From positions 1 through 35,810 of the IMG/VR virus record IMGVR_UViG_2579778748_000004: a stretch of 35,810 nucleotides of DNA; one strand, 5' to 3'. This DNA comes from a virus (taxonomy: Duplodnaviria > Heunggongvirae > Uroviricota > Caudoviricetes). Made by a program: the position numbers and the translations under genes. Positions 1-35,810 of the stretch are shown piece by piece. The notes beneath the pieces were generated by a model. It had not been told where the DNA came from, searched no databases, and was given only the letters and a program-made list of their open reading frames with translations. How positions within the stretch are numbered: position 1 is the first letter of the stretch; every line of letters starts with the position of its first letter.

Positions 1-1362
1 ATGTTTAAACCGGAACTCCTTTCCCCGGCGGGAACGCTGAAAAATATGCGTTACGCTTTCGCTTATGGCGCAGATGCTGTTTATGCGGGCCAGCCGCGTT
101 ACTCCCTGCGTGTGCGCAACAACGAATTCAACCACGAAAATCTTCAACTCGGCATTAACGAAGCCCACGCGCTGGGGAAAAAGTTTTATGTCGTGGTCAA
201 CATTGCACCGCACAACGCCAAGCTGAAAACCTTTATCCGTGACCTGAAACCGGTGGTGGAAATGGGGCCGGATGCGCTGATTATGTCCGATCCAGGGCTG
301 ATTATGCTGGTGCGTGAGCACTTCCCTGAAATGCCGATCCATCTCTCGGTACAGGCTAACGCCGTGAACTGGGCGACGGTGAAATTCTGGCAGCAAATGG
401 GCCTGACCCGCGTGATCCTCTCTCGCGAGCTGTCGCTGGAAGAGATTGAAGAGATCCGCAATCAGGTGCCAGATATGGAGGTAGAGATCTTCGTTCACGG
501 CGCGCTGTGCATGGCCTACTCCGGTCGCTGCCTGCTCTCTGGCTACATCAACAAGCGCGACCCGAACCAGGGCACCTGCACCAACGCCTGCCGTTGGGAG
601 TACAACGTCCAGGAAGGGAAAGAAGATGACGTTGGCAACATCGTACACAAGTACGAGCCGATTCCGGTGCAAAATGTTGAGCCGACGCTGGGTATCGGCG
701 CGCCGACCGACAAAGTGTTTATGATCGAAGAAGCCCAGCGTCCGGGCGAGTATATGACCGCGTTTGAAGATGAGCACGGCACTTACATCATGAACTCGAA
801 AGATCTGCGTGCCATCGCCCACGTTGAACGCCTGACCAAAATGGGCGTGCATTCGCTGAAAATCGAAGGCCGTACTAAATCTTTCTACTATTGCGCACGC
901 ACCGCGCAGGTTTATCGTAAAGCTATCGATGACGCCGCTGCGGGCAAACCGTTCGATACCAGCCTGCTGGAAACTCTGGAAGGTCTGGCGCATCGTGGCT
1001 ATACCGAAGGTTTCCTGCGTCGTCATACTCACGACGATTATCAGAACTACGAATACGGTTATTCAGTTTCTGACCGCCAGCAGTTTGTTGGTGAGTTTAC
1101 CGGTGAGCGCAAGGGCGACCTCGCGGCGGTAGCGGTGAAAAATAAATTCTCCGTTGGCGACAGCCTTGAGCTGATGACGCCGCAAGGGAACATTAACTTT
1201 ACCCTTGAGCAGATGGAAAACGCCAAAGGCAAAGCAATGCCGGTCGCACCGGGCGATGGTTATACTGTGTGGATCCCGGTCCCGCAGGATCTTGAGCTCA
1301 ATTACGCGCTGCTGATGCGTAATTTCTCCGGGGAAACCACGCGTACCCCCCACGGTAAGTGA
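1..1362 (+). CDS. yegQ: U32-family peptidase-like protein YegQ (host gene)
   Basis: Full 453-aa ORF starting at base 1; sequence recognised as E. coli YegQ; lies immediately upstream of cyaR as in the E. coli chromosome. Confidence 0.85.
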   Translation: MFKPELLSPAGTLKNMRYAFAYGADAVYAGQPRYSLRVRNNEFNHENLQLGINEAHALGKKFYVVVNIAPHNAKLKTFIRDLKPVVEMGPDALIMSDPGLIMLVREHFPEMPIHLSVQANAVNWATVKFWQQMGLTRVILSRELSLEEIEEIRNQVPDMEVEIFVHGALCMAYSGRCLLSGYINKRDPNQGTCTNACRWEYNVQEGKEDDVGNIVHKYEPIPVQNVEPTLGIGAPTDKVFMIEEAQRPGEYMTAFEDEHGTYIMNSKDLRAIAHVERLTKMGVHSLKIEGRTKSFYYCARTAQVYRKAIDDAAAGKPFDTSLLETLEGLAHRGYTEGFLRRHTHDDYQNYEYGYSVSDRQQFVGEFTGERKGDLAAVAVKNKFSVGDSLELMTPQGNINFTLEQMENAKGKAMPVAPGDGYTVWIPVPQDLELNYALLMRNFSGETTRTPHGK

Positions 1363-1446
1363 TTAATTTCGATTATTTTTCCCGGATGGAAAATTCTTAG
1401 AAACCGATCACATACAGCTGCATTTATTAAGGTTATCATCCGTTTC

Positions 1447-1533
1447 GCTGAAAAACATAACCCATAAAATGCTAGCTGTACCAGGAACCACCTCCTTAGC
1501 CTGTGTAATCTCCCTTACACGGGCTTATTTTTT
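1447..1533 (+). ncRNA. cyaR: CyaR (RyeE) small regulatory RNA
   Basis: Sequence GCTGAAAAACATAACCCATAAAATGCTAGCTGTACCAGGAACCACCTCCTTAGCCTGTGTAATCTCCCTTACACGGGCTTATTTTTT matches the cyaR sRNA as I recall it; ends in an intrinsic-terminator hairpin plus U-run; sits between yegQ and the prophage. Confidence 0.8.
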
Positions 1534-1536
1534 ACG
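1507..1536. repeat. Prophage attachment core, ogr-proximal copy (30-bp perfect direct repeat)
   Basis: AATCTCCCTTACACGGGCTTATTTTTTACG is identical at 1507..1536 and 33995..34024; overlaps the 3' end of cyaR; the two copies bracket the whole P2-like gene set. Confidence 0.85.
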
Positions 1537-1566
1537 TACAACAAATTGAAATAAAAGGATTTATTT

Positions 1567-1596
1567 CTGGTCACGTCCACACATTGACCACATCGA
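1567..1596. repeat. Phage-arm sequence with a diverged second copy on the host side (34039..34068)
   Basis: CTGGTCACGTCCACACATTGACCACATCGA here versus CTGGTCACCGTCTTCCATTGACCACATCGA beyond the distal att core; about 85% identical. Confidence 0.5.
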
Positions 1597-1597
1597 C

Positions 1598-1622
1598 AAA
1601 AAAAGCCCCTCGACTGAGGGGC
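1598..1622 (-). terminator. Intrinsic terminator downstream of ogr
   Basis: GC-rich hairpin GCCCCTC-GACT-GAGGGGC followed on the minus strand by a run of 7 T; located just 3' of the ogr stop. Confidence 0.6.
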
Positions 1623-1635
1623 TTCCTGTTTCTAA

Positions 1636-1854
1636 TTACATCCACATAATTTGCTGCCCTGACGGCAACGGGTGCGGCCTTACGGCGTGGACTTCTCCCG
1701 GCTTCACGATGTATCGCTGTACCGACTCATAAGTGATGAACGTGGCGCTGCAATTCACGTTCTGACACTGGTGATAACGCTCTTTTGTCGTGTCAGTGAT
1801 ATAGCGGCTTGTACGCGCATGTGCGGCATGCTGGCATAAAGGACAATGAAACAT
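1636..1854 (-). CDS. ogr: Late-gene transcriptional activator Ogr (zinc finger)
   Basis: 72-aa product from the internal ATG at 1854 (MFHCPLCQHAAHARTSRYITDTTKERYHQCQNVNCS...); Cys4 zinc-finger pattern; sits at the end of the tail operon as in P2. Confidence 0.9.
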   Translation of the reverse strand: MFHCPLCQHAAHARTSRYITDTTKERYHQCQNVNCSATFITYESVQRYIVKPGEVHAVRPHPLPSGQQIMWM

Positions 1855-1935
1855 CGCGAGCACCTCTTCCGGTTTTGTTGATGGTGCCATTTTAGTTAAT
1901 TTATCCTTATAAAACAAACAGATAAAATAAAAACA

Positions 1936-3099
1936 TCACTCATTATCTTCTGTTTCGTACTCCACATCAGAAAGCCTGACCTCAAGCTCTAAGGATGTCG
2001 TGAAGCCGCTATTATTCAGAAAGTGTGTCACCTTAGTGATTGTCCAGTCCTGCTCGTCTATGACGCGCTTAAAGCCAGACACTTTGACCGGTGTTTCCGT
2101 GTAAATATCTGCCCGACCGGTAGCCAGGCTGATGGAGAACTCCGCGACGCCCCGTTGCAGTTTGTCCCACTTCGCCTGAGCGGCGCGCATGGCCTGCGCT
2201 TTCGTGGCATATACCGTGGTCAGGGCAAAAACGTTGTCAGCCTCACCTGCCATGTATTCACCTTCGCGCGCTTCCGGTACTTTTGACGCTTTCTTCTGCG
2301 TGACTGGTTTCGCTTTCGGGTGCTCCAGTGCGCGCAGGTGTTTCTCTTTCTTTTTGCGTTTCAGTTTTACCTTCTGCTTTTGTGGCTTCGGGTCTTTGGT
2401 GTGTAACCACTTTGCCGTTACGCCGGTATAGGCTCCACGGTCAGCAATCGCAAAATGATGGCGGTCGCCGTCGCTGCGGGTGATGGTAATCTGAGGGATT
2501 TTTTTACCGCTGGCCGTCACCCCCTGCCCCGCTTTGAGAAACAGCAGTTTTCCCATTTTTACCGACACCTCGCCGCCGTTGCGTTCAGCAAGACGGGTCA
2601 GGAATTTCACATCGGACTCCTGCGACTGGTCGATGTGCGGGATTTTAATTCCGGCCAGTGACGGAGCGACACTGGCTTCCAGCCTGTTACGGGTGGCTAT
2701 CGCCTCAACAATCGCACCGAGCGTGGTGTCATGCCAGGAGCCTTCCCGGCGGGAATTGAGCGTCCCGCGAAAATCTGCACTCCGGGCGCGGATGGTGACC
2801 ACATCCGGCGCGCCCCGGTGTTCAACCTCATCAACGGTAAATTTCCCTTTGCATACCAGGGCAAAACCTTTCCAGCCGATATACACCGTCAGGACAGCGC
2901 CACGAACCGGCAGTCCGACCTGCCCGTCGGCATCGTTCAGTTCAATATCAAGCTGGTCAGCCTCAAAGCCCCGGTTATCCGTCAGGGTCATGCTCATCAG
3001 ACGGTCGCTGATATTGCCGGTAATATCCCTGCTGTCGAGCATCAGCATGTAATCCGGCGTCAGCGTACTGCCTGCATCAAATGTCAGCGCATCCAGCAT
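1936..3099 (-). CDS. D: Tail protein D (late control gene D family)
   Basis: 387 aa, same length as P2 gpD; position between ogr and U; basic K/R-rich linker in the C-terminal half. Confidence 0.85.
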   Translation of the reverse strand: MLDALTFDAGSTLTPDYMLMLDSRDITGNISDRLMSMTLTDNRGFEADQLDIELNDADGQVGLPVRGAVLTVYIGWKGFALVCKGKFTVDEVEHRGAPDVVTIRARSADFRGTLNSRREGSWHDTTLGAIVEAIATRNRLEASVAPSLAGIKIPHIDQSQESDVKFLTRLAERNGGEVSVKMGKLLFLKAGQGVTASGKKIPQITITRSDGDRHHFAIADRGAYTGVTAKWLHTKDPKPQKQKVKLKRKKKEKHLRALEHPKAKPVTQKKASKVPEAREGEYMAGEADNVFALTTVYATKAQAMRAAQAKWDKLQRGVAEFSISLATGRADIYTETPVKVSGFKRVIDEQDWTITKVTHFLNNSGFTTSLELEVRLSDVEYETEDNE

Positions 3100-3578
3100 T
3101 ATTCCGCCCCCGTCATCCCCGTGAATCTGGTCGCCAGACTACCGGCCTTACCGATGAGCGACTCCGCCTGTTTACCGATATCGCCATAAAGCGCGGCCAG
3201 TGATTCATCAACGCGGGTGAGCGACAGCGTAAAATCAATTTTCCGGGGTGTGCCGTCTGCAAAGAAAATACTCCCTGTTTCACTCACCCTGCTGATGACA
3301 TACATGCCGTAAATCATGCCGGTGCCATCCAGCAACGGCCACGCCCGGCCTTCCTCTGCCATCAGCCTGAGCGTGGTCATCGTCAGCTTCCCGCCGGTCA
3401 GTTCGGGATAAAGCACGCCGGCAAGCGTCATGTTTTCCTCACCCACACCGAGAAACTGAAAGGCATCCCGTTTACCGATACGGGAATTTGACGGCCAGCG
3501 ATAATCTGATTCACGCTGCATGGTCTGGTGTGGCAGCGTCTGGCGCATAAAAACAAACATACCTAACGCGAGCATCAT
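3099..3578 (-). CDS. U: Tail protein U
   Basis: 159 aa; overlaps the D start by one base; P2 synteny. Confidence 0.85.
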   Translation of the reverse strand: MMLALGMFVFMRQTLPHQTMQRESDYRWPSNSRIGKRDAFQFLGVGEENMTLAGVLYPELTGGKLTMTTLRLMAEEGRAWPLLDGTGMIYGMYVISRVSETGSIFFADGTPRKIDFTLSLTRVDESLAALYGDIGKQAESLIGKAGSLATRFTGMTGAE

Positions 3579-3592
3579 TTTTCGTCACCTCC

Positions 3593-6040
3593 TTAACCGT
3601 CATGCATCATGCTGGCACGGGCACGCGCACGTTTATCCCGCTCGTATTTTTCGAGCGCATCCTGTAACTGGCGGTCAAGCTGTGTCCCCGGCGCAGTACC
3701 ACCCGTCAGGCTGATGTGATATTCGTTTTTACTCTGGTCCACATAAGAGCGGCCAGCCGGTGCCGTGACTGGCTGATAAGCCTGATAGCCTGCATAAGAG
3801 CTGGTCGCCGGAATATAACCACCGGTGCCATACGTGGCGGCATGAGTTCTGGCGGCGGTCTGGTCAAGTGTGTCTGACTCTTTGTTGATGACCCCGAGCT
3901 TTTCCAGTACCCAGTCAATACCGCTGCGCAGTTTGTTGAACGCATTAAGCGGCAGCATCAACGCGTCAGCCAGTGCCTGCCCGAACATGACGCCCGTGTC
4001 ACGGCAACGGTTCAGGGTGTCCTGTGTGGCTTTAACCGGGGCAATCAGGTTTTTAAACCACTGCCACGCGGCCTGTAACTTTTCGCCCAGCCAGTCAAAC
4101 ACCGGCTTCAGTGGCGTGAACAGTTCTCCCACCGGCGCAAATGCCGCTTTCAGCCCTTCCATCACACCGCCAAAGAATGCGCTGACAGGCTCCCAGTATT
4201 TACGGATAAGCAACGCCCCGGCGACAATGGCGGCCACCACGGCCACAACCGGCCAGCTAATCGCCCCGATGGCCGTCATAACAGCACTGCTAACCGTCGT
4301 GAAGATTGCCCCCATTGCGCCTGCTGCCGCGATAATGGCATTGATGCCGGTGATAACCGGCCAGGCTACAAGACCAATGGTACCGATGATGCCAGTAAGC
4401 GCCAGCGCGCCACCGACAATGAGGCCGATGGTTGACGCCAGTGATTTGTTTTTCTGGATCCAGCCGTCGAGTTTTAACACATACTTTGTGGCCGTCTGAG
4501 TGAGCTTACGCAGTGCGCCTTCCTGCTGGTCAAACAGGTCAATCCCCACTGCCTCATAAGCGGACTGAAACTCTTTAAAGTCACCGCCTAGGTTGTCCTG
4601 CATGATATTTACCAGCTCGGCGGTCTTCCCGTCTGATGCTTTAAACGCAGCGGTCAGTTTGTCCAGCTTTCCGGTTGAGGCGGCAGTCATCAGCACGGCG
4701 GCGGCTGAGCTGGCCTCCTCCCCGAAAATAGTTTTCATGTATTCAGCCTGCTGGGCAGTACCGAGCCGGTTTTTCTCAAAACTGGCCTGCATTTCTTTCA
4801 GAATGGTAAATATTGGCCGTGTGTTTCCCTTGCTGTCTGAGGTTTTCACTCCAAGCTCTTTGAGTGCATCCCATGCTTTTCCCGTCGGTGCCTGCAGGCG
4901 GCTTAACACGGCACGGCTTCCCGTCCCCGCCATTGAGCCTGTGATTTTTGCATCATGCAGCGCCCCGACCATTGCGGCGGTTTCTTCAATGCTGACACCG
5001 GCATTTTTTGCCACAGGTGCGGCATAGGTCAGCGCATCGCTCATGCCGTCAAAATCGGCGGCGGTTTTGTTCATCGTCATGGAGAGAACATCCCCGATAT
5101 GAGCGACCTTATCGTTTGAAAGCTGAAAGGCGGATTTCATCCCCATCAGCAGGGCGGCGTTTTCTTCCATCGTGCGGCGGTTCGCCAGCGCCATATTCAG
5201 CGTGACCGGCGTTGCCGCCTGAATGGCATCAACATCCCCACCCGCTTTCGCGATGATTATCTGTGCACCGGCCGCATCATCCGCCGAGGCGGCGGTATTG
5301 TCGCCGAGCTGGCGCGCCTGTTTGCGTAGTGCGGTCATTTCGGCGGAGTCTTTTGCCACTCCGAGCACGGCCTGCAATTCTGAGTTTTTCTGCGCAAACT
5401 CATAACCGGGCATCAGCAACTTAACTCCGGCCATCGTTCCCGCCGCCGCAATCCCCACACCGGCAGCGCCTACTGAGGCCATATTTCCGGCCAGTTCCTT
5501 TCCTGCCTGATAACGCTGTTTGACTGCGTTAAGTTTTGCCTGTTGTGCACTGACACGCGCCAGTGCATCGCGCTGACGGTTAAGTTGTGCGGTGGTTTCA
5601 CTGATACGGTTTTTCAGCCCCTGCTCATCATGTGCAAGATTGCGGGTATTAATTCCCACAGCGGCCAGTTCCCGCTGCTGGCGTTTAACAGAATCCGTCA
5701 GGCGGTTATATTTCGCCTGTAAGTCCTCCGCCGCACGCTTTGCGGATTCCAGCACTTTCGCCTGAGCACGGGTTGGACGTTCGGTATTTTTAAACTGTGT
5801 GGCAAGGGCTTCGGCCTCCTGCCGTGCCTTTTCAAGTGCATGACCAGTCACGGCGAGCTGTGCACTGGTCTTGCGGAATCCCTCAATACGGGATGCGTGA
5901 CCGTTCAGCTCGCGCAGTGATTTTTGTGTTTCCCGGATATCCCCCGACAGCGACCTGCTCGCTGTACGGATGGATTTAAACGGGCGGGATGCCTGGTCAA
6001 CAGCCCTGAGCAATACCTGTAATTTTACATTGTTACTCAT
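3593..6040 (-). CDS. T: Tail tape-measure protein T
   Basis: 815 aa; coiled-coil N-terminal half and Gly/Ala-rich hydrophobic segments typical of tape-measure proteins; P2 synteny. Confidence 0.9.
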   Translation of the reverse strand: MSNNVKLQVLLRAVDQASRPFKSIRTASRSLSGDIRETQKSLRELNGHASRIEGFRKTSAQLAVTGHALEKARQEAEALATQFKNTERPTRAQAKVLESAKRAAEDLQAKYNRLTDSVKRQQRELAAVGINTRNLAHDEQGLKNRISETTAQLNRQRDALARVSAQQAKLNAVKQRYQAGKELAGNMASVGAAGVGIAAAGTMAGVKLLMPGYEFAQKNSELQAVLGVAKDSAEMTALRKQARQLGDNTAASADDAAGAQIIIAKAGGDVDAIQAATPVTLNMALANRRTMEENAALLMGMKSAFQLSNDKVAHIGDVLSMTMNKTAADFDGMSDALTYAAPVAKNAGVSIEETAAMVGALHDAKITGSMAGTGSRAVLSRLQAPTGKAWDALKELGVKTSDSKGNTRPIFTILKEMQASFEKNRLGTAQQAEYMKTIFGEEASSAAAVLMTAASTGKLDKLTAAFKASDGKTAELVNIMQDNLGGDFKEFQSAYEAVGIDLFDQQEGALRKLTQTATKYVLKLDGWIQKNKSLASTIGLIVGGALALTGIIGTIGLVAWPVITGINAIIAAAGAMGAIFTTVSSAVMTAIGAISWPVVAVVAAIVAGALLIRKYWEPVSAFFGGVMEGLKAAFAPVGELFTPLKPVFDWLGEKLQAAWQWFKNLIAPVKATQDTLNRCRDTGVMFGQALADALMLPLNAFNKLRSGIDWVLEKLGVINKESDTLDQTAARTHAATYGTGGYIPATSSYAGYQAYQPVTAPAGRSYVDQSKNEYHISLTGGTAPGTQLDRQLQDALEKYERDKRARARASMMHDG

Positions 6041-6460
6041 TCGTGTTTCCGCTTCGCCGGAGTGCCTTTTCGCGCCATGTGATGAGTTCGGTCAGGCTCA
6101 TGGGATACAGTTCTGATGGCGGCCAGTGAAATATCACTGCCACATCCGCCATCAGGTCATCGACCGAGAGATTTTTCGGAAACGTTACTGCACCGAGTTC
6201 GGCGACAAAAAACCGACCACCTTACCGGCCAGCGCCACAAGGTCAGGCAGTTCCAGCGCGGCGACCTCCTGTTCGGTCAGCATCGGTGCCGTCATGCGCG
6301 GCAGCACTTTAATCAGTGCATCGACTTCGGAGTTCGCGACCGCAGCCAGACTGACACCGCGCAGCGTCCCGGCATTGGGTTTCATCAGCGTGACCTGTTC
6401 GATAACCTGCTCACCACGCTTGACCGGATTGTCCAGGGTAATCACATTTTCTTTGTTCAT
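6033..6460 (-). CDS. E': Tail assembly chaperone E+E' (product of a programmed -1 frameshift)
   Basis: From the slippery site (plus-strand 6206..6214) the -1 frame stays open to a TAA at 6033..6035, encoding ...DLMADVAVIFHWPPSELYPMSLTELITWREKALRRSGNTNE; that stop overlaps the T start codon. Confidence 0.7.
6185..6460 (-). CDS. E: Tail assembly chaperone E
   Basis: 91 aa; ends just after a GGTTTTTTG slippery sequence; P2 synteny between FII and T. Confidence 0.85.
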   Translation of the reverse strand: MNKENVITLDNPVKRGEQVIEQVTLMKPNAGTLRGVSLAAVANSEVDALIKVLPRMTAPMLTEQEVAALELPDLVALAGKVVGFLSPNSVQ

Positions 6461-6516
6461 GGTTTTCTCACTTCTGAATCAGGGTTAACCGGTCAGCCTG
6501 GCTGACCGGATGACAA

Positions 6517-7035
6517 TCACAGGCCGATATTGCGGCGGTGTTGCTCCAGCCGGTCGACGCCGTTCACCTTCTCAATCATGTTGATGGTGTCGATTTCGAC
6601 CAGCTCCTTACCGTCCATCGTCAGCCGGAAATAGGTGCAGACCACGGAGATTTTCGACTCAGTGTCTTCTCCCTGTTTACCCTCGCCGGTGTCGATTTCT
6701 TTCTGACGGCCACGCATGACCACTTCGACGGCCACCGTTTCGCCGGTATCGTCACGCTGGTAAGAGCCTGCAAAACGAATCGGCACAGCATCCACACCGG
6801 TTGCGGCGTAAAGCTCCCAGATAACCGAATCCGGGAAGCCCCCGAGCGACCACTCCATTGACAGCGCATCGTCATCAAGGCCGAGGTCTACCGGTGCGCT
6901 GCCGTTCATCCCCGCACCGCGATAGTTTTCGAGCTTACGGGTCAGTTTTGGCAGCGTGACGGACTTTGCAACGCCCTGATAGCTGTAGCCGTTCAGAAAG
7001 ACGTTCATTAACTTGAGTTTGCGCGGCATTGCCAT
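6517..7035 (-). CDS. FII: Tail tube protein FII
   Basis: 172 aa; P2 synteny immediately downstream of FI. Confidence 0.85.
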   Translation of the reverse strand: MAMPRKLKLMNVFLNGYSYQGVAKSVTLPKLTRKLENYRGAGMNGSAPVDLGLDDDALSMEWSLGGFPDSVIWELYAATGVDAVPIRFAGSYQRDDTGETVAVEVVMRGRQKEIDTGEGKQGEDTESKISVVCTYFRLTMDGKELVEIDTINMIEKVNGVDRLEQHRRNIGL

Positions 7036-7047
7036 CGGTCAGGCTCC

Positions 7048-8238
7048 TTAATTGCTGTTAACCGAGGTGACCAGATTTGCCAGGTATTTATCGGTAATAC
7101 GCTGGCGCAGGGTCAGGTTTTCAAGAGGAGGCACCGGTGTATAGTCGTAGTCGATATACAGTTTTCCGGCCTTGAGGGTTTCCGCATCGTTGGATTCTTC
7201 GCTGAACCAGCAGGTCGCATCCACGATATAGCCGTTTGTTTTCAGCTCACGGAATTTGGCATTGATGCCGTCAACGATGTCGCGAATCAGCGTTGCGGTG
7301 ATGGGCTTGTCCACCGCCCACATGTGCGCCTCAGCCATCGTGTCGGCCAGCACCTGCGCGGTGCGGGTGTAGTTTTCAAAGAGGAACAGCGGGTCATCAG
7401 AGCAGGTACGGTTACCCCAGAATCGGAAACCGTCACGGCGAATCAGCGTTGTGACACCTGACTCGTTCAACAGGTCAGCATCGGTGCCGGACTCCTGCAA
7501 ATCCCAGAATACAGAGGCACTGATGCCGGTAACACCGTTTACCCCGACGTTGGACAGCGTTTTATGCCAGCCCTGCTCCTGGTCGATTTTAGCGCGCAGG
7601 CCCAGCGCACGGGCGGTGGCATACGCGGTGGCGGTGGTACTGGCGACCGTATCCCATGCGAGGAAATCCGGCCAGATGACCATCAGCTCACGCTGGCTGA
7701 AATTCTGGCGGTAGGCTTTCACCTCGGAAATGGTTTTACAGCCCCATGCACTGATATACCCGAAAGCGCGCAGCTTCTGACAGACTGATGCCAGTGCAAC
7801 CGCCACCTCTTTGGTGTCCAGTCCCGGCACACCGAGAATACGCGGTTTAACACCGGTAACCGACTCCGCCGCCAGCAGGGCTTTCAGTCCGGTGTACTGA
7901 CCGTTTTCGTCGGTGGTGCCGATGATATTGGAAACAGTCTGCGCGAGTTTCGTTTCTTCGTCTTCGCCGGTCCCGTCTTCCACACGCACGACAACGGTGA
8001 CCGGTTTTGACTGGTCGGCGATGGCCTGCAACGATGCCGCCAGCGTGCCTTTTTTACCGGCCTTTGCAATTGCGCTCTGCACATTGGTAATCAGCACCGG
8101 TTTATTGAGGGGGAAGGTTTCCGCATCCGCATCGCTGGCCGTGCAGACCATGCCGACAATGGCCGTGGATACGGTGGAAATGACGCGGGTGCCGTCGTTA
8201 ATCTCCAGCACCTGCACGCCGTGATGATAGTCACTCAT
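7048..8238 (-). CDS. FI: Contractile tail sheath protein FI
   Basis: 396 aa; P2 synteny; GGAG ribosome-binding site upstream of the ATG at 8238. Confidence 0.9.
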   Translation of the reverse strand: MSDYHHGVQVLEINDGTRVISTVSTAIVGMVCTASDADAETFPLNKPVLITNVQSAIAKAGKKGTLAASLQAIADQSKPVTVVVRVEDGTGEDEETKLAQTVSNIIGTTDENGQYTGLKALLAAESVTGVKPRILGVPGLDTKEVAVALASVCQKLRAFGYISAWGCKTISEVKAYRQNFSQRELMVIWPDFLAWDTVASTTATAYATARALGLRAKIDQEQGWHKTLSNVGVNGVTGISASVFWDLQESGTDADLLNESGVTTLIRRDGFRFWGNRTCSDDPLFLFENYTRTAQVLADTMAEAHMWAVDKPITATLIRDIVDGINAKFRELKTNGYIVDATCWFSEESNDAETLKAGKLYIDYDYTPVPPLENLTLRQRITDKYLANLVTSVNSN

Positions 8239-8332
8239 CCGTTTAACTCCGTGGTTAATGGGTGCAACTATTTTCCGTTGGGTAGTACATGAGACGCTAT
8301 TTGACCTAGCTGGTCAGGGGATGAAACAACAG

Positions 8333-8361
8333 ATAAAGAAAAGGCGGGAAATCAGCCCGCC
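8333..8361 (-). terminator. Intrinsic terminator separating the cargo/tail-fibre transcript from the FI operon
   Basis: Hairpin GGCGGG-AAATCAG-CCCGCC followed on the minus strand by TTTTCTTTAT. Confidence 0.55.
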
Positions 8362-8675
8362 TGTCCTGATTTGTACACACTCATTTTCCGACTGACTATT
8401 TACATAGCCGAAACGCTATCAAATATGACAGTCTGCTTTTAGCTAAGAGCGGAAGTTGTCACGAAGTTACTCTCCCCTGAGTGCAAATCCCCCAAAGTCA
8501 TTCGCAGATCAGTACCGAAAGGCGATCACTTTAACGCTCTGTATTGCGAGTGCTCAAATAAGGAGTGAGGCCATACCTACGTATTGAATCTGACGTTCTC
8601 ACACACGTTGAGCCCCAGCTCAATAGCGGCAGACCGACTGCTGAAAGAGCCGGTTAGCCAACTCAGCCCCTAGCA

Positions 8676-8740
8676 CGTAAAACTGCCCTAGATTTACTGC
8701 AGGGCAGTTAATGTAAAAGCCTCGCACTTGCGGAGGCAGT
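8676..8740 (-). terminator. Tandem hairpins downstream of the cargo operon
   Basis: Two stem-loops (about 8719..8737 and 8681..8709), each followed on the minus strand by TTTT, directly 3' of the 174-aa ORF stop. Confidence 0.45.
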
Positions 8741-8748
8741 ATTATAAT

Positions 8749-9273
8749 TCAAGCTTCATTCTTTAGTTTTTCAATGTGATTAACCTCATCATTGCTTGCT
8801 TTAGCTGCTGATTGGCCTTTCTTACTTATAATCCCTTTAACATAATTTACATTATCAATGGAGGCATCTAAGAATTTTTGAAACGACTTAGAATTAAGCA
8901 TTTCTGTCCAAGGAGTAGTATGATCTTCATCTTTCACAAAACGCAATGGAGCCTCTTCAAGTCGACTTAGCGCAGAATCAAATAAGCGTTTTTCGAACTC
9001 TCCATCTGATACCTTGCATGCCTCATTTTTGTATCCCTCATACGCTTTAGCCACAGAAGCTTTATAAGCATAATCCTCTGCGAGTTTGAAACGTTGATTA
9101 ATTTGTTTTGTAGACATCCAAGCAAACCAAAGAGGGGCGCCTATGCTAAAAACAGATAATAGTAATTGAGTGAGTATTACTACCGCACTAGGATTTGGGT
9201 TATTCAAAACCCCAGAAAGAACTTTCAATCTTTCATATCCGACTAAACCACCAAGCCCCAAAGCAACTGCCAA
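8749..9273 (-). CDS. Hypothetical membrane protein, second gene of the Z/fun-position cargo operon
   Basis: 174-aa ORF; strongly hydrophobic segment AVVILTQLLLSVFSIGAPLWFAW predicted as transmembrane; AT-rich compared with flanking phage genes; the ORF-track start is a TTG, so the true start is uncertain. Confidence 0.6.
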   Translation of the reverse strand: MAVALGLGGLVGYERLKVLSGVLNNPNPSAVVILTQLLLSVFSIGAPLWFAWMSTKQINQRFKLAEDYAYKASVAKAYEGYKNEACKVSDGEFEKRLFDSALSRLEEAPLRFVKDEDHTTPWTEMLNSKSFQKFLDASIDNVNYVKGIISKKGQSAAKASNDEVNHIEKLKNEA

Positions 9274-9398
9274 ACCGGCAACCCATAGTTGGATACTTCG
9301 GTTAAGCTTATCTGCTTTTATTTCAAATGCTCCTGCTAAGCCTTTCGATGTTGAAGCCCTAATAGCCTCTTCGCAAAGAGCCAGATACCGGGCAGCCT

Positions 9399-10049
9399 CT
9401 ATATTTTTTCTTGCAACTCATCAATAATTTTTTTTGCGGCTTCTTCTTGGGACTCTAAACTGAAATGAGTTTTAGATATCTTCTCCTTTAAATCAGATGC
9501 TTCTTTGTTGTATTCCTTTAATTCATTTAAGTCTATAGGTATATTTTCTGCAGCTACATGAGCATCATTAATCGTTTTAACTTTACTCTCAAGAGCATCC
9601 ATCTCAGGATCAATCTTGTTAATTCTCGCCTCCATGCTTTTAATTTTTCTGCTTAAATTTCTAGGAAGTAAATTAGCATTATCCAACCGCTTCCATGTAA
9701 ACGATTCATCCAAGAAATGGTCAACATATGCCAGTGTTAGCATATATGAAGATATAGCTCGTGCGGAGTTAACGCCTGAGAACTCTGGGACGTGAACTCT
9801 AATGAGTGTGTCAATTTTTTCAGGGAGAGATGAATAAGCGGCAATTTCTTTTTCAGTTAGTTCAATATCACCATATGCTTTCAGCTTGTTAATAATGCAA
9901 ATTATTTGGTCAATTAGGTCATCTGATGTTATTGCCGGAACATCAACCCCAAGAGTATTCGTCATCAACCCATCTTGGATGGTCAGACCTTCTATAGCCT
10001 TCTCAAGCCTCAAAAGTGCGTCATAAGTTCCCTTAAAGCCAGTATGCAT
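9399..10049 (-). CDS. Hypothetical coiled-coil protein, first gene of the Z/fun-position cargo operon
   Basis: 216-aa ORF with an ATG start; K/E-rich heptad-like C-terminus (…EARINKIDPEMDALESKVKTINDAH… and …ESQEEAAKKIIDELQEKI); AT-rich; no catalytic motif I can recognise. Confidence 0.65.
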   Translation of the reverse strand: MHTGFKGTYDALLRLEKAIEGLTIQDGLMTNTLGVDVPAITSDDLIDQIICIINKLKAYGDIELTEKEIAAYSSLPEKIDTLIRVHVPEFSGVNSARAISSYMLTLAYVDHFLDESFTWKRLDNANLLPRNLSRKIKSMEARINKIDPEMDALESKVKTINDAHVAAENIPIDLNELKEYNKEASDLKEKISKTHFSLESQEEAAKKIIDELQEKI

Positions 10050-10075
10050 ATTTTATTCCATGAACTTAAGTGATG

Positions 10076-10081
10076 ATTATA
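10076..10081 (-). promoter_or_regulatory. Candidate -10 hexamer (TATAAT) for the cargo operon
   Basis: Perfect TATAAT on the minus strand about 27 nt upstream of the 216-aa ORF start codon, in an AT-rich intergenic region; no good -35 at canonical spacing. Confidence 0.3.
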
Positions 10082-10343
10082 CAGGCTGCTTTGCAACCTG
10101 CTTTCGTTGTTAGTGTATGTAGCATATACATAATTCTATAGCGTATACCTATTCATTTTACCCTTCGTTTTCACAGGAAGCCATATGATTAATGCCGCTT
10201 AAAAAGCCAGCAGTGTAGTGGCATACGGATTTTGGCCACAGAAGCAGAAGTGTGGGATGTCCGCTCCTGGCACAGAGCGGACTGTCAGATTAGGCTTTAC
10301 TCTGTGCCATAGATATGTAAACTCCCACCAGAACTCATACAAC

Positions 10344-10871
10344 TTATTGCGGCATTTCTGGCCATTCAGGATTTGCAGTATCCACACGACTGACCAGAAC
10401 GTTGTAGCGTTCCCATGCTTCCAGTCGGCTGCGTTCCTCATCTGTTGCCATATTCAGCCTGACAGCGCGCTCCAGCGGCAAAATCACGGATTCAGCATCT
10501 GCAAGAAGTCTGCCTTTCCGATTTTCTGCCTGCTGCTGCAATTCCTCTGCCGTATAAATTCGTTTAATCACAGCACCATCCTTAAACATCCATTTACCTG
10601 AGTCGTCAGCACGTCGGTTGGAGGTAATATCAGGAACCTCAACAACGCTAAAACCTTCAGGATTAAGCGTTGAAGCATCTCTGGTGATAGCGACAATAAT
10701 ATTATTTTCATCGTAAACAATCTTTATTGTGTCTGGCTGAAAGTTCTTCACTTCCTCATACCAGTTTTTTCCGTCCTCAGAGTAAAGCCAGATAACTCCG
10801 TGTTTCTTTGTTAACTCATACTGTTCCAGTGTTTTAGCGTTACCCGCTTTTATGTTCTTTAAGTGCATCAT
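10344..10871 (-). CDS. G: Tail fibre assembly protein G
   Basis: 175 aa; directly downstream of the tail fibre gene; C-terminal ...[10 protein letters not shown] motif typical of tail-fibre assembly chaperones. Confidence 0.85.
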
Positions 10872-10872
10872 A

Positions 10873-13047
10873 TTAAACGCTCGCTACATTATACCAGGTG
10901 CCATTTATATACTTTTGAACGGGTCTGTAATAAACGCCCGCTATATTATCGGCAGAGTTGGACCCTGTATCCTGAACATTAATACCAGACAATACATGAC
11001 CTGACGGGCACTGGAAATTCCATGTTTGCCAGTTGTTCACTCCATAATATTGCTGTGAACCAAGTCGAACATCTTTCACATATCTGGAATCAAAATTGCC
11101 ATAGTTGCCGGGAATAACTTGCGAACCACAAAGCCAGTTACCGTTATTATCCATGTATGCCTGACCATCGGTGCCATTGGCTGTCCTTGAGTTATTAATC
11201 ATGTAGATGCCAAATTGCTTATTTCCCAGACCGCCAATCATAAATTTGCGGTCGGCATGGTCCTGACGGAGCAAAGCCTGAGCACCATCAGTGGATACCG
11301 CATTACGTCCAAAAATAACATTCTGGTCACGCATATGAATCCACATGCCTGTGCTGCTGTTAATTGCAAGGCGGTTTGCGTACACCCATGCGTTAGTTGT
11401 TATATCTCCTGTAACATCCAGAGCGTGCCCCATAGTTATGCGACCAGTTCTGAGATTCAACGAAAAGGGGCGTAGTGGCCCGATATCACCATTTTCCCCC
11501 TCATTCTCTCGTGTGGGGATAATATGCAGGCATTCTTCAGAACGGCGAAAAATAGCACCAAAGGATGAATTAAAGATTCTCAGTGCATTGACTGTCGATA
11601 TTTTTACTTCACTGCTGAAAAGGGCTTTAACAAGGACAGACAAAGCATCCCATTTAAGATTCATCAGGTCTTTTGTTGTGGTGCCCTGACGGCTTCTCCA
11701 TTTGAAATATTCATTGCCGTTGTCGCCTGTTTCAAACCACATGTATGAATCAGTGTCACCATCGGCATCATTTTTAAATCCAATCTTCGCCCAGTCAGTA
11801 TTTCGAATCCAGGCAAGGATTGAGTCGTTTTCAAAAGTAAGTCCACCGGACAAGGTATCGCCATTTTTTTGCACGGCGTTCCCGGCTCGGTTTACCGTTT
11901 CCTGTAAACCGAGATATTCGATAACGGCGGCAACGGTCGATTTAGCCAGAATATCCCGCCCGACTTTTGTCAGGGTCGCCAGGCTGGCAACATCATTCCC
12001 CGTAAAATACGGAAACCTGTCTGCCGCAGTAGCAAGCCCCGCCAGCGCCGTCAAAGTGGCATCTTTCGGTTGCTTACCCGCAAGCGCATTAGTCATGGTG
12101 GTAGCAAAATTCGGGTCATTGCCCAGCGCCGCCGCCAGCTCGTTCAGCGTATTCAGTGCGTCAGGCGACGAGTCTACAAGGGCGGCAATCGCGGCCATAA
12201 CGAAAGCCGTGTTTGCGATCTGAGTATTATTCGTTCCCTGTCGCGCAGTTGGCGTCGTTGGCGTTCCGGTCAGTGCAGGGCTGTTTAATGGCGCTTTCTT
12301 GTTCGTTTCATCCATTACCGTCTTAACGGCTTTTGGTGTTGCGGCGAGCGTTTCAGACATGCTGTTGGTCGCACTACTTAGCTGGACAAGACCTTTTCGC
12401 GCTGTGGTAGCGTCCTGTGCGGTATATTTCCCGTTAGCAAGGTCATATGCGGCCTTAACCGCTTTCGGCGTTGCGGCCAGTGTTTCAGATGTGCTGTTGG
12501 TCGCATTGCTTAACTGAGTAAAACCTTTTGCGGTCAGCGAGGCGTCCGGGTGACGTCGTGACTGTTCATGCTCTGCAATTTTGTCATCAACGTAATCCTG
12601 CGTCGCCATCACCGTTGTGGTGTCAATGGTCAGCTCCACTGAGGCCACACTGCTGACGATGATGACCATGCGGCAGGTCTGCGAACGCCCTGAGCCTTCG
12701 GCAAGGGCAGGTTTATAACTTTCGGCCATGTTCGCCACGGCAATTAACGTTCCCGCATCATCGTACAGGCCAAGCTCACGCATCCAGAAGCCGCCCACCT
12801 CCGGCGGAATAACCAGCTCTGCGATAATATAATTACTGTTTCGTTTGTCCTGGCTGATTTTGTTCAGCGCATGTCGCCAGACTTCGTGGATAAGCCCGGT
12901 CTGTCCGGCATCCGGGACAGGCAATTTACCACCGCCATCCCCGACGGCCATCGTGGTAATATTGACCTTCCGCCCTCCCGGTGCGGTTGCCGCTGCCAGC
13001 TTTGCTGCACCGGCAGTGGTGATAACGGTTTTGAATTTTGTGCTCAT
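10873..13047 (-). CDS. H: Tail fibre protein H
   Basis: 724 aa; N-terminus conserved with P2 gpH; contains a repeated [19 protein letters not shown] motif; the C-terminal receptor-binding region is expected to be variable. Confidence 0.85.
12322..12516. repeat. Internal 132-bp-period direct repeat within the tail fibre gene
   Basis: About 63 bp at 12322..12384 recurs at 12454..12516 with about 85% identity, matching a 44-aa protein repeat. Confidence 0.7.
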
Positions 13048-13057
13048 TATTCCTCAC

Positions 13058-13588
13058 TTATCCGGGGTAAACCGTAATTACATCGCCGTCATAAGCCACA
13101 CCACCGGCGAACAGGTAGCCGGGAATGTCCCGGGTAATGTTCAGACCAATAAGGTGACGGCTTGCAGGTTTGGCATCAGCAATAAGCCGTTCCATTTCCT
13201 GATACATTGCCTCTGTGATGCCACTTTCCAGTACACCAATATCAAGCCGGAAGGTGCCGGGCGGGTCACTGTTTTCCCACCACTCCGTCACGTTGATGAG
13301 ATAGCCGAGCGGCTCCACCACACGCCGGATTGCGCCTATAGTGCCCTTATGGCAGTGAATGAAATACGCATCGCGGATAACGGCGCGTTTTGTTGCTTCC
13401 GGCCACTTTTCATCCCACCTGTCGACCGAAAACGCCCACGCCAGCCACGGCAGCAGATTTGCCGGGCAGGTGTCCGGGTTCCACAGTTCACGAATACTGA
13501 CCGGCGTTTTTTCAATTTCCGCACAGGCTTTTGCGGCAGCAATTTCAAGCGGTGATGAGCCGGTCGGCAGCAGGCGCGAATCACTCAT
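13058..13588 (-). CDS. I: Baseplate protein I
   Basis: 176 aa; P2 synteny between J and H. Confidence 0.8.
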   Translation of the reverse strand: MSDSRLLPTGSSPLEIAAAKACAEIEKTPVSIRELWNPDTCPANLLPWLAWAFSVDRWDEKWPEATKRAVIRDAYFIHCHKGTIGAIRRVVEPLGYLINVTEWWENSDPPGTFRLDIGVLESGITEAMYQEMERLIADAKPASRHLIGLNITRDIPGYLFAGGVAYDGDVITVYPG

Positions 13589-14489
13589 CCGAGCCTCCGG
13601 TCACGACGCGGTATTCGGTGCAGAAAGACGCCTGCGTACTGTTGAGCACGATGTCAGCCAGTGGTGCGGCCAGCTCGACACGCTGCACGCCCTCCACATG
13701 CAAAGCGGCATAAATGGCAGACAGACGGATGTCGCGCCCCAGCCGGTGCTGTGCCGTGATATACGCTTCCAGTTTTTTCACGGCAGCAGCGCGGATGGGT
13801 TCGCTTTCGGGACCAGGGTAAAGGTAAAGCGTGGCGTTTATCTGATATTCAACAATGGCGGCAGACTGCACGGTCACGCGGTCAGCCACCGGCCTGACGT
13901 CCTCGCCATTAAGAGCGTTACGCACCACAGCCAGCAGGTCTTCGGATGCGACACCGTTATTTTCGCGGGACAGCACGGAGATAGTGACACAGGCCGGAGA
14001 CGGACTGGTGACAGAGATATCCGCGACACGCCCGTCGGCACTGCGACCATGATACTGATAGGCTCCCACCGACCCGGCAACGCTTAAACCTTCAAACGCC
14101 TGCTGAATACGCAGACGATAATCGGTGTCAGATTCCATCACTGCCGGTGTCGGCGGGATGGTCGAATCATCTGCCGGGGTGATAATCAGGCGTGTGGTGT
14201 TGTAATTGGCACCAATCACATCAAGGTCATTACCGGCTGCACAGGCCAGCATCACCGCCCGTGCGGCCTCATTCACACGCTGACGCCAGATAAGCTCACG
14301 ATAAGCATTTTCCTCCAGCAGTTTGACGAGAGGTTCGGATTCCAGCGTCAGGGTACGGGCGACCGCCTCCTGCTGGTCTTCCGGGTAAAGGGAAATCAGT
14401 GTCGCCTTGCGTTCGGCAAGAATGGTTTCAAAGTCCAGCTCCTCGACCACATCCGGTGCGGGTAGCTGGTTCAGGTCGATAATCGGCAT
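13581..14489 (-). CDS. J: Baseplate assembly protein J
   Basis: 302 aa; P2 synteny; overlaps the start of I. Confidence 0.85.
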   Translation of the reverse strand: MPIIDLNQLPAPDVVEELDFETILAERKATLISLYPEDQQEAVARTLTLESEPLVKLLEENAYRELIWRQRVNEAARAVMLACAAGNDLDVIGANYNTTRLIITPADDSTIPPTPAVMESDTDYRLRIQQAFEGLSVAGSVGAYQYHGRSADGRVADISVTSPSPACVTISVLSRENNGVASEDLLAVVRNALNGEDVRPVADRVTVQSAAIVEYQINATLYLYPGPESEPIRAAAVKKLEAYITAQHRLGRDIRLSAIYAALHVEGVQRVELAAPLADIVLNSTQASFCTEYRVVTGGSDE

Positions 14490-14493
14490 GGTT

Positions 14494-14841
14494 TCAACTC
14501 ACAGGGATGGTTAACGAAAGTGGCTGGCCGGTGTCGTTGTGCTGACCGGTTAACGTGACCGTCATTCGCCCGTCAAAACTGCGCGCCGTGGTGACGGATG
14601 ACAGGGTGACGCGGGGTTCCCATTTCAGCACTGCCATGTAACAGGCGACCTTAATCTGCAACTCAAGCGCCGGAGTCTGCGGCTGGTCAATCATTGACGC
14701 CAGCAACGAGCCGTAATCACGACGCATCACCCGTGAGCCGACCGGTGTGCGCAGGATATCGCCGATACTCTGGCTGATATGCTCAAGGTCAGTGACCGTC
14801 AGGCCATCACTGCGATTCATTCCGAGATAACGCGCTGTCAT
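14494..14841 (-). CDS. W: Baseplate wedge protein W
   Basis: 115 aa; P2 synteny. Confidence 0.8.
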   Translation of the reverse strand: MTARYLGMNRSDGLTVTDLEHISQSIGDILRTPVGSRVMRRDYGSLLASMIDQPQTPALELQIKVACYMAVLKWEPRVTLSSVTTARSFDGRMTVTLTGQHNDTGQPLSLTIPVS

Positions 14842-15473
14842 AAAGGACTCCCGGTTGTTCCGCCGCTGTCGCCGGGGTGTTTGTGGGTATGCAGTACCTT
14901 ACCGTTTGATGAGAGTTGACCGCCGGTGTGTTCAATGTTGCCGCGCATCGTCCCACCCTTCTGCACTTCCAGCGTGCCGGTAGTCAGTTTGTTAGTGCAG
15001 ACCACTTCCGGTGTGTCCAGGGTGACACGGGTTGACGCTTTCACCGTGACCACCGGTACCGTGGCAGTAACAGAATCAGAAGCCGTCACGCTGGCCGTTT
15101 TAATTCCGCTTACCGTGAGTGCACTGGTTTCGGGTTCATACTCAATCACCGCCCCGTCAGGGAAACGGATATGCAGGGCATCCGCCGACGCAGACGGCGC
15201 GGGGTTATCGCCGGAATAAATCCCCGGCAGAACAAACGCCGTGTCAAGTTCACCGCCCACGGCCAGAATCAGCACCTGCTCCCCCACGGAAGGTGCCCAC
15301 CATGTGCGCGAACGCCCGGCACGACAGGTCAGCCACTGAAGCCAGTCGGTGCACATGCCGCCGGTCTGCACACGGCAGCGACCGGCGTTAAGGTCGGTTT
15401 CGACGACAAGGCCGGTGCGAATCATGTTGCGCAGTGCGCGCGCGAGTTCCTGAATATTTGCGAGAGTGTTCAT
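14838..15473 (-). CDS. V: Baseplate spike/assembly protein V
   Basis: 211 aa; P2 synteny; overlaps W by 4 bp. Confidence 0.8.
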   Translation of the reverse strand: MNTLANIQELARALRNMIRTGLVVETDLNAGRCRVQTGGMCTDWLQWLTCRAGRSRTWWAPSVGEQVLILAVGGELDTAFVLPGIYSGDNPAPSASADALHIRFPDGAVIEYEPETSALTVSGIKTASVTASDSVTATVPVVTVKASTRVTLDTPEVVCTNKLTTGTLEVQKGGTMRGNIEHTGGQLSSNGKVLHTHKHPGDSGGTTGSPL

Positions 15474-15539
15474 AACGGGAAGGATGCCGCCGGGTCATAC
15501 CGGCGGCAATGTGACGATGAGGTGTCAGGAATGGCACAA

Positions 15540-15992
15540 CTAACGGTCGAGGTGAGCCAGAATAATCTCTTCAATCATCTGCACATCCTCACTGGTAAAG
15601 CCGAGCAGAGGACGCGCCGGATAATCAATTTTCTTACCGTCTTTCCGGGTTTCTTCCGACAGACCAAACTGATGCACACTGGCGATTTTCGGTGACTTCC
15701 CGCCGTAAAATTCCATTGCTGCCTGTTCCGGGCTGGCGCGGATATGCAAAAAACGACTGGTGATAAGTTTCGCAAACATTTTTCGCTTAACGCGACCGGT
15801 CTTTTTTCTGGCGCTCTGCTGCTGGCGTGGCGCATAGGGTGTGCCGTCCGGGGCTTTCTGTGCCATCACCCGGCGCTGCTGACTCTGCCGCAGACGTTTC
15901 GCCAGTTCTGCACTCAGTCGCCGACGCCCTGACGGTGACAGCGATTCAATCAGTCCGGTCAGCCGGTCTTCAAAACGCTTAAACTCATTCAT
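15540..15992 (-). CDS. S: Tail completion protein S
   Basis: 150 aa; P2 synteny. Confidence 0.8.
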   Translation of the reverse strand: MNEFKRFEDRLTGLIESLSPSGRRRLSAELAKRLRQSQQRRVMAQKAPDGTPYAPRQQQSARKKTGRVKRKMFAKLITSRFLHIRASPEQAAMEFYGGKSPKIASVHQFGLSEETRKDGKKIDYPARPLLGFTSEDVQMIEEIILAHLDR

Positions 15993-16452
15993 CCCACTTG
16001 CTCACCAGTTCGCCATTGATATAAAGCTCCATCGGGCGGGTGACCGGCTCCGGCGGCGTGGGTTCCGGGATATTCTTCACATGCAGCGCACCGTCCACCT
16101 CACTGACCAGCGTGCGCTCGGTCAGCATCAGGCTGATGCTGATATCAAAGCTGCTGTCATTGTTGATGTCTGCATAAAACGTGAAGCCCTTTTTCTGGCC
16201 TTCGTCGGTGGTCATGATGTCGGGCTGATTTTCCCGCAGCCACGCCAGCACCGGCACAATGAGCAGGTCAAAATCACCGGTAAAGTCGGTCACAATCACA
16301 TTGAGCGTGTAACGCTTTTCGAATGACAGCGACGTCGCCAGTGTGGAGGCAATACTCCCGTTATCCACGAATATCCGCAGCATCTCTGGACTGGTTTTCA
16401 GCACCGTGACGGCATCAGTCAGCGCCCTGCGCAGGCTGTCGGGTTTGAGCAT
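15985..16452 (-). CDS. R: Tail completion protein R
   Basis: 155 aa; P2 synteny. Confidence 0.8.
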   Translation of the reverse strand: MLKPDSLRRALTDAVTVLKTSPEMLRIFVDNGSIASTLATSLSFEKRYTLNVIVTDFTGDFDLLIVPVLAWLRENQPDIMTTDEGQKKGFTFYADINNDSSFDISISLMLTERTLVSEVDGALHVKNIPEPTPPEPVTRPMELYINGELVSKWDE

Positions 16453-16705
16453 CGTTTTCGTCCTGACAGTGTTTAATCATTTTTACCTGGCTGGCACAGC
16501 GTGCCAGCGCGTTCTCAAGCTGCCGGATATCGGCACTTAAATCGCCGTTCGTCTCCGGGTCACTGCCCGGCATCGGGCAAAGGCTCACTTTCGGGCAGGC
16601 GTTGTGGACAATCACTGGCGTCGGTGCAGGCCGGGCGCTGGTGCAACCGGCGCACAGCATCAGGCAGGTCAGCGCCGTACCAGCGGCGAAAATCTTCGTT
16701 TTCAT
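16415..16705 (-). CDS. lysC: Outer-membrane lipoprotein spanin LysC (Rz1-like), embedded in lysB in another frame
   Basis: 96-aa product from the ATG at 16705: MKTKIFAAGTALTCLMLCAGC... with a lipobox and Pro-rich mature part; lies entirely within or overlapping lysB. Confidence 0.7.
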   Translation of the reverse strand: MKTKIFAAGTALTCLMLCAGCTSARPAPTPVIVHNACPKVSLCPMPGSDPETNGDLSADIRQLENALARCASQVKMIKHCQDENDAQTRQPAQGAD

Positions 16706-16985
16706 TAAGTAACCTCGTGATGGTTTTCTCGCGCTGTGCTTCACGCTTCGCGGCGTTCTCCAGTTCCTGACGCAGTACCACCTGCGCCAGCTCGTTTTTG
16801 TCTGCTCTGGTGAGGGCAACATGAAGCTGATTTTTCAGCATGGTGATGGTCGCCTGCTGCCCGCTGGCGACGTTGTTCGCCCTGTCCAGCGAGGCGCGCA
16901 GGCTGGCGTTTTTGTGTTTCACCAGAAACAGACCGGACAGCGCCAGCGATAACAACACGACCAGCACAGTCATCAGCTTTGACAT
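16560..16985 (-). CDS. lysB: Inner-membrane spanin LysB (Rz-like)
   Basis: 141 aa; N-terminal transmembrane segment then coiled-coil periplasmic domain; P2 lysis-cassette synteny. Confidence 0.8.
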   Translation of the reverse strand: MSKLMTVLVVLLSLALSGLFLVKHKNASLRASLDRANNVASGQQATITMLKNQLHVALTRADKNELAQVVLRQELENAAKREAQREKTITRLLNENEDFRRWYGADLPDAVRRLHQRPACTDASDCPQRLPESEPLPDAGQ

Positions 16986-17398
16986 GGTTCCCGCTCCTCA
17001 AGACGCTGACGGCAGGCCGTACATATCAGCCGGAAGAACAGCGACGCCACGAGATAAATCAGCGCGGTAAAAATCCACCCGGTAGCGACCAGCGAGATAA
17101 ACGTCGCCACCATCACCACCAGAGCCGCTGCCCGCCTGCGCCACGGCACCGGCTGCAAAAACAGCGACGTGACAATCTTCACGGCCAGCGATTCCGGTGG
17201 CAGCTCCCGCCCGTAGCGTTCCAGCACATACTCCGTGGCATACACGCCGACACCACCGGCAACCACACAAATAACCGTCGCCAGAATCGCCCAAGTGGCG
17301 ACAAAACTGACGGCCACGCTCTGCGGATAAATCAGGGACAGTGCCAGCATCAGCGCCAGCGACACGTTCAGCATCAGTGAAAGGGATAATTTCTTCAT
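16973..17398 (-). CDS. lysA: Lysis-timing membrane protein LysA
   Basis: 141 aa; multiple hydrophobic helices; sits between K and lysB as in P2. Confidence 0.75.
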   Translation of the reverse strand: MKKLSLSLMLNVSLALMLALSLIYPQSVAVSFVATWAILATVICVVAGGVGVYATEYVLERYGRELPPESLAVKIVTSLFLQPVPWRRRAAALVVMVATFISLVATGWIFTALIYLVASLFFRLICTACRQRLEEREPCQS

Positions 17399-17412
17399 GG
17401 TGTTTACTCCGT

Positions 17413-17910
17413 TTAAGCCGGTACGCCGCCAGCGGTACGCCAGACGGTGACCAGTTTTTCCAGTGAATGCTCACGCTGACCGTAACCGGCACCCGGCAGG
17501 GACGCCCAGATATTGCGACAGCGTGAAATGGCGCGCTCAATGCGCCCCGCCCGGATGTCATCCAGTGCACCGCGTTCGCGGATCAACTGAATGGCAAGTC
17601 TGTCCTGTGACAACGGACTGAAATCCGGCAGGGCAAGCTGTTTGCGGTAATGCGGCCAGAACAGGTAAAGCTGCTGATAGCGACCGGAGGCCGTGGATTT
17701 TTCACCGCGACGGTTAAACACCTTCGCCGGTCGGCCATGTGCGAACGGGTGGTCACTGTAGTCGGTGAAAATTTCCGGCTTCCCGTCCAGTCCGGTGACT
17801 ATCACGTCATAGCCCCGGTTTTTCGTCAGCGGATGGTTTGCCGTCCCTTCGGACTCGGCCAGCATGTCGAGAAAGGCGGCGATATTCTGATGCGTGTTAA
17901 TAACCGGCAT
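17413..17910 (-). CDS. K: Endolysin K (lysozyme)
   Basis: 165 aa; directly follows the holin gene; P2 synteny. Confidence 0.85.
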   Translation of the reverse strand: MPVINTHQNIAAFLDMLAESEGTANHPLTKNRGYDVIVTGLDGKPEIFTDYSDHPFAHGRPAKVFNRRGEKSTASGRYQQLYLFWPHYRKQLALPDFSPLSQDRLAIQLIRERGALDDIRAGRIERAISRCRNIWASLPGAGYGQREHSLEKLVTVWRTAGGVPA

Positions 17911-18191
17911 TACGGTTTCCCCCTGCCCTTAAAGCGGCGCTGAATGGCAATCTCAATCACCTGATAACCGGCGATACCCAGCATGGAGCCGATACCGCAC
18001 ACCGCAGGCAGTGACAGGTCAGGAAACTGCACCAGAACAACACCGGCAACCATCGAGACAAAACCACCGAGCAACATGCGCCCGATAAACAGACGCGGGG
18101 TGATGGGTTCACCACCGGCAAGCACCTTGCCGACAACAATCAGCACCCCAATCATGAAAAGCGACAGGACGCTTTTTTCTTCTGCTGTCAT
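17910..18191 (-). CDS. Y: Holin Y
   Basis: 93 aa; small protein with hydrophobic helices and a charged C-terminus (…RRFKGRGKP); precedes the endolysin gene. Confidence 0.8.
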   Translation of the reverse strand: MTAEEKSVLSLFMIGVLIVVGKVLAGGEPITPRLFIGRMLLGGFVSMVAGVVLVQFPDLSLPAVCGIGSMLGIAGYQVIEIAIQRRFKGRGKP

Positions 18192-18194
18192 GCG

Positions 18195-18398
18195 TTACTC
18201 CCACAGATTGACAGTTTCAGCCACGGGCGCGGTCTGAACGTCGGGCAGTTCGACGGCGGTGCCGTGTGGCAGCACCGCACCCAGTTCAGCCAGTCCCGGA
18301 TTTGCGGCGAGCACGGTCTCAACCACGCCCTCAGTGCGCCCGTAATACCGGACACAAATGGCGTCGAGCGTGTCGCCCTGTAGCGCAAAGGTCTTCAT
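18195..18398 (-). CDS. X: Tail protein X
   Basis: 67-aa product from the internal ATG at 18398 (MKTFALQGDTLDAICVRYYG…); start overlaps the L stop codon (ATGA); P2 synteny. Confidence 0.75.
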   Translation of the reverse strand: MKTFALQGDTLDAICVRYYGRTEGVVETVLAANPGLAELGAVLPHGTAVELPDVQTAPVAETVNLWE

Positions 18399-18907
18399 CA
18401 GATTTGACTCACGATGCAGCGCGGCTTGTCCTGGATGCGCGCCACTGCCCAGCGCATATCCCGCCACAGCTCATCAATGGTGCTGTCAATGCTGTCGGCC
18501 TTCTTGTCGCCTTTCGCACTGGCATCCACGCCGCGATAACGCTCATAAAGCGACGCGGTCGCCATCGCACACACGGCGCGCTCGTAGTAAAAAACTTTGA
18601 TGCTTTCACCGTCGATATCGTCTGCCGGAACGTCCGCCAGACGCGTAAAACCGGCGGCAATTTTCTGTTCGCGGTACTCGTACAGCTCCGCATTTGTTTC
18701 CGCCATGCCTGACTTGATGGCCTCACGCAGACGGGCGGGGGCGACGGTCTGCTCAAGGCGCATACGTTCCCGGACGCGCTTCGGGTCGATATCGGGAAAA
18801 AAGAACGTGTTTTTAATCACCGGCTCGTCGCCTGCCGGTTGCGGGATGACCACCGTACCCTCACCGGACACGGGAGCCTCCTTTCGCGGAATAATCAGCG
18901 TCATCAT
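18398..18907 (-). CDS. L: Head completion protein L
   Basis: About 169 aa from the tandem ATGs at 18904/18907 (MMTLIIPRKEAP…); P2 synteny. Confidence 0.8.
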   Translation of the reverse strand: MMTLIIPRKEAPVSGEGTVVIPQPAGDEPVIKNTFFFPDIDPKRVRERMRLEQTVAPARLREAIKSGMAETNAELYEYREQKIAAGFTRLADVPADDIDGESIKVFYYERAVCAMATASLYERYRGVDASAKGDKKADSIDSTIDELWRDMRWAVARIQDKPRCIVSQI

Positions 18908-19006
18908 GACTACCTCTGAAAAGTCGGGCGGTGGACGCCGGTGCAGTGTCAGGTGATTCACCCTCACTGACCGGCGTGCCGCCCTGGCGCGGGGCGCATT
19001 CGGTTG

Positions 19007-19750
19007 TTAACTGGCTTTCTTTTTCGGGCGTCCACGTTTTGCCGGTGTCACGCTCCGGGTCTTACGCAGGGCGCGGGTGACCGCTTTTGGCTGCGGCTCC
19101 GGCTTCGGTTTCAGCTCCCGCTCCAGTCGTTCAATCTCTTTTTTGACGCCTGCCTGACAGTCGAGCTGTGTCGCACGTTGCAGGTGCGCCAGCGCCCCTG
19201 CGGCATCACCAGCGTCACGCAGAAACAGACCGGTGATTTTGTGCAGCTTTGCGCGCACTTCATCAGGCATGTCAGCCGTGGCGGTCAGTTCAAGGGTGTC
19301 CGTCAGCAGGCGGGGATCCACAGACTCACCGGCAGCGTGAGCGCGCATGGCCGCGAGTGCGACCTCCTCGGTGAACATGTACGGCGGGGTGCGGCGGTGT
19401 TTACCCGGCATGGTCAGACCGTACTTCAGGGCATAACGGGCAATCTCCAGCGCACCGGCAATATCGCCGGTATCCAGACGCCACAGCATGACCGTCATCA
19501 GAATGTCATCCTGTGCACCTTTGCCCTGCTCCAGCACGCCGTTCACCCACGGCAACCAGAACGGCAGCAGTTCGCGTTTTTTCGCGGCCTTCAGCTCTTT
19601 TGAATAAATCGCTTTCAGTGTGCGCTGGTCTGCGGCCAGCTTGACCAGCATCTGCTCATAGACAGTTGCATGTCGCAGCGGGGCGGCTTCCCGCTGCGCG
19701 GTCATCGCTGCCGAGACCCGCATCATGTGGCGCTGTGCGGGACTCGTCAT
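19007..19750 (-). CDS. M: Terminase small (endonuclease) subunit M
   Basis: 247 aa; basic C-terminal tail; P2 synteny between N and L. Confidence 0.85.
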   Translation of the reverse strand: MTSPAQRHMMRVSAAMTAQREAAPLRHATVYEQMLVKLAADQRTLKAIYSKELKAAKKRELLPFWLPWVNGVLEQGKGAQDDILMTVMLWRLDTGDIAGALEIARYALKYGLTMPGKHRRTPPYMFTEEVALAAMRAHAAGESVDPRLLTDTLELTATADMPDEVRAKLHKITGLFLRDAGDAAGALAHLQRATQLDCQAGVKKEIERLERELKPKPEPQPKAVTRALRKTRSVTPAKRGRPKKKAS

Positions 19751-19753
19751 CGG

Positions 19754-20827
19754 TTACGCTCCCGGCTCTGCGGTCGCTTTAGCCGGTGTGGAGAAATCAC
19801 CGACCTTAATTTTTTCCACCAGACAACCGGCGGCGTAGTCCTCCACCACGTAATCAATATTCATTGACTCGTAGTTCTCCACGCGGTCGAGTTTCGGGTT
19901 TTCCTCAATCACGCGGCGATGGCTGTCATCCATGTAGTAGATGGACAGGTTTTCCAGCTTCGTGATGAGCATCGCATCCGCCGGGAAGTACGGGACGCGT
20001 ACCGCCGGCAAGTTACCGATGCGTTTCTGACTGATGATGACGTCAGCGGCCAGCATTTCGCTGTTGTCCTGCTCCTTGTTGACGATGGGGAAATACTTGT
20101 CCGCCAGTAGCTGACGCCCCACAATCACCACAAGGTCAGGGTCTTCCTGATACCACGGTTCAATCAGGTTGTTGGTCGCATCCATCACCAGTGCATCAAG
20201 GCTGGCATAATCACCGCCCTTACCCACGCGGATGACCTCAGAGGTGGTGTGACCTTCCTCGTCAGTGACCTTGCTCATCACGCGCGCCGGGGCTTCATTG
20301 CGGTATTTCTGCAGCCAGCCGACCGCCACATCCTGCAGCATCGGATTACTGTTGCGGTCAGAGGTTTCGGCACGCTTCACGCCGTTAAAACCGGCCATGA
20401 TGAAATCAAGGGACTGGCGTTTGATAATGGCGTTACGGATACGGAGCTGGAAATCCTGATAACGCGCCCACAGGTCAAGCGTTTTATAGCGGATATAAAA
20501 ATCGAAGTTGATCTGGTCGCATTCGTACTTGTTAGACGCCAGCTTCGAGAAGTCCTTCGGCTGACGCTCGGTGCCACCGGCGGTGTCGGTGGTGCTGGCG
20601 ATGGAGCCGGTGACACCGATACCAATTTTTTCCCCTTTCATTTCGCTGACCGGCACAATGTTGATGCGGGTCAGAAAGTCAGAGGACTCCTGCATGGTGT
20701 TCATCAGGGTCTGGGTGACCGACGGTTCAACGGTGAATTTTTTCGACACATCACCGGCGTCGATGCCGTTCAGTTCGGCAACACGGGACAGGTAGGCATT
20801 AAATTTAAAGCGGGTTTCCTGGCGCAT
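19754..20827 (-). CDS. N: Major capsid protein N
   Basis: 357 aa; P2 synteny. Confidence 0.9.
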   Translation of the reverse strand: MRQETRFKFNAYLSRVAELNGIDAGDVSKKFTVEPSVTQTLMNTMQESSDFLTRINIVPVSEMKGEKIGIGVTGSIASTTDTAGGTERQPKDFSKLASNKYECDQINFDFYIRYKTLDLWARYQDFQLRIRNAIIKRQSLDFIMAGFNGVKRAETSDRNSNPMLQDVAVGWLQKYRNEAPARVMSKVTDEEGHTTSEVIRVGKGGDYASLDALVMDATNNLIEPWYQEDPDLVVIVGRQLLADKYFPIVNKEQDNSEMLAADVIISQKRIGNLPAVRVPYFPADAMLITKLENLSIYYMDDSHRRVIEENPKLDRVENYESMNIDYVVEDYAAGCLVEKIKVGDFSTPAKATAEPGA

Positions 20828-20885
20828 AGTTTTTCCTGAAATTAAGGGTTAATCGTGAAGGTTTTCCCGGACTGACTGACGCCGG

Positions 20886-21740
20886 TCAGCAGTTCGTCAT
20901 CAGGGCGTCACCGCCACCACCGGTGGCCTTGCTGCGGCGCTGCTGGGTCAGACTTTCGGTGTGGTCGAGACTGTTTTTCAGGCGGGTGAATGCCTGGCTG
21001 GTTTCATCCGCCCTGTCAGTCACCTCCTGCTTAAGTGCGGAAAAGGCGGTTTCCATCTCAGCGAGGCGCTGCTCAGTGGCGCTCAGTTTTTCCTGCACAT
21101 GTTCAGCAACAGCGGTCACCGCTTCATGCACGTCATTCAGACGGGCGTCATCGCTGGCCTGTTTGCGGCCAAAAATGGATTTCACCTTTTCGGTCAGGGC
21201 GGTGAACACGGTTTCAGGCAGGTCTTCAAATTCCAGCTCAACGGGAGTTGCCACTGAAATCAGGTTTTCAGGGCTTAATTTGAAGCGGTTCAGGGGGTTG
21301 TGTTTTGCCGTACGGCAGAATTCCAGGTATTCCGTACCGAGGCTTGCCGGGTCATCGGTGACGGCCAGACCCACCAGATAACATTTGCCGGTGTTAGCAA
21401 AATTCGGCTGAATTTCCATTGAGGTGTAGACCTTCTGCGCGGCCTTGTTCATCGCGATAAGGTCATCGGTCGGGGTGATTTTCGCAAACAGCGCCCATTT
21501 GCCTTTCAGCGCCGAATCATCGTCAATCTTTTCGGCCTTCAGTTCGGCCACATCGCCATAACGTTTAAAAATACCGTCAGGCAGGATGCCGCGCAGATGT
21601 TCCAGGTTAATACGGCAACCATAGACACGCGGGTCAAAGGTTTCGGCCATTTCCTGAATATCCTGCGCACTGATGACACGCCCGTCACAGGTGTCACCCT
21701 CAACGCCGATACGAAAGAATTTTGAGACTTTTTTTGCCAT
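20886..21740 (-). CDS. O: Capsid scaffolding protein O
   Basis: 284-aa product from the internal ATG at 21740 (MAKKVSKFFRIGVEGDT…), same length as P2 gpO. Confidence 0.85.
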   Translation of the reverse strand: MAKKVSKFFRIGVEGDTCDGRVISAQDIQEMAETFDPRVYGCRINLEHLRGILPDGIFKRYGDVAELKAEKIDDDSALKGKWALFAKITPTDDLIAMNKAAQKVYTSMEIQPNFANTGKCYLVGLAVTDDPASLGTEYLEFCRTAKHNPLNRFKLSPENLISVATPVELEFEDLPETVFTALTEKVKSIFGRKQASDDARLNDVHEAVTAVAEHVQEKLSATEQRLAEMETAFSALKQEVTDRADETSQAFTRLKNSLDHTESLTQQRRSKATGGGGDALMTNC

Positions 21741-21913
21741 TGTCAGGAGTCCTGAATAGTGATTAGAGGAGTCACATGTCGGCATCAGTTTCCCGACGAT
21801 GCGCATCCTCCGCCATCAGTCCCGGATGGCTTATCACTGATACAACAGCACCTTAGCGAATCGCAGGGCGCGACTCAGTAGCCTTGCCGTGTATTCATCA
21901 CGGCGAGGTATTC

Positions 21914-23686
21914 ATGACCATCACCACAGACACCACTCTTTTACACGACCCGCGTCGTCAGGCGGCGCTGCTGTACTGGCAGGGGTTTTCCGTGCCGCAG
22001 ATTGCCGCCATGTTGCAGATGAAACGCCCGACGGTGCAGAGCTGGAAACAGCGCGACGGCTGGGACAGCGTTGCTCCCATCAGCCGTGTCGAAATGAGTC
22101 TGGAAGCGCGGCTGACCCAGCTCATCATCAAACCGCAGAAAACCGGCGGTGACTTCAAGGAAATTGACCTGCTCGGACGCCAGATTGAACGACTGGCGCG
22201 GGTCAACCGTTACAGCCAGACCGGCAACGAGGCAGACCTTAATCCGAACGTTGCTAACCGCAACAAAGGCGGGCGTCGCAAACCGAAAAAGAATTTTTTC
22301 AGTGACGAGGCCATCGAAAAGCTGGAGCAGATTTTCTTTGAGCAGTCTTTCGAATATCAGTTGCACTGGTATCGCGCAGGGCTTGAGCACCGCATCCGCG
22401 ATATCCTGAAATCCCGCCAGATTGGCGCGACGTTTTATTTTTCCCGCGAGGCGCTGCTGCGCGCCCTGAAAACCGGTCATAACCAGATTTTTCTGTCGGC
22501 CAGTAAAACGCAGGCGTATGTGTTCCGCGAATACATCATCGCCTTTGCCCGGCTGGTTGACGTTGACCTGACCGGTGACCCAATTGTCCTGGGCAATAAC
22601 GGCGCAAAACTGATTTTTCTCGGCACCAACTCCAACACCGCACAGAGCCATAACGGCGACCTGTACGTCGACGAGATTTTCTGGATCCCGAATTTTCAGG
22701 TACTGCGTAAGGTGGCATCAGGTATGGCCTCACAGAGTCACCTGCGCTCGACCTATTTCTCCACCCCGTCCACGCTGGCGCACGACGCCTACCCGTTCTG
22801 GTCGGGTGAACTGTTCAACCGGGGACGCGCCAGCGCCGCCGAACGTGTGGAAATCGACGTCAGTCATAACGCCCTTGCCGGTGGTCTTCTCTGTGCGGAC
22901 GGCCAGTGGCGGCAGATTGTCACCATTGAGGACGCCCTGAAAGGCGGCTGCACATTGTTCGACATTGAGCAGCTCAAACGCGAAAACAGCGCCGACGATT
23001 TTAAAAACCTGTTCATGTGTGAATTTGTTGACGACAAGGCATCGGTGTTCCCGTTTGAGGAGCTGCAACGCTGCATGGTCGACACGCTGGAAGAATGGGA
23101 AGACTATGCGCCGTTTGCCGCCAATCCGTTCGGCTCACGTCCGGTATGGATTGGTTACGACCCGTCACACCGTGGCGACAGCGCCGGATGCGTGGTACTG
23201 GCACCGCCAGTGGTGGCCGGTGGCAAATTCAGAATACTTGAGCGTCACCAGTGGAAAGGCATGGACTTTGCCACTCAGGCGGAATCCATCCGCAAACTCA
23301 CCGAAAAATACAACGTCGAATACATCGGTATTGATGCCACCGGCCTCGGTGTCGGCGTGTTCCAGCTCGTGCGCTCGTTCTATCCCGCCGCGCGCGACAT
23401 CCGCTACACGCCGGAAATGAAAACCGCAATGGTGCTCAAGGCAAAAGACGTCATCCGCCGTGGCTGTCTGGAATATGACGTCAGCGCCACCGACATCACC
23501 AGCTCGTTTATGGCTATCCGCAAGACCATAACCAGCAGCGGACGCAGCGCCACCTATGAGGCCAGCCGCAGCGAGGAAGCCAGCCACGCCGACCTCGCCT
23601 GGGCAACCATGCACGCCCTGTTAAATGAGCCACTCACCGCCGGTATCAGCACCCCGCTGACATCCACCATTCTGGAGTTTTACTGA
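21914..23686 (+). CDS. P: Terminase large (ATPase) subunit P
   Basis: 590-aa product from the ATG at 21914 (MTITTDTTLLHDPRRQAALLYWQGFSVPQIAAML…) with a ribosome-binding site; the ORF-track start at 21884 is a TTG extension; divergent from O as in P2. Confidence 0.85.
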   Translation: MTITTDTTLLHDPRRQAALLYWQGFSVPQIAAMLQMKRPTVQSWKQRDGWDSVAPISRVEMSLEARLTQLIIKPQKTGGDFKEIDLLGRQIERLARVNRYSQTGNEADLNPNVANRNKGGRRKPKKNFFSDEAIEKLEQIFFEQSFEYQLHWYRAGLEHRIRDILKSRQIGATFYFSREALLRALKTGHNQIFLSASKTQAYVFREYIIAFARLVDVDLTGDPIVLGNNGAKLIFLGTNSNTAQSHNGDLYVDEIFWIPNFQVLRKVASGMASQSHLRSTYFSTPSTLAHDAYPFWSGELFNRGRASAAERVEIDVSHNALAGGLLCADGQWRQIVTIEDALKGGCTLFDIEQLKRENSADDFKNLFMCEFVDDKASVFPFEELQRCMVDTLEEWEDYAPFAANPFGSRPVWIGYDPSHRGDSAGCVVLAPPVVAGGKFRILERHQWKGMDFATQAESIRKLTEKYNVEYIGIDATGLGVGVFQLVRSFYPAARDIRYTPEMKTAMVLKAKDVIRRGCLEYDVSATDITSSFMAIRKTITSSGRSATYEASRSEEASHADLAWATMHALLNEPLTAGISTPLTSTILEFY

Positions 23687-24720
23687 TGAGCAAGAAAAAA
23701 GGGAAAACACCGCAACCTGCGGCAAAAACAATGACCGCCAGCGCCCCGAAAATGGAGGCATTCACCTTTGGTGAGCCGGTGCCGGTACTCGACCGCCGTG
23801 ACATTCTGGATTACGTCGAGTGCATCAGTAACGGCAGATGGTATGAGCCACCGGTCAGCTTTACCGGTCTGGCAAAAAGCCTGCGTGCTGCCGTGCATCA
23901 CAGCTCACCGATTTACGTCAAACGTAATATTCTGGCCTCGACATTTATCCCGCATCCGTGGCTTTCCCAGCAGGATTTCAGCCGCTTTGTGCTGGATTTT
24001 CTGGTGTTCGGTAATGCGTTTCTGGAAAAGCGTTACAGCACCACCGGTAAGGTCATCAGGCTGGAAACCTCACCGGCAAAATATACCCGCCGTGGTGTGG
24101 AAGAGGATGTTTACTGGTGGGTGCCGTCCTTCAACGAGCCGACAGCCTTCGCGCCCGGCTCCGTGTTTCACCTGCTGGAGCCGGATATTAATCAGGAGCT
24201 GTACGGCCTGCCGGAATATCTCAGCGCCCTTAATTCTGCCTGGCTGAATGAGTCGGCCACGCTGTTCCGCCGCAAGTATTACGAAAACGGCGCTCATGCC
24301 GGATATATCATGTACGTCACCGATGCCGTGCAGGATCGCAACGATATCGAAATGCTTCGCGAAAACATGGTCAAGTCGAAAGGCCGCAACAACTTTAAAA
24401 ATCTGTTTCTCTATGCCCCGCAGGGGAAAGCCGACGGCATTAAAATTATCCCGCTCAGTGAAGTGGCAACGAAGGACGATTTTTTTAATATCAAAAAAGC
24501 CAGCGCCGCTGACCTGCTGGACGCGCACCGCATCCCCTTTCAGTTGATGGGCGGCAAGCCGGAGAACGTCGGGTCGCTGGGTGATATTGAGAAAGTGGCA
24601 AAGGTCTTTGTCCGCAATGAGCTTATCCCTCTACAGGACAGGATCCGCGAGATAAACGGCTGGCTCGGTCAGGAGGTCATCCGCTTTAAAAACTACTCAC
24701 TGGACACTGACAACGGCTGA
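23686..24720 (+). CDS. Q: Portal protein Q
   Basis: 344 aa; start overlaps the P stop (TGATGA); P2 synteny. Confidence 0.9.
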   Translation: MSKKKGKTPQPAAKTMTASAPKMEAFTFGEPVPVLDRRDILDYVECISNGRWYEPPVSFTGLAKSLRAAVHHSSPIYVKRNILASTFIPHPWLSQQDFSRFVLDFLVFGNAFLEKRYSTTGKVIRLETSPAKYTRRGVEEDVYWWVPSFNEPTAFAPGSVFHLLEPDINQELYGLPEYLSALNSAWLNESATLFRRKYYENGAHAGYIMYVTDAVQDRNDIEMLRENMVKSKGRNNFKNLFLYAPQGKADGIKIIPLSEVATKDDFFNIKKASAADLLDAHRIPFQLMGGKPENVGSLGDIEKVAKVFVRNELIPLQDRIREINGWLGQEVIRFKNYSLDTDNG

Positions 24721-24725
24721 ACATC

Positions 24726-24747
24726 GCCGCCTGCGGGCGGCTTTTTT
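24726..24747 (+). terminator. Intrinsic terminator after Q
   Basis: Hairpin GCCGCC-TGCG-GGCGGC followed by TTTTTT, immediately 3' of the Q stop. Confidence 0.7.
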
Positions 24748-24889
24748 ACACCCCGTCATCACGCCCTCACACGCTCACCACCGCACAAAACACCCCGCAG
24801 ACACACCAACGCCTCAACGGGCAGACTAAGCGCCTTCACGACGCGCTCAGACGCTGAAAAAATAAAATCAGCACCACCGCCAGCGCGCA

Positions 24890-24908
24890 GTGCTTTCCCC
24901 GCCTCGCC
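24890..24908. other. cos site (19-nt cohesive-end sequence)
   Basis: GTGCTTTCCCCGCCTCGCC is the reverse complement of the P2 cohesive end GGCGAGGCGGGGAAAGCAC as I recall it; located between Q and the early region as in P2. Confidence 0.75.
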
Positions 24909-25059
24909 CGCCCGCTTCATAGGTCGGTTTTAATGCAGGTGCATTACCACTTTTGAGGGGCGTCCGTCCTGACGGTGCACAGCCAGAACATGCAACTTAG
25001 GCACATGCAAAACCACGCACATATTGCATGCACTGCTAAAAATAGGAGTATCGCAGAAA

Positions 25060-25096
25060 AAAACACAAAAAAACCGGCATTCATAGTGCCGGTTTT
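25060..25096. terminator. Bidirectional intrinsic terminator
   Basis: Hairpin CCGGCA-TTCATAG-TGCCGG flanked by an A-run on the 5' side and a T-run on the 3' side. Confidence 0.5.
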
Positions 25097-25231
25097 GGCC
25101 AATTTTTAAAGTTGTCACTGGCCGCGCAATGCACCAATCTCACTGTTGACGCACATGTTGACAACAATTAGCAGAACAATCGTGTCCACACATTTTTACA
25201 AACGACACCTAACAGATTGATACAGATCATT

Positions 25232-25426
25232 TTATTTGTTCATTCGAATATAATTCAATAGCATCTTGATGACCTGAGCGAGTTCTACGCTAGTTGCCTG
25301 CGCAACCAGCTTATCGGTATATATGTCAACTTCGCGTGAACTAAGATCATTGTTTTGTGCCAGAGTGGTAATCTGCCTCGTCCAGCGTTTAACCCACTCA
25401 TTATCAAAAGAAATGGAATTTTGCAT
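25232..25426 (-). CDS. Hypothetical small protein (64 aa), divergent from the cargo genes; may be spurious
   Basis: AT-rich ORF whose ATG shares the palindrome CATG with the start of the opposite-strand 145-aa ORF; no convincing ribosome-binding site. Confidence 0.25.
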   Translation of the reverse strand: MQNSISFDNEWVKRWTRQITTLAQNNDLSSREVDIYTDKLVAQATSVELAQVIKMLLNYIRMNK

Positions 25427-25862
25427 GTCGAAAAATCTCGATTTATTTAACCAACAAACGGCGGAAATCTTTGCAGTACTATGGGAAAATTTTCCCGTAC
25501 CACAGGTGATTAACTACGACAAATTTAACGCCGCGCTACCTGATGACTACTTTGACCAACTTAACTCACCAGAAATGAAAGCGTTAAATCAGTTGCGTAG
25601 TGTGGTTGAAGGTACATTCAATTTTCTCTGTGAAAACGGGTACATTCAGTACAACACAGACCATCAGTCGTATTTTTACGATGTTCGACTTACTGAAAAA
25701 GCGCTCACAGTTCTTAACAAAAAACCCGAGGTGCTTGGTGGAAATGAAACGATGGGGGATAAAGTGATCAGTGCGGTGAAAGATGGGACTCCTGGGGTCA
25801 TTGCCGGTGTGATTACAAATCTGCTGACTCACGGCGTTAATCTGGTTGCGTCAGTGTCATAG
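25425..25862 (+). CDS. Hypothetical protein (about 145 aa), first gene of the old/tin-position cargo
   Basis: ORF-track frame 25323..25862; likely starts at the ATG at 25425 (MSKNLDLFNQQ…) or 25413; AT-rich; soluble-looking; no motif I can assign. Confidence 0.6.
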   Translation: MSKNLDLFNQQTAEIFAVLWENFPVPQVINYDKFNAALPDDYFDQLNSPEMKALNQLRSVVEGTFNFLCENGYIQYNTDHQSYFYDVRLTEKALTVLNKKPEVLGGNETMGDKVISAVKDGTPGVIAGVITNLLTHGVNLVASVS

Positions 25863-26024
25863 CCAACGCCCCAAAGAGACTCATTGTCCCTCGTCACACT
25901 ACTTGCTTTTAGTTCTGACGAGATTAAATCCGCTCACAGTGTTTACTGCGGAAAAGTTGCGTTATTATCCATATGATTTAACATCTTGGATTCATGTTAA
26001 TTCACAGTTTAATAAGGATATGGA

Positions 26025-27116
26025 ATGGGTTACGAAATTGATTTTCTAGCTGTTGGCGAAAAAAAAAGCGGCGATGCGATCTGCATCAGATGGGGAAACC
26101 TACATGGTTCAAGAGATGAACAAAAAGTTGTCGTTATTGATGCAGGATATGCCAGCACCGGAGAACAAGTCATTGAGCATATTGAAAAATACTACCGCAC
26201 AAAAACTATTGACTTGCTTATCTCCACACACCCCGATGGTGACCACGTCGGTGGACTTACATCTGTTCTAGAAAATGCAGAAGTAAAAGAGTTTTGGATT
26301 CATAAGCCTTGGGAACATAATCAAGGTCTCGCAAGTGAGTTTGCAGATGGCAGGATAACTGATGCCAGTATTGCAAATCGAATGAAAGAAAACTTACAAA
26401 AAGCTTATGACGCTGTCAAATTAGCGGAAAAAAAAGGAATTGAAATAAAAGAGCCTTTTCAAGGAATGACCTGGGATAATGCTACTCTGGTTGTTATCGG
26501 GCCAACCCAATCTTACTATGAGACTCTAATACCTGATTTCGCAAGAATGCCCAAAAAAGCTGAGGATACAGCTGGATTTGAAGTACTAAAAGCAGTCTTT
26601 GAGTCTGTAGTTGAAAAAACGAAGAAATTTATTGATTACGTTGCTGAATGGTTTACTGATGAAGGTATTGATAATGAAGATACCACCTCGGCACAAAATA
26701 ACTCAAGTGTCATTTTGAAACTTGAGATTGATGGAAGAACGTTAGTGTTCACTGGCGATGCTGGTATAACAGCCTTAGATCAAGCCTCCCAATACATTAA
26801 TAAAGAATCATTAAGATTCATTCAAGTACCTCATCATGGTAGCCGGAGAAATGTAGGCCCTGATGTTCTCGATAAACTTGTTGGTAACATTGTAAATGAA
26901 GGCGAAAAAAGGGAGATAACCGCATTTGTATCATGTGCCCCAGGTTCAGATAAACATCCCCATCAAGCTGTAATTAATGCCTTTACTCGACGAGGAGCGA
27001 AAGTTATCGCCACCGAGGGGCTTGGTAAGTACCATTTTTATAATGCTCCTGAAAGGGCAGGATGGAAAACAGCCACTCCACGATCATACATTAGTAACTA
27101 TAGAACCGAAGAATAA
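26025..27116 (+). CDS. Metallo-beta-lactamase-fold protein, ComEC/Rec2-like, putative nuclease
   Basis: 363 aa with AAGGA ribosome-binding site; motif series VVVIDAGY, THPDGDHVGG (H-x-D-x-D-H), VFTGDAG and VPHHGSR fits the metallo-beta-lactamase fold of the ComEC type as I recall it; AT-rich. Confidence 0.7.
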   Translation: MGYEIDFLAVGEKKSGDAICIRWGNLHGSRDEQKVVVIDAGYASTGEQVIEHIEKYYRTKTIDLLISTHPDGDHVGGLTSVLENAEVKEFWIHKPWEHNQGLASEFADGRITDASIANRMKENLQKAYDAVKLAEKKGIEIKEPFQGMTWDNATLVVIGPTQSYYETLIPDFARMPKKAEDTAGFEVLKAVFESVVEKTKKFIDYVAEWFTDEGIDNEDTTSAQNNSSVILKLEIDGRTLVFTGDAGITALDQASQYINKESLRFIQVPHHGSRRNVGPDVLDKLVGNIVNEGEKREITAFVSCAPGSDKHPHQAVINAFTRRGAKVIATEGLGKYHFYNAPERAGWKTATPRSYISNYRTEE

Positions 27117-27129
27117 TTCAAAAGCTGCC

Positions 27130-27750
27130 TTACGGCAGCTTATTATTAACAGCATTTACTCTATATATTATGTATCTTATTTGTTTAATATATGAGACAA
27201 CAAACAAAATAGCAAAAACCGCCAACGTTATTTTAGATAAGCCATATGTCTCGCCAGTAAACCGTCCTACAACGCACAATGTCGCCAAAAGAATAATTGA
27301 CATTGAAAATATCGTCCTATACATATTCGCAATCTCTTGCAAAGTTTCAATTTTTCCATCCACACCACATGCTGACACATAATCTTTATAAGGAGCAAAC
27401 TTAATCAAACGCGATAGTTTTAAAAAAGGTTCCAATACGATAGAACCAATCCGGCCAATGACTAAGCCAACAAAATAATAGAGGACAACATTTTTTATTA
27501 AATCATCGCCAGATAAAACGATATTCGTCATTCTCTCAAGAAGATAAATAAAAAGAGCACCTGGAAAAAGATTATTAAATATATTATATGACGATATTTT
27601 TTCCCATAAACCATCCATACCAATCACCTTACTACAGTTTAAATCAGAGATCATTTTCATTGAAAAATACATATATAGCAAGAAATCTATAGCGATTCTG
27701 ACATCCAACCTGAGTCTATCAGTAGTTAATCTCTTCAGAAAAGAGTGCAT
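27130..27750 (-). CDS. Hypothetical multi-pass membrane protein (about 206 aa)
   Basis: ORF 27130..27762, with ATG at 27750; four to five hydrophobic helices; very AT-rich; convergent with the MBL-fold gene, stops 13 bp apart. Confidence 0.6.
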   Translation of the reverse strand: MHSFLKRLTTDRLRLDVRIAIDFLLYMYFSMKMISDLNCSKVIGMDGLWEKISSYNIFNNLFPGALFIYLLERMTNIVLSGDDLIKNVVLYYFVGLVIGRIGSIVLEPFLKLSRLIKFAPYKDYVSACGVDGKIETLQEIANMYRTIFSMSIILLATLCVVGRFTGETYGLSKITLAVFAILFVVSYIKQIRYIIYRVNAVNNKLP

Positions 27751-27904
27751 AACGAAAACCAATCACAGGAAATCGGCTATGTAAATTTTCGACCGTCGTA
27801 TATCAATGGTACACCACGCCCCCCACGCTTACATTACTTCTGTGTGATGCCATACTGAGCGAGGTCTATATAAATACTAGTAATTTATCACAAACCTGAT
27901 TTGA

Positions 27905-28049
27905 TCAGCCTCGCGATGGCACAAATGCAAGCGGTTTTAACGGACTTCCGTTTCTTTGCTGACGATTTGGTATTCTCAGACCGTGTTTTAATGCACCTCT
28001 GAGCGCCCTCACGACCGCCGGATCATTCCATTCGATTACCCGTCATCAA
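27905..28049. repeat. Degenerate direct repeat of the A 3' region, copy 1 (spans the A stop codon)
   Basis: About 120 bp at 27931..28049 is roughly 92% identical to 28263..28382 inside A; weaker similarity extends about 25 bp further upstream. Confidence 0.75.
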
Positions 28050-30378
28050 ATTGATTCCACTCTGTTATAGTTGAATATCCCGGCCACTCATCAGCGACCG
28101 GATACGTGAATTTTTTCCCGTCATAATTTACGGTTGCCCCACGCGCCAGCGACTCAAGCTCCCATCGCTGAGGTCTGATACCGTTCTGAGCAAGATCAAC
28201 GCGAATACGGGTAATTTGCAATCGCTCCGACCTGGTCAGCCTGGCTGATGGCGCTATTTCATGCGGTTTTAACGGACTTCCGTTTCTTTGCTGACGATTT
28301 GGTGTTCTCAGTCCGCATTTTAATGCACCTCTGAGCGCCCTCACAACCTCCGGGTCACTCCATTCGATAACACCGTCATCAACCAGATTAAGCACTGCTG
28401 CGGCGTGTTCAGAAGGTGTGGGAGCCGGTAACGAAGTATCACCACCGGTGAGCTTTCCACAGTTATTGACAGGACTCCGAGGCGCGGCGATGCCGCTTTT
28501 TAAAGTCAAAGGCTCAACGACCGGAACTTTCGGCACAATGCGCCAGTCCGTCGTTCTGGTGATATGAATATGACGCGCGCCGAGATGCGGCGCGTAAATG
28601 CCGACCACTCTCCCGACTTCTTCCTCGTACTCGTTAACGTCATCCGACGGGCTACGGGCGACTCTGACAGTCTGGCAATCACGCGGAACATTTGCCCCAC
28701 CCTGCGCGCTGATATACAACGCAAAATCACCACTGTCTGCGGCGGCACGTGCAGCCTCAACTCGTTCGTCAAACTCATCAGCAATGCTGACGCCGCGAGG
28801 CAATTTGCGTAGTTCACGGTAAGCCCCCATTGTCGGCAGGCCAACCGTTTTAAATTGCGGGATGCGCCACGTTGACGCCCATGCGGTAACAGCCGCAGCA
28901 GTATCTTTCAGCGGCCTGCCGGTATCGTTATCGAGCTGACCATCCAGTGCATAGCCATCGATGTTTTTTGAGATGTATTTCGCGATATACCCCGCAGCAC
29001 CGCCCCGGTTAAGATGTTTTGCCTGAAAACGGTTTCGCGCGGCTCCTCTTTCGTCGCCATCCTCTTTGAGCGCATAGCGACGCATGATTTCGATAATCTG
29101 GTTACGCTGGCGTGGATTACAAAAAAGCATCATATGCCAGTGCGGCGTTCCGTCGTGGTGTGGCTCGACGACTCGCAAACCGTAGACCTGTAAATCATTA
29201 TCCTTGAATGCCGTGCGCATCAGGCTCCAGATACGGCAGAGATAACGCTGCGCATCCTTTGGATTAAATGCCTCATCGTTCCAGCCGTGATTAAGCTGAA
29301 CGGTTTTACTTTCGCCTTTTCTGACCTGACGAGTCGGGTGATACTTTGACGGCGCGGTCAGCGTGATAAACATCCCCACATCACCCTCTGCGGCGGCGTA
29401 ACGCTCAATACCGGCAATGGTGTTCATCAGCTCCATCCGGCGAATTTCAGGATTAGAAATACTGCCCATCACCTTACTGATAAGGTCGATGCGCTCGCCG
29501 GTTTCCCTGTTTTCAAGGTCACACGATTTAAGAAATTCCAGATTTGCCTGGCGGCGCGCACGCACATCACGAATGGCGTGTTTACTGGCATAAGGAGAAC
29601 GGTCTTTATTGACCTCCCCGACAGCTATCAGTAACGCTTCATGCCAGCGCATACGCTGGCCTTTAAGCTGATGAGTCCACCACTCATCGTTAAACAGACG
29701 GGCAATGGCAGAATATGCCTGCCTCGTGGTCATCTGCCCTTTACGGTATTTTTTCCAGTAGAGAGGGGAAATATTGAAAGCACGTGCAGCGCCAGCAACA
29801 TGACCATAGAGGTGAGCCTGCGCCTCATCCGTAAACAGCGATTCTTTTTCGCCATGCGCATCCACCCAGGCATCGCTGAGTTCCTCATACATCATGAAAA
29901 GCTGCGATGAGATACGGGCAGCAAACTTTTTCAGCTCCTTGTCATTCATTCCCGGCAGGCGCGCATAGTGGTCACGCTCTGCCAGAAACAGTAACGACGC
30001 GTCGGTGTTCATTTCATGGCGCTGATTCACACGCTCAATGCGCGGCCATAAACGACGCTGAAAAGTGGATGTGAGGAAATAAAACCCGTGTACCGGGCTT
30101 TTATTGCGCCGGATGTAGTCATAGCGTGAAGTAAACAGCGAGCGCAAAAAGTAAGGCAGGCGGTTAATCGTGGATAAAACACCTTGCACCTGACGCATCT
30201 CGTCACGTGTAAGGGGTCTTTCGCGCCCGACGGCCTCGCGTGGCGCGTTCCATGCATAAGCACCGGTAAACGCCTTACCGGTGCCTGCAGCAAATGCTGA
30301 AGGAGGGACAAAACGCCCGGAGGCTTTAACGGCCATATGAGCCAAAAGCCTCTGAACAACGCCTGCTGAGTTGCTCAA
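28036..30378 (-). CDS. A: Replication initiation protein A (rolling-circle HUH endonuclease)
   Basis: 780 aa; HUH-type motif …TPHWHMMLF… and tyrosine pair …YIAKYISKNIDGY…; P2 synteny. Confidence 0.9.
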   Translation of the reverse strand: MSNSAGVVQRLLAHMAVKASGRFVPPSAFAAGTGKAFTGAYAWNAPREAVGRERPLTRDEMRQVQGVLSTINRLPYFLRSLFTSRYDYIRRNKSPVHGFYFLTSTFQRRLWPRIERVNQRHEMNTDASLLFLAERDHYARLPGMNDKELKKFAARISSQLFMMYEELSDAWVDAHGEKESLFTDEAQAHLYGHVAGAARAFNISPLYWKKYRKGQMTTRQAYSAIARLFNDEWWTHQLKGQRMRWHEALLIAVGEVNKDRSPYASKHAIRDVRARRQANLEFLKSCDLENRETGERIDLISKVMGSISNPEIRRMELMNTIAGIERYAAAEGDVGMFITLTAPSKYHPTRQVRKGESKTVQLNHGWNDEAFNPKDAQRYLCRIWSLMRTAFKDNDLQVYGLRVVEPHHDGTPHWHMMLFCNPRQRNQIIEIMRRYALKEDGDERGAARNRFQAKHLNRGGAAGYIAKYISKNIDGYALDGQLDNDTGRPLKDTAAAVTAWASTWRIPQFKTVGLPTMGAYRELRKLPRGVSIADEFDERVEAARAAADSGDFALYISAQGGANVPRDCQTVRVARSPSDDVNEYEEEVGRVVGIYAPHLGARHIHITRTTDWRIVPKVPVVEPLTLKSGIAAPRSPVNNCGKLTGGDTSLPAPTPSEHAAAVLNLVDDGVIEWSDPEVVRALRGALKCGLRTPNRQQRNGSPLKPHEIAPSARLTRSERLQITRIRVDLAQNGIRPQRWELESLARGATVNYDGKKFTYPVADEWPGYSTITEWNQFDDG
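28237..28382. repeat. Degenerate direct repeat of the A 3' region, copy 2 (inside the A coding sequence)
   Basis: Pairs with 27905..28049; within A it encodes ...VDDGVIEWSDPEVVRALRGALKCGLRTPNRQQRNGSPLKPHE. Confidence 0.75.
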
Positions 30379-30601
30379 CCTGCGCGTTTAAATCAGCAAA
30401 AGACTTTGCGCTTCCGGTCAGAATATCGTGATGCATCAGGCCGGAAACGAGCTGGCTTAATTTCGGATAATAACCAACCACCGCCAGCCATTCCTGACCG
30501 GCGTTTTTACCGCTTTCCGCTCTCTTTTTCTCGTGGAGAATAAACTGAAAGCTGTCACTGGTAACGACATAACGTTCGCCAATTTCAATACGAATACTCA
30601 T
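30326..30601 (-). CDS. Small early-region protein, P2 orf83-like
   Basis: 91-aa ORF immediately upstream of and overlapping A; position matches the small ORFs between B and A in P2. Confidence 0.6.
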   Translation of the reverse strand: MSIRIEIGERYVVTSDSFQFILHEKKRAESGKNAGQEWLAVVGYYPKLSQLVSGLMHHDILTGSAKSFADLNAQVEQLSRRCSEAFGSYGR

Positions 30602-30822
30602 GCCGTTCTCCGGTAATGTTTGTTTTTTGCTTCAAAGACTGACTGGCAGGAAACACAACGCGTGGCTGACGGATAAGCCGCACGACGGGCAGCAGGTATT
30701 GGCGCGTCACACTCTTCGCAAACCAGCGCAGAAGCTCCGCAATGTTTTACCCTTGCCGCGTTAATCTGACGCTCCAGTAATTCAGCCTGTTGTTCCTGAA
30801 TAAAATCTACGTTGTCCGGCAT
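30598..30822 (-). CDS. DksA/TraR-family C4 zinc-finger protein, P2 orf82-like
   Basis: 74 aa with C-x2-C…C-x2-C spacing (CEECDAPIP…CVSCQ) characteristic of TraR/DksA-type zinc fingers. Confidence 0.65.
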   Translation of the reverse strand: MPDNVDFIQEQQAELLERQINAARVKHCGASALVCEECDAPIPAARRAAYPSATRCVSCQSVFEAKNKHYRRTA

Positions 30823-31127
30823 TACCAGTTCCTTTTGTCGTTAAGTTTTTTAAATTCATCAGCGCAATAGCTGGCAATTTCTGTCGTTAATTTCGTCAGT
30901 TCATCCACGGAGGAGATTTGCTTGTGAAATACAGCGCGTTTAACAAGTAAATTGACCACATCAGACAGGAGATTTAATTCGTTCTGATAAATCGCGATAA
31001 CAGACTCAGTTATTTCGCGTTTTTCTTTATCAAGACCAAGTTGAATAAGAGATAGATCGCCATTTTTCATAACGGTGATTTTTAAGGCGTTATTCAGTAA
31101 TACAACTGAACGAGAACAGGACATCAA
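30822..31127 (-). CDS. Hypothetical early-region protein, P2 orf81-like
   Basis: 101-aa ORF; early-region synteny. Confidence 0.5.
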
Positions 31128-31381
31128 AGCACCTCCCCGCGAGACAATCCGATATTGTGAAATTTTTCCGACTCCTGACTGAGCAGCTCGACTATCTCTA
31201 CGCGGGATAACTCCGCCTTTGTGATGTGGCGAATCATGGCGTCAAGATGAGAAGAAAAGCGCGTCGCTGCGTCGGCCTGTGCTTCGGTTCTGGCCTGTTG
31301 CAGCAGTAATGCGTATTTACCGCACTGATTTTCAGAAACTGTATGCATGACTTTCTCCAGGCAAAAAGAAGCCCCGCACAA
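31124..31381 (-). CDS. Hypothetical early-region protein, P2 orf80-like
   Basis: 85-aa ORF, possibly starting at an internal ATG near 31348; early-region synteny. Confidence 0.5.
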
Positions 31382-31411
31382 TTAAGTGCGTTAAAAACTC
31401 TGGTTAATTAC

Positions 31412-31912
31412 TTAATGCAGATATTGCTCTGGTTTTACCGACGTCAGAATTGTCGGTGCATACTCAAACAGGCTGAATAATTCACGTAATGCACGGAATA
31501 AGGCATCACGCCAGTAACATGATTCTTCATTAATTCGCCAGTATGGCTGGTTGAATTCTTTTTCAGTCAATCCGGCATGCATAAATAAAGTACGGCGCTG
31601 ACTGACAGTTAAAAAGCTAATATATGCATACTCACTTGCACCGACCTGACGGCGTTTTGAGAATGCCCCACGCAGTTCATCAATTGCACAAACCAGCCGT
31701 TCACGTTCGACGTCGTTCATTTCTTCAAAACGCATCGTTGCGTGACGCTGTTTTAACTGCGCATGGAAGCAAACCGTTAGCCGTTCGCGTTCCATCATCT
31801 GATTATAATAATCGCATGTCTCCTGCCAGCGAGGGACGGCCAGATGCTTACCAATTATCCGGCGCATAGCTGCTGGCTGTTTTTCAACGAGATTGAGCGT
31901 CATCACTGTCAT
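31412..31912 (-). CDS. B: Replication protein B (helicase-loader-like)
   Basis: 166 aa; sequence (MTVMTLNLVEKQPAAMRRIIGKHLAVPRWQ…) matches P2 gpB as I recall it. Confidence 0.85.
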   Translation of the reverse strand: MTVMTLNLVEKQPAAMRRIIGKHLAVPRWQETCDYYNQMMERERLTVCFHAQLKQRHATMRFEEMNDVERERLVCAIDELRGAFSKRRQVGASEYAYISFLTVSQRRTLFMHAGLTEKEFNQPYWRINEESCYWRDALFRALRELFSLFEYAPTILTSVKPEQYLH

Positions 31913-32103
31913 TTCCAGACCCTCCGGCTTTTCAGAAAGGTCAGAGCCTTTTTTAACGGACTCTGTTTTTTGGTGCGGATAATGATTCCCTTACGCCCCT
32001 TACCGTGGGTGATGGTGAAGTCAATCGCCCTGGGGCTTTCGTTACGCAATAACTGAGCAATACAACGAGGCTCATTCATACGGTTCTCCTTAACGTGGTT
32101 CAC
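31909..32103 (-). CDS. Small early-region protein, P2 orf78-like
   Basis: 64-aa basic ORF between cox and B. Confidence 0.5.
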   Translation of the reverse strand: MNHVKENRMNEPRCIAQLLRNESPRAIDFTITHGKGRKGIIIRTKKQSPLKKALTFLKSRRVWK

Positions 32104-32365
32104 CGAGACCTAACCACATCAACCAGCCGTCACGAATCTCTTTAGGACGGCTTTCATAAGCCAGTTTTAGTCCGTTATTCCATGCCGGAAGGTATACCCA
32201 ATATTCACCAGCACGCCCCGATACTGACTGAGGGTCAGTAATCTCAATAACTGGTAATTTCCCTTTCTCAATCATGCCCCTTACAGCTCTTGGAGTTTTA
32301 CCAATGAGTTTTGCAAACTCCTGATAAGGCACGGCATCAGTCACGCTTACAAGCTGTCTATTCAT
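32090..32365 (-). CDS. cox: Cox (excisionase and repressor of the lysogenic promoter)
   Basis: 91 aa; C-terminal half …GRAGEYWVYLPAWNNGLKLAYESRPKEIRDGWLMWLGLGEPR matches P2 Cox as I recall it; divergent from C. Confidence 0.85.
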   Translation of the reverse strand: MNRQLVSVTDAVPYQEFAKLIGKTPRAVRGMIEKGKLPVIEITDPQSVSGRAGEYWVYLPAWNNGLKLAYESRPKEIRDGWLMWLGLGEPR

Positions 32366-32486
32366 CTGCTACGATTCTCCCTTAGTGCTTCTAATGGCTC
32401 CTAATGGCTAATTATTGCCTAAAAGGATAACTCCAGAAGCGCAACATTTCACACTATCAGCAAGAAATTACGCAATCGGAGTAATT
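32366..32486. promoter_or_regulatory. Immunity switch region (face-to-face early and lysogenic promoters) with direct-repeat operator
   Basis: Intergenic region between divergent cox and C; direct repeats CTAATGGCT at 32391..32399 and 32401..32409, one helical turn apart. Confidence 0.6.
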
Positions 32487-32786
32487 ATGTCAATAGACGT
32501 TTCGGAGAAGTTGAAGCTAATCCGTGAATCTGAAAGGTTAAACCGTAAAGAATTCAGTGAATTAACTGGTGTAGCCTACAGCTCACTTTCGAGCTATGAG
32601 AGCCGGTCAAAAAACGCTGGAGTTGAAGCCATAATGAAGGTCTTACAACATCCCAGATTTACTAAATATACTTTGTGGTTCATGACTGATCAGGTAGCTC
32701 CAGAAGCCGGGCAAATTGCGCCCGCTCTCGCACACTTTGGGCAAAACGAAACAACGTCGCCCCACTCCGGTCAAAAGACTGGTTAA
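32487..32786 (+). CDS. C: Immunity repressor C
   Basis: 99-aa product from the ATG at 32487 with GGAG ribosome-binding site; C-terminus …FTKYTLWFMTDQVAPEAGQIAPALAHFGQNETTSPHSGQKTG resembles P2 C; the ORF-track start at 32415 is an upstream extension. Confidence 0.8.
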   Translation: MSIDVSEKLKLIRESERLNRKEFSELTGVAYSSLSSYESRSKNAGVEAIMKVLQHPRFTKYTLWFMTDQVAPEAGQIAPALAHFGQNETTSPHSGQKTG

Positions 32787-32901
32787 CAATTTATCGCGAA
32801 TATATTCATCACAAGTGCCTACTATTGGTGGCTAAATTTCAGCCACCACGAAAAAAGCGATTAGTAGTAGCAAAAAAAAGTACCACTCGGAGGGTTTTCT
32901 G

Positions 32902-33915
32902 ATGGCAATCAAAAAACTCGATGATGGTCGATATGAAGTGGACATCCGCCCTACTGGACGTAACGGAAAACGCATCCGTAGGAAGTTTGATAAGAAAAGC
33001 GAAGCTGTCGCTTTCGAAAAATACACGTTGTACAACCACCACAATAAAGAATGGCTATCAAAACCAACAGACAAACGACGTCTGTCGGAACTGACACAGA
33101 TCTGGTGGGATTTAAAGGGTAAACACGAAGAGCATGGGAAATCTAATCTTGGAAAAATTGAAATCTTCACAAAAATAACGAATGACCCATGCGCATTTCA
33201 AATCACGAAATCCCTTATCAGCCAGTACTGCGCCACCCGAAGAAGTCAGGGTATTAAACCTTCGAGTATCAATCGTGATTTAACATGTATTAGCGGCATG
33301 TTTACAGCCCTGATTGAAGCGGAGTTATTCTTTGGTGAGCACCCTATCAGAGGGACAAAGAGGCTTAAGGAGGAAAAACCAGAAACAGGCTATCTCACAC
33401 AGGAAGAAATTGCCTTACTGCTTGCAGCACTTGACGGCGACAACAAAAAGATTGCGATTCTTTGCCTGAGTACAGGAGCACGTTGGGGAGAAGCAGCTCG
33501 TTTGAAAGCAGAAAATATCATCCATAACCGCGTCACGTTTGTTAAAACGAAAACAAACAAACCACGCACCGTCCCGATCTCAGAGGCTGTTGCCAAAATG
33601 ATCGCGGATAACAAACGAGGTTTTTTATTCCCTGATGCTGATTACCCTCGCTTCAGACGAACAATGAAAGCAATAAAACCGGATTTGCCAACGGGGCAAG
33701 CCACACATGCACTAAGGCACAGCTTTGCCACTCATTTCATGATTAATGGAGGAAGTATTATCACGCTACAACGGATACTAGGTCACACGCGGATTGAGCA
33801 AACTATGGTTTACGCTCATTTTGCGCCAGAGTACCTTCAGGACGCCATTTCTCTTAATCCGCTAAGAGGTGGTACTGAAGCCGAGAGTGTCCACACAGTG
33901 TCCACAGTAGAGTAA
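32902..33915 (+). CDS. int: Tyrosine integrase Int
   Basis: 337 aa; tyrosine-recombinase catalytic region (…HALRHSFATHFM…ILGHTRIEQTMVYAHF…); located next to the att core. Confidence 0.9.
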   Translation: MAIKKLDDGRYEVDIRPTGRNGKRIRRKFDKKSEAVAFEKYTLYNHHNKEWLSKPTDKRRLSELTQIWWDLKGKHEEHGKSNLGKIEIFTKITNDPCAFQITKSLISQYCATRRSQGIKPSSINRDLTCISGMFTALIEAELFFGEHPIRGTKRLKEEKPETGYLTQEEIALLLAALDGDNKKIAILCLSTGARWGEAARLKAENIIHNRVTFVKTKTNKPRTVPISEAVAKMIADNKRGFLFPDADYPRFRRTMKAIKPDLPTGQATHALRHSFATHFMINGGSIITLQRILGHTRIEQTMVYAHFAPEYLQDAISLNPLRGGTEAESVHTVSTVE

Positions 33916-33994
33916 CGTTTAAGGGCTTTCAGTGGTAATTTATGCCGCTCAAACCCGCATTGTACCGTTGAAAGCCCCTACTGGTGACACCCTA

Positions 33995-34024
33995 AATCTC
34001 CCTTACACGGGCTTATTTTTTACG
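33995..34024. repeat. Prophage attachment core, int-proximal copy
   Basis: 30 bp identical to 1507..1536, about 80 bp downstream of the int stop. Confidence 0.85.
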
Positions 34025-34179
34025 CGTAAGCCCTATCCCTGGTCACCGTCTTCCATTGACCACATCGATAGAATCTCCCTTCATAGCACGATGCCTTTCA
34101 CGTAACGGCATCGTGCTCGCACAGGTTCCGGCTAAGCACAACCAGAACGCGCATGTTTGACGCTTACCAAAAAATATTC

Positions 34180-34497
34180 TCACTCTCCACATTTGAATGT
34201 CAGACGAGCGACGCCATGTAATCCTGCACCTTCTGTCTTCAGGTCAACTATCTGCATTTTTTTGCCCTGAGTAACACAGAAATGAGCTGCATCATTTTTT
34301 ACTATATTTTCTGCACCAGAAATTCTGCCCCTGGCTAAAGAAGCTTCGGCTTCGGTGTAGTATTGGTTATCGAGTTTACGCTGAATATTACTTTTATATG
34401 CAAGACCAAATTTACCGATACTTGTCTCATCATTATGCACAGCACACCCAGACATAAGAAAAACACTAATTAATGATATAGCAGCTATCTTTTTCAT
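34180..34497 (-). CDS. yegR: Lipoprotein YegR (host gene)
   Basis: 105-aa product from the ATG at 34497 (MKKIAAISLISVFLMSGC…) with a lipobox; the ORF track reports a longer frame 34180..34557; adjacent to yegS as in E. coli. Confidence 0.75.
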   Translation of the reverse strand: MKKIAAISLISVFLMSGCAVHNDETSIGKFGLAYKSNIQRKLDNQYYTEAEASLARGRISGAENIVKNDAAHFCVTQGKKMQIVDLKTEGAGLHGVARLTFKCGE

Positions 34498-34910
34498 CTT
34501 ACCTTCCCCCATTAAATACCAACGACACGCTTTGGTGTTAAAATATAATAATGGCATGATTATTATAATTGAATAGGATTATAATAAATGTTCTGTACAA
34601 CATTTCCTACATAAGTAGGAATTACATACACGGATGCCCTTCCGGATAACCCCATGGGGGGTTAATATATTTTTAATAGTATATTGAAGATGCCACTGTT
34701 TAGTTGAATATTAGGTATATGCTCTTTTTTGAAATTTACCGGTGGCTACCGTTAACATTCACTGTCCCCATTGCAAGCTCCTGGTGGTAACCACTGAATC
34801 CTCTATACTTGAACTGACTTTTTATCCTCCGACTTTCATCCTGTTCTGACTCCACCTTTTCTTTTCTGCTCTACACTATCTACAGACCAATCATAAAGGC
34901 ACATACGATC

Positions 34911-35810
34911 ATGGCAGAATTTCCCGCCAGCTTACTGATTCTTAATGGCAAAAGTACTGACAATTTACCATTGCGCGAAGCAATTATGCTGTTGCGTGAG
35001 GAAGGAATGACGATCCATGTGCGGGTCACCTGGGAGAAAGGCGATGCCGCACGATATGTAGAGGAGGCCCGGAAGTTGGGCGTCGCAACGGTGATTGCCG
35101 GTGGTGGCGATGGCACCATTAATGAAGTTTCTACGGCGTTGATTCAGTGTGAGGGGGATGACATACCCGCGCTAGGAATTTTGCCATTAGGAACCGCCAA
35201 TGATTTTGCCACCAGTGTAAGGATTCCTGAGGCACTGGATAAGGCGCTGAAACTGGCAATTGCCGGTGACGCCATTGCGATAGATATGGCGCAGGTCAAC
35301 AAACAAACCTGTTTTATTAATATGGCGACAGGCGGATTTGGGACGCGTATTACCACAGAAACGCCGGAAAAATTAAAAGCCGCGCTGGGTGGCGTCTCTT
35401 ACATCATTCATGGCTTAATGCGCATGGATACTCTGCAACCGGACCGTTGTGAGATCCGCGGTGAAAACTTTCACTGGCAAGGTGACGCCCTGGTCATTGG
35501 TATTGGTAACGGGCGTCAGGCCGGTGGCGGTCAGCAATTGTGCCCGAACGCGTTAATTAACGATGGCTTGCTGCAACTGCGCATTTTTACCGGCGATGAA
35601 ATTCTTCCGGCTCTCGTATCAACATTAAAATCTGACGAAGATAACCCGAATATTATCGAAGGCGCTTCGTCGTGGTTTGATATACAAGCCCCACACGAAA
35701 TCACTTTTAATCTTGATGGCGAACCGTTGAGCGGACAAAACTTTCATATTGAAATACTTCCGGCGGCGTTGCGTTGTCGATTACCACCAGATTGCCCATT
35801 GTTGCGTTAA
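34911..35810 (+). CDS. yegS: Lipid kinase YegS (diacylglycerol-kinase catalytic-domain family)
   Basis: 299-aa complete ORF; GGDGT nucleotide-binding motif (…[12 protein letters not shown]…). Confidence 0.85.

Follow-up and report, generated by a model that had tools for sequence, protein, structure and literature searches.

A P2-like prophage with uncharacterized hotspot cargo at the 3' end of cyaR in Escherichia coli

The cyaR locus and the attachment site cores

The window, that is, the whole stretch of 35,810 nucleotides analyzed here, opens with the left bacterial flank, yegQ/trhP (1..1362, plus strand, annotated in RefSeq on the identical record NZ_AP022049.1). A single full-length copy of the cyaR (ryeE) small RNA gene (1445..1530, plus strand) follows, matching Rfam family RF00112 over model positions 1-85/85 with a score of 100.7 bits (gathering score, 47). 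Neither CyaR nor the 82 nt upstream of it differs from K-12, and the promoter region is likewise identical. The right bacterial flank (34025..35810, no strand assigned) contains a relic resembling the P2 P arm (34038-34068, to the right of the int-proximal core described below), yegR (34180-34497, minus strand), and yegS (34911-35810, plus strand). The alignments confirm that the predicted prophage sits between yegQ/trhP-cyaR and yegR-yegS.

A repeat search of the window identified AATCTCCCTTACACGGGCTTATTTTTTACG at 1507-1536 and again at 33995-34024, the two copies being 100% identical and separated by 32,488 bp from start to start. The original prediction, in which a perfect 30-bp direct repeat brackets a P2-like prophage, was exact in its coordinates, and the prophage assignment held as well, given that the gene set matches that of P2 and the boundaries are the P2 att core. 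Specifically, the repeat is the reverse complement of the annotated 27-nt attP core of P2 (P2 24356-24382), extended by the 3 nt that follow in P2, and because of that it was taken to be nonrandom. The 27-nt P2 core AATCTCCCTTACACGGGCTTATTTTTT is accordingly present on both sides of the prophage, together with P2-type Int and arm sites. In terms of the P2 prophage map, the ogr-proximal core (1507..1536), assigned by the repeat search, the comparison with P2 attP, and its fold, is attR, and the int-proximal core (33995..34024), which lacks a terminator hairpin, is attL; neither core is assigned a strand. The int-side junction is 100% identical to P2 attP over 144 nt, and the ogr-side junction differs from it by 3 substitutions and a 1-nt gap over ∼153 nt. 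P2-type IHF and Int P-arm binding sites are located at 1532..1596 on the minus strand (32/34 and 28/28 positions, respectively, shared with the annotated P2 sites). The Int P' arm and Cox-binding region (33881..33978, minus strand) are 100% identical to P2, with 27/27 positions shared in the P' arm and 74/74 in the att Cox region. The tyrosine integrase gene int (32902..33915, plus strand) encodes a protein 99.7% identical to P2 Int. A 70% match to the core repeat family at 27122-27151 was considered as a third core copy and dismissed, being a hairpin between convergent cargo genes and not an att site.

The cyaR terminator hairpin occupies positions 1498-1525 and is followed by a U-tract. It folds with -15.9 kcal/mol (z = -7.0), versus -3.5 kcal/mol (z = 0.39) for the int-proximal core copy, which has no such fold. 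The proposal that the ogr-proximal core forms this terminator holds for the loop, 3' arm, and U-tract; of the 5' stem arm, just the final 2 nt lie within the core, the remainder being bacterial DNA outside the repeat. Integration leaves cyaR unchanged in sequence and would keep its 3' end functional, as had been predicted: the sequence is the same as in K-12, and the hairpin folds at the ogr-proximal copy only. Rfam detected no further, partial cyaR copy at the int-proximal core (E ≤ 0.1), a possibility that had also been considered.

Core genes, operons, and cis-acting sites

All 42 P2 proteins were compared against the window by tblastn, and 37 of them matched, in P2 order, between the repeats. 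Each of these 37 homologs starts with ATG and contains no stop or frameshift; identities range from 64.6 to 100%, mostly 93 to 100%, and P2 length is kept in all except H, a variable tail fiber with 55 additional amino acids, and A, with 5. For orf30, fun(Z), orf91, tin, and old, no match was found in the window. The original prediction of a full P2 gene set is therefore valid for the 37 core genes but not for these five, which are absent, with other cargo carried instead. Likewise, the impression that there are no obvious frameshifts or truncations is borne out for the core genes, whereas one nonessential cargo gene is frameshifted. Comparison with P2, which had been proposed along with the prediction, shows every essential gene to be free of truncations and frameshifts.

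Next to the left core, ogr (1636-1854, minus strand) encodes a protein 100% identical to P2 Ogr, with its terminator, placed by comparison with P2, at 1602-1624 on the same strand (combined region, 1602..1854). The F operon (1936..8238, minus strand), comprising D, U, T, E/E+E', FII, and FI (tail sheath, tube, and tape measure), is full length at 98-100% identity; the E+E' -1 frameshift product is intact, and the slippery site is identical to that of P2. A three-way alignment with P2 and WPhi places a WPhi-type PF late promoter region with the motif TGT-N12-CCA at 8239..8345 (minus strand). The V operon (10344..15473, minus strand), recognized from P2 protein matches, consists of V, W, J, I, H, and G, with H (724 amino acids) and G being 72% and 86% identical to their P2 counterparts. 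The S-V intergenic region with the PV promoter (15474..15539, minus strand) lacks orf30 and tO and differs from WPhi at one position of the stretch that was aligned. It is followed by the O operon (15540..21740, minus strand), with O, N, M, L, X, Y, K, lysA, lysB, lysC, R, and S (capsid, small terminase, lysis, and tail completion) at 93.6-100% identity and full length. P (large terminase) and Q (portal) occupy 21914..24720 on the plus strand (99.7% identity), followed by the tQ terminator (24726-24747, 22/22 positions as in P2) and, beside Q, the cos site GGCGAGGCGGGGAAAGCAC (24890..24908, no strand assigned, 19/19 nt as in P2). P2 protein matches define the early operon (28036..32365, minus strand), which contains cox, orf78, B, orf80-83, and A (766 amino acids). 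The ori nick region within gene A (28458-28498) is the same as in P2 at 41/41 positions (ori ±20 nt), and PP/PO agree with the annotated P2 sites at 29/31.

In sum, the prophage is complete by sequence, with all structural, lysis, replication, regulatory, and recombination genes of P2, along with cos, ori, late promoters, and att arm sites. P2 itself (NC_001895.1; 33.6 kb compared with 32.5 kb for the prophage) has the same gene order, and its cos, ori, attP core, Int arm sites, and Cox region are identical to those of the prophage; by megablast, the left 23.5 kb of the window is 96.7-96.8% identical to P2 over 89-90%. The departures from P2 are in the usual mosaic places, namely, immunity, the tail-fiber tip, the loss of orf30, and the cargo of two hotspots. 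WPhi (NC_005056.1) shares the absence of orf30, its late genes are ∼96% identical at the DNA level, and its PF region is nearly identical by eye. Conversely, the integrase, attachment site, C, and Cox of WPhi differ from those of the prophage, as does its cargo (orf44, dcm methylase, orf96, and orf98).

Immunity region

The C-cox switch and repressor C gene (32366..32786, plus strand) include a switch region that is not alignable to P2 and that contains a 9-bp direct repeat, CTAATGGCT, at 32391 and 32401. Repressor C (32487-32786) has an HTH_3 domain and is 64.6% identical to P2 C, with the divergence in the N-terminal half. Cox is 83.5% identical to P2 Cox; the 15 of the 91 residues that differ are within the N-terminal 60. 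By sequence comparison, the predicted immunity type, as given by C, the N-terminal part of Cox, and the switch region, is different from that of P2. A scan of the C-cox spacer and of the Cox region at att for the P2 cox-box consensus TTAAAGNCA at ≤1 mismatch gave no matches even in P2's own annotated att region and so carries no weight on Cox/site compatibility.

The C/Cox switch and the Ogr late activator are of the P2 type and not the 186 type, with no CI, Apl, CII, or Tum and no LexA control. P2 is classically noninducible. Because of this, and because no LexA box (CTGT-N8-ACAG) was found in the window, mitomycin C is a poor induction test for this prophage. The possibility that a 145-amino-acid cargo gene of the TO hotspot encodes an SOS antirepressor similar to 186 Tum was considered and rejected in view of the missing LexA box and the lack of a Pfam match.

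Cargo of the Z/fun and TO hotspots

The Z/fun hotspot carries a gene for a 433-amino-acid coiled-coil, predicted-membrane protein (8749..10049, minus strand) of the family phrog_34659, in a region with a GC content of 0.40. The gene is split into two ORFs, 9399-10049 and 8749-9273, that match the PHROG family at 1-215/433 and 260-433/433, respectively. In an alignment with the intact copy of RS571, the single gap is a 1-nt deletion that shortens an A7 run to A6 at ∼9404-9410. By its sequence, then, this nonessential gene indicates some decay. The family includes >1,000 homologs of uniform length and occurs in P2-like prophages, and also in an integrase/relaxase island, as cargo of a single gene; in another strain, the gene is interrupted by an IS1 insertion. 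Searches of Pfam, NCBIfam, and PADLOC with the 433-amino-acid protein yielded weak coiled-coil-type matches only and no Pfam domain. An AlphaFold2 model is all helical (pLDDT, 72.7; pTM, 0.34), and a Foldseek comparison against the PDB returned 193 matches with E ≤ 10, none of which reached E ≤ 0.001. Those ranked highest are long helical proteins and were read as noise.

The TO hotspot, in the Q-A interval, starts with genes of 64 amino acids (25232-25426, minus strand, phrog_2454) and 145 amino acids (25425-25862, plus strand, phrog_2266). These are followed by a gene for a 363-amino-acid hydrolase of the ComEC-type metallo-β-lactamase (MBL) fold (26025..27116, plus strand), which matches PADLOC PDC-M48B (E = 1.1e-100), Pfam Lactamase_B, and, in the PDB, the ComEC MBL domain; its NCBIfam matches to Avs1a and ComEC are weak and far under the cutoff. 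A RefSeq CDS at 27130..27618 on the minus strand encodes a 162-amino-acid protein with hydrophobic stretches that matches PDC-M48A (E = 1.5e-50). The two genes are convergent and share a hairpin at 27122-27146. Finally, a relic of the 3' end of a second gene A is located at 27915..28039 (minus strand); it is an 89% copy of 28247-28371 and accounts for the second tblastn HSPs of gpA.

PDC-M48 is a candidate defense system of PADLOC that consists of genes A and B; both HMMs are strongly matched, and the two genes are adjacent. Here, they are convergent and accompanied by two further small genes. The PDC-M48-like cassette lies in the Q-A hotspot of P2-like prophages in 8/8 loci shown. A literature search retrieved no paper on PDC-M48, which is a candidate only.

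Occupied, empty, and remnant sites

Deleting the segment between the cores restores exactly an empty site that occurs in nature. When the flanks are joined over one core, the resulting 913 nt are 100% identical to the empty site of EC21Z-151 (NZ_CP101197.1), and this composite is covered to ≥80% in one place by 4,566 of the 5,426 complete E. coli genomes. The cyaR 3' end of the empty site in EC21Z-151 is the same as here, in agreement with the integration model, which a differing allele would contradict. An int-core-yegR junction identical to that of the window is present in 809/5,426 complete E. coli genomes (∼15%).

As had been predicted, K-12 holds just an ogrK/yegZ remnant at this locus. 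Alignment shows that the remnant (ogrK and the D' pseudogene, yegZ) lies at the same site and in the same orientation as the prophage, with 97.4% identity to window positions 900-2148, from yegQ through cyaR, the core, the P arm, and ogr to the 3' part of D. Of the prophage, K-12 retains only the core, the P arm, ogrK, and the D' fragment (window 1507-2148), joined at TACACGGGC to a partial core (window 34004); the missing part, window 2149-34003, begins within D and ends within the int-proximal core.

Both the site and the arrangement of P2-type integration at cyaR/ryeE are already known and common. The gene has been listed as the insertion site of the P2-type prophages of E. coli W and B and of “ogr-D'” of K-12 (PMC3032704), and ryeE has been described as “previously known to be targeted by phages” (PMC3603311). 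Wphi2 of E. coli W and P2*B of E. coli B thus share the insertion site, cyaR RNA (PMC3032704, Table 2), but probably differ from the present prophage in cargo and immunity.

These comparisons make it very likely that the window contains a temperate P2-group phage (Peduovirus), 32,488 bp long and complete by sequence, that integrated in a single event at the preferred E. coli site of P2, the cyaR 3' end, and left cyaR unharmed. No observation speaks against what the prophage is or where it lies. An origin in two events, whereby a newer P2-like phage recombined with, or inserted beside, an older remnant of the ogrK-D' type, is highly improbable. K-12 demonstrates that remnants occur at cyaR, and the resemblance of 34038-34068 to the P2 P arm is well above that of shuffled sequences (score of 38 versus 15.8 ± 2.1, with a maximum of 25). 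However, the same relic is found in the empty-site strain and in K-12, and hence it predates the prophage and is no part of it. The window contains one ogr, one D, and one int, and the repeat search revealed neither a second P2 gene set nor a third core copy; the sole phage duplication is the A' relic of 125 nt in the TO hotspot. Moreover, excision of the segment between the cores yields an existing empty site exactly.

A single integration would have proceeded by the P2 Int/IHF mechanism. The attP core matches the bacterial site over 30 nt that correspond to the loop, descending arm, and U-tract of the cyaR terminator, and recombination within this identity would duplicate the core. The ogr-proximal copy has the bacterial 5' stem arm upstream, and cyaR and its terminator are therefore unchanged in sequence; the int-proximal copy has phage DNA upstream and forms no hairpin.

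Viability and significance

P2-like phages need Int and Cox for excision. We infer that the prophage can probably still excise and form plaques. That it is cryptic despite intact reading frames, through missense changes or because the Cox/C module is mismatched to the P2-type att and operator sites, is possible, if on the unlikely side. The C allele is absent among the isolated phages in the phage collection, 15 substitutions fall within the first 60 residues of Cox, yet the Cox-binding region at att matches P2 at 100%, and one cargo gene is frameshifted and an A' fragment is a relic. In addition, a 2026 NAR survey of P2-like prophages (PMC13586616) identified at least one pseudogene in 98% of them. 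The frameshift and the relic, however, are confined to accessory DNA; the 37 core genes are intact, with the lengths and identities given above, and every cis site checked is conserved. The combination of int/att with C/cox is found in several genomes, which argues against a recent dead-end hybrid. The only record in the phage collection with this C repressor allele, ON470606.1 (“phage vB_EcoM-720R8”), was considered as an isolated phage of the same immunity. Since it contains yegR and yegS, it is a prophage excerpt from the same site and no evidence of viability.

The significance of these findings goes little beyond annotation. In WP4-S17-ESBL-08 and its relatives, the classic P2 site is occupied by a P2-type prophage that is heteroimmune and complete by sequence, which adds another example of an sRNA terminator that is used as attB by a phage with no damage to the gene. 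The ogrK-D' remnant of K-12 can be understood directly as a derivative of such an element by deletion. The prophage could serve as a helper for P4-like satellites, and it is a source of two uncharacterized hotspot cargo modules.

The 433-amino-acid protein gene and the TO cargo genes are the sole parts without an existing explanation, and the assignment of the prophage is unaffected by them. It is doubtful, although conceivable, that the 433-amino-acid protein is a single-gene abortive-infection or exclusion factor, that the MBL and membrane-protein cassette is a real antiphage system, or both. If the 433-amino-acid protein does act in abortive infection or exclusion, its loss by the A7-to-A6 deletion and by IS1 might reflect the cost of carrying it, or the A run might switch the gene on and off by slippage.

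Integration site and prophage boundaries

The window is the reverse complement of NZ_AP022049.1 positions 1823610-1859419 (the E. coli WP4-S17-ESBL-08 chromosome), with 0 mismatches over 35,810 nt. Bacterial genes lie on both sides: yegQ/trhP (1-1362, + strand) and cyaR on the left, and yegR (34180-34497, - strand) and yegS (34911-35810, + strand) on the right. A repeat search of the window recovered the perfect direct repeat of the original prediction at exactly the predicted coordinates: AATCTCCCTTACACGGGCTTATTTTTTACG is present at 1507-1536 and 33995-34024, in two copies that are 100% identical and 32,488 bp apart. This sequence is the reverse complement of the annotated 27-nt attP core of P2 (P2 24356-24382), extended by the three bases that follow the core in P2. 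Outward from the core, the ogr-side junction differs from P2 attP by 3 substitutions and a 1-nt gap over ~153 nt, and the int-side junction matches it over 144 nt without substitutions or gaps.

Joining 1200-1536 to 34025-34600 yields a 913-nt composite with a 100% identical counterpart in the EC21Z-151 chromosome (NZ_CP101197.1), where yegR comes immediately after yegQ-cyaR. Of the 5426 complete E. coli genomes, 4566 cover the composite to at least 80% in one place. K-12, as predicted, holds only a remnant at the same site. Its alignment to window positions 900-2148 (97.4% identity) spans cyaR, the core, the P arm, ogrK, and the 3' part of D; after 2148 it resumes at 34004, within the second core (junction ...GAGAACTCTGC/TACACGGGCTTATTTTTTT), so that the ogrK-D' remnant is explained as a deletion derivative of such an element.

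The prophage is bounded by P2 att cores, its recombination genes and sites are of the P2 type, cyaR is unchanged, and the precise empty site exists; the identification of a P2-like prophage at cyaR is confirmed and its interpretation supported, with minor corrections. Going by established P2 biology, attP would have recombined with the terminator of cyaR through the action of Int and IHF, C would keep the prophage lysogenic, and both Int and Cox would be required for excision. P2 is classically non-inducible, and no LexA box (CTGT-N8-ACAG) was found in the window, which makes mitomycin C an unsuitable test of this prophage. The int-core-yegR junction (33600-34400) is covered to at least 80% in 809 of the 5426 complete genomes (~15%), so the finding is correct but ordinary. 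Indeed, cyaR/ryeE is already known as a target of P2-type phages: the "cyaR RNA" is the site of Wphi2 in E. coli W, P2*B in E. coli B, and ogr-D' in K-12 (Archer et al. 2011; PMC3032704), and ryeE was a previously known phage target (Bobay et al. 2013; PMC3603311).

Bacterial DNA just to the right of the int-proximal core (34038-34068) resembles the P2 Int P-arm segment (1567-1596), with 31 aligned columns and a score of 38 versus 15.8 +/- 2.1 for shuffles. Because this segment is shared by the empty-site strains and K-12, the "empty" attB seems to retain part of the right end of an older P2-type element.

The cyaR terminator

CyaR is present as one full-length copy at 1445-1530 (100.7 bits against an Rfam gathering score of 47). 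There were no further Rfam RNA matches in the window, even at E <= 0.1, and no tRNA gene was found in it. In the CyaR terminator, 1498-1508 pairs with 1515-1525 to give an 11-bp hairpin, which is followed by UUAUUUUUU (-15.9 kcal/mol; z = -7.0). The core was proposed to form this terminator. Since the core starts at 1507, it completes the hairpin: the loop, the U-tract, and all of the 3' arm come from it, as do the two final bases of the 5' arm, but the rest of that arm lies in bacterial DNA beyond the repeat. At the int-proximal core, which is preceded by phage sequence, no such fold forms (-3.5 kcal/mol; z = 0.39). K-12 MG1655 has an identical CyaR sequence and is also identical over the preceding 82 nt, within which the promoter should be located. 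As the two core copies are identical, the cyaR sequence is the same wherever strand exchange fell within the core.

Phage genes and cis-acting sites

In a megablast search, P2 and other Peduovirus genomes were 96-97% identical to the left 23.5 kb over 85-90% of the query. All 42 annotated genes of P2 (NC_001895.1) were translated and searched against the window. The predicted full P2 gene set was borne out for 37 of them, in P2 order and on the strands expected for a prophage (left to right, ogr...D-FI / G-V / S-O / P-Q / cos / A-cox / C / int), but no match in the window was obtained for orf30, fun(Z), orf91, tin, and old, all of them genes that the P2 record marks as non-essential. When matches were extended to start and stop codons, all 37 homologues began with ATG and 35 had the same length as in P2, the exceptions in length being H (724 aa versus 669 in P2) and A (766 aa versus 761). 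The E+E' product (-1 frameshift) is intact, and its slippery sequence is identical to that of P2. Protein identities to P2 are 93.6-100%, except for H (72%), G (86%), Cox (83.5%), and C (64.6%).

The tail fiber gene H (10873-13047, - strand) has a conserved N terminus and a divergent C-terminal part that includes a Gp34-type trimerization domain, and it contains a 76-nt internal repeat pair (12322-12397 and 12454-12529; 82%). This prophage probably has a host range other than that of P2.

Scored as identical positions against the annotated P2 sites, cos (24890-24908) matched at 19/19, the ori nick region at 41/41, the Int P arm at 28/28, the Int P' arm at 27/27, the Cox-binding region at 74/74, the IHF site at 32/34, the PP/PO activator site at 29/31, the ogr promoter at 28/30, and the ogr terminator at 23/24; tQ and tB were perfect. 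The P2 PV and PF activator sites had no match in the window. In direct alignments with phage WPhi (NC_005056.1), which likewise lacks orf30, the S-V intergenic region showed one mismatch within the aligned stretch and the PF region was near-identical; by this comparison, the non-P2 PV/PF regions represent a previously known variant rather than lesions.

Immunity region

The window contains nothing that corresponds to the P2 Pe/Pc/operator region, consistent with the divergent repressor C, and the C-cox switch region (32366-32486) cannot be aligned to P2. The C-terminal half of C is identical to that of P2 C, whereas the N-terminal HTH half has diverged; Cox differs from P2 Cox at 15 positions, all within the first 60 residues. 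Two direct copies of a 9-bp sequence, CTAATGGCT, lie in the C-cox spacer at 32391 and 32401 (10-bp spacing) and are a candidate operator pair for the immunity type of this prophage. Within the phage collection, this C allele was found only in ON470606.1, itself a prophage excerpt from the same site, and no isolated phage exceeded 78% identity. Many immunity classes are known among P2-like coliphages (PMC3448106).

Hotspot cargo

The Z/fun hotspot (8239-10346; GC 0.40), one of two accessory cargo sites of P2-like phages, carries one 433-aa gene of PHROG family 34659 (phrog_34659). The expectation of no frameshifts or truncations held for the P2 homologues but not for this cargo gene (8749-10049, - strand), which is split into ORFs 9399-10049 and 8749-9273; in the alignment, the sole difference from the intact copy of strain RS571 is one A lost from an A7 run at ~9404-9410. 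The gene is carried by 19 complete genomes; among the records listed for it, some show it intact, others show it frameshifted and annotated as two ORFs, and one, from an E. coli strain, shows it interrupted by IS1. Two more frameshifted copies are divided into ORFs at the same boundaries as here, in backgrounds that differ by SNPs. The protein has no Pfam domain and no structural match. Its family comprises >1000 homologues of uniform length (~430 aa), and a Kosakonia P2-like prophage and a Stenotrophomonas integrase/MobA island also carry members as single-gene cargo.

The second cargo site, the TO hotspot between Q and A (24921-28056; GC 0.39), carries a conserved four-gene cassette (25232-27762) encoding proteins of 64, 145, 363, and 162 aa. 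The 363-aa protein is a ComEC-type MBL-fold hydrolase matched by PADLOC to PDC-M48B (1.1e-100); the 162-aa protein, with hydrophobic stretches and encoded convergently with the MBL gene, matches PDC-M48A (1.5e-50). This PDC-M48-like pair is a candidate defense system. The contig index lists the exact MBL protein in 1823 blocks, and in all 8 of the loci shown the cassette lies in the Q-A interval of a P2-like prophage. Just downstream of the A stop codon lies a 125-nt relic of the 3' end of a second gene A (27915-28039), an 89% copy of the gene A segment 28247-28371 and probably a recombination scar from a cargo swap at the TO hotspot. P2 hotspots are defense loci that are rapidly exchanged, leaving small recombination relics (PMC9122126; PMC13586616), and the cargo and relic of this prophage fit such exchange.

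What the first reader, a model, noticed from the sequence alone, without database searches (positions are those of the whole stretch)
8749..10049. Two-gene AT-rich cargo operon at the Z/fun hotspot: coiled-coil protein plus membrane protein
Between tail-fibre assembly gene G and sheath gene FI, where P2 carries Z/fun, there is a low-GC operon on the same strand as the tail genes: a 216-aa protein with a K/E-rich coiled-coil C-terminus, followed by a 174-aa protein with a strongly hydrophobic N-terminal segment. It is bracketed by hairpin terminators and has a perfect TATAAT upstream. This second P2 hotspot commonly carries defence systems. A soluble coiled-coil protein paired with a small membrane protein resembles abortive-infection modules, but I see no recognisable catalytic domain.
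Basis: partly seen in the sequence, partly recalled or inferred. Interest (0 to 1): 0.8.

Follow-up and report, generated by a model that had tools for sequence, protein, structure and literature searches.

The report
Frameshifted single-gene membrane cargo in P2 prophage
The supposed two-gene operon is one 433-residue membrane-anchored coiled-coil gene broken by loss of a single A; it belongs to a large uncharacterised family that recurs in prophage defence hotspots, so the family is an untested phage-defence candidate but this copy is probably dead.

Summary
The ORFs, the low GC content and the position between tail genes G and FI are all real. The "two-gene operon" is not. Both ORFs are halves of one gene (window 8749-10049, minus strand), split because an A7 run has become A6 at 9404-9409. 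Intact E. coli alleles encode one 433-aa protein. All 56 homologous loci I examined, and nearly all of about 545 distant cluster representatives, are single ORFs of roughly 400-470 aa.

The protein has an N-terminal helical bundle, a long coiled-coil stalk, a two-helix membrane hairpin and a near-invariant juxtamembrane helix. It matches no Pfam, PADLOC or NCBIfam family and no solved structure.

The family has no conserved partner gene. It sits in the other P2 hotspot (replication gene to portal) in at least 13 lineages, and also on plasmids and integrative elements. Rousset et al. 2022 list a 64%-identical homologue as untested "system 102, 2 TM".

A degraded ogr fragment at 8458-8670 shows that the 1.8-kb cassette came from that other hotspot in a 186-like phage.

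The most likely function is a stand-alone, membrane-acting phage exclusion or abortive-infection protein (inferred, about 50%). The gene was inactivated at least three separate times in E. coli.

The parts
8749..10049 (-). One gene for a 433-aa protein, here disrupted by a frameshift. The intact allele is WP_021548490.1 / P0001.
   Evidence: Alignment with E. coli RS571 (L001:4152-5453) shows one difference inside the gene: a missing A. The family is full-length and single-ORF everywhere else.
9404..9409 (-). A6 run, the site of the 1-nt deletion (A7 in intact alleles). It shifts translation into a TAG stop at 9399-9401.
   Evidence: A6 occurs on two different SNP haplotypes. The exact truncated products are seen on 333 and 322 public contigs.
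9399..10049 (-). 5' ORF of 216 aa, covering the N-terminal helical bundle (residues 1-122) and about two thirds of the coiled-coil stalk.
8749..9417 (-). 3' reading frame, open from 9417 and annotated from TTG 9273. It encodes the rest of the stalk, the conserved pre-TM motif, TM1 (9226-9288), a loop, TM2 (9112-9177), the near-invariant juxtamembrane helix (9013-9111) and the C-terminal domain.
10076..10081 (-). TATAAT hexamer 27 nt upstream of the ATG. It is a possible -10 element with no recognisable -35.
10082..10100 (-). Hairpin CAGGTTGC-AAA-GCAGCCTG, immediately 5' of the TATAAT. A hairpin with a different stem sequence sits at the same place in the Enterobacter homologue locus.
   Evidence: (-10.9 kcal/mol) and the alignment.
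8681..8737 (-). Two hairpins after the stop codon (8719-8737 and 8681-8709), each followed by UUUU. They are probable terminators lying between the convergent cargo gene and the ogr remnant.
8458..8670 (+). Remnant of an ogr/delta-type zinc-finger late activator. It is truncated at the 5' end exactly at the P2-backbone junction, the first Cys is replaced by Ser, and it contains an in-frame stop. A weak frame-shifted continuation runs to about 8711.
   Evidence: tblastn gives 76-77% identity to Ogr residues 23-93 of L073/L010, E=6e-34. The backbone junction is placed.
8458..10256 (.). The 1.8-kb foreign cassette inserted between G and FI.
   Evidence: Boundaries against three P2-like phages. 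A 1.6-kb stretch (10070-8475) is 73.6% identical to hotspot-1 DNA of an Enterobacter 186-like prophage.
10181..10215 (-). Possible relic of the last codons of the donor phage's replication gene (CWLFKRH* against CWIFKRS*). This assignment is tentative.
   Evidence: 34 nt at 82% identity; weak.

Best explanation
Shown by the sequence:
- Window 8749-10049 (minus strand) is a single gene, split into 216-aa and 174-aa ORFs by loss of one A from an A7 run.
- The intact 433-aa protein belongs to a large family with one uniform architecture and no assigned function.
- Its parts are an N-terminal helical bundle (1-122); a coiled-coil stalk of about 130 residues that runs straight into TM1 (about 255-275); a short loop; TM2 (about 292-313, with the motif GAPLWFAW); a near-invariant juxtamembrane helix (TKQIxQRFxLAEDYAfKASVAKAYEGY); and a conserved C-terminal helical region.
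- The gene arrived as a 1.8-kb cassette copied from the replication-gene/ogr-portal hotspot of a 186-like phage, and it brought a fragment of ogr with it.

Inferred:
- With no signal peptide, both termini are probably cytoplasmic.
- The protein is probably a stand-alone prophage "moron" that excludes other phages by acting at the inner membrane.
- In this model the distal bundle and stalk sense an infection cue, and the conserved membrane hairpin plus juxtamembrane helix form the effector. The effector would either permeabilise or depolarise the membrane (abortive infection) or block DNA entry.
- In this window the protein is truncated after residue 214, so the system is off, or at most leaky.
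For: One gene, not two:
- A single-base difference separates the window from the intact allele.
- Among 19 near-identical closed E. coli genomes, 11 have one CDS, 7 have the split form and 1 has an IS1 insertion.
- All 56 loci examined carry one ORF.
- 545 cluster representatives score E<=1e-30, and the 150 listed are nearly all 400-475 aa with a single full-length match.

Architecture:
- AlphaFold2 model with pLDDT 71.9, all-alpha, with one helix spanning 130-282.
- Hydropathy and per-segment conservation.
- Alignment A1.
- The N-terminal domain is homologous in 319 of 321 members.

Mobile accessory or defence-type cargo:
- Gene GC is 0.34-0.38 against 0.48-0.57 in the flanks of enterobacterial loci.
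- In 13 of 40 lineages the gene lies between the P2 replication gene and portal/terminase, which is the old/tin hotspot.
- It is listed as "System 102, 32 occurrences, 2 TM" in Table S5B of Rousset et al. 2022, PMC9122126, 64% identical to this protein.
- It also occurs in an integrative mobilisable element, in a tRNA-Asn island, on plasmids and in Providencia phage PSTCR8lys.
- Neighbours include a type IV restriction enzyme, TIR, AbiZ, HerA, NsnA and PDC candidates and an "Abi family protein".
- No partner gene is conserved.

Cassette origin.

The literature places defence systems in this tail-gene hotspot (10.1101/2024.10.15.618418; 10.64898/2026.02.27.708500).
Against: - No experiment exists for any member of the family. 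Rousset et al. catalogued a homologue but it is absent from their table of tested systems.
- There is no hit to any PADLOC model, including the PD-T4, PD-T7, PD-Lambda and PDC sets.
- The family's motifs and accessions do not appear in the held supplements of Vassallo 2022, DefensePredictor or the 2026 P2/P4 preprint.
- Several homologues are in ordinary chromosomal settings: after recBCD in Luteimonas, after nrdAB in Pseudomonas, and in Cronobacter.
- Defence hits among neighbours are modest: roughly 8-10 of 142 ORFs, excluding the phage Dam methylases. These neighbours come largely from contigs chosen as viral, and no background rate was computed.
- The N-terminal domain is merely divergent, not swapped, so the "variable sensor" idea is weak.
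- Topology, oligomeric state and any pore activity are pure inference.
- Fold searches return only generic helical matches.
Confidence: 0.5

Rival explanations
1. A mobile-element accessory gene that is not anti-phage. A membrane-anchored coiled-coil protein could serve another purpose for the carrying element or host, such as envelope-stress tolerance, membrane remodelling, exclusion of conjugative DNA, or a host-interaction factor.
For: - P2 hotspots also carry non-defence cargo such as partition systems, cytolethal distending toxin and tail-fibre modules.
- Some homologues sit in plain chromosomal contexts.
- Weak, sub-threshold similarity to EzrA-like membrane-tethered coiled coils appears in 11 of 58 members.
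- No known defence model is hit.
Against: - The family recurs at the exact slots where old/tin-type exclusion genes sit.
- It is spread across phages, plasmids and integrative elements.
- It is adjacent to restriction or Abi genes in several loci.
- The EzrA hits are below the Pfam threshold and confined to the coiled coil.
Confidence: 0.3
2. One reading: a genuine two-component module, in which the soluble 216-aa coiled-coil protein and the 174-aa membrane protein work together as separately translated products.
For: - RefSeq annotates them as two hypothetical proteins (WP_050485420.1 and WP_050485419.1).
- The split allele is common, seen on about 330 contigs.
Against: - The split is a 1-nt deletion relative to otherwise near-identical intact alleles.
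- No homologue anywhere is split.
- The 3' ORF can only start at a TTG inside TM1, without a convincing ribosome-binding site. Its product would lack half of TM1 and all of the conserved pre-TM motif.
Confidence: 0.04
3. A switchable or recoded gene. The A-run would act as an on/off contingency tract, or a -1 slip of tRNA-Lys on AAA before the rare ATA codon and the TAG stop would restore the exact wild-type sequence at low level, so the A6 allele would be leaky rather than dead.
For: - The same A7-to-A6 change occurs on two different SNP haplotypes.
- A -1 shift at that Lys codon regenerates ...QEKNIEAARY..., identical to the intact protein (inference from known slipperiness of A-runs).
Against: - The tract is only 6-7 nt long.
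- It is not conserved in homologues, which use other codons at that site.
- An A8 run 26 nt upstream is unchanged in every allele compared.
- No stimulatory structure was identified.
- An IS1 insertion in another strain points to plain inactivation.
Confidence: 0.06
4. A tail or tail-fibre accessory or structural protein, expressed with the late tail operons.
For: It lies on the same strand between G and FI.
Against: - Other P2-like phages lack it, carrying unrelated cargo at this position.
- It occurs between replication and portal genes, on plasmids and in chromosomes without tail genes.
- It is a predicted inner-membrane protein.
- Terminator-like hairpins separate it from FI.
Confidence: 0.02

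Closest known systems
"System #102" of the P2 gpA-gpQ hotspot catalogue (Rousset et al. 2022, Cell Host Microbe, PMC9122126, Table S5B)
   Same: The same protein family: 64% identity over 399 aa. It is a single hypothetical protein with no Pfam domain, noted as "2 TM", carried by E. coli P2-like prophages with 32 occurrences.
   Different: That entry is in the replication-gene/portal hotspot; this copy is in the G-FI (Z/fun) hotspot and is frameshifted. The catalogue entry carries no name, no test and no mechanism.
phrog_34659 (PHROGs v4, unknown function)
   Same: Full-length match, 433 of 433 positions, E=0.
   Different: A purely sequence-based cluster with no functional annotation.
P2 accessory exclusion genes (old, tin, Z/fun) and other hotspot-encoded single-gene defences such as DUF4238
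   Same: The same genomic logic: AT-rich non-essential cargo in the two P2 hotspots, probably expressed from the prophage.
   Different: There is no sequence similarity. The 299-aa cargo at the same slot in NC_070904 is unrelated, and no PADLOC model matches. Old is a nuclease/ATPase and Tin is described in the P2 literature as a cytoplasmic exclusion protein (my own knowledge, not tested here). This protein is a membrane-anchored coiled coil without an enzymatic domain.
Membrane-spanning abortive-infection effectors (RexB, CBASS/Pycsar/retron 2TM-4TM effectors, the transmembrane partners in Rst_2TM_1TM_TIR)
   Same: It would work like them if the conserved TM hairpin is the killing or blocking module. 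This rests on inference from the architecture only.
   Different: Those effectors are partnered with a separate sensor or signal-generating enzyme. This family has no conserved partner, carries its own 250-residue cytoplasmic bundle and stalk, and shows no homology to them.
ZorA of Zorya (a membrane anchor with a long cytoplasmic coiled-coil tail)
   Same: A loose architectural analogy: a membrane-embedded module joined to a long cytoplasmic coiled coil that could relay a signal between the envelope and the cytoplasm (my own knowledge of Zorya, not tested here).
   Different: No PADLOC ZorA hit, no ZorB/C/D partners, the opposite domain order, 2 TM helices only, and about 430 aa.

Membership tests
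Uncharacterised 2-TM coiled-coil family (phrog_34659; Rousset 2022 P2 system #102) | Full-length sequence homology, including the invariant core (CEEAxRxxTSKGLAGAF ... GAPLWFAW ... LAEDYAxKASVAKAYEGY) | tested here: met
   phrog_34659 E=0 over 433/433 positions. 64% identity to the system #102 sequence. Alignment A1.
Uncharacterised 2-TM coiled-coil family (phrog_34659; Rousset 2022 P2 system #102) | A single uninterrupted ORF of about 400-470 aa | tested here: not met
   The window copy is split by a 1-nt deletion. It is a disrupted member of the family; intact alleles meet the feature.
Uncharacterised 2-TM coiled-coil family (phrog_34659; Rousset 2022 P2 system #102) | Stand-alone cargo of mobile-element hotspots, with no conserved partner gene | tested here: met
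   Neighbour clustering over 40 lineages finds only phage core genes recurring.
Known anti-phage defence systems (PADLOC-DB v2.0.0, including PD-T4, PD-T7, PD-Lambda, Rst and PDC candidates) | A significant match to a system's protein HMM | tested here: not met
   Only coiled-coil noise (LmuB, DruC; E>=1e-3) for the halves and for the intact protein. The E. coli D7 homologue has no hit.
Known anti-phage defence systems (functional definition) | Experimentally reduces phage plating or burst | not testable with these tools
   No paper in the library contains the family's motifs or accessions. The family is absent from the held supplements of the tested sets.
Defence-island / hotspot-associated genes (guilt by association) | Recurrent placement in recognised defence hotspots or next to known defence genes | tested here: inconclusive
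   It lies in P2 hotspot 1 in at least 13 of 40 lineages and in the Z/fun hotspot here. Scattered defence neighbours were found. No genome-wide enrichment statistic against a background was computed, and some contexts are plainly chromosomal.
Pfam / NCBIfam curated families | A score above the curated cut-off for any model | tested here: not met
   All hits fall below the gathering score and lie in the coiled coil.
Proteins of known structure | A specific fold match | tested here: not met
   Homologues are always fused into one ORF.
Programmed -1 frameshift / contingency locus | A conserved slippery tract (with a stimulator), or a tract maintained across homologues | tested here: not met
   The A-run at this site is not conserved in homologues, and the intact allele needs no shift. 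Low-level slippage is not excluded.

The most novel reading that the evidence does not exclude
The intact family is a new, widespread, stand-alone anti-phage protein with a previously undescribed all-alpha membrane architecture, in which a cytoplasmic bundle on a long coiled-coil stalk controls a conserved two-helix membrane effector. On this reading, its repeated knock-out in E. coli (A-run slippage at least twice, plus IS1) reflects an autoimmune cost or on/off switching. The ogr fossil would then document direct shuttling of a defence cassette between the two P2 hotspots.
Probability: 0.4. Interest if true: 0.65.

Novelty: new variant of a known kind. Interest (0 to 1): 0.45.

Why it matters
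If the family is a defence protein, it would add a domain-less, single-polypeptide, membrane-anchored system that current tools (PADLOC, Pfam, NCBIfam) do not see. It is present in hundreds of sequence clusters across Gamma- and Betaproteobacteria and on phages, plasmids and integrative elements.

There are three practical points:
- Anyone cloning this locus from this strain would be testing a broken allele. The intact A7 allele (for example WP_021548490.1) is the one to use.
- RefSeq annotates the two halves as separate hypothetical proteins on hundreds of contigs, which inflates gene counts and hides a pseudogene.
- The ogr remnant is direct sequence evidence that cargo cassettes move between the two P2 hotspots and between 186-like and P2-like phages. 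Three independent inactivations contrast with the reported rarity of defence pseudogenes in P2 (10.64898/2026.02.27.708500).

Tried and rejected
- Pfam, PADLOC, NCBIfam and PHROGs scans of the halves, the intact protein and a distant homologue gave only coiled-coil noise plus two PHROGs of unknown function. A per-member Pfam scan of 58 homologues gave sub-threshold EzrA hits in 11, judged to be coiled-coil bias.
- An Rfam scan of 8200-10400 found nothing credible.
- The promoter scan found no more sites than chance.
- A megablast search of the cargo against isolated phages found no match. A protein search found only Providencia phage PSTCR8lys.
- I searched for a conserved partner gene and found none. 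The best non-core neighbour cluster, of about 270 aa at position -1, occurs in only 4 lineages and has no Pfam or PADLOC hit.
- I tested for modular swapping of the N-terminal "sensor" and rejected it: the N-terminal domain is homologous in 319 of 321 members.
- The dedicated phase-variation tract idea was rejected because the tract is not conserved.
- Similarity to the cargo at the same slot in another P2 genome was absent.
- Literature and supplement searches for accessions and motifs found only the Rousset Table S5B entry.
- I did not run the expensive genome contigs or metagenome scans. The viral scan and the contig look-ups already gave diverse contexts.
Full report
**1. The observation**

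The finding's two ORFs exist, on the minus strand with the tail genes: 9399-10049 (216 aa, ATG) and 8749-9273 (174 aa, TTG). They lie between the tail-fibre assembly gene G (10344-10871, Caudo_TAP E=4e-36) and the sheath gene FI (7048-8238). GC content falls to 0.33-0.41 across them, against about 0.56 in the tail genes.

Comparison with three P2-like phages places the foreign segment at about 8458-10256. Backbone homology stops at 10257-10267 and resumes at 8453-8458. Those phages carry unrelated cargo at the same position: a 299-aa hypothetical protein, a NUDIX plus HAD pair, and a 181-aa hypothetical protein. The "variable hotspot" description is therefore correct. It agrees with the literature on the Z/fun hotspot (10.1101/2024.10.15.618418) and with the 2026 preprint's report of defence loci within the P2 late and tail genes (10.64898/2026.02.27.708500).

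**2. One gene, not two**

The reading frame of the 3' ORF is open from 9417, which is upstream of the 5' ORF's TAG stop at 9399-9401. Read across the junction, the peptide is continuous...IIDELQEK|NIEAARYLALCEEAIRASTSKGLAGAF....

A megablast search against closed E. coli genomes found 19 matches at >=99% identity. Eleven are 1602 nt long with one annotated CDS. Seven are 1601 nt long with two "hypothetical proteins". One carries an IS1 insertion.

Aligning the intact allele of strain RS571 (WP_021548490.1, 433 aa) with the window shows a single difference inside the gene: G-A7-T against G-A6-T at window 9404-9409. The TTG "start" of the 174-aa ORF is Leu260, in the middle of the first transmembrane helix.

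**3. The split allele is real and recurrent**

The exact 216-aa and 174-aa products occur on 333 and 322 public contigs (E. coli and Shigella sonnei). The intact 433-aa variants listed add up to about 465 contigs. This is therefore not an assembly error in this one window.

The A6 state occurs on the window's SNP haplotype (strains WP4-S17 and MSB1_7A). It also occurs in strain EC17CM6, whose SNPs match A7 haplotypes. That implies at least two independent deletions, or a recombination event. Strain 0-4 has an IS1 inserted at about codon 134.

The A-run is not conserved at this site in homologues, and an A8 run 26 nt upstream is unchanged in every allele compared. I therefore regard it as an ordinary mutational hot spot in an AT-rich, Lys/Asn-rich gene, not a dedicated contingency tract.

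One inference is worth noting. A -1 slip of tRNA-Lys on AAA, just before the rare ATA codon and the TAG stop, would regenerate the exact wild-type sequence, so low-level leakiness cannot be excluded.

**4. The protein and its family**

The word-indexed search returned 1074 relatives at E<=1e-3. The exhaustive profile search returned 2178 cluster representatives at E<=1e-3 and 545 at E<=1e-30. Of the 150 listed, nearly all are 400-475 aa with one full-length match. Source names place the family in Enterobacteriaceae, Yersinia, Stenotrophomonas, Luteimonas, Pseudomonas, Thiothrix and Herbaspirillum, and in Vibrio, Xanthomonas, Agrobacterium and Paraburkholderia plasmids.

None of these proteins carries a precomputed Pfam domain. 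Direct scans of Pfam, NCBIfam and PADLOC give only sub-threshold coiled-coil matches. PHROGs places the protein in phrog_34659, of unknown function.

The AlphaFold2 model (pLDDT 71.9) is all-alpha. It has a well-predicted N-terminal bundle (1-122, pLDDT 80-92), one helix spanning 130-282, and a second spanning 289-346. Hydropathy gives two membrane segments, at about 252-272 and 292-314, flanked by Lys/Arg. With no signal peptide and 250 residues before TM1, an N-in/C-in hairpin is the likely topology; this is an inference.

Conservation is strongly uneven across the protein:

| Segment | Residues | Mean majority frequency |
|---|---|---|
| Juxtamembrane helix | 314-346 | 0.89 |
| TM2 | 292-313 | 0.71 |
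| C-terminal region | 347-392 | 0.71 |
| Pre-TM motif | 227-254 | 0.70 |
| Coiled-coil stalk | 123-226 | 0.49 |
| N-terminal bundle | 1-122 | 0.45 |

The N-terminal domain is nevertheless homologous in 319 of 321 members. The architecture is uniform, not modular.

**5. Genomic behaviour**

A scan of IMG/VR found 48 viral loci at 31-100% identity. Together with eight other loci, every one carries a single ORF.

I clustered all neighbouring ORFs across the 40 lineages defined at 80% identity. The only recurrent neighbours are P2 core genes. In 13 lineages the gene is followed immediately by portal and terminase and preceded by the replication gene. That is the old/tin hotspot.

Individual look-ups confirm this placement in three more loci:
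- Kosakonia.
- A P2-like element on a Klebsiella plasmid.
- Enterobacter roggenkampii, whose protein is 80% identical to this one.

Other settings include:
- A Stenotrophomonas integrative mobilisable element with two integrases plus MobA/TraD.
- An integrase island at tRNA-Asn in E. coli D7.
- The end of a prophage at icd in Enterobacter, next to a type IV restriction enzyme.
- A Xanthomonas conjugative plasmid, beside a resolvase and an IS element.
- A Vibrio plasmid, beside an integrase and an "Abi family protein".
- An IS-rich region with a type I restriction-enzyme fragment.
- Providencia phage PSTCR8lys.
- Plain chromosomal sites after recBCD in Luteimonas, after nrdAB in Pseudomonas, and in Cronobacter.

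Among 142 neighbouring ORFs from the 29 lineages outside hotspot 1, Pfam finds integrases, primases, repressors and Dam methylases. PADLOC at E<=1e-10 finds one each of PDC-S59, mREase_IV, NsnA, PDC-S15, PDC-S66, HerA, a TIR protein and AbiZ. This is suggestive, but I did not compute a background rate.

In enterobacterial loci the gene is consistently more AT-rich than its surroundings, at 0.34-0.38 against 0.48-0.57.

**6. Prior knowledge**

Table S5B of Rousset et al. 2022 (PMC9122126) lists "System # 102". That protein is 64% identical to ours over 399 aa.

It does not appear in their table of cloned and tested systems. It also does not appear in the held supplements of Vassallo 2022, the 2026 P2/P4 preprint or DefensePredictor. 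No paper in the library contains the family's motifs or accessions. The family is therefore catalogued, but unnamed and untested.

**7. Where the cassette came from**

Window 10070-8475 aligns at 73.6% identity with the Enterobacter 186-like prophage L073 (6981-8567). This stretch runs past the cargo stop codon into that phage's ogr gene.

tblastn shows that window 8458-8670 (plus strand) encodes residues 23-93 of an Ogr/Delta zinc-finger activator at 76-77% identity (E=6e-34). In the window copy the first Cys is replaced by Ser and there is an in-frame stop. The 5' truncation falls exactly at the P2-backbone junction at 8457/8458. The prophage's own ogr-like sequence lies elsewhere, at about 1735-1863.

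On the other side, window ~10181-10215 resembles the last codons of the donor's replication gene (CWLFKRH* against CWIFKRS*; weak).

The 1.8-kb segment is therefore a piece of a hotspot-1 region, ordered as replication-gene end, cargo, then convergent ogr. It was transplanted into the G-FI hotspot. The hairpins after the stop codon (8719-8737 and 8681-8709) lie between the convergent cargo gene and the ogr remnant, or within the remnant's 3' end.

**8. Mechanism**

Shown: this is a single, mobile, partner-less gene encoding a membrane-hairpin protein, with a long coiled coil and an extremely conserved juxtamembrane region, and it is broken here.

Inferred (about 50% for an anti-phage role; about 30% for the specific membrane-permeabilising abortive-infection version; about 15% for an entry-blocking version):
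- The cytoplasmic bundle and stalk detect an infection cue.
- The conserved hairpin plus juxtamembrane helix execute the response at the inner membrane.

Repeated inactivation in E. coli would fit a costly or self-toxic gene. It is equally compatible with simple neutrality. The main rival, at about 30%, is a non-defence accessory function.

The two-gene reading, a tail-accessory role and a dedicated recoding or phase-variation mechanism are each unlikely (<=6%).

**9. Verdict**

The novelty lies in the family, an uncharacterised hotspot cargo with no detectable relationship to any known system. It does not lie in this particular copy, which is a pseudogene.

Interest is moderate (0.45). The family is a well-defined, testable candidate among many untested hotspot cargo genes. 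The ogr fossil and the recurrent knock-outs are useful evolutionary details.

Noticed in passing
window 24720-28036 (ORFs 25323-25859 +, 26025-27113 +, 27133-27762 -): The same prophage's other hotspot, between portal Q and replication gene A, is also AT-rich (GC 0.36-0.42). It carries a PADLOC candidate system: PDC-M48B (E=1e-100, with LmuA-like similarity) and PDC-M48A (E=1.5e-50). A 179-aa ORF there has no hits.
   Followed up: partly
window 8458-8670 (+), continuing weakly to about 8711: A degraded ogr/delta zinc-finger gene fragment lies just outside the finding's coordinates. It is a fossil of the cassette's previous location next to ogr and portal in a 186-like phage. The prophage's own ogr-like sequence gives a weaker match at about 1735-1863 (-).
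   Followed up: yes
RefSeq records matching window 8749-10049 (e.g. L002:4152-4802 and 4928-5452): NCBI's annotation pipeline calls the two halves as separate hypothetical proteins (WP_050485420.1 and WP_050485419.1) and does not flag a frameshifted pseudogene. These products appear on more than 320 contigs.
   Followed up: yes
L065 (E. coli strain 0-4, NZ_CP076262.1), equivalent to about window 9641-9649: An IS1B element is inserted in the N-terminal third of the same gene, with a 9-bp target overlap. This is an inactivation independent of the A-run deletion.
   Followed up: partly
window 10082-10100 (-) and L073 about 6950-6970: A hairpin sits at the same place upstream of the gene in the window (CAGGTTGC/GCAGCCTG) and in the 74%-identical Enterobacter locus (CAGGTA/TACCTG). 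The stem sequences differ. It may be the terminator of the upstream replication gene, or a regulatory element.
   Followed up: no
L016:4818-5660, L026:4943-5737, L034:4972-5769, L035:1591-2388: A protein of about 265-280 aa lies immediately upstream of the homologue in four hotspot-1 lineages. It has no Pfam or PADLOC hit. It is either another unknown cargo gene or a lineage-specific phage gene.
   Followed up: partly
L013/L014:11785-12657: In Enterobacter cancerogenus the homologue is followed by a type IV methyl-directed restriction enzyme (PADLOC mREase_IV, E=2e-74). The pair sits beside icd both with and without the adjoining prophage, which suggests a small two-gene defence islet left at a prophage attachment site.
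   Followed up: partly
window 10250-10315 (-): An 11-bp-stem hairpin lies in conserved P2 backbone just after the G stop codon, with no T-run (-20.3 kcal/mol, z = -2.4). It is not part of the cargo.
   Followed up: no

Follow-up and report, generated by a model that had tools for sequence, protein, structure and literature searches.

In the cos-to-A interval of a P2-like prophage, two convergent genes (26025-27618) match the PADLOC candidate system PDC-M48 and are carried as cargo in the P2 cos-A hotspot; a role in defense is predicted for this system. One encodes a 363-aa ComEC-like protein with a metallo-β-lactamase (MBL) fold; the other encodes a 162-aa membrane protein. They are located in a 35,810-nucleotide stretch of phage DNA (the window), within an island that otherwise contains only genes for proteins of 64 and 145 aa. 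The island is composed of two independent modules, that is, a divergent module with the 64-aa and 145-aa genes (25232-25862) and the convergent module with the MBL and membrane genes; it is not a single three-gene system.

The initial annotation described the island as AT-rich cargo located between cos and gene A, in the slot occupied by old and tin in P2, and both parts of this description hold. The GC content is 0.36-0.43 across 25001-28000 vs 0.52-0.58 on either side, and both flanks were located. On the left, the genes for terminase P (21884-23686) and portal Q (23686-24720) are followed by a P2-type cos cohesive-end sequence (24890-24908, minus strand) that marks the boundary of the hotspot; this is an exact 19-nt match to GGCGAGGCGGGGAAAGCAC, which we take to be the P2 cos sequence, and no match was obtained in 100 shuffles. 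On the right, the island is flanked by replication gene A (28036-30378, minus strand). The genes between cos/Q and gene A are variable and low in GC, and a foreign origin of this cargo is supported; the flanks are common to 500 E. coli records, and the MBL and membrane genes are found together in only 45. Like the island genes, old and tin of P2 fill the slot from cos to gene A, as exclusion genes expressed by the prophage; however, they have no homology to the island genes, and no Old or Tin profile in PADLOC was matched.

The 363-aa ORF (26025-27116, plus strand) is present as first annotated, and its assignment as an MBL-fold, ComEC-like protein was borne out. The protein (PDC-M48B), a predicted DNase effector, matches PADLOC profile PDLC04676 with an E-value of 1.1e-100 (residues 3-357 on profile positions 5-353 of 357); weaker PADLOC matches are to LmuA (1.6e-29), RTasMBL (4e-20), and Avs1a (2.5e-14), and Lactamase_B is matched in Pfam (6e-12). 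The expected metal-binding motifs are present (STHPDGDH, residues 67-74; PHHGS, residues 269-273), and H69, D71, D73, H74, H93, D245, H270, and H271 are invariant among 43 homologues; the active site, including its metal ligands, is intact. In a comparison of the AF2 model (pLDDT 89) with the PDB, the top fold match is the MBL domain of ComEC (9ic4, E 2.6e-15) and the second-best matches are the phosphorylcholine esterase Pce. The protein is predicted to be cytoplasmic and has no signal peptide. DNA is its likely substrate, judging from its relatives, and the MBL fold also supports RNases and phosphodiesterases.

Among solved structures, ComEC/Rec2 is the best match in both sequence and fold, and it shares the HPDxDH and PHHGSR motifs with the MBL protein. 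However, the MBL protein, with 363 aa, contains neither the OB domain nor the transmembrane competence domain, has approximately 74 residues that are extra relative to ComEC, and is encoded as prophage cargo in a non-competent context. Its score against TIGR00361 is 49 bits vs a cut-off of 190, with the match confined to positions 558-660 of 663; with this score and with the channel and OB domains missing, membership in ComEC was rejected, and the RefSeq product name ComEC/Rec2 is a misnomer. Assignment as a 6A-MBL was also rejected (33.9 bits against NF058524 vs a cut-off of 220, with no genes of a ubiquitin-like system nearby). The ‘tail protein’ label of PHROG 7043 was judged to be an artefact of a chimeric family, with the match restricted to positions 619-901 of 1077.

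The membrane protein (PDC-M48A; WP_021561351) is encoded on the minus strand at 27130-27618 and is a predicted four-helix inner-membrane protein with a putative role as dock and regulator of the MBL enzyme. The initial annotation gave it 206 aa; its true length is 162 aa, as indicated by the RefSeq call, the starts of the homologues, the PADLOC profile, and the AGGTGA located 5 nt upstream of the ATG at 27618. PADLOC profile PDLC04670 is matched with an E-value of 1.5e-50 over positions 1-162 of 164, and the profile begins at residue 49 of the long ORF, so the upstream start was rejected; also, in an alignment of 23 homologues that extends from enterics to Firmicutes and Bacteroidetes, every protein begins at MDGLWEKISSYN or its counterpart. 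The homologues (n = 189) range from 157 to 197 aa. The AF2 model (pLDDT 89) consists of four long helices. Loops 1 and 3 have 8 and 5 residues with 0.5 and 0.2 K+R, and loop 2 and the C-terminus have 5.8 and 4.2 K+R; by the positive-inside count, the topology would be N-in/C-in, and almost nothing of the protein would be periplasmic, with all of the conserved polar motifs in the cytoplasm. These motifs (S9/S10/Y11/N12, R56, E63, N98/R101, and K145/Q146) are invariant in the alignment of the homologues, and among them the polar residues R56, E63, R101, and K145 are located within or beside the helices. The protein has no match in Pfam, and the search of its model against PDB folds (best E = 2) found no relative and no fold that resembles the ComEC channel.

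The stop codons of the two convergent genes are 14 nt apart. A hairpin with an 8-bp stem and a 4-nt loop (27122-27141) lies between and over them and is a candidate bidirectional terminator shared by both genes; its minimum free energy is −14.4 kcal/mol (z = −3.85), and none of 200 shuffles was equally stable. An AT-rich non-coding spacer (27619-28035, minus strand), from the gene A stop to the membrane gene, includes the false 5′ extension of the 206-aa ORF and should be the location of the membrane gene promoter. A scan with consensus promoters gave fewer matches than in shuffles, with none upstream of either the MBL gene or the membrane gene.

The initial annotation could match the island to no named defense system; in the PADLOC run on the island proteins, the adjacent MBL and membrane proteins match PDC-M48 over their full lengths. 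PDC-M48 is one of 145 PDC candidates predicted by ‘guilt-by-embedding’, and the genes that gave rise to it were found inside BREX, DISARM, or type I RM systems (Payne et al., 2024; bioRxiv 10.1101/2024.01.29.577857); the embedding in type I RM agrees with the RM neighbors described below. The pair in this prophage lineage differs from that predicted candidate in that its genes are convergent rather than in one operon, and, of the three families of membrane partners found beside this MBL subfamily, just one is covered by the PADLOC A-profiles. The protein set of the island had already been tabulated: WP_021561351, WP_021561350, and WP_001752367 are listed at the P2 hotspot, in the same arrangement, in Table S5A of Rousset et al. 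(2022). PDC-M48, searched under several spellings, was not found in the papers covered; the main texts of Rousset et al. (2022) and Vassallo et al. (2022) do not contain MBL or lactamase, and a 2026 preprint on P2/P4 hotspots does not discuss this gene pair.

In E. coli, the pair is present in 45 of 5426 genomes as two alleles (23 and 22 genomes, respectively) that occupy the same hotspot and share ∼72% DNA identity across both genes. The second allele (22 genomes; phages P24E6b, D8, 11W, and 12W) is not accompanied by the 145-aa gene. As to the proposal that the cargo genes are swapped among prophages as a unit, the MBL gene does move with the membrane gene and the 145-aa gene is independent of both.

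Beyond the enterics, we surveyed 72 complete MBL loci from many phyla, with the partner called by a crude ORF and hydropathy method. In 54 of these, the gene that abuts the MBL stop encodes a protein of 122-258 aa with two to four predicted transmembrane (TM) helices; four more have either a TM protein abutting upstream or a longer TM protein, four are cut by contig ends, and approximately 10 have no membrane partner detectable by this crude method. At the 54 loci with an abutting partner, the MBL and partner genes are separated by −58 to +48 nt with a single exception (most often by −3 to +10 nt), and they share a strand except in enterics. Distant homologues of the 162-aa protein adjoin MBL genes in Faecalibacillus, where the genes overlap, and in a Porphyromonas conjugative transposon; at a third locus, an unannotated gene for a 320-aa product occupies the MBL position beside the homologue. 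The pairing is ancient. The membrane partners form three or more families among which no relationship was detected, with the MBL remaining 40-55% identical; no Pfam match was found for the three families, and a common origin for them was unsupported (hhalign probabilities of 5-11%). The exchange of membrane families on a constant MBL is what would be expected of variable sensors that share one effector.

The neighborhood of the MBL loci is defensive (RM, Druantia, Zorya, and Gabija/Old-like). The two nearest large ORFs at each locus include eight type I RM S subunits and six type I MTases, and 8 of the 10 large neighbors that were tested are defense proteins (DruE3, DruH3, type I REase, type I MTase, ZorA1, Old/GajA-like, PDC-S06, and E1-E2/JAB).

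The MBL protein is close in several respects to the protease-activated MBL pro-DNases, that is, HamM of HamMAB and the trypsin-MBL proteins of Avs1, Lamassu, DRT, and Argonaute systems. Both are ComEC-like MBLs with intact metal motifs, insertions relative to ComEC, a defense context, and the character of an exchangeable effector module, and the MBL protein resembles the LmuA, RTasMBL, and Avs1a profiles of PADLOC as well as the Avs1a equivalog of NCBIfam in sequence (for the last, 62 bits, which is below the cut-off of 420). Members of this group of ComEC-like defense MBLs are proven DNases; the related defense MBLs are non-specific DNases that need tight autoinhibition, and the autoinhibitory loop of the Hachiman MBL (184-203) has the same position as segment 184-197 of the MBL protein (PMC12799240; 10.1101/2025.09.03.673762; PMC12642450). 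That segment, one part of the approximately 74 extra residues, is variable in sequence and modeled with low confidence. However, the pair has no trypsin, caspase, or S8 protease, no KSS-type cleavage motif was found in the MBL protein, no peptidase domain was detected in the island by Pfam, PADLOC, or NCBIfam, and the partner is a small membrane protein. With these differences and the low family scores, the route of activation must differ from that of the protease-activated MBLs. Autoinhibition by an insertion is speculative for this protein, which has neither the KSS motif nor a protease and in which a second insertion (113-136) is a confidently modeled pair of helices, not a disordered loop.

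Two validated systems provide further comparisons. Rst_Hydrolase-3TM, from the P4 hotspot (Rousset et al., 2022), combines a soluble hydrolase with a small TM protein in a sister cos-proximal hotspot; however, its hydrolase has a HAD fold, not an MBL fold, and it has no sequence match in PADLOC, so the two are alike in architecture alone. DS-42 of E. coli (DefensePredictor, Science 2026) also functions without a protease and includes a 363-aa MBL similar to the Avs1A/LmuA hydrolases; its partners, two hypothetical proteins (190 and 238 aa), in contrast, are soluble judging from sequence rather than membrane proteins. Homology to DS-42 was rejected (BLASTP E 0.051 for the MBL, with the DS-42 partners absent from the island).

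Our best explanation, offered tentatively and at somewhat less than an even chance, is that the pair is a two-gene defense module in which the membrane protein controls a ComEC-type DNase effector. The initial proposal of a sensor/effector arrangement is retained here for the MBL and membrane proteins, a plausible defense pair, and abandoned for the three genes as a unit. The MBL protein would be a cytoplasmic, metal-dependent DNase, and the 162-aa protein would cross the inner membrane four times, leaving both termini in the cytoplasm. Because its conserved polar motifs are predicted to face the cytoplasm, with little periplasmic exposure, the membrane protein may dock the nuclease on the cytoplasmic side of the membrane, where it would serve as a switch. 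In the lysogen, the nuclease would be kept harmless either by the variable insertion (∼177-200) or by binding to its partner. A phage-induced change in the inner membrane (DNA entry, depolarization, or early lysis functions) would then free or activate the nuclease; DNA would be degraded and phage replication would stop, probably at the cost of the infected cell. The convergent genes of the enterics, with separate promoters, would be unusual for a stoichiometric complex, and this counts against our explanation.

Direct immunity is an unlikely alternative to this controlled effector: the membrane protein would tether a constitutively active nuclease to the inner face of the membrane, and phage DNA would be cut there on entry, providing a nuclease-based superinfection exclusion that the cell survives. 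In ComEC, the MBL nuclease is linked to a DNA channel in the membrane, which speaks for such an arrangement. The conserved surfaces of the membrane protein, all predicted to be cytoplasmic and without a periplasmic sensor domain, are consistent with tethering, as are the lack of an encoded protease or other activator and the presence of exclusion genes such as old and tin in the P2 hotspot. However, an active DNase tethered to the membrane would still encounter the nucleoid, the requirement of the related non-specific DNases for tight autoinhibition argues against constitutive activity, and the insertion at 177-200 suggests regulation.

It is quite unlikely that the pair is non-defense cargo with some other function for the prophage or host, such as turnover of DNA or nucleotides, lysogenic conversion, or modification of the envelope (as with Pce, which acts on phosphorylcholine). 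P2 hotspot cargo does include non-defense genes, with partition systems in approximately a quarter of the hotspots and toxins in some (Rousset et al., 2022), and Pce is the second-best fold match; but in sequence the MBL protein is closest to defense MBLs and ComEC, not to Pce, and it is cytoplasmic by prediction, without a signal peptide. Also against this explanation are the strong, recurrent association of the loci with RM, Druantia, Zorya, and Gabija/Old-like neighbors across unrelated taxa and the carriage of the pair by a conjugative transposon and in prophage hotspots.

We consider it very unlikely that the roles are reversed, as in a toxin-antitoxin-like pair in which the membrane protein kills by forming a pore or by depolarization and the MBL senses or restrains it. 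Several systems do use small TM proteins as effectors, translation of the two genes is coupled in most taxa, as it is for toxin-antitoxin pairs, and the invariant polar residues in or beside the membrane helices (R56, E63, R101, and K145) would be compatible with such a function. Nevertheless, the invariant catalytic residues of the MBL argue for a selected enzyme, not a scaffold; homologous MBLs are effectors; and the association of one MBL subfamily with three unrelated-looking membrane families is swapping typical of sensors rather than of a killing device.

The remaining alternative concerns the cos-proximal module. The island was first described as starting at 25232, which is the end of a 64-aa minus-strand gene that the initial annotation did not list (25232-25426; phrog_2454, E 4e-35, full length); this gene is half of a divergent pair with the 145-aa gene (WP_001752367; 25425-25862, plus strand; phrog_2266, E 5e-59), an ORF that is present as claimed. 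The 145-aa protein has no match in PADLOC, Pfam, or NCBIfam, and its LRR matches among PDB sequences are at chance level only. The 64-aa gene is annotated beside a homologue of the 145-aa gene in ECONIH5, D3, and phage Midge. Of 5426 E. coli genomes, 94 have the module beside cos, and the MBL gene is present in only 23 of these 94; elsewhere, the module adjoins an RT+HTH cassette or DinI genes. Because the module recurs at cos beside unrelated cargo, the proposed role of the 145-aa protein as a small partner of the MBL does not hold and was rejected on distribution. A three-gene sensor/effector system is thus largely refuted and highly improbable: the 145-aa gene is on the same strand as the MBL gene, 162 nt upstream, and is co-present in all 23 genomes that carry the island's MBL allele, but it moves together with the divergent 64-aa gene, it occurs where the MBL gene is missing (71 other E. 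coli genomes, phages Midge and FSLSP004), it is absent from the other E. coli allele and from all non-enteric loci, and it has no PADLOC match.

Several consequences follow for this locus and for its family. The 145-aa gene should be left out of any clone of the MBL system, and the RefSeq names ‘ComEC/Rec2 family competence protein’ and ‘phosphohistidine phosphatase’ are misleading. PDC-M48 is under-defined; two further membrane families are unmodeled in PADLOC, with the consequence that most instances escape current tools. Should the pair prove active, one of the predicted PADLOC candidates would be validated in a tractable E. coli prophage, and there would be a second type of control of an MBL DNase, via the membrane, for an enzyme so far known only as a protease-activated pro-enzyme. 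A broader reading, possible and at present rather doubtful, is that small N-in/C-in four-helix membrane proteins of at least three families are interchangeable sensors of membrane state or DNA entry that permit a conserved cytoplasmic ComEC-like DNase to act; such protease-independent control would be widespread, occurring in Proteobacteria, Actinobacteria, Bacteroidota, Firmicutes, CPR bacteria, and archaeal MAGs, and the copy in the E. coli P2 prophage would then be a ready-made genetic model.

The window holds a P2-like prophage in the reverse orientation of the P2 map. Terminase P (21884–23686) and portal Q (23686–24720), the latter followed by a strong terminator, precede an exact copy of the P2 19-nt cohesive-end sequence (24890–24908), which marks cos; the replication gene A (28036–30378, minus strand) lies beyond. 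GC content is 0.36–0.43 from cos to A versus 0.52–0.58 on both flanks. In P2 this interval is the place of old and tin, and it is a known hotspot with 1,650 gene arrangements (Rousset et al., 2022). From the GC drop between cos and A and the known hotspot, therefore, the initial annotation correctly recognized a foreign AT-rich cargo island at the old/tin locus. A second AT-rich island (8500–10100; GC 0.37–0.42) occupies the Z/fun site of P2, flanked by the tail sheath gene (7048–8238, minus) and the tail-fibre assembly gene (10344–10871, minus); its ORFs of 174 aa (8749–9273, minus) and 216 aa (9399–10049, minus) have no Pfam or PADLOC match, and it may be the cargo of the second P2 hotspot.

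The cos–A island contains four genes, not the three first described, that is, genes for a 64-aa protein (25232–25426, minus; phrog_2454, E 4e-35; the additional gene), a 145-aa protein (25425–25862, plus; phrog_2266, E 5e-59), a 363-aa metallo-beta-lactamase (MBL)-fold protein (26025–27116, plus), and a 162-aa membrane protein (27130–27618) that is encoded convergently with the MBL protein, the stop codons being 14 nt apart. An 8-bp hairpin over both stop codons (27122–27141; dG −14.4 kcal/mol, z −3.85) is plausibly a terminator common to both genes. The membrane-protein gene runs in the direction of the early operon ending in gene A and is preceded by a 417-bp AT-rich spacer; a consensus promoter scan was uninformative for both genes.

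Both proteins match PADLOC candidate models over their full lengths, the MBL protein PDC-M48B (E 1.1e-100) and the membrane protein PDC-M48A (E 1.5e-50), so the statement that no named system matches does not hold for them. The PDCs are 145 ‘phage defence candidates’ drawn from genes embedded within BREX, DISARM or type I restriction–modification (RM) loci, and are predictions according to their authors (Payne et al., 10.1101/2024.01.29.577857); none of the papers in the library searched names PDC-M48. The window's exact protein set (WP_021561351, WP_021561350, WP_001752367 and one more) is listed among the P2-hotspot arrangements in Table S5A of Rousset et al. (2022), together with a two-gene allele (WP_021533448 and WP_021533447); both sets are absent from all of that paper's other supplementary files, and its validated P2 systems differ from the MBL–membrane arrangements. 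The feature is real and correctly located, but its family is already catalogued as an unvalidated candidate, so the pair does not represent a new type of system. Database names for the pair are misleading and none is supported by Pfam or NCBIfam: in RefSeq the membrane protein is a ‘phosphohistidine phosphatase’ (some records) and the MBL protein a ‘ComEC/Rec2 family competence protein’, and PHROG 7043 and the NC_049389 record label the latter ‘tail protein’.

The MBL protein matches Pfam Lactamase_B. In sequence it comes closest, among solved structures, to the ComEC beta-lactamase-like domains, whose HPDxDH and PHHGSR motifs align with its own. An AlphaFold2 model built from 43 homologues (pLDDT 89) has as its top PDB match the ComEC MBL domain 9ic4 (E 2.6e-15, TM 0.73 on the target), and H69, D71, D73, H74, H93, D245, H270 and H271, metal ligands among them, are invariant in the family; the ComEC-like fold originally proposed is therefore well founded. 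ComEC identity was rejected (the channel and OB domains are missing; the TIGR00361 score, 49 bits, is below the cut-off of 190), and in contrast to ComEC the protein is ∼74 residues longer between the HPDxDH and NNSS motifs. It carries neither a signal peptide nor a transmembrane (TM) segment, and the fold's first strand begins at residue 2, so the enzyme is cytoplasmic.

The MBL protein is also related to the MBLs of Lamassu, DRT and Avs1 (PADLOC E 1.6e-29, 4e-20 and 2.5e-14, respectively), although its NCBIfam match to Avs1a (E 4e-17) lies far under the cut-off. Work in 2025 identified members of this group as pro-DNases, in which two inserted loops obstruct the active site until cleavage by a fused trypsin-like protease (PMC12799240; 10.1101/2025.09.03.673762; PMC12642450). 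Within the ∼74 extra residues, a low-confidence segment of variable sequence (184–197), flanked by invariant F172/M175/P176 and W209/D212, occupies the position of the Hachiman MBL inhibitory loop (184–203). However, unlike in the protease-activated MBLs, no protease is encoded and the KSS motif is absent, and the model shows the other insertion (113–136) as helices of high confidence, which leaves autoinhibition as a lead only.

The membrane protein was initially given as 206 aa, but 162 aa is its length in RefSeq in all genomes examined, the PADLOC profile starts at residue 49 of the longer ORF, 23/23 aligned homologues (from enterics to Firmicutes and Bacteroidetes) start at the equivalent of MDGLWEKISSYN, and AGGTGA is located 5 nt upstream of the shorter ORF's ATG. 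Its 189 homologues (157–197 aa) share strikingly conserved polar motifs (EKISSYNxFNxLxPG, YYFxGxxxxRxGSxxxEP, SExNNxYRT and SYxKQxxYIxxR), and its model contains four long helices (pLDDT 89); no Pfam family covers it, and its fold has no significant match in the PDB. Across 24 homologues, K+R counts are 0.5 in loop 1 (8 residues) and 0.2 in loop 3 (about 5 residues) versus 5.8 in loop 2 (37 residues) and 4.2 in the C-terminus (16 residues), which by the positive-inside rule predicts an N-in/C-in topology. Almost nothing is then periplasmic and all conserved motifs are on or near the cytoplasmic face, so the protein is better suited to dock or regulate a cytoplasmic enzyme than to act as an extracellular sensor.

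A scan of the MBL subfamily with one genome per species gave 80 loci (30–73% identity) from Gammaproteobacteria, Alphaproteobacteria, Streptomyces, Acidobacteria, Omnitrophota, Bacteroidota, Campylobacter, CPR bacteria and archaeal MAGs; 72 complete loci were analysed, three E. coli loci included. At 54 of these 72 loci, a 122–258-aa protein with 2–4 predicted TM helices is encoded immediately next to the MBL stop. With a single exception the gap lies between −58 and +48 nt (mostly −3 to +10), and the two genes share a strand everywhere but in the enteric P2 lineage, whose convergent order is an oddity. Four others carry either a TM protein that abuts upstream or a longer TM protein, four end at contig edges, and ∼10 have no membrane partner by our crude ORF/hydropathy method. 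The partners form three sequence clusters (25, 22 and 6 loci) and one singleton, the clusters having no detectable relation to one another (profile–profile probability 5–11%). PADLOC models only the 162-aa type, so the MBL family is much wider than PADLOC's definition; a single conserved enzyme whose partners can be exchanged is what a shared effector with variable sensors or regulators usually looks like.

The other two partner families (about 205–238 and about 200–258 aa; comparison loci L005–L083, e.g., L010 7102–7725 and L043 7091–7849) are multi-pass proteins encoded directly next to the MBL gene, each family with its own soluble stretch conserved between TM helices; Pfam and PADLOC model neither of them. 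More remote homologues of the 162-aa protein are encoded after a 359-aa MBL gene on a conjugative transposon of Porphyromonas and, elsewhere, after a 320-aa protein without a Pfam match; in Faecalibacillus, the order is membrane protein, then a 297-aa MBL protein, the genes overlapping. The F. intestinalis pair (L087 3916–4962; 4-nt overlap) follows a DUF4365 protein within a polysaccharide-synthesis gene cluster.

Among the two nearest large ORFs in 67 loci are eight type I RM specificity subunits and six type I methyltransferases, with PLD nucleases, Eco57I-type enzymes, MoxR–vWA systems, LexA-like repressors and resolvases also recurrent. Eight of ten large neighbors scanned individually are known or candidate defence proteins (DruE3, DruH3, a type I REase, a type I MTase, ZorA1, an Old/GajA-like ATPase, PDC-S06 and an E1–E2/JAB protein). 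Together with the prophage-hotspot and conjugative-transposon locations, these neighbors are strong guilt by association for defence. In Vibrio sinaloensis, Shewanella sp. ANA-3 and a Thalassolituus MAG (L006 60–5744; L031 8189–11728; L021 8141–10072) the pair adjoins Druantia type III (DruE3, DruH3) or Zorya ZorA1, in which it may be embedded or to which it may merely be adjacent.

Our preferred reading, held tentatively and at somewhat less than even probability, is a two-component defence module, that is, a DNase effector at the membrane under membrane-protein control, probably abortive. The MBL protein would be the metal-dependent DNase, as its ComEC and HamM relatives and intact ligands suggest; the membrane protein would bind it at the inner membrane face and control it, a proposal that draws on how consistently the two genes adjoin, on their translational coupling in non-enteric taxa and on a conserved surface that faces the cytoplasm. 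By analogy, infection-linked membrane events would release or activate the nuclease and DNA would be degraded, probably abortively; this is the weakest step. A non-abortive variant, in which the nuclease is tethered and cuts DNA where it enters, keeps the same enzyme at the membrane and is unlikely. Cargo serving no defence function, which has the neighbor survey against it, is a still poorer prospect, and reversed roles, with the membrane protein as effector, are improbable.

The 64-aa and 145-aa genes are divergent, with overlapping start codons (CATG; 25232–25862), and are a module separate from the MBL–membrane pair. They occur together in 94 of 5426 complete E. coli genomes, always cos-adjacent, and only 23 of the 94 have the MBL gene; in ECONIH5 they adjoin a reverse-transcriptase and HTH cassette, and in strain D3 and phage Midge, DinI-like genes. 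The second allele of the MBL–membrane pair (∼72% DNA identity; ∼75% and ∼65% protein identity), which another 22 E. coli genomes and the phage isolates P24E6b, D8, 11W and 12W carry at this hotspot, lacks them, and no 145-aa homologue is found in the 80 MBL loci of other taxa. Across prophages, then, the MBL and membrane genes stay together in both alleles but the 145-aa gene, proposed as the MBL's small partner, is not tied to them: it is absent from these MBL loci, and 71 of the 94 module-bearing genomes lack the MBL. A three-gene system is accordingly very improbable; its location stands, but one of its genes lies outside the system and another was mis-sized. The 145-aa protein has no match in PADLOC, Pfam or NCBIfam; the Midge record itself remarks that its homologue resembles T7 gp5.5/5.7 (HHpred, 91%), and the cos-proximal module is also present in phages Midge, FSLSP004 and ST147-VIM1phi7.1. 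In E. coli PC6 (L002 1677–3392), a second-allele P2-like prophage is cut by IS26 inside the portal gene, with the MBL–membrane pair and gene A intact.

The remaining interest is in the MBL–membrane-protein pair as a candidate system type, in the absence of the protease that the better-known relatives of the MBL nuclease require, and in the breadth of the family beyond PADLOC, as loci with the other two partner families would escape current defence finders as pairs.

Follow-up and report, generated by a model that had tools for sequence, protein, structure and literature searches.

A ComEC-type metallo-beta-lactamase gene and a membrane protein gene form a conserved candidate two-gene defence module in a P2-like prophage

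The metallo-beta-lactamase (MBL) gene found at positions 26025 to 27116 (plus strand) of the window, that is, the whole stretch of 35,810 nucleotides analyzed here, belongs to a conserved module of two genes, the second being a gene for a predicted four-helix inner-membrane protein at positions 27130 to 27618 (minus strand). The sequence-only reading had described the MBL protein as stand-alone, which has to be corrected: a partner with multiple transmembrane (TM) segments, belonging to one of three families (A, B1, or B2), was present at 78 of the 85 loci that had a full-length MBL homologue. By its profile matches, the locus is a member of PDC-M48, an unpublished and unverified candidate two-gene system of PADLOC, for which we found no experimental test in the searchable literature. 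We propose that the two genes act as a defence module, in which the membrane partner would hold or gate a cytoplasmic DNase, directed against phages and perhaps against plasmids too; we put the probability of this reading at roughly 0.45, that is, somewhat under even odds.

The MBL gene codes for 363 amino acids (aa) and starts with an ATG located 6 nt downstream of a Shine-Dalgarno sequence (AAGGA, 26014 to 26018, plus strand). The protein is 100% identical to WP_021561350.1, matches Pfam Lactamase_B over the cutoff (6e-12), and has no hydrophobic segment, signal peptide, or TM segment; it is predicted to be a cytoplasmic binuclear-metal nuclease, the PDC-M48B component of the PADLOC system. 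The four motifs read initially from the sequence were found where they had been placed (VVVIDAGY at residue 35, THPDGDHVGG at 68, VFTGDAG at 241, and VPHHGSR at 268), and a coincidental match can be discarded, as the key residues were invariant in 74 distinct homologues with identities down to 24%. Positions D17, D39, H69, D73, H74, N225, D245, and H270-H271-G272-S273 were conserved in all 74, while residue 71 was D in 63 and H in 11 of them. The second motif, H69-P-D71-G-D73-H74 (codons at 26229 to 26246, plus strand), aligns with H598-x-D600-x-D602-H603 of ComEC (PMC12455585), bearing out the idea that this variant of the usual HxHxDH is the ComEC one. Along similar lines, D245 (26757 to 26759, plus strand), the bridging Asp of motif 4, is equivalent to ComEC D700, and H270-H271-G272-S273 (26832 to 26843, plus strand) are equivalent to the DNA-contacting residues H725 to S728. 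Altogether, D39, H69/D71/D73/H74, D245, and H270-S273 each correspond to one of the experimentally tested residues that bind metal or DNA in the nuclease domain of ComEC and, judging from this alignment, a complete ComEC-type binuclear metal site is present. In ComEC, mutants in these ligands lose the Mn2+-dependent endonuclease and 5'-exonuclease activities, metal-dependent DNase activity having been demonstrated for the Moorella ComEC domains only (PMC12455585). The protein encoded here is probably a metal-dependent DNase as well.

The AlphaFold2 (AF2) model of the MBL protein (pLDDT 87, pTM 0.88) shows an MBL fold that starts at residue 1. The best structural match in Foldseek was the crystal structure of a ComEC MBL domain (9ic4; E value of 4e-13, target-normalised TM score of 0.75), and the top PDB sequence matches were also ComEC MBL domains (9ic4, 2.5e-8; 30bt, 1.9e-6), in agreement with the ComEC-type assignment; RNase J/Z, CPSF73, and Cas14 nucleases appeared among the lower-ranked fold matches. 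Grouping with glyoxalase II or true beta-lactamases is refuted by scores of 17 to 19 bits versus cutoffs of at least 200 (B1, 17.9 bits, cutoff of 200; B3, 18.6 bits, cutoff of 240; GloB, 17.1 bits, cutoff of 200.8), all of them restricted to the N-terminal motif region. The MBL protein and ComEC have in common H-x-D-x-D-H instead of HxHxDH, the bridging Asp, NN-x-S, and PHHGSR. However, ComEC also has a competence channel domain, an OB fold, and a TM segment, and the MBL protein has none of the three: Pfam detected Lactamase_B-type domains only, with neither the multi-TM Competence domain (PF03772) nor a match to the N-terminal OB fold DUF4131. Furthermore, the MBL domain of ComEC is extracytoplasmic, whereas the protein studied here is predicted to be cytoplasmic. 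The ComEC profile TIGR00361 scored 49.2 bits against a cutoff of 190 and aligned through positions 558 to 660 of 663 only. The protein is a ComEC-type MBL domain and not a ComEC protein. PGAP names the identical protein “ComEC/Rec2 family competence protein,” which claims a closer relationship than there is. Given that this name was already in use, the ComEC-type reading is not new.

The 170 residues that had been left unassigned after the core fold are in reality inside it, between H74 (motif 2) and D245 (motif 4). This interval spans 171 residues here and 97 in ComEC, giving by alignment arithmetic an insertion of ca. 74 residues, and by the same arithmetic the C terminus is ca. 20 residues longer than that of ComEC. 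The family-specific insertion (residues ca. 95 to 215; 26307 to 26669, plus strand) is acidic and partly helical, with a net charge of -6 (family median of -5) and a low-confidence loop in the AF2 model at residues 184 to 198. Given that the whole protein is also acidic (pI 5.5), there is no obvious DNA-binding surface, and we did not identify a DNA-binding module in either of the two gene products. The MBL domain of ComEC alone binds DNA poorly and relies on an adjacent module (PMC12455585), which is consistent with a need for the partner here.

The core MBL family comprised 699 representatives (50% identity, E value of ≤1e-30) from many phyla, among them CPR, Actinobacteria, Firmicutes, Bacteroidota, and Proteobacteria. 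The highest score of the MBL protein was to PDC-M48B (PDLC04676; 335 bits, 1.1e-100), covering residues 3 to 357 and positions 5 to 353 of the 357 in the profile, followed by LmuA (101 bits, 1.6e-29), RTasMBL (70 bits, 4e-20), and Avs1a (62 bits), all of them MBL profiles of defence systems and all scoring above ComEC (49 bits). The enzymes of Avs1a, Lamassu (LmuA of the MBL type), the DRT-associated MBL, and the 6A-MBL system carry a homologous MBL domain, but scores were far under the family cutoffs, and the window had no STAND NTPase, SMC-like LmuB, reverse transcriptase, or E2-E1-JAB partner. For instance, the Avs1a cutoff is 420 bits, and no NTPase gene was found between 24721 and 28035; the 6A-MBL profile (NF058524, cutoff of 220) scored 33.9 bits, and no Cap2/3-like E2-E1-JAB open reading frame (ORF) was detected in the same hotspot.

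The membrane partner matches PDC-M48A over its full length (PDLC04670, 1.5e-50), the second component of the candidate system, and phrog_11864 (6.6e-98). As the PDC-M48A profile begins at residue 49 of a 210-aa ORF, we took ATG 27618 as the true start, upstream of which a Shine-Dalgarno sequence (AAGGTGA, 27624 to 27630, minus strand) can be read; the resulting protein has 162 aa, and the gene in RefSeq has 489 nt. In the AF2 model (pLDDT 88.6), helices span residues 11 to 31, 40 to 68, 89 to 121, and 126 to 159, and the charge distribution predicts an N-in/C-in topology in which the cytoplasmic loop and tail are basic. Family A, to which this protein belongs, has 23 invariant residues, and many of the polar ones are within helices (e.g., S59, E63, and R56, the last in TM2). 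No structural relatives were found in the PDB (best E value, 0.38) or BFVD (best E value, 0.21). Regarding previous annotations, “phosphohistidine phosphatase” is without profile support, and one phage record and one PHROG wrongly carry the label “tail protein.”

The genomic pairing of the two genes appears obligate. The 85 loci were chosen for having full-length homologues (24 to 100% identity, many phyla), and in most of the paired ones, the partner abuts the MBL gene (gap of -20 to +18 bp). The reciprocal test, from partner to MBL gene, held in Firmicutes and Bacteroidota. In most lineages the two genes form a tight operon with a common direction, in contrast to the P2 clade, in which the genes are convergent (13 bp apart in the window) and therefore separately transcribed, an arrangement kept across MBL identities of 58% to 100%. 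A scan for promoter consensus sites gave fewer than in shuffled sequence, none of them above the shuffled level. An inverted repeat (AGCTGCC-TTAC-GGCAGCT, 27123 to 27140) can be read between and over the 3' ends of the two genes; the terminator scan did not call it. There was no third recurrent gene family among 139 neighbour ORFs. A three-gene variant, considered on the grounds of gaps of 1.2 to 2 kb, resulted mostly from ORF starts that had been extended too far, and an extra gene was seen only at three loci (L011, L038, and L039), a second MBL paralogue in every case. Two upstream ORFs (144 and 64 aa) were rejected as parts of the system, as other P2-like phages carry them but lack the pair. 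No MBL-TM fusions appeared in the top 150 family representatives.

Of the two proteins, the putative nuclease shows high conservation, and the membrane partner is exchangeable. We found no hhalign support for homology of family A to B1 or B2 (E values of 0.22 and 0.13), and that between B1 and B2 was weak (3.6e-4, probability of 37%); iterative HMM searches never merged the three families. Short motifs common to A and B1 give only a hint of homology, and a neighbor-joining tree suggests partner swapping. Partner families without detectable homology argue against one conserved interface.

The pair is located in a variable cargo region (24721 to 28035), a low-GC island (0.36 to 0.42 versus about 0.55) that corresponds to the “old/tin” hotspot between gpQ and gpA of P2. 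It is flanked by the portal gene (23686 to 24720; PF04860) and the replication gene gpA (28036 to 30378, minus strand; PF05840, 1.4e-122). The hotspot setting recognized at the outset was therefore right, this being a P2-like prophage and its gpA-gpQ locus one defined as a defence hotspot (Rousset 2022). The exact gene set is listed for this hotspot in Table S5A of the same study. The pair is also native to the isolated phages 12W, D8, 11W, and P24E6b and to Escherichia coli P2-like prophages; a lysogen of strain 4/1-1, for instance, carries it at 2350671 to 2352264 of NZ_CP023844.1. Elsewhere, the module was found together with a type I restriction-modification (RM) system and a VWA/PP2C/kinase cluster in Vibrio islands, within a conjugative transposon in Porphyromonas, and adjoining Tn7-like TniB/TniQ; other neighbours were type III RM, AAA_15/21, HerA, and UvrD. 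With respect to what a PADLOC candidate status is worth, such candidates frequently do not hold up (PDC-M63 and PDC-S04 conferred no defence), and in another study, only four of eight were validated.

Putting these data together, the first gene would provide a cytoplasmic MBL-fold enzyme, putatively a metal-dependent DNase, and the second, a small four-helix inner-membrane protein with basic cytoplasmic faces, would hold or gate it at the membrane. The target may then be DNA on its way through the inner membrane (a phage genome during injection or DNA during conjugation) rather than the nucleoid or the resident prophage, and an anti-phage phenotype would be expected. One parallel is SNIPE, which, like the module, joins a conserved nuclease to a membrane-targeting element that is exchangeable and poorly conserved; in SNIPE, removal of the anchor yields a toxic nuclease, the resident prophage is spared, and anchoring prevents self-cleavage (PMC13190303). 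However, SNIPE is a single polypeptide (TM, the DNA-binding DUF4041, and GIY-YIG), whereas the module has two polypeptides with a predicted MBL nuclease. There is no homology between them, and identity with SNIPE was rejected because of this TM-DUF4041-GIY-YIG composition. Kiwa (the KwaA membrane tetramer plus KwaB) and Zorya (ZorAB plus ZorC/D) likewise join a membrane-embedded sensor to a cytoplasmic DNA-targeting effector. Kiwa has two genes, as does the module, although KwaB binds DNA without cleaving it, and Zorya, unlike the module, has a proton-driven motor. Neither PADLOC nor Pfam gave any match to KwaA/B, ZorA-D, or DUF4041-GIY-YIG, and the likeness is architectural only. Rst_Hydrolase-3Tm, also a hydrolase with a multi-TM protein from a hotspot of the P2/P4 family (Rousset 2022), was discarded as an identity, given that its hydrolase is HAD-like and comes from the P4 hotspot, while the one here has an MBL fold.

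If validated, the module would be a widespread two-gene addition to the small class of systems (Zorya, Kiwa, and SNIPE) that tell self from non-self by membrane location, and a ComEC-type nuclease, known from DNA uptake, would have been recruited to destroy incoming DNA. A more specific version, possible but doubtful, is that the pair is a counterpart of ComEC that is split in two and faces the cytoplasm. The four-helix protein would station and gate the ComEC-type DNase on the inner side of the membrane, foreign DNA would be destroyed during injection or conjugation, and the immunity would be direct and non-abortive, with A, B1, and B2 setting the entry route or membrane cue that is read. If true, SNIPE would have an MBL-based equivalent made of two components, which occurs in most bacterial phyla and which phages carry to keep rivals out. 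With ca. 1.6 kb, the system is compact and, given its natural occurrence in P2-like prophages of E. coli and in isolated phages, easy to test; as the pair is already catalogued (PDC-M48), it is more a suitable subject for experiments than an unexpected find.

The most serious competitor, albeit an unlikely one, reverses the roles, with the TM protein acting as an abortive effector that depolarises or permeabilises the membrane and the MBL acting as a sensor or signal processor that might, for example, cleave phage nucleic acid or a nucleotide signal controlling the TM protein. Small TM suicide effectors are common in CBASS, retrons, and the HAD-hydrolase plus TM system of Rousset, the invariant polar residues in the family A helices (R56, S59, and E63) suit a channel-like function, and one B2 partner weakly matches Csx27 (6e-5), the TM accessory protein of type VI-B CRISPR. 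Besides, the 6A-MBL pathway, for which the role of MBLs has been described, treats the MBL as a conjugated “signalling enzyme” (PMC11601596). However, swapped parts are usually effectors and sensors are specific, and the reversal needs three unrelated TM effectors reading one signal; related ComEC-type MBLs match nuclease-effector profiles such as LmuA and Avs1a, and no cyclase or other signal generator was found among the neighbour ORFs.

The diversity of carriers (P2-like phages, a conjugative transposon, and a Tn7-like element) would also suit an addiction or inter-element competition module, in which a nuclease or membrane toxin with its partner stabilises the carrier or excludes rival plasmids. 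About a quarter of P2 hotspots carry non-defence cargo, e.g., partition systems (Rousset 2022), and a logic like that of Kiwa or SNIPE acts on plasmids too. Nevertheless, Pfam, NCBIfam, and PADLOC showed no resemblance of either protein to known toxin-antitoxin families, and the surroundings are rich in RM and other defence genes; this explanation is improbable. Even less credible is that the ComEC-type nuclease is free-standing and attacks incoming or host DNA by itself, the neighbouring membrane gene being irrelevant. The enzyme is complete, its homologues are uniformly single-domain proteins of ca. 360 aa, and the P2-clade neighbour is on the opposite strand, but partner adjacency at 78 of 85 loci across phyla, seen in both test directions, the PADLOC model of a two-gene system, and the maintenance of the convergent pair itself from 58% to 100% MBL identity all speak for a functional unit. 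Finally, we give the least credit to a Pce-like phosphodiesterase acting together with the membrane partner on a non-nucleic-acid, membrane-proximal substrate (e.g., a lipid-linked envelope precursor) in lysogenic conversion or receptor modification: Pce/CbpE, a phosphorylcholine esterase and not a nuclease, is the second-best fold match (E value of about 1e-10) and the nearest structural relative of the ComEC MBL domain (PMC12455585), and the acidic nature of the protein would fit, but it lacks a signal peptide or TM segment, the family spans phyla with very different envelopes, the equivalents of the ComEC DNA contacts H725 and S728 are invariant, and the genomic surroundings are those of defence or of mobile elements rather than of envelope biosynthesis.

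One further arrangement was seen in Aeromonas, where a family A membrane gene adjoins a 6A-MBL-like operon.

The MBL gene (26025..27116, +) has an ATG start, preceded at a distance of 6 nt by the ribosome-binding site AAGGA, and encodes 363 aa, in which the four motifs described by the sequence-only reading were all found (VVVIDAGY at residue 35, THPDGDHVGG at 68, VFTGDAG at 241 and VPHHGSR at 268). Pfam Lactamase_B matched over its cutoff (6e-12). The closest PDB sequences were the beta-lactamase-like domains of ComEC (9ic4, 2.5e-8; 30bt, 1.9e-6), which have STHPDxDHxGG, NNxS, the bridging Asp and VPHHGSR in common with our protein. Structure prediction and comparison, the check proposed with that reading, gave the same answer: the AlphaFold2 model (37 homologues as input; pLDDT, 87.1; pTM, 0.88) had as its top Foldseek match the crystal structure of the Moorella glycerini ComEC domain (E, 4e-13; target TM, 0.75), followed by the pneumococcal phosphorylcholine esterase Pce and then by RNase Z/J, CPSF73/IntS11 and Cas14. 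In ComEC, H598-x-D600-x-D602-H603 replaces the usual H-x-H-x-D-H, D700 is a metal ligand, H725 and S728 contact DNA, and the Mn2+-dependent endonuclease and 5'-exonuclease activities are lost on Ala substitution; the exception is D600A, which lowers activity only about 5-fold (PMC12455585). Counting along the PDB sequence alignment (the numbering of the paper and that of the chain differ by 531), H69/D71/D73/H74 correspond to H598/D600/D602/H603, D245 to D700, and H270..S273 to H725..S728. With the best sequence and fold matches both being ComEC and the HxDxDH and HHGS residues aligned, the domain is of the ComEC type. Profiles for true beta-lactamases, glyoxalase II and RNase Z reached 12 to 19 bits where the cutoffs demand at least 200, so that the grouping with glyoxalase II or true beta-lactamases that would have spoken against this assignment was not seen.

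The likeness is at the domain level, and this is not a ComEC protein: it has no competence channel domain, OB fold (Pfam) or hydrophobic segment, and TIGR00361 scored 49 bits, its cutoff being 190. The identical protein WP_021561350.1, which 23 of 5,426 complete Escherichia coli genomes encode at 100% identity, is named “ComEC/Rec2 family competence protein” by PGAP; the ComEC idea was thus already a public label, and one that overstates the case. The 170 residues previously placed after the core fold lie inside it, as 171 residues separate the motif 2 His from the bridging Asp versus 97 in ComEC; the insertion (about 95-215) thus amounts to about 74 residues. It is acidic and partly helical, and the model has low confidence in its loop at 184-198. 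About 20 extra residues are found at the C terminus. Among 74 distinct homologues (identity down to 24%), D17, D39, H69, D73, H74, N225, D245 and HHGS were invariant, and this strict conservation of the catalytic site indicates that enzyme activity matters. Residue 71 (codon 26235..26237; motif 2) was Asp, as in ComEC, in 63 and His, as in canonical MBLs, in 11, which agrees with the mild effect of D600A. The “tail protein” family phrog_7043 (1077-position profile) also matched the protein through profile positions 619-901 (about 1e-153) and looks like a chimeric PHROG whose mis-annotation has propagated. In the RefSeq record of Peduovirus P24E6b (NC_049389.1), a gene beneath the match to the MBL/partner pair is likewise named “tail protein.”

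The gene had been described as stand-alone. However, PADLOC matched it at full length to PDC-M48B (1.1e-100), and the ORF that converges on it from 13 bp downstream matched PDC-M48A (1.5e-50). Since the latter profile begins at residue 49 of the 210-aa ORF, ATG 27618 has an AAGGTGA Shine-Dalgarno sequence and RefSeq annotates 489 nt, we take the partner to be 162 aa long (27130..27618, -). Its predicted structure consists of four long helices (pLDDT, 88.6), with a predicted N-in/C-in topology and a basic cytoplasmic loop and tail, judging by charge distribution; 23 residues are invariant, one of them an Arg within TM2. The partner had no match in Pfam or NCBIfam and no structural relative in PDB or BFVD, and for this reason the name “phosphohistidine phosphatase” used by NCBI sources is probably wrong.

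Across 80 genome and 66 viral loci, 85 encoded a full-length MBL homologue, and in 78 of these a multi-TM protein of family A (about 160 aa, the type found here), B1 (about 250 aa) or B2 (about 210 aa) adjoined it, usually at -20 to +18 bp; gaps of 1.2 to 2 kb were mostly ORF-calling artefacts. Thus, the ComEC-type domain of the sequence-only reading stands, while its solitary nature, like the position of the 170 residues, does not. The partner was inverted and convergent in all enterobacterial P2-like members (58 to 100% identity), including the isolated phages 12W, D8, 11W and P24E6b. Reciprocally, distant family A proteins adjoined an MBL gene in a Porphyromonas conjugative transposon and in Faecalibacillus, where the TM gene precedes and overlaps the MBL gene. 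No homology was detectable among A, B1 and B2. Both A and B1 (A4; loci L014, L018 and others) carry an N-terminal [KS]-Y-N-x-x-[NA]-[NR]-x-[FY]-P and an R-x-G-x(3-4)-E after TM2; despite these motifs no significant A versus B1 profile match was obtained, although by sequence the two could be very distantly homologous. In a neighbor-joining tree of the MBLs, built without support values, partner types were interspersed and the P2 clade (A) was sister to a Vibrio/Chromobacterium clade (B2), which suggests partner exchange between MBL lineages. An exhaustive profile search recovered 699 representatives (E ≤ 1e-30), and the top 150 were uniformly about 340 to 380 aa long except for a few that extend about 90 aa further at the N terminus, with no MBL-TM fusion among them. 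In three loci (L038, 6213..7334; L039, 6773..7789; L011, 1852..2676), a second ComEC-type MBL paralogue lies between the two genes, forming a three-gene variant.

No third family recurred among 139 neighbour ORFs, which include type III RM, AAA_15/21, HerA, UvrD, VWA, integrases, resolvases and IS21, a gene content usual for defence islands and mobile elements. In Vibrio, the loci are flanked by type I RM and, at the opposite end, by a VWA/PP2C/kinase cluster. In two Vibrio navarrensis loci, the gene directly upstream of the MBL (L003, 5303..5836; L005, 5180..5836) matches PDC-S63 and SduA/DUF4263 nuclease profiles and could represent a further candidate system or have an accessory role; the VWA/PP2C/kinase cluster lies downstream, together with a large AAA_11/AAA_12 helicase. 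ComEC-type MBLs related to this one are part of the Avs1, Lamassu, DRT-associated and 6A-MBL systems. In an Aeromonas enteropelogenes locus (L158, 296..4052), a family A gene and a 6A-MBL-like operon converge (E2-E1-JAB fusion, 286 bits versus a cutoff of 320; MBL, 213 versus 220), and family A proteins may therefore be used by a validated MBL defence system as well.

The pair is a member of an already catalogued candidate defence system, its function being a candidate one: PDC entries are unpublished, unverified PADLOC candidates, and no mention of PDC-M48 was found in the searchable literature. Exactly this gene set (WP_021561351, WP_021561350, WP_001752367 and WP_023908566) is listed for the P2 hotspot in Table S5A of Rousset et al., whose main text deals with the validated systems and mentions no test of this one (PMC9122126). 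Rst_Hydrolase-3Tm was rejected as an equivalent, as it has a HAD-like hydrolase.

By homology, the likeliest activity of the MBL would be metal-dependent DNA cleavage. The ComEC domain binds DNA poorly alone and leans on a neighbouring OB fold (PMC12455585), and our protein is acidic, which makes it plausible that it needs a partner or localisation. The architecture resembles recently characterised membrane-localised DNA-targeting defences: in SNIPE, the nuclease is highly conserved and the membrane-targeting part joined to it is poorly conserved and exchangeable; the anchor stops self-cleavage, and a resident prophage is not attacked (PMC13190303). In Zorya and Kiwa, membrane sensors are coupled to DNA-targeting effectors. 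Given these parallels, the plausible need for a partner, the site conservation and the ComEC homology, we favour, tentatively (probability of about 0.45), a nuclease that would be localised at, or gated by, the membrane through the partner. Less likely, the TM protein would be a suicide effector with the MBL as sensor. An addiction or inter-element competition module, for which mobile-element neighbours might speak, is improbable beside the defence-island genes. Still less probable is a truly free-standing nuclease, given the partner that adjoins the MBL gene in 78 of 85 loci. A Pce-like esterase rather than a nuclease, prompted by the second fold match, ranks lowest.

The window is a complete P2-like prophage (integrase, 32902..33915) flanked in the host by a peptidase-U32 gene and a yegS-like gene. 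The MBL gene lies in a low-GC island (0.36 to 0.42 versus about 0.55) bounded by the genes for the portal (23686..24720) and the replication protein gpA (28036..30378, -; PF05840, 1.4e-122). This is the gpA-gpQ hotspot for anti-phage cargo that houses old and tin in phage P2 (Rousset et al. 2022, PMC9122126); the sequence-only reading had likewise placed the gene in a prophage hotspot. Just upstream of the MBL gene, divergent ORFs of 64 aa (25232..25426, -; phrog_2454) and 144 aa (25428..25862, +; phrog_2266) are also found without the pair in P2-like phages, those of Klebsiella and Salmonella among them, and we consider them separate hotspot cargo. An inverted repeat with 7-bp arms (27123..27140, AGCTGCC-TTAC-GGCAGCT), unflagged by the terminator scan, bridges the gap between the convergent genes and overlaps the partner stop codon. 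Finally, a second low-GC island (about 8300..10900; GC, 0.38 to 0.47), between a 396-aa ORF that by position is probably the P2 tail sheath (7048..8238, -) and a tail-fibre assembly gene (10344..10871, -), includes two ORFs (8749..9273, -; 9399..10049, -) with no match in a Pfam search and could represent cargo of the other variable locus of P2.

Follow-up and report, generated by a model that had tools for sequence, protein, structure and literature searches.

The membrane protein (TM protein) encoded between genes A and Q in the window, that is, in the whole 35,810-nucleotide stretch of viral DNA analysed here, belongs to a family that is common to the PDC-M48 cassette and to the third gene slot of 6A-MBL operons. 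This sharing is the new observation. The sighting of the TM gene itself is not new, as it is already part of PADLOC PDC-M48 and of the P2 hotspot table of Rousset. Judged from its sequence, the window cassette is a member of PDC-M48. The TM gene and the adjacent gene for an MBL-fold enzyme probably form one functional defence unit, a self-contained two-gene candidate anti-phage cassette. It is cargo of a P2-like prophage, in the gpA-gpQ defence hotspot (Table 1). The TM protein may be the effector of this unit rather than a sensor or an anchor, a role that we favour tentatively.

Table 1. Features of the cargo region and of its borders in the window
Feature	Position	Strand	Description
P2 portal gene Q	23686..24720	+	Hotspot border; RefSeq "phage portal protein" in identical locus L001
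Separate module, 64-aa and 145-aa ORFs	25232..25426; 25425..25862	-; +	Divergent, start codons overlap; PHROG 2454 and 2266
ComEC-like MBL-fold metallo-phosphodiesterase gene (PDC-M48B)	26025..27116	+	363 aa; RefSeq WP_021561350.1
Perfect 8-bp hairpin AAGCTGCC-TTAC-GGCAGCTT	27122..27141		Spans the 13-bp gap and the TM gene stop codon
TM protein gene (PDC-M48A family)	27130..27618	-	162 aa; RefSeq WP_021561351.1
Spurious 5′ extension, non-coding leader/promoter DNA	27619..27762	-	Contains Shine-Dalgarno sequence and promoter-like element
P2 replication gene A	28036..30378	-	Other hotspot border; Pfam Phage_GPA 1.4e-122

The cargo site and its neighbours

An earlier note, made from the sequence of this region, had placed the TM gene in the position that P2 uses for orf91, tin and old. 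We agree with this placement, as the cassette sits at the A-to-Q/cos cargo site. The P2 gpA-gpQ hotspot has been shown experimentally to hold defence systems, and the proteins WP_021561351 and WP_021561350 are listed in its catalogue (Table S5A) and absent from the tested systems (Table S2) of the same study (Rousset 2022, PMC9122126). The TM gene lies downstream of gene A and shares its strand, as the note had stated. Its wording "directly downstream" is loose, because 417 bp separate the stop of A from the start of the TM gene.

The stop codons of the convergent MBL and TM genes are 13 bp apart, in agreement with the earlier note. The hairpin that spans this gap folded as RNA at -14.0 and -14.4 kcal/mol on the two strands. 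It was not called in a consensus terminator scan, and it is a candidate for a terminator shared by the two genes.

The 64-aa and 145-aa ORFs next to the MBL gene were considered as third components of the cassette and rejected. Their module is absent from a variant cassette, L002 (64% identical as a cassette, 74% as a locus), and it adjoins retron-type RT cargo in P2-like prophages of O157:H7.

Start and length of the TM gene

The reading frame of the TM gene is open over 27130..27762 on the minus strand and is very AT-rich, as previously described (GC 32.1% versus 51.3% for the whole window). The earlier note had taken the protein to be 206 aa long, which is an over-extension. We assign the start to the ATG at 27618, with a product of 162 aa. 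A strong Shine-Dalgarno sequence, AAGGTGA, lies at 27630..27624, 5 nt ahead of this ATG, and none was found at the other candidate starts of the ORF. The RefSeq annotation of the gene is exactly 27130..27618, and the PADLOC and PHROG profiles both start at the Met encoded at 27618. All 40 of the 40 homologues aligned start about 5 residues before an invariant EKISSYNIFN motif. In L002, a TAA in the same frame closes the 5′ extension, five codons before the corresponding Met.

The extension holds a promoter-like element on the minus strand, TTGCTA (27681..27676) and GAAAAT (27658..27653) separated by a 17-nt spacer. Both this element and the Shine-Dalgarno sequence are conserved in L002. The element could be the promoter of the TM gene; a consensus promoter and terminator scan returned nothing informative for this gene.

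The ORF as first drawn (206-210 aa, five helices, start at 27750 or 27762) is hardly credible as the true product. In the window this frame stays open as far as 27762, but neither of the upstream starts has a ribosome-binding site, the annotation, the profiles and all homologues agree on the downstream Met, and the extension is stop-closed in the variant cassette while the promoter-like element inside it is conserved. The four to five hydrophobic helices of the earlier note are likewise reduced to four long ones in an AF2 model of the 162-aa protein, and the possible fifth falls in the non-coding extension.

The membrane protein family

The TM protein matched the PDC-M48A profile of PADLOC (PDLC04670; 1.5e-50, 169.6 bits, profile positions 1-162 of 164) and, at full length, PHROG 11864 (6.6e-98). 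When 1.84 billion representatives of clusters at 50% identity were searched, 1216 matched the family profile. This number, homologues that reach E 1e-60 and a dN/dS of 0.12-0.17 set the gene far from a chance ORF. Fusion of homologues to unrelated genes, which the earlier note had named as evidence that would speak against its proposal, was not observed: the best 150 of the 1216 representatives were all 158-216 aa long, with no fusion to unrelated domains or to an MBL.

In the AF2 model (pLDDT 88.9, pTM 0.82), helices extend over residues 11-31, 40-68, 77-86, 89-121 and 126-157. The product is predicted to be an inner-membrane protein with four TM helices and a short cytoplasmic helix, in an N-in/C-in topology. 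The polar residues K7, S9, S10, Y11, N15, R56, Y77, R101, T102, K145 and Q146 are invariant in the family. Under the positive-inside rule, all of them would lie on the cytoplasmic face. The family is about 50% identical across phyla, whatever the class of MBL partner. This is unusually conserved for a pore-former, a point that does not favour an effector model.

The window protein had no match in a Pfam scan, and no Pfam family matched more than 2 of 40 family members. Among effector or ligand-sensor domains, SAVED, cNMP, SLATT and S_4TM were looked for, and none was found by Pfam in the window protein or in the 40 members. A PDB sequence-profile scan of these 40 members gave nothing meaningful, and the fold search gave no informative match. 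No similarity of the TM protein to any known family of TM effectors was detected, an observation that also sits uneasily with an effector model.

Some homologues carry the RefSeq name phosphohistidine phosphatase. Models of this enzyme gave no Pfam or NCBIfam match even at E<=1, and the PDB profile and fold searches for it were empty. It probably arose as an artefact of annotation.

Pairing with an MBL-fold gene

Relatives of the TM protein are encoded in 268 species-level genomes of many bacterial phyla, and 80 species-level loci were fetched as a sample for co-occurrence. An MBL-fold ORF lay within 150 bp of the TM gene in 61 of the 80 loci and within 2.5 kb in 75 of the 80, across many phyla. 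In 60 of the 61, both genes share one strand, and the gap is often only 4 bp. Three very divergent MBL subfamilies serve as partners of the TM family, and other M48B sub-profiles matched the shorter MBL partners that stand beside TM homologues in other phyla. The convergent arrangement of the window, with a gap of 13-14 bp, recurs in Klebsiella prophages, in Huaxiibacter and in isolated Peduovirus phages. The two genes are transferred together between different P2-like prophages, whether other cargo accompanies them or not.

The earlier note had offered two readings of the gene. Its first, a membrane component of the neighbouring MBL system, is strongly supported by this co-occurrence and by PADLOC, which treats both genes as one candidate system. 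Its second was an independent single-gene superinfection-exclusion (or moron) protein to which the MBL gene is simply adjacent. A small membrane protein in the tin/old position of P2, with its own Shine-Dalgarno sequence and promoter-like element and convergent to the MBL gene in enterobacterial prophages, would suit such a reading. However, we reject it as very improbable because an MBL-fold gene is within 2.5 kb in nearly all of the sampled loci, mostly on the same strand and a few bp off. The TM gene almost never occurs without its MBL partner, the two are classed as a single system, and they travel together among P2-like prophages.

The cassette was found in 45 of 5426 E. coli genomes. Its distribution is patchy, it is carried on mobile elements, and it has a low GC content. 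Disruption of the TM gene in relatives that keep the MBL gene had been named as contrary evidence. We found it in only one of the 45 genomes, where an IS21-family insertion interrupts the TM gene of a viable strain, GZEC065, and the MBL gene is 100% intact; this is a sporadic event, with no pattern. Since this knockout is viable with an intact MBL gene, the MBL enzyme does not need the TM protein as an antitoxin. In Faecalibacillus, the TM and MBL pair lies within a polysaccharide-synthesis locus with no obvious defence island.

The partner enzyme

The window MBL matched the PDC-M48B profile of PADLOC (PDLC04676; 1.1e-100, 335 bits) and, more weakly, the PADLOC models LmuA (101 bits), RTasMBL (70 bits) and Avs1a (51 bits). 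It also matched Pfam Lactamase_B (6e-12). The residues of the HxDxDH motif (H69-D71-D73-H74), D245, H270/H271 and H311 are intact. This motif predominates in all three classes of MBL partner: it was matched by every MBL of the strong class, by every MBL of the 6A class tallied and by 27 of 34 in the short class. The AF2 model of the enzyme has a pLDDT of 88.4. The closest solved relative, in both sequence and fold, is the MBL domain of ComEC (9ic4; Foldseek E 8.9e-15), and the second-best fold match is Pce, the pneumococcal teichoic-acid phosphorylcholine esterase. The protein ends in ...SNYRTEE, and an acidic, aromatic tail is conserved in MBLs of the window class (PYPEDQEED elsewhere).

RefSeq names the enzyme "ComEC/Rec2 family competence protein". 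This name, the match to Pce, the location of the Faecalibacillus pair and the non-defence cargo of about a quarter of P2 hotspots (PMC9122126) might point to a role outside defence, such as split ComEC-like uptake or processing of DNA, remodelling of envelope phosphodiesters or a benefit to the phage in lysogeny. We regard such a role as improbable. The window MBL scored 49.2 bits against the ComEC equivalog TIGR00361, far below the cutoff of 190, and no Competence or OB domain is present. The TM protein had no Competence-domain match and no fold match in a PDB library that included full-length ComEC. In sequence and fold, only the MBL domain of the cassette is homologous to ComEC. The patchy spread on low-GC mobile elements in E. 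coli, and the tie of the TM family to 6A-MBL described below, also argue against a non-defence role.

The same membrane protein family in 6A-MBL operons

6A-MBL corresponds to row 6a in Table 1 of Iyer 2006 and to NCBIfam NF058523 and NF058524; NCBIfam and citing papers call it anti-phage. In about 10 of the 80 genome loci, an MBL gene is followed by an E2-E1-JAB gene and then by a member of the TM family (L006, L010, L017, L020, L021, L031, L054, L062 and L070). The first two genes of these loci pass the curated NCBIfam cutoffs for the anti-phage 6A-MBL system, with 286-359 bits for NF058524 (cutoff 220) and 330-537 bits for NF058523 (cutoff 320). Work by van den Berg in 2024 is said to have validated 6A-MBL in P. 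aeruginosa.

The TM family was also found directly after cap2_3 in metagenomic 6A-MBL operons (L092-L096, L098, L115, L119, L120 and L165), and the TM homologues in 6A-MBL operons scored 206-223 bits against the family profile. Across 80 such operons from metagenomes, E2-E1-JAB is followed by a gene for a patatin-like phospholipase in 19, for a TM-family member in 10 and for an unrelated multi-TM protein in about 25. In three plasmids with an annotated third-slot gene, this gene was a patatin in all. The other third-slot multi-TM proteins are unrelated to the TM family, as judged by profile-profile comparison (hhalign, probability <1%). In CBASS and Pycsar, an effector slot is recognised by the exchange of one membrane-attacking protein for another. 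These third-slot data suggest that 6A-MBL usually has three genes, not the two named by NCBIfam, which lists no membrane component. About 14 of the 80 operons had no membrane gene in this slot, an observation that runs against an effector model.

The window cassette resembles 6A-MBL in its ComEC-like MBL-fold enzyme with HxDxDH and in a membrane protein of a family that the third slot can hold. It differs in other respects. Between Q and A in the window there is no E2-E1-JAB (cap2_3) gene; apart from the two cassette genes, only the ORFs of 64 aa and 145 aa are present. The window MBL scored 33.9 bits against NF058524, which does not reach the cutoff, whereas MBLs of genuine 6A-MBL loci scored 260-359. 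Its tail is acidic, whereas 6A-class MBLs end in ...VVKNG, ...TYG(N) or ...GFG(xx). The terminal Gly of the 6A class, or Gly followed by 2-4 residues, would suit E1-E2 conjugation, as in CD-NTases.

Proposed mechanism and its alternative

We propose that the MBL enzyme would respond to infection, as the catalytically active partner upstream of the TM protein. The latter would then be triggered by the MBL protein itself or by a product of its phosphodiesterase activity. Receiving this trigger through its conserved cytoplasmic-face site, the TM protein would perturb or depolarise the inner membrane, resulting in abortive infection. The invariant polar residues, given the predicted topology, fit a trigger-receiving site. 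The cassette may be a minimal form of 6A-MBL without the E2-E1-JAB regulator, as type I CBASS is relative to type II. A scheme of this kind has two effector-like proteins and no evident sensor, which is a further observation against the effector model.

The roles of the two proteins could also be distributed differently. The nearest characterised defence MBLs and the MBL domain of ComEC are nucleases, so the MBL enzyme may be the killer, with some other role for the TM protein. For example, the TM protein could be a membrane sensor or anchor that detects DNA injection or perturbation of the envelope, and that recruits or activates the MBL enzyme as a DNase at the site of entry, resulting in degradation of the phage DNA. 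We consider this possible but on the unlikely side. Zorya, with ZorAB and a nuclease, and Kiwa, with KwaA and KwaB, offer likenesses, and ComEC itself is an MBL nuclease attached to a membrane channel. Characterised defence MBLs associated with Avs and Hachiman are Zn-dependent dsDNase effectors (PMC12642450), and the matches of the window MBL to the LmuA, RTasMBL and Avs1a models agree with such an activity. The conserved residues on the cytoplasmic face and the high identity of the family would fit docking or sensing better than a generic pore, and the acidic, aromatic tail of the MBL (YRTEE) could dock on the TM protein at its basic loops on the cytoplasmic side. On the other side, patatin phospholipases and unrelated multi-TM proteins in the same slot of 6A-MBL are hard to read as sensors, no fusion of the TM protein to an MBL was seen among the best 150 of the 1216 representatives, and the TM family stays at about 50% identity beside three very divergent MBL subfamilies.

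An effector role of the TM protein, our tentative reading, can be extended. ComEC-like defence MBLs might not act here as terminal nucleases but as signalling enzymes at the head of a third immune family that works like CBASS and Pycsar. After sensing infection, they would switch on, through a product of phosphodiester cleavage or by direct action, swappable membrane effectors (the 4-TM family, two other multi-TM families and patatin), with E2-E1-JAB as an optional primer and PDC-M48 as the "type I" form. The 162-aa protein would then be a new ligand- or partner-gated effector without known fold relatives. We offer this extension as a speculation and consider it doubtful as a whole.

The architecture suggested for MBL-based immunity, with an enzyme, an optional E2-E1-JAB and a membrane effector, is concrete and testable. 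As the 1.6-kb cassette is present in isolated Peduovirus phages, it would be an easy model in E. coli and P2 for a ComEC-like MBL in defence.

Comparison with known systems

PDC-M48 (PADLOC-DB v2.0.0), composed of the membrane protein M48A and the MBL-fold protein M48B, is the system to which the cassette belongs, as both window genes match at full length and are adjacent. PDC-M48 is itself a purely computational candidate system. We found no mention of it in the literature searched, and no mention of MBL systems in Vassallo 2022 or in the Millman 2022 preprint.

Rst_Hydrolase-3Tm was considered as the identity of the cassette. It likewise combines a hydrolase with a small multi-TM protein in an element of the P2/P4 family next to cos. 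It was rejected: it is a system with a HAD-like hydrolase in the psu-int hotspot of P4 (Rousset 2022, PMC9122126), whereas the window has a Lactamase_B partner in the A-Q locus of P2.

Between gene A and cos/Q, the cassette occupies the place of old, tin and orf91 in P2. It is unrelated to these genes in sequence, and neither of its two genes matches Old or Tin in Pfam or PADLOC. The defence MBL nucleases, such as Avs1a, HamMAB and those associated with DRT and Lamassu, have a distantly related MBL fold. Unlike the protease-activated members among defence MBLs, the window MBL has a membrane protein instead of a protease as its partner, and nothing in the window suggests cleavage of a zymogen at two sites.

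CBASS and Pycsar differ from the cassette in their components. In place of a nucleotidyl cyclase, the window has an MBL-fold phosphodiesterase without a known second messenger, and the window TM protein is without a SAVED, cNMP, SLATT or S_4TM domain. The likeness, which we draw in the manner of working and not as membership, would be that an enzyme is combined with a membrane-acting protein, that E1-E2/JAB is optional, and that the effector slot swaps patatin and several TM families.

Genomic setting

The window is a P2-like prophage. The portal gene Q and the replication gene A enclose a GC-poor island of 3 kb (about 40% GC vs 51% for the window). In E. coli P2-like phages, the cos-proximal gpA-gpQ interval is a cargo hotspot whose content varies and is in large part anti-phage (Rousset et al. 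2022, PMC9122126). The island carries a membrane-protein gene (TM gene) and a convergent MBL-fold gene (MBL gene), which together form the cassette studied here.

Features of the prophage and its cargo
Feature	Coordinates	Strand	Match or remark
396-aa ORF	7048..8238		presumably tail sheath, by position in P2 gene order
174-aa ORF	8749..9273	-	second low-GC patch
216-aa ORF	9399..10049	-	second low-GC patch
Tail-fibre assembly gene	10344..10871		Caudo_TAP
Terminase P	21884..23686
Portal Q	23686..24720
64-aa ORF	25232..25426	-	PHROG 2454
145-aa ORF	25425..25862	+	PHROG 2266
MBL gene	26025..27116	+	PADLOC PDC-M48B, 1.1e-100
Hairpin	27122..27141
TM gene (162 aa)	27130..27618	-	PADLOC PDC-M48A, 1.5e-50
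Replication gene A	28036..30378		Pfam Phage_GPA, 1e-122
Integrase	32902..33915		adjoins host yegS-like gene

The 64-aa and 145-aa ORFs are divergent with overlapping start codons (CATG), and neither had a match in Pfam, PADLOC or NCBIfam. They are missing from the variant cassette and adjoin retron-type reverse transcriptase and HTH cargo in O157:H7 P2-like prophages. This ORF pair is an independent module, separate from the cassette.

The tail-fibre assembly gene and the 396-aa ORF flank a second low-GC patch (GC 0.37-0.42), whose two ORFs lack a Pfam match. As the patch lies at the P2 Z/fun position, it may be a second cargo locus.

Gene model of the TM protein

The ORF at 27130..27762 (minus strand, 32% GC) exists, and 13 bp separate its stop codon from that of the convergent MBL gene, as the earlier note had described. 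Its 5′ end had been over-extended, and the gene encodes 162 aa rather than 206. The Shine-Dalgarno sequence AAGGTGA lies 5 nt upstream of the ATG at 27618, and none was found at any other in-frame start of this ORF. RefSeq annotates exactly 27130..27618 (WP_021561351.1, 162 aa) in 100%-identical loci, the PADLOC and PHROG profiles begin at the same Met, and in 40 of 40 aligned sequences the homologue starts about 5 residues before the invariant motif EKISSYNIFNxLFPG. In the variant cassette L002 (64% identical), the reading frame is closed by a TAA five codons before the equivalent Met. The true start is therefore the ATG at 27618. The Shine-Dalgarno sequence and a promoter-like TTGCTA-17 nt-GAAAAT inside the "extension" are kept in L002. 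The best 150 of 1216 cluster representatives of the TM family are 158-216 aa long.

The TM gene is real, with a dN/dS of 0.12-0.17 against two enterobacterial orthologues, and encodes four TM helices; a possible fifth, allowed for in the earlier note, falls in the non-coding extension. The AlphaFold2 model, which is of high confidence (pLDDT 88.9, pTM 0.82), has four long helices (11-31, 40-68, 89-121 and 126-157) and one short one (77-86).

Across the 13-bp gap there is a perfect 8-bp hairpin (AAGCTGCC-TTAC-GGCAGCTT; about -14 kcal/mol on either strand), with the TM stop codon within its loop. It may be a terminator that both genes share and that acts in either direction; a consensus terminator scan made no call there.

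Identity and distribution of the cassette

Both genes match PDC-M48 of PADLOC, where PDC in PADLOC-DB v2 stands for "phage defence candidate". No mention of PDC-M48 was found in the literature searched. The TM protein falls in no Pfam or NCBIfam family and has no sequence relative in the PDB and no informative fold match. It belongs to a family already catalogued, as a candidate only, so its occurrence here is unremarkable. Table S5A of Rousset et al. lists WP_021561351 and WP_021561350 in the arrangement "hypothetical + Lactamase_B + hypothetical + hypothetical"; both are absent from that study's table of tested systems (PMC9122126). Identity with its "Hydrolase-3TM" was rejected, since P4 carries that system and its hydrolase is HAD-like (PMC9122126).

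Two database names were supported by none of the profile or fold searches run: "phosphohistidine phosphatase", given by RefSeq to several TM homologues (P0001, P0010-P0013 and others), and "tail protein", given to the MBL gene in a Peduovirus record (NC_049389.1 gp43), PHROG 7043 being likewise labelled "tail".

Among 5426 complete E. coli genomes, 23 carried the identical cassette and 22 more a variant about 74% identical. The variant is also present in the isolated Peduovirus phages P2_4E6b, D8, 11W and 12W, in the same layout as in the window (A, TM gene, convergent MBL gene, cos). Klebsiella P2/186-like prophages have a matching layout with the 13-bp gap.

In E. coli GZEC065 (locus L179, NZ_CP048025.1, 3345..6534), a 2.58-kb ISEc12 element (IS21 family) with a 7-bp duplication interrupts the variant TM gene about 31 codons in, and the MBL gene beside that TM gene (WP_021533447.1) is 100% intact. 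This strain is a natural TM knockout, so the MBL gene is tolerated without the TM protein. Such disruption beside a retained MBL gene had been listed in the earlier note as a refuting observation; it occurred in 1 of 45 genomes, as one sporadic inactivation.

Co-occurrence with MBL genes

A scan with one genome per species found TM relatives in 268 genomes, spanning Proteobacteria, Bacteroidota, Firmicutes, CPR, Chlamydiae, Planctomycetota and others; 80 loci were then fetched for neighbourhood analysis. An MBL-fold ORF lay within 150 bp of the TM gene in 61 of the 80, on the same strand in all but one (60/61), commonly with a 4 bp gap or slight overlap. Within 2.5 kb, one was found in 75 of 80 loci; two of the other five were at contig edges. 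Because of this co-occurrence across bacteria, we reject the suggestion of an independent single-gene superinfection-exclusion protein, which is now highly improbable. The TM and MBL genes are a conserved unit, carried as mobile cargo in a defence hotspot, and a non-defence role for the pair seems unlikely.

In Faecalibacillus intestinalis (L171-L174, 6916..9436), a DUF4365 protein precedes the TM-MBL pair, which lies inside a polysaccharide-biosynthesis locus and not in an obvious defence island.

The MBL partners fall into three very divergent subfamilies: a window-like class (355-365 aa; 21 loci), shorter classes matching other PDC-M48B profiles (40 loci) and a 6A-type class (11 loci). The TM protein is about 50% identical whatever the partner class. 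The ComEC-type metal motif HxDxDH was the commonest pattern in all three, being present in every window-like sequence, in every 6A-class sequence among the eight commonest variants listed, and in 27 of 34 short-class sequences.

The third slot of 6A-MBL

The 6A-type class belongs to a three-gene operon of an MBL gene (about 390 aa), a gene whose product of about 765 aa combines Prok-E2_A, ThiF and Prok-JAB domains, and the TM gene. The first two exceed the NCBIfam curated cutoffs for the MBL-fold and cap2_3 proteins of the "anti-phage 6A-MBL system". The label "6a" is row 6a in Table 1 of Iyer et al. 2006, a triple-module E2-E1-JAB protein adjoining a specialised MBL (PMC1779556). The TM family is a third-slot component of 6A-MBL too. 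Later papers refer to van den Berg et al. 2024 for anti-phage activity of 6A-MBL in P. aeruginosa.

In 80 metagenomic 6A-MBL operons, retrieved with the cap2_3 protein as query, we classified the gene immediately after cap2_3. It encoded a patatin-like phospholipase in 19 (Pfam confirmed for one), the TM family of the window in 10, unrelated multi-TM proteins in about 25 (two BLAST clusters of 12 and 9, and a few others), a second MBL in 4 and small non-TM ORFs in about 12; no gene followed on the same strand in 2, and the contig ended in 3. The unrelated multi-TM proteins had no Pfam match and an hhalign probability below 1% against the window's TM family. Of four plasmids, three have a patatin in the slot, from Rhizobium (split in two ORFs), Streptomyces and Rhodococcus, and the fourth, from Rhodococcus DK17, has no annotated gene there.

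At least two further third-slot families (e.g. L106, 6192..6818; L090, 5803..6504), found in about 25 of the 80 operons, are proteins of 209-285 aa without a Pfam match; their 3-4 hydrophobic segments follow a pattern of 2 TM, a soluble part and 2 TM. Composite operons were also seen on metagenome contigs: 6A-MBL, cap2_3, TM and a short PDC-M48B-type MBL (L165, 5176..6556), and 6A-MBL, cap2_3, patatin and TM (L169, 3694..5594). They suggest that the modules combine.

Possible roles of the two proteins

By sequence and fold, the nearest solved relative of the MBL protein is the ComEC MBL nuclease domain (9ic4, Foldseek E 8.9e-15), followed by the pneumococcal phosphorylcholine esterase Pce, RNase J and RNase Z. 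It also matches the defence-associated PADLOC profiles LmuA, RTasMBL and Avs1a. A characterised member of this group is a dsDNA nuclease that depends on Zn and is activated by a protease (PMC12642450), whereas no protease is found at the window cassette.

As a sensor or anchor in the membrane, the TM protein could recruit a ComEC-like DNase to the DNA entry site. This main alternative is favoured by the nuclease relatives, by the unusual conservation of the TM protein and by the acidic tail of the MBL, a possible docking partner for the basic loops of the TM protein; we consider it possible though less probable than an effector role. We tentatively prefer a division of labour in which the TM protein is a membrane-acting effector, because in 6A-MBL patatin phospholipases and other multi-TM proteins can take its place, as in the effector slots of CBASS and Pycsar. 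In the model, its invariant K/R/S/Y/N/Q residues gather on the face predicted to be cytoplasmic, which would fit a site where the effector receives its trigger.

The analysis corrects the gene model of the TM protein, delimits the unit as the TM-MBL pair without the 145-aa neighbour, and links the third slot of 6A-MBL with a fold-orphan membrane family. This last link provides a testable model for MBL-based immunity in the easy E. coli and P2 system.

Interchangeable membrane-acting proteins in one slot are the pattern of CBASS and Pycsar. 6A-class MBLs carry a G at the C-terminus, either last or followed by 2-4 further residues; such ends resemble the conjugated tails of CD-NTases, whereas the window-class tail is conserved and acidic. 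If the TM protein is an effector, PDC-M48 would be the "type I" form, without E2-E1-JAB.

Follow-up and report, generated by a model that had tools for sequence, protein, structure and literature searches.

The direct repeat at the 3′ end of the replication endonuclease gene A of this P2-like prophage is probably the visible part of a non-functional gpA pseudogene (pseudo-A), which belongs to the adjacent cargo module and would have been left by an illegitimate join and then decayed. The hotspot is a known one, and the scar that recombination has left there is specific to this lineage and shows no sign of function. All positions refer to the window, i.e. the whole 35 810 nt stretch of IMG/VR record IMGVR_UViG_2579778748_000004.

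A repeat search of the window returned two direct copies of 125 nt (27915–28039 and 28247–28371) with 89% identity and a spacing of 332 nt, followed by a 17 nt extension at an offset of 333 nt (28040–28056 and 28373–28389). MAFFT and BLAST agreed on this repeat (E = 2e-49 within the window); the window holds no further copy, and both copies lie on the A side. The first-pass annotation had correctly recognized two direct copies ∼330 bp apart (offset 332/333 nt), although the identity that it gave (92%) is lowered here to 88–89%, and the duplication that it described as 120–145 bp long can be followed as recognizable A homology to ∼27749–27735, that is, over ∼320 nt. Its observation that the distal copy spans the A stop codon in a shifted frame was confirmed: the TAA at 28038–28036 is located inside the distal copy, which is read in the shifted frame because of the same 1 nt deletion (GGTGTT to GG-GTA) that produces the stop. 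The chance that the repeat is an assembly artefact or a random similarity is negligible. Nothing speaks for it but the general possibility that attends any short repeat, and the similarity within the window has an E-value of ∼1e-49. Moreover, the same junction 30-mer and the same structure are found in 23 independently assembled complete Escherichia coli chromosomes, which come from different laboratories and platforms, and in six independent contigs (four from IMG/VR and two metagenomic), so that the artefact raised as an objection in the annotation can be ruled out.

The gene that carries the proximal copy (28036–30336, minus strand) encodes a gpA of 766 aa (MAVKASGRF...TITEWNQFDDG-stop; Pfam Phage_GPA PF05840, E = 1e-122) with 96% identity to P2 A, and PGAP annotates it in identical genomes as a 2301 nt 'replication endonuclease'. 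In its proximal, functional copy (28241–28389, minus strand; A nt 1948–2096), the well-preserved block encodes NLVDDGVIEW...NGSPLKPHEIAPS (the peptide NLVDDGVIEW...NGSPLKP) and is followed by the remaining functional 3′ end of A (28057–28240, minus strand; A nt 2097–2280). At a novel junction (28055/28056), the very 3′ end of A (…ACAGAGTGGAAT) abuts a sequence from inside A that corresponds to A nt ∼1948, with microhomology of ∼3–4 nt at most (AAT[C]). The last five codons and the stop of gpA (QFDDG-stop, 28053–28036) are therefore sequence derived from the distal copy, and the protein ends in EWNQFDDG-stop instead of EWT-stop (766 versus 761 aa). The suggestion that the repeat might represent a lineage-specific extension of the A C-terminus thus holds for five residues gained before the stop and for nothing beyond that trivial gain.

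In the distal copy, all of the last ∼111 gpA codons are represented as a pseudogene, which stretches from 28056 to ∼27735 and consists of two unequally preserved parts. Part 1 (27905–28056, minus strand) is a well-preserved copy of A nt 1948–2100 that shares 88% identity with the proximal copy and has a similar GC content (0.49 versus 0.50). It carries 1 nt deletions at 28039/28040 and ∼27921, and its own frame reads VIEWNDPAVVRALRGALKHGLRIPNRQQRNGSPLKPLAFVPSRG up to a TGA at 27907–27905. Bases private to part 1, i.e. absent from all 67 functional alleles, make up 7.9% of it (3% in the core), and its conservation in the 23 genomes is 99.4–100%. Part 2 (27735–27904, minus strand) is a decayed copy of A nt ∼2101–2280, whose functional equivalent is the A 3′ end at 28057–28240. 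It keeps a single frame throughout, with four in-frame internal nonsense codons (27890–88, 27887–85, 27836–34 and 27779–77), a 6 nt deletion that preserves the frame and, at 27737–27735, a final stop roughly where the A gene of phage P24E6b stops. Its translation (ARLIKSGL, two stops, ITSIYIDLAQYGITQK, stop, CKRGGRGVPLIYDGRKFT, stop, PISCDWFSLCTLF, stop) visibly resembles the ARLTRSERLQITRIRVDLAQNGIRPQRWELESLARGATVNYDGKKFTYPVADEW of A at the protein level. Part 2 shows ∼60% identity to A, 28.8% private bases, GC-to-AT changes of 27:12 and a GC content of 0.40 versus 0.54; the drift towards AT is confined to this part. Taken alone, it scores 27 against 9.0 ± 1.3 (maximum 15) in 1000 dinucleotide shuffles (z = 14). 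No ORF of at least 40 aa was found in 27763–28035, and a protein-database search with the 47 aa pseudo-ORF gave, from two word-filter candidates, a single, uninformative match to a 69 aa fragment.

The signature of neutral decay is clear in part 2 and weak in part 1. The decay of the two parts differs ∼ten-fold (Fisher p = 2e-6), and part 1 is either younger than part 2 or has been constrained for longer. One event followed by uniform neutral decay does not account for these two tiers, so that an extra, inferred step is needed. The four stops have a probability of 0.19–0.27 under 30–40% neutral substitution and of 0.0004–0.006 under 3–8%. Functional divergence of the tail in a mosaic donor was rejected as the only cause of the divergence of part 2, since a sequence released recently should not hold as many as four nonsense codons. 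Concerted evolution between the two copies is not supported: in member L006, the proximal block has been swapped for another allele (18/149 differences) and the distal copy has not followed (1/148 in pseudo-A).

As the duplication unit of 333 nt equals 111 codons, the original junction would have been in frame, and part 1 retains an open frame of 44 codons. Both features would be expected of an in-frame tandem domain duplication that lengthened A by a functional C-terminal extension. However, A stops five codons past the junction in every sampled member, owing to the 1 nt deletion, and part 2 is interrupted by its four nonsense codons; such a duplication is very unlikely and could at most have been a past, transient state.

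Beyond pseudo-A lies a spacer (27619–27734, minus strand) that is homologous to the 115 nt A-to-cargo spacer of P24E6b and presumably holds the cargo's own promoter; no consensus sigma-70 site was detected in it. The first cargo gene, PDC-M48A (27130–27618, minus strand; 162 aa; PADLOC PDLC04670, E = 8e-51), is annotated by PGAP as a CDS in identical genomes, and its hydrophobic product is presumed to be a membrane protein. PDC-M48B (26025–27116, plus strand; 363 aa; PADLOC PDLC04676, E = 1e-100; LmuA, E = 2e-29) encodes an LmuA-like protein of the metallo-beta-lactamase (MBL) fold (Pfam Lactamase_B). PDC-M48 is a candidate defence system. The segment from 28056 to 27122 is colinear with positions 2122–3066 of the P24E6b locus, which comprise the A 3′ end, spacer and cargo (66% identity over 947 nt). 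P24E6b-type phages and locus L108 carry the same PDC-M48 family (72% nucleotide identity; 75–79% amino acid identity of the MBL protein) in the same position and orientation behind a homologous spacer, and the A 3′ end, spacer and cargo of these phages correspond in order to the pseudo-A, spacer and cargo of the window. Unlike in the window, the cargo there lies behind one intact A without any duplication, as it does in 22 E. coli genomes with this 72%-identical allele; the last ∼25 A codons of P24E6b are divergent.

The cargo island had been placed just beyond the distal copy. Homology to P2 and P2SIAC10, as to other P2-like phages, ends instead at 28055/28056, where the distal copy has its proximal edge. 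The distal copy therefore lies inside the variable region. Nearly all P2-like cargos share a cluster of breakpoints at 28079–28054, and the class at 28054–28057, which contains the junction, is the commonest (n = 30 among 97 loci). The proposal that the repeat is a recombination scar marking the hotspot boundary stands as far as the scar is concerned: in this lineage, an A fragment sits at the canonical breakpoint beside one cargo allele. As a general marker of the boundary it fails, since none of the 90 other A loci has the repeat and P2, pro147 and P2SIAC10 show no self-repeat, an outcome that the annotation itself had named as refuting; a general hotspot-boundary feature was rejected on this count. 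An att- or attC-like site at a cassette boundary was rejected too, given that both copies lie on the A side and that the 90 loci with other cargo and the same three phages lack it.

Pseudo-A was found in 23 of 5426 E. coli genomes and in the four IMG/VR and two metagenome contigs, always with the same junction and only beside the PDC-M48 allele of the window. Pseudo-A is linked to this cargo: both are invariant among these members, in which upstream A alleles are exchanged and vary by 1.6–3%. No donor of part 1 emerged from the other E. coli A alleles, the best of which reach only ∼90–95%, and searches of E. coli genomes and phage records matched part 2 only within the lineage. The A tails of the cargo relatives L104–L108, L012 and L013 are no closer to part 2 than the window's own A. 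When viral and metagenome contigs were scanned with exact 20-mers for an A that reads on into ...KPLAFVPSRG-stop, only same-junction members were returned.

The P2 replication origin (ori) lies inside A, and the first-pass annotation had left open whether it is involved. The 20-mer GCGCCTCGGAGTCCTGTCAA, which we take to be the P2 nick site, has a single exact match in the window (28466–28485, minus strand), outside both repeat copies and 77 nt upstream of the proximal one. This agrees with the position annotated in the P2 record ('nick site at ori', P2 nt 29892), which maps to ∼28478. Among 79 unique A sequences, synonymous diversity at 28494–28459 is 0.000, and the zero- or low-diversity footprints of the ori (28494–28459 and 28620–28549) end upstream of the duplicated block. 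The proximal block is the most variable segment of the A 3′ region (synonymous diversity 0.05–0.19, non-synonymous up to 0.145), which argues that no cis constraint acts on it. Apart from the location of the ori in A and the short distance from the nick site to the proximal copy, little would suggest that the repeat is part or a second copy of the rolling-circle ori, for instance as an additional site of gpA nicking or termination, or as a duplicated enhancer of the ori beside the cargo. The best nick-like sequences at the junctions or at the end of pseudo-A match only 9–11 of 20 positions (shuffle p = 0.15–0.86), and neither P2 nor the 90 other loci need a second copy to replicate. With the nick site single and external and synonymous variation in the block unsuppressed, involvement of the ori appears extremely unlikely.

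The good preservation of part 1 (private bases 3–8%, against 29% in part 2) could also mean that 27905–28056 is under selection today. It might act as a handle of homology through which the cargo recombines with A of other P2-like phages, be bound by gpA or by a host factor, exert regulation as a 3′-UTR or in antisense, or contain a small ORF. A 41 nt stretch is identical to the functional copy and includes a 6 bp inverted repeat, AACGGAAGTCCGTT, and part 1, like the rest of pseudo-A, is invariant in all 29 sampled members. The members are, however, at least 98.5% identical in the region, too closely related for this invariance to separate neutrality from selection, and the peak of synonymous and non-synonymous diversity at this block in functional A points to no constraint at the DNA or RNA level. 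Recombination by way of such a handle would remove 332 nt and leave A truncated, a product seen in no collection, and a small ORF would have to do with a frame that lacks an ATG and is immediately preceded by the A stop. No other lineage or cargo has retained the block. Pseudo-A has no Rfam match, consensus promoter or A-sense terminator, although such absence is no proof against function. On balance, selection on part 1 is improbable.

A decaying pseudogene remains the best explanation, and we infer the following history. In an ancestor, this PDC-M48 allele would have come right behind an intact A, an arrangement that P24E6b-type phages retain. The very 3′ end of a complete A may then have been joined illegitimately, across little or no microhomology, to position ∼1948 of another A, the copy in front of the cargo; the two copies could have come from two phages or from sister genomes. 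Having occurred at the usual cargo breakpoint, the join would have created a direct duplication of 333 nt (111 codons), at first in frame. A 1 nt deletion five codons past the junction would subsequently have produced a stop, restoring a near-normal A and leaving the rest untranslated, and pseudo-A would have undergone nothing but decay since then. Its present effects would be limited to the last five codons and stop of A and an A-to-cargo spacer longer by ∼300 nt. The lesser decay of part 1 could have either of two reasons. Part 1 might have stayed coding after the frameshift at ∼27921 cut off part 2, whether it then closed a truncated A or was translated as an extension of the C-terminus; this would explain why the step in decay coincides with the stop at 27907–27905. 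Alternatively, gene conversion may have overwritten it later with the sequence of a functional A allele.

The defence loci of P2 and P4 commonly contain small intergenic core-gene fragments that have become pseudogenes; these are read as remnants of intense recombination and taken as leftovers of cargo swapping; the P2 primase, as GpA is named there, is the core gene most often seen as a pseudogene (PMC13586616, NAR 2026). Like those remnants, pseudo-A is a short non-coding core-gene fragment beside an intact defence cargo in the gpA–gpQ hotspot. It differs from them in being a direct duplicate placed right after its intact parent gene, in the supply of the parent's last five codons and stop by its junction and in its sharp two-tier decay. 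At the gpA–gpQ (tin/old, 'TO') hotspot of P2, exchange has been proposed to combine recombination near cos with a homologous crossover (Rousset et al., 2022; PMC9122126). The locus and its flanks (A and Q/cos) are the same here and the cargo is likewise a candidate defence system, but that model has a homologous crossover on the A side, whereas the A-side join of the window is non-homologous and, for that reason, left a duplicate of the A 3′ end behind. Pseudo-A thus documents one non-homologous cargo insertion at a well-known hotspot, an event of minor importance alone, yet it provides a concrete, datable case in which the A-side join in cargo exchange was not a homologous crossover. It is also a clean lineage marker of one PDC-M48 allele and a warning for annotation: in this lineage, the last gpA codons derive from a scar and the 418 nt 'intergenic' gap is a pseudogene.

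The preservation step located exactly at the ∼27921 frameshift and its stop (27907–27905) leaves room for a further reading, in which the phage long replicated with gpA truncated after ...NGSPLKP or with the block as a translated extra C-terminal module. We consider this unlikely, but it would imply that the last ∼65–130 gpA residues, downstream of the encoded ori, are dispensable, and that the ori itself forms the real left boundary of the defence hotspot, the C-terminal domain of gpA being exchangeable 'cargo-side' sequence. Two observations fit this idea: in the A genes of relatives from Citrobacter, Enterobacter and Lelliottia, short unrelated tails take over 9 nt past the nick-site 20-mer, and locus L019 breaks inside the duplicated block. 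The sharp zero-diversity footprint of the ori and the replaceable gpA C-terminus behind it may be of more interest to the P2 replication field than the repeat itself.

The window carries a P2-like (Peduovirus) prophage, oriented opposite to the usual P2 map. The portal gene Q (23686–24720, plus strand) is followed by an AT-rich cargo region and then by the replication endonuclease gene A (28036–30336, minus strand; 766 aa; Pfam Phage_GPA, E = 1e-122), which is 96% identical to the P2 A gene over 2,145 nt. The gpA–gpQ locus is an established P2 defence hotspot (PMC9122126). The cargo here is the PADLOC candidate system PDC-M48, comprising the hydrophobic PDC-M48A (27130–27618, minus strand, 162 aa; E = 8e-51) and the MBL-fold, LmuA-like PDC-M48B (26025–27116, plus strand, 363 aa; E = 1e-100); the PGAP names given to these genes ('ComEC/Rec2 family competence protein' and 'phosphohistidine phosphatase') look over-annotated. 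The cos-proximal end of the region (25117–25846) is 77–84% identical to P2-like phages of Klebsiella, Salmonella and Escherichia, such as ST147-VIM1phi7.1, and is therefore a semi-conserved module and not PDC-M48 cargo; two small genes at this end (25232–25426, minus strand, and 25425–25862, plus strand) have no Pfam or PADLOC match.

The first-pass annotation had reported a direct duplication of the 3' end of A, with the second copy shifted in frame past the A stop codon, and this was confirmed by a repeat search of the window, by MAFFT and by BLAST. The repeat search paired 27915–28039 with 28247–28371 (125 nt, 89% identity, spacing 332) and extended the match by 17 nt at a spacing of 333; the MAFFT alignment agreed, with one 1-nt gap. 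A BLAST comparison of the last 354 nt of A with the whole window returned only the self match and the distal copy (E = 2e-49), with nothing else above noise that could be a third copy. A itself contains the proximal copy, which codes for NLVDDGVIEW...NGSPLKP, and the distal copy (hereafter pseudo-A) starts 18 nt ahead of the A stop codon. This codon, TAA at 28038–28036, arises by a 1-nt deletion (GGTGTT to GG-GTA), which shifts what is left of the distal copy out of the A frame. An assembly artefact is ruled out by the identical junction and structure in 23 complete E. coli chromosomes and in four IMG/VR and two metagenome contigs.

The extent of the repeat, first put at 120–145 bp with ∼92% identity, was corrected to the last ∼111 codons of A, with 88–89% identity in the well-preserved part. 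In phage P24E6b, a version of this cargo that is 72% identical follows immediately on an intact A; the A 3' end, spacer and first cargo gene of this phage are colinear with window positions 28056–27122 (66% over 947 nt). The low-identity remainder (27912–27700) aligned to the corresponding part of A with a local score of 27, as against 9.0 ± 1.3 (maximum 15) in 1000 dinucleotide shuffles. Translated in a single frame, it reads ARLIKSGL-stop-stop-ITSIYIDLAQYGITQK-stop-CKRGGRGVPLIYDGRKFT-stop-PISCDWFSLCTLF-stop, where A itself reads ARLTRSERLQITRIRVDLAQNGIRPQRWELESLARGATVNYDGKKFTYPVADEW.... From this colinearity, the shuffle score and the protein-level likeness, the distal copy is a pseudogene of the entire last ∼111 codons of A, running from 28056 to ∼27735. 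Since the duplication unit is 333 nt, the original junction was in frame.

Breakpoints, defined for each locus as the position where homology to the window's A stops, were determined in 12 loci from species-representative genomes, 80 from IMG/VR, and annotated phage and E. coli loci. Alignment of the A 3' region across these P2-like loci, a check proposed in the first-pass annotation, placed the breakpoints of 84 of the 90 loci without the duplication in the last ∼45 nt of A (window 28079–28054), just past the conserved GAGTGGCCGGGATT; in effect, the last 5–12 codons of A are cargo-linked everywhere. The window junction (28055/28056) belongs to the largest breakpoint class, the one that coincides with the A/orf91 boundary of P2. 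An independent '...EWNL-stop' tail is present in E. ruysiae (L009), and if the recipient carried a tail of this type, the microhomology at the join would have been only ∼3–4 nt (AAT[C]). Such short microhomology points to a non-homologous join, made at the usual cargo boundary.

None of the 90 other A loci has an A-derived fragment downstream of A, and P2, pro147 and P2SIAC10 show no self-repeat. Related phages with other cargo thus lack the repeat, which argues against a general marker of the hotspot. Among 5,426 complete E. coli genomes, the two portions of pseudo-A (part 1, 28056–27905, and part 2, 27904–27735) were each found in the identical set of 23. PDC-M48 was present in 45 of these genomes, 23 with the window allele and 22 with the P24E6b allele (72% identical, 28% apart); all 23 genomes with the window allele carry pseudo-A, and in the 22 others the cargo begins ∼107–115 nt past an intact A. 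In the nine sampled members of the pseudo-A-carrying lineage, the part of A lying upstream of ∼28390 shows 1.6–3% difference to the window, indicating allele exchange, and no variation is seen across the proximal block, pseudo-A, the cargo and everything in between, except in one member, L006. In L006, the exchange also took in the proximal block, with 18/149 differences, and a portion of the A tail, with 5/184, yet in pseudo-A (1/148 and 1/174) and in the cargo there is essentially no change. A alleles have thus been exchanged while pseudo-A and the cargo stayed constant, so that pseudo-A is part of the cargo module; concerted evolution of the two copies is not supported by L006, in which the proximal copy changed and pseudo-A did not. 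The 'recombination scar' reading therefore holds for this lineage, where pseudo-A is disrupted, cargo-linked and located at the standard boundary, whereas the 'hotspot marker' reading is not supported. In L006 (NZ_AP027500.1, strain LR-25), the downstream crossover of the exchange lies within the 184-nt inter-copy segment (equivalent to 28057–28240), and homologous exchange of A comes to within ∼200 nt of the cargo boundary with pseudo-A undisturbed.

Involvement of the replication origin was not supported. The nick annotated at nt 29892 of the P2 record corresponds to window position ∼28478, within the 20-mer GCGCCTCGGAGTCCTGTCAA (28466–28485), which has a single occurrence in the window; it sits 77 nt upstream of the proximal copy and outside the duplication. 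A comparison of 79 distinct A sequences gave a synonymous diversity of exactly zero over 28494–28459 and very low values (0.017–0.019) over 28620–28549 (A codons ∼573–596), a pattern that a cis-acting origin would be expected to leave; the latter stretch, ∼100 nt upstream of the nick site, may be a second cis-acting element of the P2-type ori. The duplicated block is hypervariable, with the highest diversity in the 3' region of A (synonymous 0.05–0.19, non-synonymous up to 0.145), so that no constraint acts on it at the DNA level, and the two copies, at 88–89% identity, have diverged no more than alleles ordinarily do. Strand transfer by gpA (HUH) as the source of the join is likewise unsupported: the junction, its donor-side equivalent and the pseudo-A end match the nick site at only 9–11 of 20 positions (shuffle p = 0.15–0.86).

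The two parts of pseudo-A have decayed to different degrees. Part 1 matches the proximal copy at 88% identity and has kept its GC content (0.49 vs 0.50); of its bases, only 7.9% (3% in the 90-nt core) occur in none of the 67 distinct functional A alleles collected. Part 2 shows 60% identity, 28.8% such private bases (Fisher p = 2e-6 for the contrast) and a GC-to-AT drift (27:12; GC 0.40 vs 0.54). It also contains four internal nonsense codons; in simulations, the probability of four or more stops was 0.0004–0.006 at 3–8% divergence and 0.19–0.27 at 30–40%, which indicates that part 2 stopped coding long before part 1 began to diverge. The step falls at a 1-nt deletion near 27921 and the resulting stop in the pseudo-A frame (TGA, 27907–27905), the exact point where the repeat had been thought to end.

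The junction at the standard boundary is non-homologous, pseudo-A with its spacer and cargo is colinear with the A end, spacer and cargo of a related phage, and pseudo-A is disrupted and cargo-linked. We infer an ancestral state in which the window allele of PDC-M48 lay directly behind an A gene. An illegitimate join, involving two phages or sister genomes, would have connected a complete A, at its end, with position ∼1948 of the cargo-preceding A, and the 1-nt deletion at 28039/28040 would have trimmed this in-frame fusion to an A ending in ...EWNQFDDG-stop. The two-tier decay needs one further step. Part 1 may have stayed translated, as the end of a truncated A or as a C-terminal extension, after the frameshift at ∼27921 freed part 2; or a functional A allele may have overwritten it later by gene conversion. 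We give slightly more weight to prolonged translation of part 1 because it accounts for the decay step sitting at the stop codon. Searches for the donor of pseudo-A in E. coli genomes, phage records, and viral and metagenome contigs were negative.

The present-day A, which ends in ...EWNQFDDG through the 1-nt deletion, does not bear out the earlier idea that the repeat extends the protein. The pseudo-A region has no ORF of 40 aa or more, and the open frame of part 1 (44 codons) lacks an ATG and is immediately preceded by the A stop. No Rfam family was found in the region at E ≤ 1, and neither a consensus sigma-70 promoter nor an A-sense intrinsic terminator was detected between A and the cargo gene; the only hairpins, weak and on the antisense strand, lie inside both copies. 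Each copy holds a perfect 6-bp inverted repeat, AACGGAAGTCCGTT (27939–27952 and 28271–28284), within the RNGSPL codons, which was picked up as a weak terminator-like hairpin on the antisense strand. The repeat is conserved across A alleles, but selection on the protein could account for this.

A survey published in 2026 covered thousands of P2-like prophages, of which 98% had at least one pseudogene, and ∼90% of the pseudogenes were very small intergenic fragments; a share of the fragments derived from core genes, the replication protein being the most commonly pseudogenised one, and those in defence loci were interpreted as 'remnants of an intense process of recombination' (PMC13586616). Pseudo-A is one such remnant and differs only in being a direct duplicate that adjoins its intact parent, in supplying the last five codons and stop of that parent, and in having decayed in two stages.

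The C-terminus of gpA is itself variable. In relatives from Citrobacter, Enterobacter and Lelliottia, gpA changes to unrelated short tails right past ...APRSPVNNCG, 9 nt after the nick-site 20-mer. Among the collected A loci, tail-switch or break points lie at locus positions ∼4360 (L015–L018), ∼1433 (L019) and ∼4662 (L013); in L019, whose upstream part is 98% identical, the break falls at A nt 1991, within the duplicated block, and in L013 at A nt 2183. The ∼130 aa of gpA that follow the ori are thus not universal and behave as part of a variable zone, and the tail switches and the L019 break give hints of a reading, improbable on balance, in which this C-terminal domain would be dispensable and effectively within the variable region.

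More than 10 RefSeq 'complete' E. coli chromosomes start at base 1 of the gpA gene of this prophage, which occupies nt 1–2301 of NZ_CP115330.1 (locus L115) and the same coordinates in NZ_CP107114.1, NZ_CP128958.1, NZ_CP139125.1, NZ_LR890466.1 and others. In these chromosomes the DUF5405 gene, upstream of gpA, wraps over the record origin; presumably, a genome-rotation tool took the phage replication gene for the chromosomal start gene.
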